A DNA stretch of 22,233 bases from the NCBI GenBank assembly GCA_038248345.1, contig JBBRXO010000044.1, positions 1 to 22,233 on the forward strand, written 5' to 3'. Origin of the DNA: Armatimonadota bacterium. GTDB lineage: Bacteria; Armatimonadota; Hebobacteria; CAIYQO01. The notes beneath the pieces were generated by a model, which saw nothing but the letters and a program-made list of their open reading frames with translations, searched no databases and was not told the origin of the DNA. Positions 1 to 22,233 of the stretch are shown one piece after another; positions within the stretch are counted from its first letter, which is position 1, and each line of letters opens with the position of its first letter. The position numbers and the translations under genes were made by a program.

Positions 1-323
1 AGTCCCAACCGGGTACCCGGCACGAAGTGGCGCAACCCGTGGAAATATCCCACCATTTACCTCAGCGCGCTTTAGCGTGCTTGCCGCTGTTAGCCACCTC
101 CTTCAGGGGGTGGTGTTCGGTCTTTCCAGCGCCACCTTCGGGGCGGAGTATCATTTATAATGCCCCAATCCACGGGTTACGCGCCCGTATTCGTTACACT
201 CATATGGGCGCTTCACCCGTGGCTAAATTCCTTTGCCCTTTCAGGGCAATCCTCCTGGGAACGCCAATCTCCGCATTGGCGTCGGGGTCAAGCGCCAGGC
301 GGGTGATTGGCGTTCCCGGGGAG
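1..323. repeat. Mosaic of nested REP-like palindromes (BIME-like cluster, at least 3 families)
   Basis: Inverted pair GCGCAACCCGTGGA (30-43) / TCCACGGGTTACGC (169-182). Double hairpin at 64-115. Nested stem CCACGGGT (170-177)/ACCCGTGG (215-222) encloses GCGCCCGTAT/ATATGGGCGC. Hairpin TTGCCCT-TTC-AGGGCAA (233-249). Inverted arms GGGAACGCCAATC (257-269)/GATTGGCGTTCCC (305-317), with internal hairpin ACGCCAAT..ATTGGCGT (261-282). Confidence 0.8.
64..115 (+). repeat. 52-bp double-hairpin repeat, copy 1 (TTTA/TTCA loops)
   Basis: Ungapped 42/52 match to 4321-4372. Stems are AGCGCGC-TTTA-GCGTGCT and CCACCTCC-TTCA-GGGGGTGG. Confidence 0.9.
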
Positions 324-347
324 TATGCTACTGCGTAAAAACGGCAG

Positions 348-377
348 TTGCAGGCATTTCATCAAATCAAGTAGAAT
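348..377 (+). promoter_or_regulatory. Putative sigma70-type promoter of mreC
   Basis: TTGCAG (348-353), 18-bp spacer, TAGAAT (372-377). The ATG follows 9 nt later with no SD motif. Confidence 0.5.
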
Positions 378-386
378 AACCTCCAT

Positions 387-1175
387 ATGAAGAGCAAAAA
401 ACGTGGGAATCGAATTTTTTTACCGCTATCGTTGGGGATACTGTTGATTGGGCTGGCGCTGGCGCTGGGCTGGTGGCAGGCGCGGAGCCGTGCGGCGGGC
501 CAGCGCACCCCCGTGGAGCGCGTGCTGATGGAGTTCCTCACCCCCTCACTGCGCGCCGGGAAGGTAGTGCGTGACGCCACGCAGATCGTCAACCCGAATG
601 ACACCAGCGGGGCCGACAAATTGCCCCCCACGGTGAATACCCGGCTAGCGGAGCTGGAGGAGGAGAACCGACGCCTGACGCAACTGCTGGCGCTGCAGAG
701 CACGTTGCCCGCGGGGGCGCAGGCAGTGGAGGTTATCGGTGCCGGTTTTATCCCCGGCCAGGGTTTTATTATCCTGGGTAAGGGGGGCAAAGATGGGCTG
801 GAGGCCGGCATGGCCGCTGTCACTACCGATGGTGTGGTTGGGCAGGTGGTCAGCGTCACCCCCTCTACGGCAGAGGTATTGCCGCTCAACGACTCCGCCA
901 GCGGCATCGGCGCCATCACCACGCGCACCCGGGTTACCGGCGTGCTGAAAGGTTATCGTGGCGGCTTGTGCCAATTGGAATACCTGTCCGTTGATGCCGA
1001 CGTGAAAGAGGGCGACGAGCTGGTCACCTCCGGCCTGGGCAGGCATTTCCCCAAAGGATACCCGCTGGGCCGTGTGATATCGGTCAGCAAAGACCCCGCC
1101 CGCAGCGCGTTGGTGGCAATAGTGCAACCGGGAGTGGAAATAACAAAAGTGGATGGGGTGGTAGTGTTCAAATAA
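387..1175 (+). CDS. mreC: Rod shape-determining protein MreC
   Basis: 262 aa. N-terminal TM helix, coiled coil (LAELEEENRRLTQLL) and MreC signatures ILGKGGKDGLEAGMAAVTTDGVVGQV, DVKEGDELVTSGLGRHFPKGYPLGRV. Confidence 0.95.
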   Translation: MKSKKRGNRIFLPLSLGILLIGLALALGWWQARSRAAGQRTPVERVLMEFLTPSLRAGKVVRDATQIVNPNDTSGADKLPPTVNTRLAELEEENRRLTQLLALQSTLPAGAQAVEVIGAGFIPGQGFIILGKGGKDGLEAGMAAVTTDGVVGQVVSVTPSTAEVLPLNDSASGIGAITTRTRVTGVLKGYRGGLCQLEYLSVDADVKEGDELVTSGLGRHFPKGYPLGRVISVSKDPARSALVAIVQPGVEITKVDGVVVFK

Positions 1176-1254
1176 TCATGTACTGATAGTGGCGTTGCTG
1201 TGTTACACTGCTGTACCGGCACCCGTTAGAGTTTCAACGGCCAGGTGCGTAACA

Positions 1255-4170
1255 TTACCTGTTCTCGGCCAACACCGCCCGGGCATGACGGCTAAAGAGC
1301 GAACGCAGGTCGTTGCGGTAATTATCCAACGTTTCGCGCCCCAGGTTGTTGTAATCTCCACAACGGAATAGTGCGCGAGCGAGCATCACTTCACGTAGCG
1401 CCAATGCGCGGGCATTGTTATCGGTTGTACTGGTGAATTCGCGTTGCCAGGCAGTGCCGATATCTTTGATTTCATGCCCCATTACCCCCGGTTGACTGAG
1501 CAAGGTCGCCAGTGGTTTCATCGCGCTCTCGTCCCGGATACTCTCCAGGGCCAGTGCCACCGCCCGATAGTGCGAAAAGGCGTCATCCGGCCCCAGTTGT
1601 TTCATTTTTTTAAATATCGCGGGCAAGGCGCGTCCGTCTTTGGTGCGCCCCAGCGCCTGGATCAGTCCATCTACCGGGCTGACGGAGGAACCGAATTGCC
1701 CCATGGCGGTGTAATTCCACCCCTTGTCCCAGTTGCGCGACTCCAGCTCTTCTATGAGGGTAATAACCCCGGTGCCGTCGCCCATCACCGCCAGCGTTTT
1801 GGCATAGCCCAATCTTTCACCTGCGGATGTTGCGTTTGCATAGCCATCGCGAAGCAGGGGCAGGGCTCGGGTGGTGTTGGCGAGTAAGATGGCCACGTCA
1901 CTGTTCTCATTGCCCGCCTGCGCAACGGCCGCCAGCAGCCGCGCATCACTGACGGACGAGTTATCCTGCCAGAACAGGATCGCGGCGGGCAGGCAACCGA
2001 TGGCCACCAGATGCCGTTGCAGCAGGCGTATATCCAGGTTACGCGGGGTGCACGCCGCTTGTGCGCTCAAGGCTGCGGCCACCCCGGCGGCATAGCCCTG
2101 GTTCTGCATATCCGGTTGCATACGAATAACCGGCATTGCATCGCGTTTAGCGCTGATGCCCAGACCGGTCACTAATATCCCCTCCAGGCCACGCGGGAGC
2201 AGGCAACGATAGGGGATATACGAGCGGAGTAAGTTGGTATGGCCCTTCGGGTTTTCTAACAGGAAATATGGGTCAACCGTGTACCCATGGGTATCAAACG
2301 GGGCGTTAGCTTGTGAGATTACATCAGGATATTTACGTCCGGTCACTTGATCCAGCACGGAAATAGTGAAATCACCGACAATGCGCCGCCGCTCGCGCGT
2401 GTCGATTAGTTGCCCGATATCGAAGCTATTCGGGTAGTTTTTCTTCGCTGTCACCAGCATTTGCCAGCTATCCAGCAGATCGGTATCATCCACCAGGGCA
2501 TAGTCGGTGTTCATCTCCACTGGGTGGACGCCGAACCCGGGCAACCCCGCCCCCTGGACGGCGATATCACTACTGTCGAAAAAGATGCTCGCGGCCCCCG
2601 CCGCCGTGGCGATGTCGGCGCTCCCCGTGGAATCAATCACCACCCTGGCGCGTACAATGTAGCGCCCCTGCGGAGTGGAGACAATCACGCCCGTCACCCG
2701 GCCATTTTCCACCAGCGCGCCACATCCCTGCACGCCAAACCAGATGTCCGCCCCGCTCTTGTGCAGGGCAGTGCGCCACCATTCCATCTTCTGCGAGATA
2801 TCCCAGCGTCGCCCGGGCGGTGGGACTTCAGCGGTAAAACCAGTGACGTTGCCGTAGTAATAGCTGGCGATCCCCCCCTGGGTGCCAACGCCGCCCAGCC
2901 CGTAGAGCGCCTCAACTACCAGGGTACGCGCCCCCTGGCGCGCGGCGCCGATCCCCGCCGGGCACCCACTGACGCCGCCGCCGATGACTACCACGTCATA
3001 ATCGGCCAACACCGCTACCGAGTGCCCCTGAATGTCGATGCCAGACTGGACTTTCTCCACCGAGCGGAAATTTTCCGGCTCGCGGGTGTCGCCTTTGACG
3101 GTGGTGACATGGTTGACGCTCGTTAAACCGACTTCCTGCAACCCCGAGCGTTTCTTCGCGGTCTCCGCCGCGGCCGTGCCGATGCGGGCGCCGAAAGCAA
3201 TTAGGTTTAGCGGGCGCAGCACCTGTGCCGCCCAGTCACGCGGCACATCAAGACAACCGCCGAGGATATACAAGTAAGGTGTCTCGGAGCTGGCAGTCAG
3301 TGGGATACTAGCAACGCCGGGCCACTTGTTACCTTGAGAATTACTCGTGATGAGTCTGTTTATGAAATGATCAGGGGGGACGCTGAAGAGGGTATCCGCC
3401 GCTCGGGCTTGTTTATCATTGTAGGTGAGGTCGCGCGCCCTCTGCTCGGCGTCATTCAGCGCGAGATAAGAGCTGTCGGGCAGCGATAATCTCAGGGTAT
3501 ACTCGATGAGCTGGTATTTCTCCGCCCCTTCTGTTAGTTGTTGAGGCAGCACGCGCGCGCTGATATCCTTCCCTTTTTTAATTTCACCCCCGACAACTAT
3601 ACGGGTGAAGGTACGGGTAGACGGGTATTGGGGTTCGTAGAAGCGAATCCCCGCTTGCCGCGCAACCCAGGCATTATCAGTCGCATCAATGATTACCTTG
3701 GCCACTACCGCCTGTCGTCCGCTGCGGTTCGTCATCACAATGCCCGTCGGGTCGCCGCCCGCGTCGCGCAGGATGTCCACCGCTGTGCAGCTGAAGCGGT
3801 ACTGCACCCCGGCGGTCAGCAGCGCGTCATCCAGCGCTTTCTTTACCGTCAGCGGAGTGGTGAGGTTACCACCAGGGAAGAGCGCGCGGCCCAGGTCAGA
3901 GGCGGGCACCTCGCCTGGCTCCAGCCATAGCCGCAACGTACCCGCCATATCTTCGCCCAGGTACGGTCGTGGGGCGGCGAGGAATACGCTAGCGCCCGCG
4001 CGCGTCGCCGCCTGCGCCGCGGCCACCGCGCCGGTGCTGCCACCCACCACCACCACGTCCACGGTAGCGGCCACCGGCAAGTTGCGCGCATCCTCCCAGG
4101 CATAATCAGTCGCCCAGATACTCGCGACACCCAGCAACAATATTATGATCAGTAGAGATATTCTGTTCAT
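1255..4170 (-). CDS. Exported FAD-dependent oxidoreductase with two tandem FAD_oxidored (PF12831-like) domains and a C-terminal HEAT-like helical region
   Basis: N-terminal signal-like segment MNRISLLIIILLLGVASIWA. Rossmann motifs DVVVVGGSTGAVAAA and DVVVIGGGVSGCPAG. Motifs AKVIIDATDNA, ARVVIDSTGSAD, RERRRIVGDF and YIPYRCLLPRGLEGILVTG. HEAT-like ALGRTKDGRALPAI and ALESIRDESAMKPL. Alternative GTG start at 4173. Confidence 0.88.
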   Translation of the reverse strand: MNRISLLIIILLLGVASIWATDYAWEDARNLPVAATVDVVVVGGSTGAVAAAQAATRAGASVFLAAPRPYLGEDMAGTLRLWLEPGEVPASDLGRALFPGGNLTTPLTVKKALDDALLTAGVQYRFSCTAVDILRDAGGDPTGIVMTNRSGRQAVVAKVIIDATDNAWVARQAGIRFYEPQYPSTRTFTRIVVGGEIKKGKDISARVLPQQLTEGAEKYQLIEYTLRLSLPDSSYLALNDAEQRARDLTYNDKQARAADTLFSVPPDHFINRLITSNSQGNKWPGVASIPLTASSETPYLYILGGCLDVPRDWAAQVLRPLNLIAFGARIGTAAAETAKKRSGLQEVGLTSVNHVTTVKGDTREPENFRSVEKVQSGIDIQGHSVAVLADYDVVVIGGGVSGCPAGIGAARQGARTLVVEALYGLGGVGTQGGIASYYYGNVTGFTAEVPPPGRRWDISQKMEWWRTALHKSGADIWFGVQGCGALVENGRVTGVIVSTPQGRYIVRARVVIDSTGSADIATAAGAASIFFDSSDIAVQGAGLPGFGVHPVEMNTDYALVDDTDLLDSWQMLVTAKKNYPNSFDIGQLIDTRERRRIVGDFTISVLDQVTGRKYPDVISQANAPFDTHGYTVDPYFLLENPKGHTNLLRSYIPYRCLLPRGLEGILVTGLGISAKRDAMPVIRMQPDMQNQGYAAGVAAALSAQAACTPRNLDIRLLQRHLVAIGCLPAAILFWQDNSSVSDARLLAAVAQAGNENSDVAILLANTTRALPLLRDGYANATSAGERLGYAKTLAVMGDGTGVITLIEELESRNWDKGWNYTAMGQFGSSVSPVDGLIQALGRTKDGRALPAIFKKMKQLGPDDAFSHYRAVALALESIRDESAMKPLATLLSQPGVMGHEIKDIGTAWQREFTSTTDNNARALALREVMLARALFRCGDYNNLGRETLDNYRNDLRSLFSRHARAVLAENR

Positions 4171-4178
4171 CACTTACC

Positions 4179-4187
4179 ATTTTAGCA
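4179..4187 (-). promoter_or_regulatory. Putative extended -10 promoter (TGcTAAAAT) of the oxidoreductase gene
   Basis: Minus strand reads TGC-TAAAAT-GGTAA-GTG-ATG. No SD motif. Confidence 0.55.
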
Positions 4188-4320
4188 AAAAAAGTGGGTT
4201 TGATTGTAGGAAATGTCATAAAATCATCGATAAAACGTAAAAAAGTCTAAAAAAATCCCTAATGTGAGCTTAGTCCATGAGAAAGGGCAGATAGAGGAAG
4301 CTCTTATCGAATCGAATAAT

Positions 4321-4372
4321 AGCGCCCTTCAGGGTGCTTGCAGTTGTTAGCCACGTGCTTTAGCGCGTGGTG
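4321..4372 (+). repeat. 52-bp double-hairpin repeat, copy 2
   Basis: Stems are AGCGCCC-TTCA-GGGTGCT and CCACGTGC-TTTA-GCGCGTGG. Lies 24 bp downstream of the tRNA 3' end. Confidence 0.9.
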
Positions 4373-4396
4373 AAGCAAGCTCAATATGCAGAAGAA

Positions 4397-4481
4397 TGGT
4401 GGGCAAGGGGGGACTCGAACCCCCAATCCTTGCGGAACCAGATCCTAAGTCTGGCGCGTCTGCCAATTTCGCCACTCGCCC
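4397..4481 (-). tRNA. trnL: tRNA-Leu (anticodon TAG), 85 nt, encoded CCA
   Basis: Acceptor stem GGGCGAG/CTTGCCC, discriminator A plus CCA. D arm TGGCGAAATTGGCAGACGC. Anticodon arm CCAGA-CT-TAG-GA-TCTGG. Long variable arm. T arm GGGGG-TTCGAGT-CCCCC. Confidence 0.98.
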
Positions 4482-4490
4482 ACATTGTTT

Positions 4491-4519
4491 AGGGTAACAT
4501 AGGCGTGATATTGCGTCAA
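4491..4519 (-). promoter_or_regulatory. Sigma70-type promoter of tRNA-Leu
   Basis: Minus strand TTGACG (4519-4514), 17-bp spacer ending TGT, TACCCT (4496-4491), then 9 nt to the mature 5' end. Confidence 0.7.
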
Positions 4520-4535
4520 GAGTAAGACGCCCCCG

Positions 4536-5504
4536 TTACCCCGATTCATTCACCTGCTCAAAGGGGATATCCCGCGTAAAATCCGGTTGATAATATTCCG
4601 CTGCACCGTCGAGTTCCTGCGACCAGCCATTTTTCAGGCCGGCTTCGGCAAAGTCGTCCAGGGCGTCTTCGTATTCGGCGACGGTGAGTGGGCGCGCCAG
4701 TTCGGGGAATTCCCCGGCGCGGTGGGTGGGGTAGTACTGGGCCATCAGGCTCACAGTGATATCGGGCGATACCTCCTCCGCCAGGCGGCGCAGTGCCACA
4801 CGGGAGCCTGCCAGGTGGTGCGGGAGCACCAGGTGACGCACGATAACACCGCGGGTGGCGATGCCGTCGTCATTTATCTGCAGCGTACCCACCTGGCGGA
4901 ACATCTCTTTGATGGCGCTGATCGCTATATCCGGGTAGTCTGGGACGGCGGAGTAGCGCGCGGCGGTGCCAGCATCGGCATATTTCAGGTCAGGCAGGTA
5001 GATATCCACAATGCCCTCCAATAGCTGCAGCGTGGCCAGCTCCTCGTAGCCGTTACTGTTGTACACCACTGGCAACCGCAGGCCGTTATCCCGGGCTATG
5101 ACCAGCGCCTCTACCAGTTGCGACACCAGATGGGTGGGCGAGACCCAGTCGAGATTATGACACTCCTGCGCCTGCAGTGCCAGGAAGAGATCCGCCAGTT
5201 GTTCTTTGTCGCACGCTGGATAAGCGGAGATATCCCCCTGGCTGATCTGGTGGTTCTGGCAGTAGACGCATTGCAGATTGCACCCCGACAGGAAGACGGT
5301 GCCCGCCCCGCCGGTGCCGCTCAGGCAGGGTTCCTCGCCGTGGTGGGCACAGCTGCTGGCCACCCGTGCCTGCGCCCCGCTACGGCACCGCCCCAGCTCG
5401 CCCGCCAGCCGATTTACCCGGCAGCGGTGGGGGCAGAGCGTGCAGGCGCGCAACATCTCGCGCAGGATAATCGCGCGCTCCGCCAACGTTTCTGCTGTTA
5501 TCAT
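4536..5504 (-). CDS. pflX: PflX-family (COG1313-like) radical SAM Fe-S protein
   Basis: 322 aa. N-terminal CTLCPHRCRVNR..G.CR, HHGEEPCLSG.GGAGTVFLSG, radical SAM motif CNLQCVYC, and family motifs VYNSNGYE, DIYLPDLKY, VIVRHLVLP, SLMAQYYP. Confidence 0.9.
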   Translation of the reverse strand: MITAETLAERAIILREMLRACTLCPHRCRVNRLAGELGRCRSGAQARVASSCAHHGEEPCLSGTGGAGTVFLSGCNLQCVYCQNHQISQGDISAYPACDKEQLADLFLALQAQECHNLDWVSPTHLVSQLVEALVIARDNGLRLPVVYNSNGYEELATLQLLEGIVDIYLPDLKYADAGTAARYSAVPDYPDIAISAIKEMFRQVGTLQINDDGIATRGVIVRHLVLPHHLAGSRVALRRLAEEVSPDITVSLMAQYYPTHRAGEFPELARPLTVAEYEDALDDFAEAGLKNGWSQELDGAAEYYQPDFTRDIPFEQVNESG

Positions 5505-5510
5505 GCGGCC

Positions 5511-5539
5511 ATTTTACCCGATTATTCCCCGTTTGTTAA
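5511..5539 (-). promoter_or_regulatory. Near-consensus sigma70 promoter of pflX, predicted leaderless transcript
   Basis: Minus strand TTAACA (5539-5534), 17 bp, TAAAAT (5516-5511), 6 nt, ATG. Confidence 0.7.
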
Positions 5540-5754
5540 TTATTTCCCACAATGAGAAGGTGTTTAGGGATATTATGGCGAAAAATAATCAGTTATCCTT
5601 GTCACTATACGGATGCGAGGGTGGCTTTATTGTGAATTACCGACAATTAGACGATTAGTAGAGGGTGAAAGTGGATACAATAGAGAAGTCATGCTCAAAT
5701 GAGAATATTGAGAGTCCACTTCCTGAATTATTGAATGAGCGGGTAGGCTTAACA

Positions 5755-6909
5755 ATGCTACTTAAAAAATCTGCTGGATTTACGGTGATAGAGTTACTCG
5801 TCTTCATTGCAATCATTGCATTGCTGTCGGCGATTCTCATTCCAGTATTCAGCAAGATGCATTTTCAGACAGAGCGCTCCTCCTGTATCAATAACCTGCG
5901 CGAGATCGGCGTGGCGCTGGGGCAGTATCACGATGATTATGGCAAATACCCGGCGCAACCTACCGGAAAATACCTGAATCCCACGGCGATGTCCAAATTT
6001 GATCAGACACAGATGCCCTTTGATATTCTCCCCGCTGGAGTCGGTGACGTCAGACCGGGGACGACAGACGTGGGTAGAATGCGGGTAACAAGCACAGCAA
6101 CCCAGCCGGGGCATTATATAGTCAAAGTCTCAACCGATTCGGTTACTTCATCAGTGACCAATGTGATGACCTCCCCGGATAATGGGTCTACCTGGTCGGG
6201 CGAGATGCCGATGTACAATTACACAACAGCCACTATCACCGCGGCGGATATGCTGACGGTGCCGATTGACTCCCAGGGCAAGGTGAATGCTACCTTTGCG
6301 CCCCCCCCCCCTAATTATGTCGGTGAAAATAGCGGCGCTAACCTCAATTATGACCGGTGGAATTTTGTCACTGGTGTTGATACCGTAGGTATGGACAACT
6401 ATGGCCTTGAAACTATGTACCGACTATACTTGAATGATAAGAAAGATTTTCTGCGTAGTGCAAACAAGCTTCACTGCCCGTCCGCACGGGATACCGAGAG
6501 ACTCGACCAGATGACACTCTGGAATAAGCTGACACCCATTGAGGCAAAAGGGTTCCGTTATGACCCGTTGCTGGGTGGGTATAACACCTATGATGTTACG
6601 TACAATTATAACCAGTACAATCAGAAGATCCTCGATTTCGAGACGGCGCTGGGGCCAGCGGCGGCGGGGCTGTATATTAAACGGCAATTGAGCAATCTGC
6701 ACCCACCCGCGGATACCGTGGTATGTTTCTGTTTTGCCCATCGTACCTTCGGGACGTTGCCGGATATACTACCCAAATTTGGCGAGATGGACTTGGTGCT
6801 TTGGCTCGATGGGTCGGTGGAAGTGATGAAGCCGTACAATGTAGTGGGCGCGAGTGGCGAGGTGCAGGTGCCAACCTGCCTGTATTCACGTGGCGCAGGA
6901 ATCAAATGA
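5755..6909 (+). CDS. Type IV prepilin-like protein, DUF1559/H-X9-DG-like family (384 aa)
   Basis: Class III signal KKSAG|FTVIELLVFIAIIALLSAILIPVF (E5 present), then SCINNLREIGVALGQYHDDY, LHCP and C-terminal AH...DLVLWLDGSV. ATG 5755 is preferred over GTG 5665 because it gives a short basic leader. Confidence 0.88.
   Translation: MLLKKSAGFTVIELLVFIAIIALLSAILIPVFSKMHFQTERSSCINNLREIGVALGQYHDDYGKYPAQPTGKYLNPTAMSKFDQTQMPFDILPAGVGDVRPGTTDVGRMRVTSTATQPGHYIVKVSTDSVTSSVTNVMTSPDNGSTWSGEMPMYNYTTATITAADMLTVPIDSQGKVNATFAPPPPNYVGENSGANLNYDRWNFVTGVDTVGMDNYGLETMYRLYLNDKKDFLRSANKLHCPSARDTERLDQMTLWNKLTPIEAKGFRYDPLLGGYNTYDVTYNYNQYNQKILDFETALGPAAAGLYIKRQLSNLHPPADTVVCFCFAHRTFGTLPDILPKFGEMDLVLWLDGSVEVMKPYNVVGASGEVQVPTCLYSRGAGIK
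6301..6311 (+). repeat. C11 homopolymer inside the pilin-like CDS (in frame, encodes PPPP)
   Basis: GCG CCC CCC CCC CCT. Confidence 0.95.
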
Positions 6910-9074
6910 TGATGGATGTAGACTTGATGAAAATAAGCGTAAAAACACAGCGCCGCCGGGGTTTCACCCTGGTAGAGGTGCTGGTCGCTGTCATCATTCT
7001 ACTCATCGGCGTGGTGGCTGCGTTGCGCATCTTCCCGCCGGGCTTCCGCGCATTGACGGAGAGCCAGGAAACCAACCGTGCGATGGCTACCATGCAAGCG
7101 CAGATTGCCGAATTCCAGAACCACCCGGAAAGCCTGCCCGATGCGATTCTGCCCGTTGATTATTCCTCAACCGAGTCTTTGAACTGGATGAAGAACTTTG
7201 ACTTCAACGATTTAAGCCCCATCGACTACCAGGGTAACCCGGATAAATGGCTCTCCAGCCTGAAGATGCCGATGTCCGGCAGCAGCTCCAGTTGGCCGCT
7301 ATGGGAGCCTATAAGTGTACGCGCCATGCGCCGCATCATCGGCGAGCGCGTGGTGATCCCCTCTGACCTCACTAATAAAAAACACGTGGCTACGGTGATC
7401 GTCGCGCCCTTGAATAGTGCCGTACTCACAGTTGATAATACTGCTGATATCAGCGCCGGGATGCGGCTCTATCTATCCGATGGCACAACATCATTCTTCG
7501 TCAAGGTGGTGAGTGTCGACTCGGCTACGCAGATAACCATCGCCGAGACGGTCACGGTGATGTTGCCCGCTTATTTATCAACAACCGAGGGCGGCTCGCC
7601 ATGTTATATGCCGCGCTTCGGGCCGATTACCCCGAATATGCACTGGGATACCCCGTCATCGACCTTCATCGCCGACCTAACTCCGTTGGCCATCTACGAC
7701 CTGCGCTATCGCAATGTCACGCTGGAGCAACTGCAGGGGCTGGCCGGCAACGGCGCTACCGGGAATGATGACTTTTACTACGCGGTGAATTACACCGACG
7801 GTACAGTCTACTTCCTCAAGCCGAAGGTGGCCACCACCAGTGTACGCTTCATCTTCAGTATGTTGGATCCGCTTAACAAACAGGTGCAGGTGGCGGGGGA
7901 GACGCAGACGCTGCCGGATATCACTATTGATGCTCAGCTCATCTTCACCGGCATGAGTGATCCGCTGCGCACCGGGAGCGATTCTACCGGGCAGCTTTAT
8001 GCCCTGCAATTCCCCACGGGGTACAAGTTAATCCCCGGTAGCGAGCAGTTCAACCGCGCTTACAATTACGTGCAGAATGTCGATCCCTCGGCGCTGGGCG
8101 CCGGGCAATATACTGTGGAGACAGATCCGTCGGGCTTGACGCTGGACGTGTTGCACTTCGCGCAGGCGGATGTCGGGCGCACGGTGAAACTTGATTATAC
8201 AGCTGCTGATTGGAACATCCTGCATGAGGATGTCGCGGTGGACCCGCAGGGGTATCTGAACCTGATGGCGCGCAATCTGAAGGTGGGCTACATCTTCAAC
8301 TTCCCGCGGGAGCCGCAACCGTGGGGGCTGACCCAGCCGCTGTTGGGTGATCCTTTGAAATTCAAGCAGCAGGACGAAGTGGTACGGCTGGTGAATTTAC
8401 GCACCGGTATCAGCTATAGCGTTACTACCGATGCCTATTCGTCGCCGACGTATCCCAAGTATTTCCTGCAGCCTCCCGCGCCTGTTAATTCTCCCTTGCC
8501 GGGGACGGTTGACATGGCGCAGGCGGCGGATGGGCGTATCCGCATCGGGCAACTGATGGCAGATGGTGATAAGTATATCGAGGGCTCCCCGGAAGTATCG
8601 CCTTTCATGGGTGATACCTACCGTGTCTTCTACCGCACCCGGCAGGACTGGACGCTGCAGACATTCCGCGCCCCGGCGCAGTTCTGGTACACCAGCGACG
8701 CCGGCAATTTAGGTTGGGACAGGTACAACCTGACGGGTAATATTGTAGCAGTGCCGGGAGTATACGAAGGGCAAACGATAGCCGTGGATTACCTGTACGA
8801 CCAGGGGGTCGCCAAGGCGCGCGTTAGCGGCGAGCAGCATTTAATCCCCCATCGCGAGGTTAACGGGGTGAGTCATGTGACGCTGAATAATACTCCCAAT
8901 GGCGCCATCAGTGTTCGGGGAGTGTCGGTGACCGTTCGGGCGCTGTGGGCCCAACCGCGAAACACCACCGCCAGACGCTACAGCGCTACTGAACTGCTTG
9001 GCGTGGACAGAACCATCAACGAACGCTGGCAATCGAAGAGCATCACGGTAGTGCTGCCAGCGACGAAGGAGTAG
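6906..9074 (+). CDS. Giant PilV/GspI-like minor pilin (722 aa)
   Basis: RRRG|FTLVEVLVAVIILLIGVVAALRIFP (E5 present). ATG at 6906 overlaps the upstream stop (ATGA); alternative ATG at 6927. Ends in a beta strand typical of pilins (SKSITVVL). Confidence 0.82.
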   Translation: MMMDVDLMKISVKTQRRRGFTLVEVLVAVIILLIGVVAALRIFPPGFRALTESQETNRAMATMQAQIAEFQNHPESLPDAILPVDYSSTESLNWMKNFDFNDLSPIDYQGNPDKWLSSLKMPMSGSSSSWPLWEPISVRAMRRIIGERVVIPSDLTNKKHVATVIVAPLNSAVLTVDNTADISAGMRLYLSDGTTSFFVKVVSVDSATQITIAETVTVMLPAYLSTTEGGSPCYMPRFGPITPNMHWDTPSSTFIADLTPLAIYDLRYRNVTLEQLQGLAGNGATGNDDFYYAVNYTDGTVYFLKPKVATTSVRFIFSMLDPLNKQVQVAGETQTLPDITIDAQLIFTGMSDPLRTGSDSTGQLYALQFPTGYKLIPGSEQFNRAYNYVQNVDPSALGAGQYTVETDPSGLTLDVLHFAQADVGRTVKLDYTAADWNILHEDVAVDPQGYLNLMARNLKVGYIFNFPREPQPWGLTQPLLGDPLKFKQQDEVVRLVNLRTGISYSVTTDAYSSPTYPKYFLQPPAPVNSPLPGTVDMAQAADGRIRIGQLMADGDKYIEGSPEVSPFMGDTYRVFYRTRQDWTLQTFRAPAQFWYTSDAGNLGWDRYNLTGNIVAVPGVYEGQTIAVDYLYDQGVAKARVSGEQHLIPHREVNGVSHVTLNNTPNGAISVRGVSVTVRALWAQPRNTTARRYSATELLGVDRTINERWQSKSITVVLPATKE

Positions 9075-9166
9075 GGGCACATGGCATGTGCCATCGAAAC
9101 GGGGTATGGGAAATATGACCGATTGAAGCTATGGTTATGAAGTGGGCACAAGCCTTGTGCCCCTAC
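9071..9166. mobile_element. REPIN-like element (inverted pair of GTAG-type REPs), copy 1
   Basis: Left arm GTAGGGGCACATGGCATGTGCC, right arm GGGCACAAGCCTTGTGCCCCTAC. Each arm is a GTAG tetranucleotide plus hairpin. A homologous copy lies at 21109-21203. Confidence 0.85.
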
Positions 9167-9194
9167 TTGGAACTTGAAACATGGAATTTGGAAC
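9167..9194 (+). repeat. Tandem heptamer repeat, 4 copies
   Basis: TTGGAAC TTGAAAC ATGGAAT TTGGAAC. Confidence 0.8.
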
Positions 9195-9195
9195 T

Positions 9196-10929
9196 ATGAA
9201 ACAAGGTGTAACATTGATAGAGCTAATGGTTACCATCGCCGTATTAGCGGTGGTGATGGCTCTGCTCGCCATACCGCTGATGATGGGTTCCAGCTACGTG
9301 CAGAAGGCCACTGCGTTGCGCGAGGCGCAACGCGCGGGGGAAGATTCTTCGCGCAAGCTTAAGCGCGATATTGAGACCGCCATGTACGTTTTCGACCTCC
9401 CGCCGGACGGCTCCTGGGTATCGATGGTACCCGAGGCCCCTGGTACCAATGGCCAGCCAATGGATAGCGCCGGTAACGCCACCATCATCCGCTACGCGCA
9501 GGTGCTGGATTTCCCCTGGTCAGGGGAAAATGGCGCCACCTCGTTACTACAACCGAATTATCTGACCGGGGCATACGGCACCCACTATGCGGATTTCTAC
9601 AGTGCATTTCAAGGTACGAGCAGTATCCCATACAATCCGTATATACTGGGTCGTTATGAGCAATTACAGCCGTGGAACGCCATCTGGGGGGTGACTGGTT
9701 ACGGCACTGATGGCTCCTTCCCGATGAATAAATATACCGATACCACGCGTGATAACCTCTGGCGGCACTTCCGCAATGAGATGATCTCTGTCACCCCATA
9801 TGGCAGTGAGTGGGATGTGCCCGTATTTCAGGTCACCCCGCTTCGCCTTAACTCTGAGGCGTTACAGGAGCAACTCACCAGTGACGGCAAGCCCACGTAC
9901 ACATTCACCTCGCGCTACCCGTTATGGGCGGCACGTAATGCGGATTTTGAAGCCGCCGCCAATATCTTCACCGCGGGCGGTGAGGCAAATCCGTTCCTCG
10001 GTATAGATGATTACCTGGCGCTCTACCCACAGGATTCTAACCCTTATGGGTATGCCGTGCGGGTGTATGATACTACTGGAGTTATGGTATACGGCTACAA
10101 TACCAGCAATAACACCTTTGTCCACAACCGGCACTTCATGGACTGGCCGGCATATGACCGCCCTGATGTGGCCATAACCCAGGCGTGGACAAAAGCAGAC
10201 ATCGAGCAACAACGGCTGGCGGGTAAGCTGGTCTTCGTGCAACCGTGGAAATTCACCTGGATAGCAGCGCATCCTACCGGAAAGACGGGCGCGGACGGCA
10301 CCACTCCCCTCCTCTACGCCGAGGTCGCCATGCCGGTGAGCGGCGCCTGGCAATCGCCCAATATTACCACCTTGCCGCACGTCATAGATGTGGGGGGGAC
10401 ACCCTTCAAACTATCGCTGCAGACAGATCCGCTGAAATTATTACCCGCTGAATTCTGCCTTTCGGATAGTACCTTTTCCCCACCTGCATGGAAGGCGAGT
10501 ACGGGTTATAAATTGGGTGACCGCGTTGTCCCCACCACCGCAAACGGGCACAGTTATCGTTGCATCTCCGTGGTGTTGCCGAGTATCACCAGCGCGTTAG
10601 AGCCGACCTGGCCTGTCACCATCGGAGGATGGGTGGTAGATAATGGCATCACCTGGCAACTGGATGACGGCAACCATGCGTTGATTATCTGCACATCGGC
10701 AGCGCCTCCCGGCGGGGCGGCGATTACCTCCGCGCCGTGCTACATCAGTGATCTGCAACCGGGTGACCGGGTTATTGCCACCTATTCAACTCGTGCGGTG
10801 CTGAATGTGGCACTGGCGGTGAGCCGCTTGAATCGTGCCTCCGGCGCAAGCAAAAGCGGGGAGACCTTTAACCTAAGCGTGCAGGTTGAGGCGGGCAACG
10901 CCGCCCGCCGCGCACGCGGTAATGAGTGA
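9196..10929 (+). CDS. Giant PilW/GspJ-like minor pilin (577 aa) with a CBM-like Trp-rich insertion
   Basis: MKQG|VTLIELMVTIAVLAVVMALLAIPL (E5 present), and the PilW/GspJ-type helix end KLKRDIETA. The ATG at 9181 lies inside the heptamer repeat, so 9196 is preferred. Confidence 0.82.
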   Translation: MKQGVTLIELMVTIAVLAVVMALLAIPLMMGSSYVQKATALREAQRAGEDSSRKLKRDIETAMYVFDLPPDGSWVSMVPEAPGTNGQPMDSAGNATIIRYAQVLDFPWSGENGATSLLQPNYLTGAYGTHYADFYSAFQGTSSIPYNPYILGRYEQLQPWNAIWGVTGYGTDGSFPMNKYTDTTRDNLWRHFRNEMISVTPYGSEWDVPVFQVTPLRLNSEALQEQLTSDGKPTYTFTSRYPLWAARNADFEAAANIFTAGGEANPFLGIDDYLALYPQDSNPYGYAVRVYDTTGVMVYGYNTSNNTFVHNRHFMDWPAYDRPDVAITQAWTKADIEQQRLAGKLVFVQPWKFTWIAAHPTGKTGADGTTPLLYAEVAMPVSGAWQSPNITTLPHVIDVGGTPFKLSLQTDPLKLLPAEFCLSDSTFSPPAWKASTGYKLGDRVVPTTANGHSYRCISVVLPSITSALEPTWPVTIGGWVVDNGITWQLDDGNHALIICTSAAPPGGAAITSAPCYISDLQPGDRVIATYSTRAVLNVALAVSRLNRASGASKSGETFNLSVQVEAGNAARRARGNE

Positions 10930-13535
10930 ATAATATGATAGCAGGGATAGAACATAAAAAAATAAACAGACGCACACACCGCGGCCAGGCGCTGATTATC
11001 GCCGTGTTAATCATGTTCATGCTGGTGGGGTTGAGCGGCGTATTTATCGCATTGGTGAACCATGCGCTGGTGCAGACAGTGAAGTCAGGCGAGCGCGACA
11101 AGCTGGAAGAGGTCACGCAGGCAGGGCTGGAATATGCCAAAAAAATGCTCATCTACAGCCCGGAAGGCGCTGACTGGCGCGCCACCGGCGACAGTAACCT
11201 TACGGGTGAACTGCTTGGTTTTAACAAATTCGGCGACGGGTTCTACCGCATCACTATTGACTATGGTAATGGCGCTGGCCCACTGGCCCGCTTCCTGCAC
11301 ATCTACATTGAGGCCCGATTGGCGGAGCCGAATCGACCGCTTGCCGACCAGTTGCCTAAGCCGTTCATCACCCGTAAGCTCGATGCCTATATGCCGCTGG
11401 GGCTGCCGGATTATCTGCGCTGGGTGACTAACAGTGACGGCAGAACAGAGCCGGCGACGCTGGGTAGCATGGTGATGCTGGATGGTCTGCCGACTGTTAA
11501 TAAAGAACCAAATTCGTTATTGGTGACTAATATTGATACTGATAATGACTTTGAAAAGATCGCAAATCGCACCACTATTCCGGTGGGGACACCGGTGATG
11601 ACCTGGTTTGATGGCCCCATCCGCAGCGAAGCGTCATTAGAACTGGGCAACATGCGCCTGGAGCAGGTGGGTAGCGGTGCTGCGCTGGAAGTGGCGGGCT
11701 CTGTGCGCGAATTGGATACCAATCCCGGTTATGGCGGCGTCCACCTGATGAAGAACAAGGCGACCCAGATCGATGCTGCGACGATGGTAGACCGCCTCAC
11801 AACGTTGCGCAACAGTAATGACGCCAGTGTGCAATCGTCGCAGAATAATCAACTGGTGCGCGGTCTGCGCGCCCCCACCATCGACCTGCGTGACCCCGCC
11901 ACCGGGCAGGATCGCTACCGCACTCTCACGCGCGACTCGGTACCCACACCGGGCAAGACAGTTGAGGTACTCGGCTGGGGCGAAGGCATCTACCTGAATA
12001 ATCAGCAGCAGATCCAATATAATCATGATATTGATAAGCTGCGCACTGAGTGGCTGAACCCGGGCGACACCGCCCGGTGGGACAACGGTGTCTACAATCC
12101 GACGCTGAATGGCCAGGCGGTAGAGGTGGTGCTGGGTGACTGGACATTGAACGCCTCCGGCAACGTCGTCGCGCTACCGCAAATTCAATTACGCCGCTAT
12201 GATGCCCCCTTTGTCGATGTGGATGGCAATGCGCTTATCACGCAACAGGATGCGGATGGTTGTTTCTACAAATATGTCGATTACCCACGTAACGGCGTCA
12301 TCTTCGCCGAGGGCAACCTGGTGGTGAAGGGTAATCTGCCGGCTTCAGTCGGCTATGATGGCGTGTTCATAACTCATCCTCCCACGGGGCAAGCGGGTGG
12401 CTTTGATTCTTCTGATGGTTCGATCAAATATTATTTCGACGACTACAACCGTCGCTTCGATCTCACTATCGTCTCCGGCGGTACCATATATATTGAAGGC
12501 AATCTGTTGGGGCCGAGTTCACGCGGGGTAGTGCCTTCCGGCTCTCCATATGACAGCAAGCTGGCGTTGCTGGCGGCGGATAACGTCTGCCTCAACCCCA
12601 CGCGTCTTTTCAACTTTACTGCTAATCAGCAACCGCAGGAGATAAATGGAGAAAAGGTATGGCGACTTAGCCAGGGCGCGGGTAGCGCGTTGACTGTCTC
12701 CTTCACCACCGCCGGGGCAGGTATCTCTATCTCGCGCATGTTGCTGCGCCACGCGGGCGACAGCAGCAATCTCATCACCCCCTATACACAGATGCGCATG
12801 TCGATCAATAACAACCCTTATATGTGGGGAGGGATGGAGAATAATCTGCTCTTCGGCTCGGCACTCACGCAATCGACACTTTTCCCGTCTATTACGCAGT
12901 GGTCGCCGAATTTATTCCCGGATAACCCGCTAGCACGTCAGCTGATCACCGCGCCGCCGGGAATTCTCGGCTTTGGGCAAAAGAACACCATCAATTTCGA
13001 GGTCGTAGGCGGCGGCGATTACCTGCTGGGCGCCGGTTCTGTCGACGGCACCCTGGGCCCCGGTCTGCTGGTTAATGGGCTGGATCTGCAGGTGGATGCC
13101 CTCTGCTATGCCCAGCGCGGCAGTTGGTTCATCATCCCCGGCAAATACAGTAATGAGAGCGCCGACCCGGTGATCAAAAACCAGCCGTGGCCTTTCCCCA
13201 AGTATCGTGAACCTCAGGACGTGCGGATTACCATCTACGGCGCGATTATAGAGAACCGCCCGGCACCGCTGGAGATGGTCAACGAGTGGACGCGGCATTG
13301 GCGCGGCGCTAATTTAGCCTACTATACGACGACAGGCTCCGTCTCCGATATGCTCGATCCTGCCATCAATGCTGATGCCCGCCGCATGGGGATTGAGTAT
13401 CATTATGATACGCGGCTAGCACAAGCCGTCTGTTTTGACATCGACAGCCTGGGGAACAAACTATATCATGCACGCCTGCCGAAATTGCCGGTCAGCCCGA
13501 ATGTGTATTCCATCGGACAACAGAGCGGAATGTAG
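10926..13535 (+). CDS. Giant PilX/GspK-like minor pilin (869 aa)
   Basis: RRTHRG|QALIIAVLIMFMLVGLSGVFIALV lacks E5, as PilX/GspK do. Helix motif QAGLEYAKKML. C-terminal beta repeats NGVIFAEGNLVVKG, LTIVSGGTIYIEGNL, LALLAADNV, ITIYGAIIE. GTG start overlaps the upstream stop (GTGA); alternative ATG at 10935. Confidence 0.82.
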   Translation: MNNMIAGIEHKKINRRTHRGQALIIAVLIMFMLVGLSGVFIALVNHALVQTVKSGERDKLEEVTQAGLEYAKKMLIYSPEGADWRATGDSNLTGELLGFNKFGDGFYRITIDYGNGAGPLARFLHIYIEARLAEPNRPLADQLPKPFITRKLDAYMPLGLPDYLRWVTNSDGRTEPATLGSMVMLDGLPTVNKEPNSLLVTNIDTDNDFEKIANRTTIPVGTPVMTWFDGPIRSEASLELGNMRLEQVGSGAALEVAGSVRELDTNPGYGGVHLMKNKATQIDAATMVDRLTTLRNSNDASVQSSQNNQLVRGLRAPTIDLRDPATGQDRYRTLTRDSVPTPGKTVEVLGWGEGIYLNNQQQIQYNHDIDKLRTEWLNPGDTARWDNGVYNPTLNGQAVEVVLGDWTLNASGNVVALPQIQLRRYDAPFVDVDGNALITQQDADGCFYKYVDYPRNGVIFAEGNLVVKGNLPASVGYDGVFITHPPTGQAGGFDSSDGSIKYYFDDYNRRFDLTIVSGGTIYIEGNLLGPSSRGVVPSGSPYDSKLALLAADNVCLNPTRLFNFTANQQPQEINGEKVWRLSQGAGSALTVSFTTAGAGISISRMLLRHAGDSSNLITPYTQMRMSINNNPYMWGGMENNLLFGSALTQSTLFPSITQWSPNLFPDNPLARQLITAPPGILGFGQKNTINFEVVGGGDYLLGAGSVDGTLGPGLLVNGLDLQVDALCYAQRGSWFIIPGKYSNESADPVIKNQPWPFPKYREPQDVRITIYGAIIENRPAPLEMVNEWTRHWRGANLAYYTTTGSVSDMLDPAINADARRMGIEYHYDTRLAQAVCFDIDSLGNKLYHARLPKLPVSPNVYSIGQQSGM

Positions 13536-13563
13536 CGTTGTTGAGGTGGTAAAATGTGTGATG

Positions 13564-13584
13564 GCATGGGCGTCCCGCCCATGC
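13564..13584. repeat. Solo REP-like hairpin (possible terminator or processing stem)
   Basis: Perfect 9-bp stem GCATGGGCG-TCC-CGCCCATGC, no U tract on the + strand. Confidence 0.7.
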
Positions 13585-13592
13585 AAAGCGCA

Positions 13593-13734
13593 ACCCCGGG
13601 CGTTGCCCGAGGCTATGATATTTATCTGGGTTAATTGGTTATGAATCATATTAGCTCGTGAATAAATAACGGGCGAATACGGGCAGAGGCAAATAGAGAG
13701 AAATAATATCATAGCCTCGGGCAACGCCCGGGGT
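13593..13734. mobile_element. 142-bp MITE/REPIN-like element with perfect 30-bp terminal inverted repeats
   Basis: ACCCCGGGCGTTGCCCGAGGCTATGATATT (13593-13622) and its exact reverse complement (13705-13734) flank an 82-bp AT-rich spacer. Each arm has an internal hairpin CGGGC-GTT-GCCCG. Confidence 0.8.
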
Positions 13735-13752
13735 AGATTGCTGGGGGTGGGT

Positions 13753-16700
13753 ATGAATCATGCCATGCAAAGATGGTTTATCGGTATATATGTCGGAATG
13801 CTACTGCTAGTGGGGTTGAGCGTCAGCGCTACGGATATCACGGTGAATTATCAGCGTACTACCCGAGCTTTCCACGTCGCCCAACTGGAGCTCAGCAGTT
13901 ACGGCGTGGGTACCACCCCGCTCTTCTCACTGCTCTGTAATAGTCCGCTGAAGCCAGATGGCTGGCAATTCGATAACCCGCTGGCCCCGGGCGGTATCAC
14001 CGACAAGAATAACAGCGCCTACTGGGTAGTGCCGCTCGCGGATAACAAAGTCACCGCCCTGGCAGCCTTCGATCTGCTGGTGGTTAATGATCTGGGCAAG
14101 GCGCGGCTGAACAACAACGACAAAGCCAATCTACGCAAACTCCTCGACCTCGGCGCGACCATCTGGTTCAACGGCGGCGATACCCTCGATACGCAACTGG
14201 TGCAGACGACGAATGATTTCATTGATCCCCCCATAGTGTTCAATAATACCCTGGTCGATCCTGACGGACGCAATCTCCTCGCCGCTGATGCCGCACATTG
14301 GCTGTTGCGCGGGCAATTTACCATCTCCGATGATGAGTTGAATTCGTTGCGCTCACACGGTTCCTATCGCACGGCACTGGTGCCAACGGTCGCGCTGCGC
14401 GCCGTAGTCACCACGCAGGGCCCGGCCTTGGATCCGACTAAAAAGACCCAGCTTTCCGTGGTGGCAGTGGGGCAGATCAGCCGGGGGACGGCCATCGTCA
14501 CGTCAGAAAATGTCATTGGCGCTATCGCAGATTGGTCGGGTACGGACCCCACCAAATACCCGCAAGGCGATTCCGATACTCTCGCACAACCGCCGAATAG
14601 CAACCGCTCTTACCTCGCCGGAGTGAAGTTCGCCTATAATATGTTGGGACGCCCGGTGAACTGGGCGGCAGTAGGCGGCCCGGCGGGCGCCGTGCGTGCA
14701 GTTAATGCCGCCTACCCGCCGGCACTGGCGCGGGCGTGGACGGACTCTTTCACCGCCACCTGTGATCCCGTGGCCGCGGGCGCTTATCTGGCGCTCACTG
14801 GCAACACCACCGGCATGGAATTGCCCGCCGAGTTACGCGTCTATCGCGTCAAACGGCTACTGGATGACGCTGGCGATGCGCTGGATTACCCTTACGGACT
14901 CAGCGATGAGAACGGCCAGGTGGTCAATAAGACTAATCTCACTCCGCGCCCTCCCGGCTTCCCCGAGGACGCGGTGAACGGCTCCGAGCAGGATCTGTGT
15001 TTCTCCCTCGCCTCCACCACCGGCTGGATCGGCTCCCCCGTCTTCGGTGAAGTGAAGTCGGCCATCGGCAGTACCAGCATCACGCGCACCGTCATCTATG
15101 CGCTGGAGAACAAAGATATTAATACGGCGACGCTCCACTGCATCGCCCTTGACCCCTATATTCGCGACACCGTCGGCACCGCGCAAGTGGCCACCGATAT
15201 CTTCACTAAAGATGTCCCGCTCAGCAATGGCCTCTGCCGTGCGTCACTCACGCGCAACGGCAATGTGTTGGTGGTAACGCTCTTCGGCACCGCCAGGACA
15301 CCAGCCGATCAGCGTATCCTTATCTATGATGCCCAGACCGGTGCCCTGCGTACATCATTGGGCACCGTCCCCAATAAACTATTCAATTACACCTGCCCGG
15401 CGAGTATCGTAGCCGGCAATATCGAGTTCGACGCCACTGACCGCGAAGTAGGGATATATGGCGGTGGTGACCCCGATGTGAAACGCCGACGTCAGGACAT
15501 GGTGGACATGATAGCAGTTACTGCCGAGAGCATCGATCGATATGGAACGAATATCCTCGCAACATCGGTCGCGCTTATTCCGCCGACGGTGGTGGTGACA
15601 ACGACGGACAGCTTGAATTTTGTGCCCGATGATCTGCGTCTCATTGATGCGGCGGGCACCAATTACTACCTGGGCGACGTCTCTAAAGCTCCCAACGTTA
15701 CCACCAAAAATGCCAGCGCCTTATTTCGCAAAAATCACGTTCTATCCGTGATGGCTTCGGGCAACTCGATCAAGATCACCTTCAAGCATTGGAGCATCTT
15801 CAGTAATACCGATGCAGGGGAAAAGCCGGTGCTGGTGATGCCCTGCACCTTGAGTTATTCGCTGGGTAGCGGCAACAAAAAAGTGCTGAACATCAGCCAA
15901 CTGATGCCTGGCTATCAGATTATCATTGATGGCACCACCCGTAACATGGCGTTGTTTGATGCCACCGGCGCCAGCTCACGCAGCACAGTACAGAAATTGG
16001 ATGGCGACCTGCAACTGGACGGCACTGGGAAATTAATGGCCGGCAGTAGCTACGGTTACCTGGCTAATAGCCCGTTGCTCTATTATCATGATATGCTCAT
16101 TGCTACTACCAATGGCTATTCCACCAATAACGGTTATCTTACCGGTTTGCGCTTGCGCCATCCCGGTTTCAATGATGCCAATATCCCAGCAGGAAATATC
16201 CTATATGGATCGTATAGTCATGGTGATATATTGGACACCTGGGGAGACTCGTGGGTCTTCACTTTCGCGGGCGATACCCTGGGGCCGAAAAACCCGCTGC
16301 CCGCTTTCTCCTGGGATGGAAACAAACCTCTGGCACGCTGGTCTACCGATTTTCCTTACCCATCCGCGGCCAAAGGCGACAGCATATTTACCATTGGAAC
16401 CTACGCCTATTATTCAAATAGGGGGGGGGGAAGTCCTTCCACGTATTTTGACGAAACAAATTTCCCCACCGTCAACAGGAGCGTACTTTACGGGTTATCC
16501 CCGACCCCTGACCGCTATTTGCACCAGACGGTCACCGCTGGCTGGGTCATCGCGCCGTTGGTAGCTCCTACGGTTCTCACCATTTCGGCCACCGAGCTCA
16601 CTGGTGCCTTGCATGTGGGGGCGCGGGCGCTCTTGAAGATAAATGGCACGACCCCGCCCACCACCTGGGATATGGGCAATATCATCAGCATCACCGGCAC

Positions 16701-19700
16701 TGGCCCCTACACCGTTAGCTTCACTAGGCCAGCGCCGAACCTGTTGGATCTGACACAGACTTCCCTACTGGTGAACACCAGCGCCCCTTACCTGAGTCAT
16801 ATTCAGGCGTGGAATACCGTCACGGGCGCGGAGCCAGTGCGCAATTACAAGAGCGATAACCTGCTCACCGCTCCTTTGGCGCTAGGTGGCACGATGCTGG
16901 CAGTCGATAACCCGAGTAGTTTCGCGATAAATGGTGAGATCACCCTGACGGATCTGGTCACCCGCCATGTGATGGCGCTCCCAGTGAAGGTCACTGGTAT
17001 TGACCTGGTAGCGAAGACCGTCACCATTGATACCGGCGCTGATCAAGCCTACCCGGCAGGCGCGCATATTACGCACACCTGGGATGCCGTGCGCATCAGC
17101 GAAGGGATCTGCGTCACTCCTCCAGCGGGACAATCAGCTGATCCACTCGCGCGCGACCAGGAGATTATGGTTGTCAGAGGCGGATTGGCATATACCTGCC
17201 ATGAGCCGGACAGCAAAGACCCGATATCAAATACCATGAAAATATTTGATCAGGATTCCATGACGCTTTTGCCGAGTTATAACAGTATCCCCAGAACAGA
17301 GGCAAACTACCAGGTAGATCATCGCAATGGCCGCATCGAATTAAGCCCGAAGGCCGCCGGATATGACGCCGACCGTTTTGTGACGGTACATTATTTCACC
17401 AATGATAGCATCAATGGAGTGCCTACCAAGGTGCGCCATGCCGAGGTGATGTATGTGCCCACGCAGATAAAGTGGCAATATAACTTCACCGACGCCATCC
17501 CCGATAGCGGGCCGGTGGTGGTGGGTGATACCATCTACGTCACCGTCCAGCAATCAACAACCGATGTTAAATGGCGTCCGGCGATATACGCCTTCGCTAC
17601 CGCGCCGCGCGATCCGTTCAATGTGCAACCGCTGTGGGTGCGCCCGTTGAATCCCACGCTCCCCGGCGCCGCCCTGCCGCCTTACCGTGGCGCCACCACA
17701 CCCGTGCCTACCAGCACCGGGTTAGTCATCGGCACTGCCTTACCGGGTCTGGTAAACAACGAGCTGGTCAGCTTCGCCGATCGCGGCACGCTGGTCTCCG
17801 ACGGTCAGCGACTGCTGCGCTACAATGGCGCCGGTATGCTTACCTGGGCGGCCTTCGCAACCCAGGGGCGCGATCCGGGACTGATGGGGCCAGCGGCGCC
17901 AACGGAAGATGAGGATAAGGGGACGGCAGTGGAGTCCTTCAACCTGCTCACCCGTGTGCGTCGTCTGCCCAGCGGCAACCTGCTCCTCTGCGATACCGGC
18001 AACAGCCGCGTGGTAGAGATGGATCGCGCCGGCAACATCGTCTGGCAATACCCCGATACTGACCTGACTTTCCAGGATCAGGACAAGGATTCTTTGAATC
18101 AACCGATACGTTCAGTAAACAGCGGCGGAGCACTCAGTTACTTCGATGTGCGCCAGCCCACTACTTCGTATTACCGCCTCACAACCCCGCGTGATGTGCG
18201 CCGGTACGCCTATAATTCGCTCGTGGCTGACCCCACCAAGGTGAAGGTCTTCTGGCGTCGCCCCTCCGGCGCCTCGGCGTTTTGTCTGGCGGATGGCAAA
18301 TGGTACACTACTTCCGGGCCGAAGAGTACTTACGCAGTGGATTCTGCTCTTGCGCTCAGTGGCATCTCGCCGTACGTGCAAGCGGTAGATACCCCGGCTA
18401 CTTCGCCGATGCTGGTGAATAACCGGGCGGCGCGCATGGCGTTAAGCACCTCCGACGGCAAAGTCGCCTACCAGACGGACGAGAACAAATGGTACGCCTA
18501 TCTGTCCATGCCCACGCCGCAACCTGCGCAGTGGCAAGAGCAGCAGGTTATTCGCACGGTGGATAGTATCGGCGTACTGCTGGCATTGCCGGACAATATG
18601 ATCACGGTGGGCGATACCTTCTACTGCAACGCCCGCCGTGCCCGCTACACACTGTTGGCAAAACCAGCGAGTCGGATGGATAACTGGCGCGCTCAGCCCG
18701 TCATCCCCTTCCTGGCCAGCCAGGCAGAAATGCTGGCCCAAACCGGTCTGCAATCTGCTGACCGAGTCTATCGCACAGACGCCAATCAATGGTATATCTA
18801 CATCGGCGGTAATCCCGCTGATATCCTCAATTGGACTACCTCAGCGACTAAAACGGTTGATACCAATGCCGCCATGCTCGCGCTCACCCCACCCCCCTCG
18901 GTGGGCACCATCGTGAAGCGCAACGATGTAAATCTATCCTATACTCTGGTTGCCCTGCCCGCCACTTCTGCGGATAATTGGGAAGTGCAGCAGATTATCC
19001 CGGCTATCGGAACACCGACGGCCATGACCAAACCAATATTAAGCCGGGTGGGCGGACGCGTATATCGCACTGATGAACACCGGTTCTACACGTTAACTGC
19101 TTTGCCTGCGACAAATATCGCCAACTGGCATACGGAAAAACTGCTCCTTATGCTCACCAGCGCTCCTATCCCGGCTGGCGAGTTGCCTCCCGTGGCAGTA
19201 GTGTCGGACAACGTCCCCGCGCCTATGCTCGGGTGGGTTGCCAATGCGGCAGGCCTCACCGGGAGCTATCTGGATCGGATTGGCGATATGGCCTATGCCG
19301 TGGATAGTGGCAAGTGGTACCAGTTAATAGGCTTTCCCAACACCGATATCATCAATTGGCAGGTAGTGAATTATTACAGTGCCTCGGCAACTGCCATCAC
19401 CGCCGCCGTAGATGGTGATCGGGCATATCGTACCGATTTAAAGAAGTGGTATCTGCGCCAGGGCGGTGCCTGGGTACAGAGCACCCCGCTGCTCGCCGTC
19501 GGCTCACGTGCGGCCATGCTTAGCTATACCACCGCGCAGGTGGGCGACTACGTCTACCGGAATGATACTGCCGACTGGTATATACTCAATGCCCTGCCGG
19601 CATCCGCTGCTGTTAACTGGGTAAAAACCATCGCGCCAACCCCGGCGACGCCACTGTTGCCGACTATCGCTGTGGCAGCGGCCATAAATAATTTGCCCGC

Positions 19701-21090
19701 GACGGGCGATATCGACCTCACACCTTATAAGGCGGTGATGCGGTGGGAGAGCACCCTCATCGCCGACACCGGCAACCATCGTGTACTCGAGGTAAACCGA
19801 CCATTGCTCAAGCTGGAGGATACCGATAAATTCAACAGCGACAATAACATGAATTTCGCGCGCGGCTTCCAGTATCGCCCGGATTGCTACTACAAATACA
19901 TCGATATGGTCACTACCACCTGGTCGACGGAAAAGCCGCTGGTGCAGGGAGTTGATGAGATCGTAGGTGGCGCCACCGAGTTGGATCTGGTGCGCATCCC
20001 GGTGACCACGCCGCTGGCCTACACTGTGGCCATGCGCTATCGCGGCATCGACAATCGCCTGGAGGACACCTACCAGCCGACGGCCACCGAGGCCAGTTAC
20101 AATGACCCGGCGGCACAATCCCACTCGCGCGAGCTGCTAGTGGCCCTAGGTAATACGGCCACGCTGGCGGAGACGGGCAATACCGCCCAAACGGCGCGCA
20201 CGCTACGCATCAGTCGTCCGCGCCCGATGGCGGTGCCGGCTGCCCCGTCGGTTATCCGTAACTTCTCCACTATTACCGCTCCGGCGGCTTTGGGAACCGA
20301 TGTGCTGCAGCTTGATGTCTCGCAAGAGTATAAAGTGGGTGAGCAGATTGACGTCACGGACAACTTACGCACCGTGGTCTTCAAAACGACGATTATCGGG
20401 CTCGATACCACCGCCAACAAGATCACGTTGGCTGCTGTCCTGCCACGAGCATTTGTGACGGGTGATAAAGTATGGCACCACCGCCTCAACGCGCTGGAGC
20501 CGCGCCCCAACACCAGCGACTTCGCTCATATCCAGCAGCTTGATCTGGTGACGTTGCGCAATGGCATGAGTGATGAAGTACACGCATTGGTAGTTGATGC
20601 CCAGGGTGTGCGCGAGATAGTGATGGATCCGACGCGTCTTCCCGTGGAAGACCCGATCTTTGAGATGGATCAGCAATCCTACCGGGATGCACTCGGTCAA
20701 TTCAAAGCACAGGTGAACAATGATGCGCTGATCAACCTGCGTGCCGCGCAATTAGCGGTGGGAGATAAAGCGATTGTCAAAGCGGCAGCGCTTGATTGGG
20801 CGAAAGACAACATGTTCATGCCGCTAGCTGTTGTGCGGCAGGACAGCGGTAATGGAACAGTGGATACTGATCACCATGTGCGTTATCTGATCTCGCAGAT
20901 GAACAGTACCGCCCGTCGCGTACACCTCTTCGAGGCGCGCTACTCCAAAGACATCGCCATTAATAGTTGGGGTCTGATAGATGACGCGCTGGACTACTTC
21001 ATCTTCCCCGACCCGCTGACACTAAACTATCCATCGTTGCCGGGAGGAAGCTACCCATTGACGCAACCGTTGGCGCTGGCGGGGGATTAG
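13753..21090 (+). CDS. Giant secreted multidomain beta-propeller protein (PQQ-like and NHL-like blades), putative PilY1-analogous tip adhesin (2445 aa)
   Basis: Sec-type signal MNHAMQRWFIGIYVGMLLLVGLSVSA. N-terminal alpha/beta domain (FDLLVV...KANLRKLLDLGATIWF; DUF4159/GATase-like by impression). PQQ-like blades (WQYNF..IPDSGPVVVGDTIYV). NHL blades (RRLPSGNLLLCDTGNSRVVEMDRAGNIVWQY; TLIADTGNHRVLEV). Lies directly after the PilX-like gene. Confidence 0.75.
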   Translation: MNHAMQRWFIGIYVGMLLLVGLSVSATDITVNYQRTTRAFHVAQLELSSYGVGTTPLFSLLCNSPLKPDGWQFDNPLAPGGITDKNNSAYWVVPLADNKVTALAAFDLLVVNDLGKARLNNNDKANLRKLLDLGATIWFNGGDTLDTQLVQTTNDFIDPPIVFNNTLVDPDGRNLLAADAAHWLLRGQFTISDDELNSLRSHGSYRTALVPTVALRAVVTTQGPALDPTKKTQLSVVAVGQISRGTAIVTSENVIGAIADWSGTDPTKYPQGDSDTLAQPPNSNRSYLAGVKFAYNMLGRPVNWAAVGGPAGAVRAVNAAYPPALARAWTDSFTATCDPVAAGAYLALTGNTTGMELPAELRVYRVKRLLDDAGDALDYPYGLSDENGQVVNKTNLTPRPPGFPEDAVNGSEQDLCFSLASTTGWIGSPVFGEVKSAIGSTSITRTVIYALENKDINTATLHCIALDPYIRDTVGTAQVATDIFTKDVPLSNGLCRASLTRNGNVLVVTLFGTARTPADQRILIYDAQTGALRTSLGTVPNKLFNYTCPASIVAGNIEFDATDREVGIYGGGDPDVKRRRQDMVDMIAVTAESIDRYGTNILATSVALIPPTVVVTTTDSLNFVPDDLRLIDAAGTNYYLGDVSKAPNVTTKNASALFRKNHVLSVMASGNSIKITFKHWSIFSNTDAGEKPVLVMPCTLSYSLGSGNKKVLNISQLMPGYQIIIDGTTRNMALFDATGASSRSTVQKLDGDLQLDGTGKLMAGSSYGYLANSPLLYYHDMLIATTNGYSTNNGYLTGLRLRHPGFNDANIPAGNILYGSYSHGDILDTWGDSWVFTFAGDTLGPKNPLPAFSWDGNKPLARWSTDFPYPSAAKGDSIFTIGTYAYYSNRGGGSPSTYFDETNFPTVNRSVLYGLSPTPDRYLHQTVTAGWVIAPLVAPTVLTISATELTGALHVGARALLKINGTTPPTTWDMGNIISITGTGPYTVSFTRPAPNLLDLTQTSLLVNTSAPYLSHIQAWNTVTGAEPVRNYKSDNLLTAPLALGGTMLAVDNPSSFAINGEITLTDLVTRHVMALPVKVTGIDLVAKTVTIDTGADQAYPAGAHITHTWDAVRISEGICVTPPAGQSADPLARDQEIMVVRGGLAYTCHEPDSKDPISNTMKIFDQDSMTLLPSYNSIPRTEANYQVDHRNGRIELSPKAAGYDADRFVTVHYFTNDSINGVPTKVRHAEVMYVPTQIKWQYNFTDAIPDSGPVVVGDTIYVTVQQSTTDVKWRPAIYAFATAPRDPFNVQPLWVRPLNPTLPGAALPPYRGATTPVPTSTGLVIGTALPGLVNNELVSFADRGTLVSDGQRLLRYNGAGMLTWAAFATQGRDPGLMGPAAPTEDEDKGTAVESFNLLTRVRRLPSGNLLLCDTGNSRVVEMDRAGNIVWQYPDTDLTFQDQDKDSLNQPIRSVNSGGALSYFDVRQPTTSYYRLTTPRDVRRYAYNSLVADPTKVKVFWRRPSGASAFCLADGKWYTTSGPKSTYAVDSALALSGISPYVQAVDTPATSPMLVNNRAARMALSTSDGKVAYQTDENKWYAYLSMPTPQPAQWQEQQVIRTVDSIGVLLALPDNMITVGDTFYCNARRARYTLLAKPASRMDNWRAQPVIPFLASQAEMLAQTGLQSADRVYRTDANQWYIYIGGNPADILNWTTSATKTVDTNAAMLALTPPPSVGTIVKRNDVNLSYTLVALPATSADNWEVQQIIPAIGTPTAMTKPILSRVGGRVYRTDEHRFYTLTALPATNIANWHTEKLLLMLTSAPIPAGELPPVAVVSDNVPAPMLGWVANAAGLTGSYLDRIGDMAYAVDSGKWYQLIGFPNTDIINWQVVNYYSASATAITAAVDGDRAYRTDLKKWYLRQGGAWVQSTPLLAVGSRAAMLSYTTAQVGDYVYRNDTADWYILNALPASAAVNWVKTIAPTPATPLLPTIAVAAAINNLPATGDIDLTPYKAVMRWESTLIADTGNHRVLEVNRPLLKLEDTDKFNSDNNMNFARGFQYRPDCYYKYIDMVTTTWSTEKPLVQGVDEIVGGATELDLVRIPVTTPLAYTVAMRYRGIDNRLEDTYQPTATEASYNDPAAQSHSRELLVALGNTATLAETGNTAQTARTLRISRPRPMAVPAAPSVIRNFSTITAPAALGTDVLQLDVSQEYKVGEQIDVTDNLRTVVFKTTIIGLDTTANKITLAAVLPRAFVTGDKVWHHRLNALEPRPNTSDFAHIQQLDLVTLRNGMSDEVHALVVDAQGVREIVMDPTRLPVEDPIFEMDQQSYRDALGQFKAQVNNDALINLRAAQLAVGDKAIVKAAALDWAKDNMFMPLAVVRQDSGNGTVDTDHHVRYLISQMNSTARRVHLFEARYSKDIAINSWGLIDDALDYFIFPDPLTLNYPSLPGGSYPLTQPLALAGD
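16421..16430 (+). repeat. G10 homopolymer inside the giant CDS (in frame, encodes RGGG)
   Basis: AAT AGG GGG GGG GGA. Confidence 0.95.
18409..19626 (+). repeat. About 8 degenerate ~40-50-aa protein repeats
   Basis: Consensus (V/L)xSxAAMLAL...(V)GDRVYRTDxxxWYxLxxxPAxxxxNW, e.g. ASQAEMLAQTGLQSADRVYRTDANQWYIYIGGNPADILNW and GSRAAMLSYTTAQVGDYVYRNDTADWYILNALPASAAVNW. Confidence 0.9.
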
Positions 21091-21108
21091 GTTTTTTAGG
21101 TAATTTTT

Positions 21109-21203
21109 GTAGGGGCACATGGCATGTGCCCTCGATACGGGGCGAAAGAGACATACCAATTGAAGGCATGGTTACGACGTGGGCACAAGCCTTGTGCCCC
21201 TAC
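21109..21203. mobile_element. REPIN-like element, copy 2
   Basis: Same arms as 9071-9166 and an alignable spacer (TCGAxACGGGG...ACCxATTGAAGxxATGGTTAxGAxGT). Confidence 0.85.
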
Positions 21204-21206
21204 AAC

Positions 21207-21227
21207 TTGGAACTAGGAATTTGGAAC
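21207..21227 (+). repeat. Tandem heptamer repeat, 3 copies
   Basis: TTGGAAC TAGGAAT TTGGAAC, preceded by a partial AAC. Confidence 0.75.
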
Positions 21228-21252
21228 TTAAAAACTCCCCCGGGAGGGCGTA

Positions 21253-22233
21253 ATGAAACGATATATGGTGAAATATTTAATATTGCTACTGCTATTGTTG
21301 GGGCGAGGCGCGCTGGGCGCGTCAAACTGGGCGATGCAGGGGGCCGATGTACAGCATAGCGGGGCCACCGTTTTAACAGTTCCCACTGCGGTGCCAACGT
21401 TGCAGTGGGCGGCGAAGCTGGGCATCTCCTTACAGTGTACCCCGGTGATGTCGCCGGATAATGATTTCGCTATTGTCGGTACTGATGATGGTAAGCTGAT
21501 GTGGGTACGCATGGCCGACGGTTTCACCCACGCTGATGATGCCGCCATCCCGGAATATTCCGCCCCGTCAACGGTGGCATTCAACGGTACGCCGCTGGTC
21601 ATCGGCGCCGGAGTGAGCTACTCGGTCTACGCTACTAATGCTGATGGACGGCTTTACTGTGTCGATATCGTCAACAGCTTGTACAACGCCAGTTGGATGG
21701 CTCCTTCCGCGGGCAATGCGCCGAAAGCCCCGTTCGTGGCATCCCCGTTGCCACTCACTGCCGGCGGAGTAGATTATATCTGCGTGGCCTCCACGGATGG
21801 CAATATATATCTCGTACAAAAAACTGCGCCGCACACCATCACTAAATGGTTCACGGCTGGTGGGGCGATAGAATCAACTCCCACGCTCGGAACAGCTAAA
21901 GCTGGCACCGGCACCGCCGCGCTGGAAGGGGCAATTGCCATCGGGCAAACGGCCGTCACGCTCACCGATGTGAGCGCCTTCACCGTGGGAGATACACTTA
22001 CGTTAACGGATGCCGTCGTCGGTGATGAGGTGTTGGGTACCATCACTGCAGTAGATACCACGGCGAAAATCGTCACCTTCTCCACCGGGCCATTGAATGT
22101 GCATAACGCCGCCGCCGGGGTTGATTTCACTATTACCCGCCACCAGCCGCTTTACTTTGGTTGCAATGATGGCCGCATTTATGCTATCAATGCAGATGAG
22201 TTGATCACGCATCAACGTTGGGTAACTAACCCC
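21253..22233 (+). CDS. Secreted PQQ-repeat (BamB-like) beta-propeller protein, 3'-truncated by the window end
   Basis: Not in the ORF track; translated by hand and open for 327 codons. SD GGAGGG at 21243-21248. Signal MKRYMVKYLILLLLLLGRGALGA, then NWAMQGADVQHSG and blades CTPVMSPDNDFAIVGTDDGKLMW, VYATNADGRLYCVD, ICVASTDGNIYLV, LYFGCNDGRIYAINA. Confidence 0.9.
   Translation, partial: MKRYMVKYLILLLLLLGRGALGASNWAMQGADVQHSGATVLTVPTAVPTLQWAAKLGISLQCTPVMSPDNDFAIVGTDDGKLMWVRMADGFTHADDAAIPEYSAPSTVAFNGTPLVIGAGVSYSVYATNADGRLYCVDIVNSLYNASWMAPSAGNAPKAPFVASPLPLTAGGVDYICVASTDGNIYLVQKTAPHTITKWFTAGGAIESTPTLGTAKAGTGTAALEGAIAIGQTAVTLTDVSAFTVGDTLTLTDAVVGDEVLGTITAVDTTAKIVTFSTGPLNVHNAAAGVDFTITRHQPLYFGCNDGRIYAINADELITHQRWVTNP

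Follow-up and report, generated by a model that had tools for sequence, protein, structure and literature searches.

The window, the whole stretch of 22,233 nucleotides analyzed here, carries a six-gene cassette that we read, with slightly better than even confidence, as the tip module of a type IVa pilus. It would consist of a self-capping tip of the ComZ type and an optional pair of giant adhesins, G1 and G2, docked otherwise than PilY1. A sequence-only reading of this locus had proposed a separate and lineage-specific filament system. We found instead that the cassette of most relatives sits between the motor genes and pilM...Q; thus, it is a tip module of the type IVa pilus operon of the phylum rather than a separate system. 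Nor is it lineage specific: among 201 Armatimonadota genomes, X is present in 198, mostly as one full-length match each, G1 in 142, and G2 in 147. Our literature searches found no paper describing the cassette and, in keeping with its proposed novelty, no characterized system that matches it end to end.

The gene calls of the sequence-only reading held up. We confirmed the open reading frames and sizes of four class III signal-peptide genes in a row, three with E5 and the last without, and the pilV-pilW-pilX order with its oversized subunits (Table 1). The two overlaps that it noted are present, ATGA at 6906-6909 between pilin A and V and GTGA at 10926-10929 between W and X. All three intergenic gaps of the cassette are occupied by genome-wide repeat elements: the REP-like element of the V-W gap has 50 BLASTN matches of at least 40 nt in the genome, and the X-G1 element has 12 (both orientations counted).

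Table 1. Features of the tip cassette in the window
Feature	Position	Strand	Description
Pilin A	5755..6909	+	384 aa; class III signal G/FTVIE with E5
V, PilV/GspI-like core minor pilin	6906..9074	+	722 aa; G/FTLVE
REP-like inverted-repeat element	9070..9167	.	Fills V-W gap
W, PilW/GspJ-like core minor pilin	9196..10929	+	577 aa; G/VTLIE
X, PilX/ComZ-type cap pilin	10926..13535	+	869 aa; G/QALII, without E5
CBM35/CBM36/CBM6-like jelly-roll domain in X	12609..13079	+	Residues 562-718, inserted
142-nt element with perfect 30-nt inverted repeats	13593..13734	.	Fills X-G1 gap
G1	13753..21090	+	2445 aa; Sec-like N-terminus (by eye)
Eight repeats of approx. 45 aa in G1	18409..19626	+	Residues 1553-1958, in last propeller region
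REP-like element, copy 2	21107..21205	.	Fills G1-G2 gap
G2, 5' end	21253..22233	+	327 aa; open at contig end

The four pilins have the basic leader, the Gly at -1, the hydrophobic alpha1, and, except in X, the E5 of type IV pilins. PF07963 (N_methyl) scored 22.9 bits in pilin A, 31.2 in V, and 25.0 in W (cutoff, 21.2). Pilin A also matched PF07596 above the cutoff and has a DUF1559 (SBP_bac_10)-type start. Gene order suggests that it fills the FimU/PilH slot, which in relatives holds one or two genes of about 220 to 630 aa (mature). The alignment of V shows a conserved pilin N-terminus and a conserved C-terminal motif with a large insertion in between; its best NCBIfam match was TIGR02523 (PilV), below the cutoff. 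W has a conserved C-terminal ...VxxRNxxR motif and, at residues 431 to 457, a short CBM5/12-like segment below the cutoff. Across 25 genomes with giants, V ranges from 498 to 897 aa and W from 459 to 750 aa, and E5 is invariant in 28 V and 26 W sequences.

As noted earlier from the letters, the window holds no ATPase, platform, peptidase, or secretin gene. The PilB/PilC/PilD machinery on which the proposal depended is present in the genome outside it. A pilB-pilT-pilC-pilD cluster lies on contig C38, with PilT at 491 bits (TIGR01420 cutoff, 319), PilB at 660 bits, just below its cutoff of 676, and PF00482 and PF06750 above theirs. A pilM run on C16 is orthologous to the operon of the relatives, and a 126-nt overlap joins C16 to the secretin contig, C21. 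PF11104 (C16) and PF00263 (C21) scored above the cutoff, and these genes are the best matches of the relatives' operon genes; PilN/O/P on C16 were assigned by position only. Small pilin candidates lie on C10, C47, and C38. Synteny, a check the earlier reading had called for, showed pilT and pilC immediately upstream of the cassette, and contiguous with it, at 19 of 30 loci from relatives. pilM lies downstream in 15 of the 30, several of the misses being contig ends. In the source organism's family, the cassette and the motor genes lie apart, with linkage in 0 of 5 relatives. A further secretin/ATPase system is encoded on C2 of the source genome; an N0 domain of the GspD type is present in its secretin.

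The cap pilin X of the window had no Pfam match of any kind, N_methyl or CBM, and a PDB sequence search with its profile found no match. Its G20-Q21 pair is nearly invariant in 150 homologues. In an AlphaFold2 model (pLDDT 88.6, pTM 0.89), the pilin domain comprises a helix (21-77), three strands (105-113, 123-133, and 146-157), and a last strand (862-865), before which it is interrupted by a ComZ-like solenoid region. The top VIA match was ComZ (6qvi; Z 14.0, rmsd 7.5, 311 aligned, 14% sequence identity), with residues 103 to 869 of X aligned to 21 to 521 of the ComZ chain. This alignment reaches both C-termini, and from it, at its high rmsd of 7.5 Å, we infer the pairing of the last strand. 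In Foldseek, ComZ ranked only sixth (E 2.6e-3). The Atlas neighbors of X are DUF4900/PilX_N clusters, and a covariation test was dominated by clade signal. The lack of E5 and the modeled solenoid ahead of the terminal strand place X with the ComZ-type (beta-solenoid) PilX proteins. Because the model matches ComZ from the first strand to the C-terminus, X likely caps itself, supplying its own last strand as ComZ does. The C-terminal (L/F)P-V/I/L-x-P motif is retained in 14 of 14 sequences from lineages without giants. The inserted jelly-roll domain of X matched CBM36 (1w0n; Z 9.8, rmsd 2.5, 107 aligned) by fold alone, and its matches to CBM35/36/6 folds had Z values of 9 to 10. Such a domain hints at how these bacteria could attach to polysaccharide substrates.

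The slot of PilY1 holds a propeller protein that is not PilY1, as had been proposed. There was no vWA match in Pfam and no DxSxS motif, and PF05567 was found neither in the window's G1 and G2 pieces nor in 17 G1 and 15 G2 relatives. A genome-wide search for PF05567 (0 of 61) ran without a positive control and hence was not counted. G1 consists of a DUF4159-like N-terminal domain, an eight-bladed PQQ-like propeller, and a six-bladed NHL/YWTD-like C-terminal propeller. DUF4159 was detected in 7 of 17 relatives' G1 (4 above the cutoff), and the NHL match in the window's G1 was subthreshold only. The window's G1 is the longest of 23 orthologues compared, and its 45-aa repeat block was not found in the other 22. 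The structural model, of moderate confidence (pLDDT 65), is of the orthologue from genome G045 without its first 149 residues. In it, the middle matches eight-bladed propellers, the central domain being closest to those of YxaL, Rv3035, and BamB (Z 38-31), and the C-terminal domain matches six-bladed YWTD propellers. Six-bladed propellers align to residues 741 to 1195, up to the C-terminus (Z about 20 to 21), and the last strand falls within a block of good confidence (pLDDT 85) that follows a linker of low confidence. In 13 of 23 sequences, the terminal LxxPxx(A/V)xR motif recurs inside the protein as a blade motif. The evidence thus leans toward a G1 C-terminus that closes its own propeller. 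PilY1-type calcium motifs, Dx(D/N)xDGxxD, occur in 7 of 23 G1 sequences, at the start of the middle propeller, and in 3 of 17 G2 sequences; the window's G1 lacks one. Propellers commonly carry such motifs. Two observations go against our preferred reading: this motif in some G1 orthologues and the position of G1 exactly in the PilY1/MshQ slot.

The earlier description of a giant followed by a second secreted protein needs one correction: the second, G2, is the larger. G2 continues on C172 (1214 aa, both ends open) and C67:7614-15527 (2638 aa, 5' open). Aligned to the 4878-aa orthologue in G003, the C44, C172, and C67 pieces follow one another in sequence; G2 of the source genome thus has at least 4179 aa. 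The window fragment had subthreshold PQQ-like propeller matches. G2 consists of PQQ-like propellers followed by a conserved C-terminal core of ~1100 positions, which ends in TolB/PD40-like blades (motif recognized by eye); the tails beyond the last strand are between 10 and 30 residues long. Both giants vary among relatives by inserted modules (the repeat block, CBM5/12-like, Ig-like, and Golvesin). This insert variability resembles that of adhesins.

Neither giant was found in families f2 (0/7 for each), f7 (0/20 for each), and f12 (0/4 for each) or in f5 and G007. These genomes are MAGs, those scored being at least 85% complete, and "not found" is not proven loss. In nine genomes of f2/f5, pilX abuts pilM without either giant. 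On a 40-sequence X tree, giant presence changes four times, and three of the changes are nested among giant-bearing clades. Lineages without both giants (f2 and f22-g78) have W proteins of 583 to 762 aa and X proteins of about 1000 aa. G1 and G2 would thus be an optional, jointly inherited pair, and the lineages in which pilX is joined to pilM are a ready control.

We propose the following mechanism. Pilins A, V, W, and X carry class III signals, and the genome has genes for PilD, PilB, PilT, PilC, PilM, and a secretin. V, W, and X likely form a priming trimer at the pilus tip. As is established for type IV filaments, X, lacking E5, would be most apical and recognized by V-W, and pilin A would link the trimer to the fiber. 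The C-terminal strand of X is predicted to close the sheet once the solenoid and CBM-like domain have folded; if X closes its own sheet, piliation would be independent of PilY1. Binding to glycans or surfaces may fall to the CBM-like domain and to the variable inserts in V, W, G1, and G2. The weakest steps concern the giants, which would be exported across the inner membrane by the Sec pathway, associate with one another and with the enlarged heads of the pilins, and exit through the secretin as the pilus extends, with PilT retraction then drawing the cell to the bound surface. About 9,200 residues is a very large load for a secretin channel; ComZ, at about 60 Å, is said to nearly fill it (PMC6561018). 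A bolder form of the proposal, which we consider doubtful, is that the whole phylum builds a tip of roughly one megadalton. Two unrelated giants (up to about 5,900 aa) would sit on a ComZ-type trimer that caps itself, docked without beta-strand addition. If true, it would be a second, independent route to a nonpilin tip adhesin. A tip of that size would not pass the secretin in compact form, and threading or a novel mode of assembly would have to be invoked.

BamB-like and TolB-like propellers frequently serve as assembly factors in the periplasm. The G1 central domain and the terminal blades of G2 could belong to proteins that work off the filament, the pilins alone forming the T4aP tip. G1 and G2 would then be a periplasmic or outer membrane-associated scaffold, folding the oversized tip or gating the secretin, or else surface or matrix proteins that are expelled by way of the secretin and released. 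The position of the giants directly ahead of pilMNOPQ in many genomes, their sheer size, and our failure to find a free C-terminal strand in them also favor an off-filament role. However, lineages without giants keep full-size V, W, and X, and thus the giants are not required for building a large tip. The variable inserts suit exposed binding better than a folding factor, and no lipobox or membrane anchor was seen by eye in the giants. We consider an off-filament role unlikely. It is also rather improbable that G1 (or G2) acts as a genuine counterpart of PilY1, as MshQ would, with an extreme C-terminus that enters the X sheet and licenses assembly. G1 directly follows pilX, its conserved terminal motif lies within a few residues of the stop, some G1 sequences carry the calcium motif, and strand donation is predicted for the nonhomologous MshQ (PMC13533445). 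However, X aligns to ComZ through the last strand, which is kept in giant-less lineages; the G1 motif is a blade motif modeled inside its own propeller; the G2 tails vary; and pilX can abut pilM with neither giant present. Docking of a giant's C-terminus on the pilins, which the earlier reading had envisaged, is therefore disfavored by the predicted self-supplied strand of X, the modeled closure of the G1 propeller, and the lineages that dispense with the giants.

A cassette that primes a short type II secretion-like pseudopilus, with G1 and G2 as substrates, would fit the unlinked motor genes in the source organism's family, the GspD-type secretin on C2, and the reassignment of some Armatimonadetes systems to T2SS (PMC6668835). 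We give this little credence, since most relatives' loci are contiguous with pilT-pilC, PilT marks retractile T4aP, and Fimbriimonas is reported to have visible fimbriae together with pilB/C/D/M/Q/T (PMC4072686). The suggestion of a prey-contact or killing organelle found no support and is highly improbable. It draws only on size and on analogy with the adaptable Tad tips of predators (PMC12075869). Against it, X is near-universal and mostly single copy across the phylum, and Pfam, NCBIfam, and PHROGs scans of the six window proteins found no toxin or hydrolase domain.

In the current model of type IV pilus tips, the last strand comes in trans from a PilY1-like adhesin or in cis from a cap pilin without an adhesin. 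The Armatimonadota cassette appears to pair a pilin capped in cis with two giant exported proteins that are conserved, which makes it testable how large a cargo a secretin can pass and how nonpilin proteins dock at the tip. For an entire phylum that includes cultured, fimbriated members, it also names two uncharacterized families of proteins and three of enlarged pilins. The closest comparison is Thermus thermophilus ComZ (PDB 6QVI), which, like X as modeled, lacks E5, has a sheet interrupted by a solenoid before the last strand, carries an extra grafted domain, and needs no PilY1. PilK homologues without PilY1, including that of the Thermus competence pilus, provide their own strand in cis, bridging a large insertion (PMC13533445), and the cyanobacterial beta-solenoid PilX proteins (HpsA/PilX-EPS subfamily) share this design (PMC13759059). 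However, ComZ has 554 aa and its PilA1-3 partners 156 to 233 aa, whereas X has 760 to 1110 aa (up to about 1390 in f7) and its partner pilins 460 to 900 aa. The graft in X is CBM35/36-like, and two giant nonpilin proteins follow it.

With the fimU-pilV-pilW-pilX-pilY1 and pilH-I-J-K-pilC modules (PF05567; PMC13533445, PMC13190605), the cassette shares gene order, the E5 pattern, a large Sec-exported propeller protein right after pilX, a calcium-type motif in some G1 proteins, and the link to pilB/T/C/D and pilMNOPQ. It differs in having two giants rather than one, without PF05567 or vWA, in the modeled eight-bladed and six-bladed propellers of G1 in place of the seven-bladed PilY1 domain, and in that no free C-terminal donor strand was found in G1 or G2, both of which are dispensable in several lineages. 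CofB-CofJ of enterotoxigenic Escherichia coli (ETEC) and other modular pilins (10.1101/2021.01.27.428410) likewise use an enlarged tip pilin as adaptor for a secreted nonpilin adhesin. However, that system is type IVb and pairs a single modular pilin with a small secreted protein, and the extra domains of CofB follow the pilin module, whereas those of Armatimonadota are inserted in all three core pilins. MshQ of MSHA pili (PMC13533445), like G1, is a large non-PilY1 protein directly downstream of pilIJK homologues; a donor role is predicted for the C-terminal strand of MshQ, whereas the Armatimonadota X appears to supply its own.

The genome G000 (2.98 Mb, 95.7% complete) carries the cassette on contig C44, which is the entire window. 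ORF calling placed six genes, all in the same orientation, from 5755 to the contig end: pilin A, the PilV-, PilW- and PilX-like genes V, W and X, and the giant propeller genes G1 and G2. The sequence-only reading had described four class III signal-peptide genes, with E5 in all except the last, and two gene overlaps; the N_methyl cut-off and the start of X confirmed the former, and each overlap is 4 nt. All three gaps in the cassette are occupied by repeat elements present elsewhere in the genome, and the 10-nt core of the first repeat family has 86 genome copies versus about 8 expected. We presume these elements to be REP/MITE-like. The genes that precede the cassette (387-5504) have no relation to it.

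Features of the window, with positions on the contig where the analysis gives them
Feature	Position	Strand	Length	Remarks
mreC	387-1175			unrelated to cassette
FAD oxidoreductase	1255-4173	minus		unrelated to cassette
Radical SAM protein	4536-5504	minus		unrelated to cassette
Pilin A	start 5755		384 aa	class III signal with E5; N_methyl cut-off passed
V			722 aa	class III signal with E5; N_methyl cut-off passed
W			577 aa	class III signal with E5; N_methyl cut-off passed
X			869 aa	G|QALII start, without E5
G1			2445 aa	ORF directly after X in gene order
G2, 5' part			first 327 codons	open at contig end of C44
Interspersed repeat elements, operon gaps	9070-9167, 21107-21205, 13593-13734			similar sequences elsewhere in genome
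Interspersed repeat elements, outside operon gaps	64-115, 4321-4372			

The sequence-only reading had made itself depend on PilB/PilC/PilD-type machinery in the genome, and we found pilB-pilT-pilC-pilD, together with a pilin, on contig C38. The orthologous pilM run lies on C16; a 126-nt overlap joins this contig to C21, which carries the secretin. Among 30 relatives' loci, pilT and pilC lay directly upstream of the cassette in 19 and pilM downstream in 15, several of the misses being contig ends; the five same-family loci showed no linkage to machinery genes (0/5). The usual order in relatives is pilB-T-C-D, one or two pilins, V, W, X, G1, G2, pilM with its following genes, and the secretin. 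Given this linkage and order, we assign the cassette to a type IVa pilus operon as its tip module; in the family of G000 that operon has been broken up. Thus the proposal of an uncharacterised type IV filament system stands as to "uncharacterised" but not as to a separate system.

Other filament genes were observed in the same genome. In PilB (C38:14823-16676) a c-di-GMP motif of the MshE type scores above its cut-off (NF053729), which suggests that piliation may be under c-di-GMP control. Contig C2 holds a second ATPase/secretin system, a pilM-like/secretin/ATPase cluster (C2:11056-20220) whose 1106-aa secretin has a GspD-type N0. Across this cluster and C68:8555-13139, C4, C71 and C17:32076-33940, the additional parts also include a tandem array of three secretin genes, a number of paralogues resembling PilT and a second, small run of minor pilins. 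At C11:1913-14278, a complete 4122-aa ORF whose N terminus looks like a signal sequence stands apart, next to ORFs of 1757 and 1711 aa.

Profiles of X, the G1 N terminus and the G2 core, built from some of the 201 phylum genomes (those used match by construction), matched 198 (E <= 1e-10), 142 and 147 of them, respectively. The breadth of X does not bear out the suggested lineage specificity. Thirty-five of the 198 genomes (f7, f12, f33 and f40; counted by hand) matched weakly, and whole proteins from five weakly matching loci reached E values of 1e-49 to 1e-74. The 551 clusters at E 1e-30 that bear on range outside the phylum are all without names; the named X homologues are annotated as hypothetical proteins, from Armatimonadota or unplaced bacteria. 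Protein-database searches returned 8 homologues of G1 and 2 of G2, too few to judge range beyond the phylum. The pilins had been called oversized, and large size proved to be the rule: in 25-26 giant-bearing genomes V spans 498-897 aa, W 459-750 and X 759-1113, and G1 spans 1220-2287 aa in 22 genomes. Two paralogues of X, about 1280-1390 aa long, are present in family f7 (L100, L136, L137; G047, G072), and W is small in G072 (348 aa) and likewise in f12 and f33.

We then considered where X obtains the last strand of its pilin sheet. The accessible part of PMC13533445 has this strand of PilK/X supplied either by PilY1 in trans or by PilK itself. In the AlphaFold2 model of X (75 sequences; pLDDT 88.6, pTM 0.89), a helix (21-77) and three pilin strands are followed by a long stretch of short strands; a beta-sandwich occupies 562-718, and the last strand is at 862-865. 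Its best VIA match was ComZ, the Thermus cap pilin (Z 14.0, rmsd 7.5, 311 aligned, model 103-869 to chain 21-521), followed by CBM36/CBM35 on 562-718 (Z 9.8, rmsd 2.5). Foldseek alone placed ComZ sixth, and searching PDB sequences with the profile of X gave no match. Because the ComZ alignment reaches both C termini, we infer that X would supply its own last strand in cis, and X is predicted to be a ComZ-type cap pilin. Cyanobacterial PilX has a solenoid between its penultimate and last strands, and PilX is proposed there as a PilY1 replacement (PMC13759059). A mutual-information test for the partner of the last strand of X gave a signal dominated by clade.

G1 and G2 are not PilY1. PF05567 matched none of the G1 or G2 sequences scanned, as the sequence-only reading had expected of the propeller protein in the PilY1 slot; across 61 genomes it also gave 0 matches, but no control genome matched either. 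The model of a compact G1 orthologue (G045 residues 150-1344; pLDDT 65, pTM 0.69) contains an eight-bladed YxaL/BamB-like propeller (Z 38) and a six-bladed YWTD/NHL-like propeller that aligns through the C terminus (Z about 20-21). PilY1 (3HX6) fell outside its top 50 fold matches, although a lower-ranking match may exist. The terminal motif of G1 is a copy of the internal blade motif in 13/23 sequences, with the window's G1 outside the strict pattern; the conserved core of G2 ends, by eye, in TolB/PD40-like blades with tails of 10-30 residues. PQQ-like propellers occur in 9/15 G2 sequences. Treating the giants as simple paralogues failed, with a profile-profile probability of 2.7% and only PQQ-like blades in common. 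An Atlas search with the C-terminal 1229 aa of G2 gave no usable match. The G1 N terminus carries a DUF4159-like domain (found in 7/17 relatives); DUF4159 shares a Pfam clan with ThuA and GATaseI-like entries in the available part of PMC4702930.

Both giants bear inserted modules. The window's G1 has eight repeats of approximately 45 aa (18409-19626), absent from the rest of the genome and from G1 of 22 relatives. We had presumed these to be phage tail-fibre-like, a label left unconfirmed by tblastn against 50,697 phage records (nothing) and by PHROGs (one weak match, E 2e-4). Four copies of a 70-aa beta-rich module lie in the cassette (V 163-228, G1 1036-1108 and 2172-2242, G2 221-292); beyond it the module is confined to a few same-family relatives, which points to domain shuffling between pilin and giants. 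A candidate YxVDYxxGxIxF module in V, W, G1 and G2 reached E values of only about 1e-3 to 1e-4 and was set aside. Other giants bear CBM5/12-like, Ig-like or Golvesin domains.

Of the two giants, G2 is the larger; its same-family orthologues measure 4878, 5886 and 4954 aa. Against the 4878-aa orthologue, the C44 piece matches residues 48-336, a single open frame on C172 (1214 aa) mainly residues 1046-1496, and a 5'-open piece on C67 (2638 aa) residues 2407-4877. These contigs have no exact end overlap, and none from a related run spans the break, so the inferred join into one G2 gene rests on colinearity with orthologues. G2 would then be at least 4179 aa and the whole cassette at least 9176 aa.

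Profile searches found neither giant in f2 (0/7), f7 (0/20), f12 (0/4), f5 or G007, and found giants in only 2/5 genomes of f22. Most genomes with this absence are MAGs, in which loss amounts to non-detection; however, pilM comes immediately after X in nine genomes (8 of f2, one of f5), which is positive evidence. On the X tree (FastTree, 40 sequences, 741 columns, midpoint root), giant presence changes 4 times, with G007, f2+f5 and two f22 genomes nested among giant-bearing clades. Families f7, f12 and f33 are basal on this tree, where absence could be ancestral. The X C-terminal motif is retained in 14/14 giant-less sequences, and V and W are still full-size in f2. Thus, the giants are a dispensable module, inherited jointly. 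Looking for pilin residues that disappear along with them gave a few candidates (X D139-P140, G159, D720, D765; V 292-455), from too few lineages to trust. In the giant-less G135 (f33; L139:4093-6921), X is followed by proteins of 497 and 440 aa, the first with PD40 repeats, which are possible small stand-ins for G2.

Taken together, V, W and X very probably form the priming complex of a type IVa pilus, and we lean slightly towards the whole reading, in which giants are added to its tip without strand donation. Signals, machinery, gene order, range and the joint absence of the giants are shown. X, with its predicted fold, would cap itself, G1 would form its two predicted propellers, and both giants would be carried on the tip and adhere to surfaces. 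Module accretion in the giants (repeats, CBM5/12-like, Ig-like, Golvesin) fits such a role. In the text available of PMC4072686, Fimbriimonas is fimbriated and non-motile, its pili thought to serve attachment; an adaptor arrangement resembling CofB-CofJ offers a precedent (10.1101/2021.01.27.428410).

Our literature search, which lay outside most subscription journals and all supplements, found no description of the cassette, and the view that no characterised system matches it end to end holds. PMC6668835, in the part available, has Armatimonadetes only in a T2SS reassignment, and the main text of PMC11535203, as accessible, holds nothing relevant to the cassette; pili genes are listed in the supplements to PMC11535203 and PMC4072686, which could be relevant to it. 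New here are the detached, further enlarged cassette in the family of G000, the division of G2 over three contigs, the CBM-like domain grafted on X, the lineages with natural deletions and the case against either giant as donor of the licensing strand. X resembles ComZ, which has a solenoid inserted in its pilin sheet (PMC6561018, in part), in aligning structurally up to the C-terminal end. Two observations speak against the reading that G1 is not PilY1: its place in the PilY1 slot and a PilY1-type calcium motif (PMC13190605) present in 7/23 orthologues. The cassette is real and uncharacterised, a form of the type IVa tip module that differs from those known.
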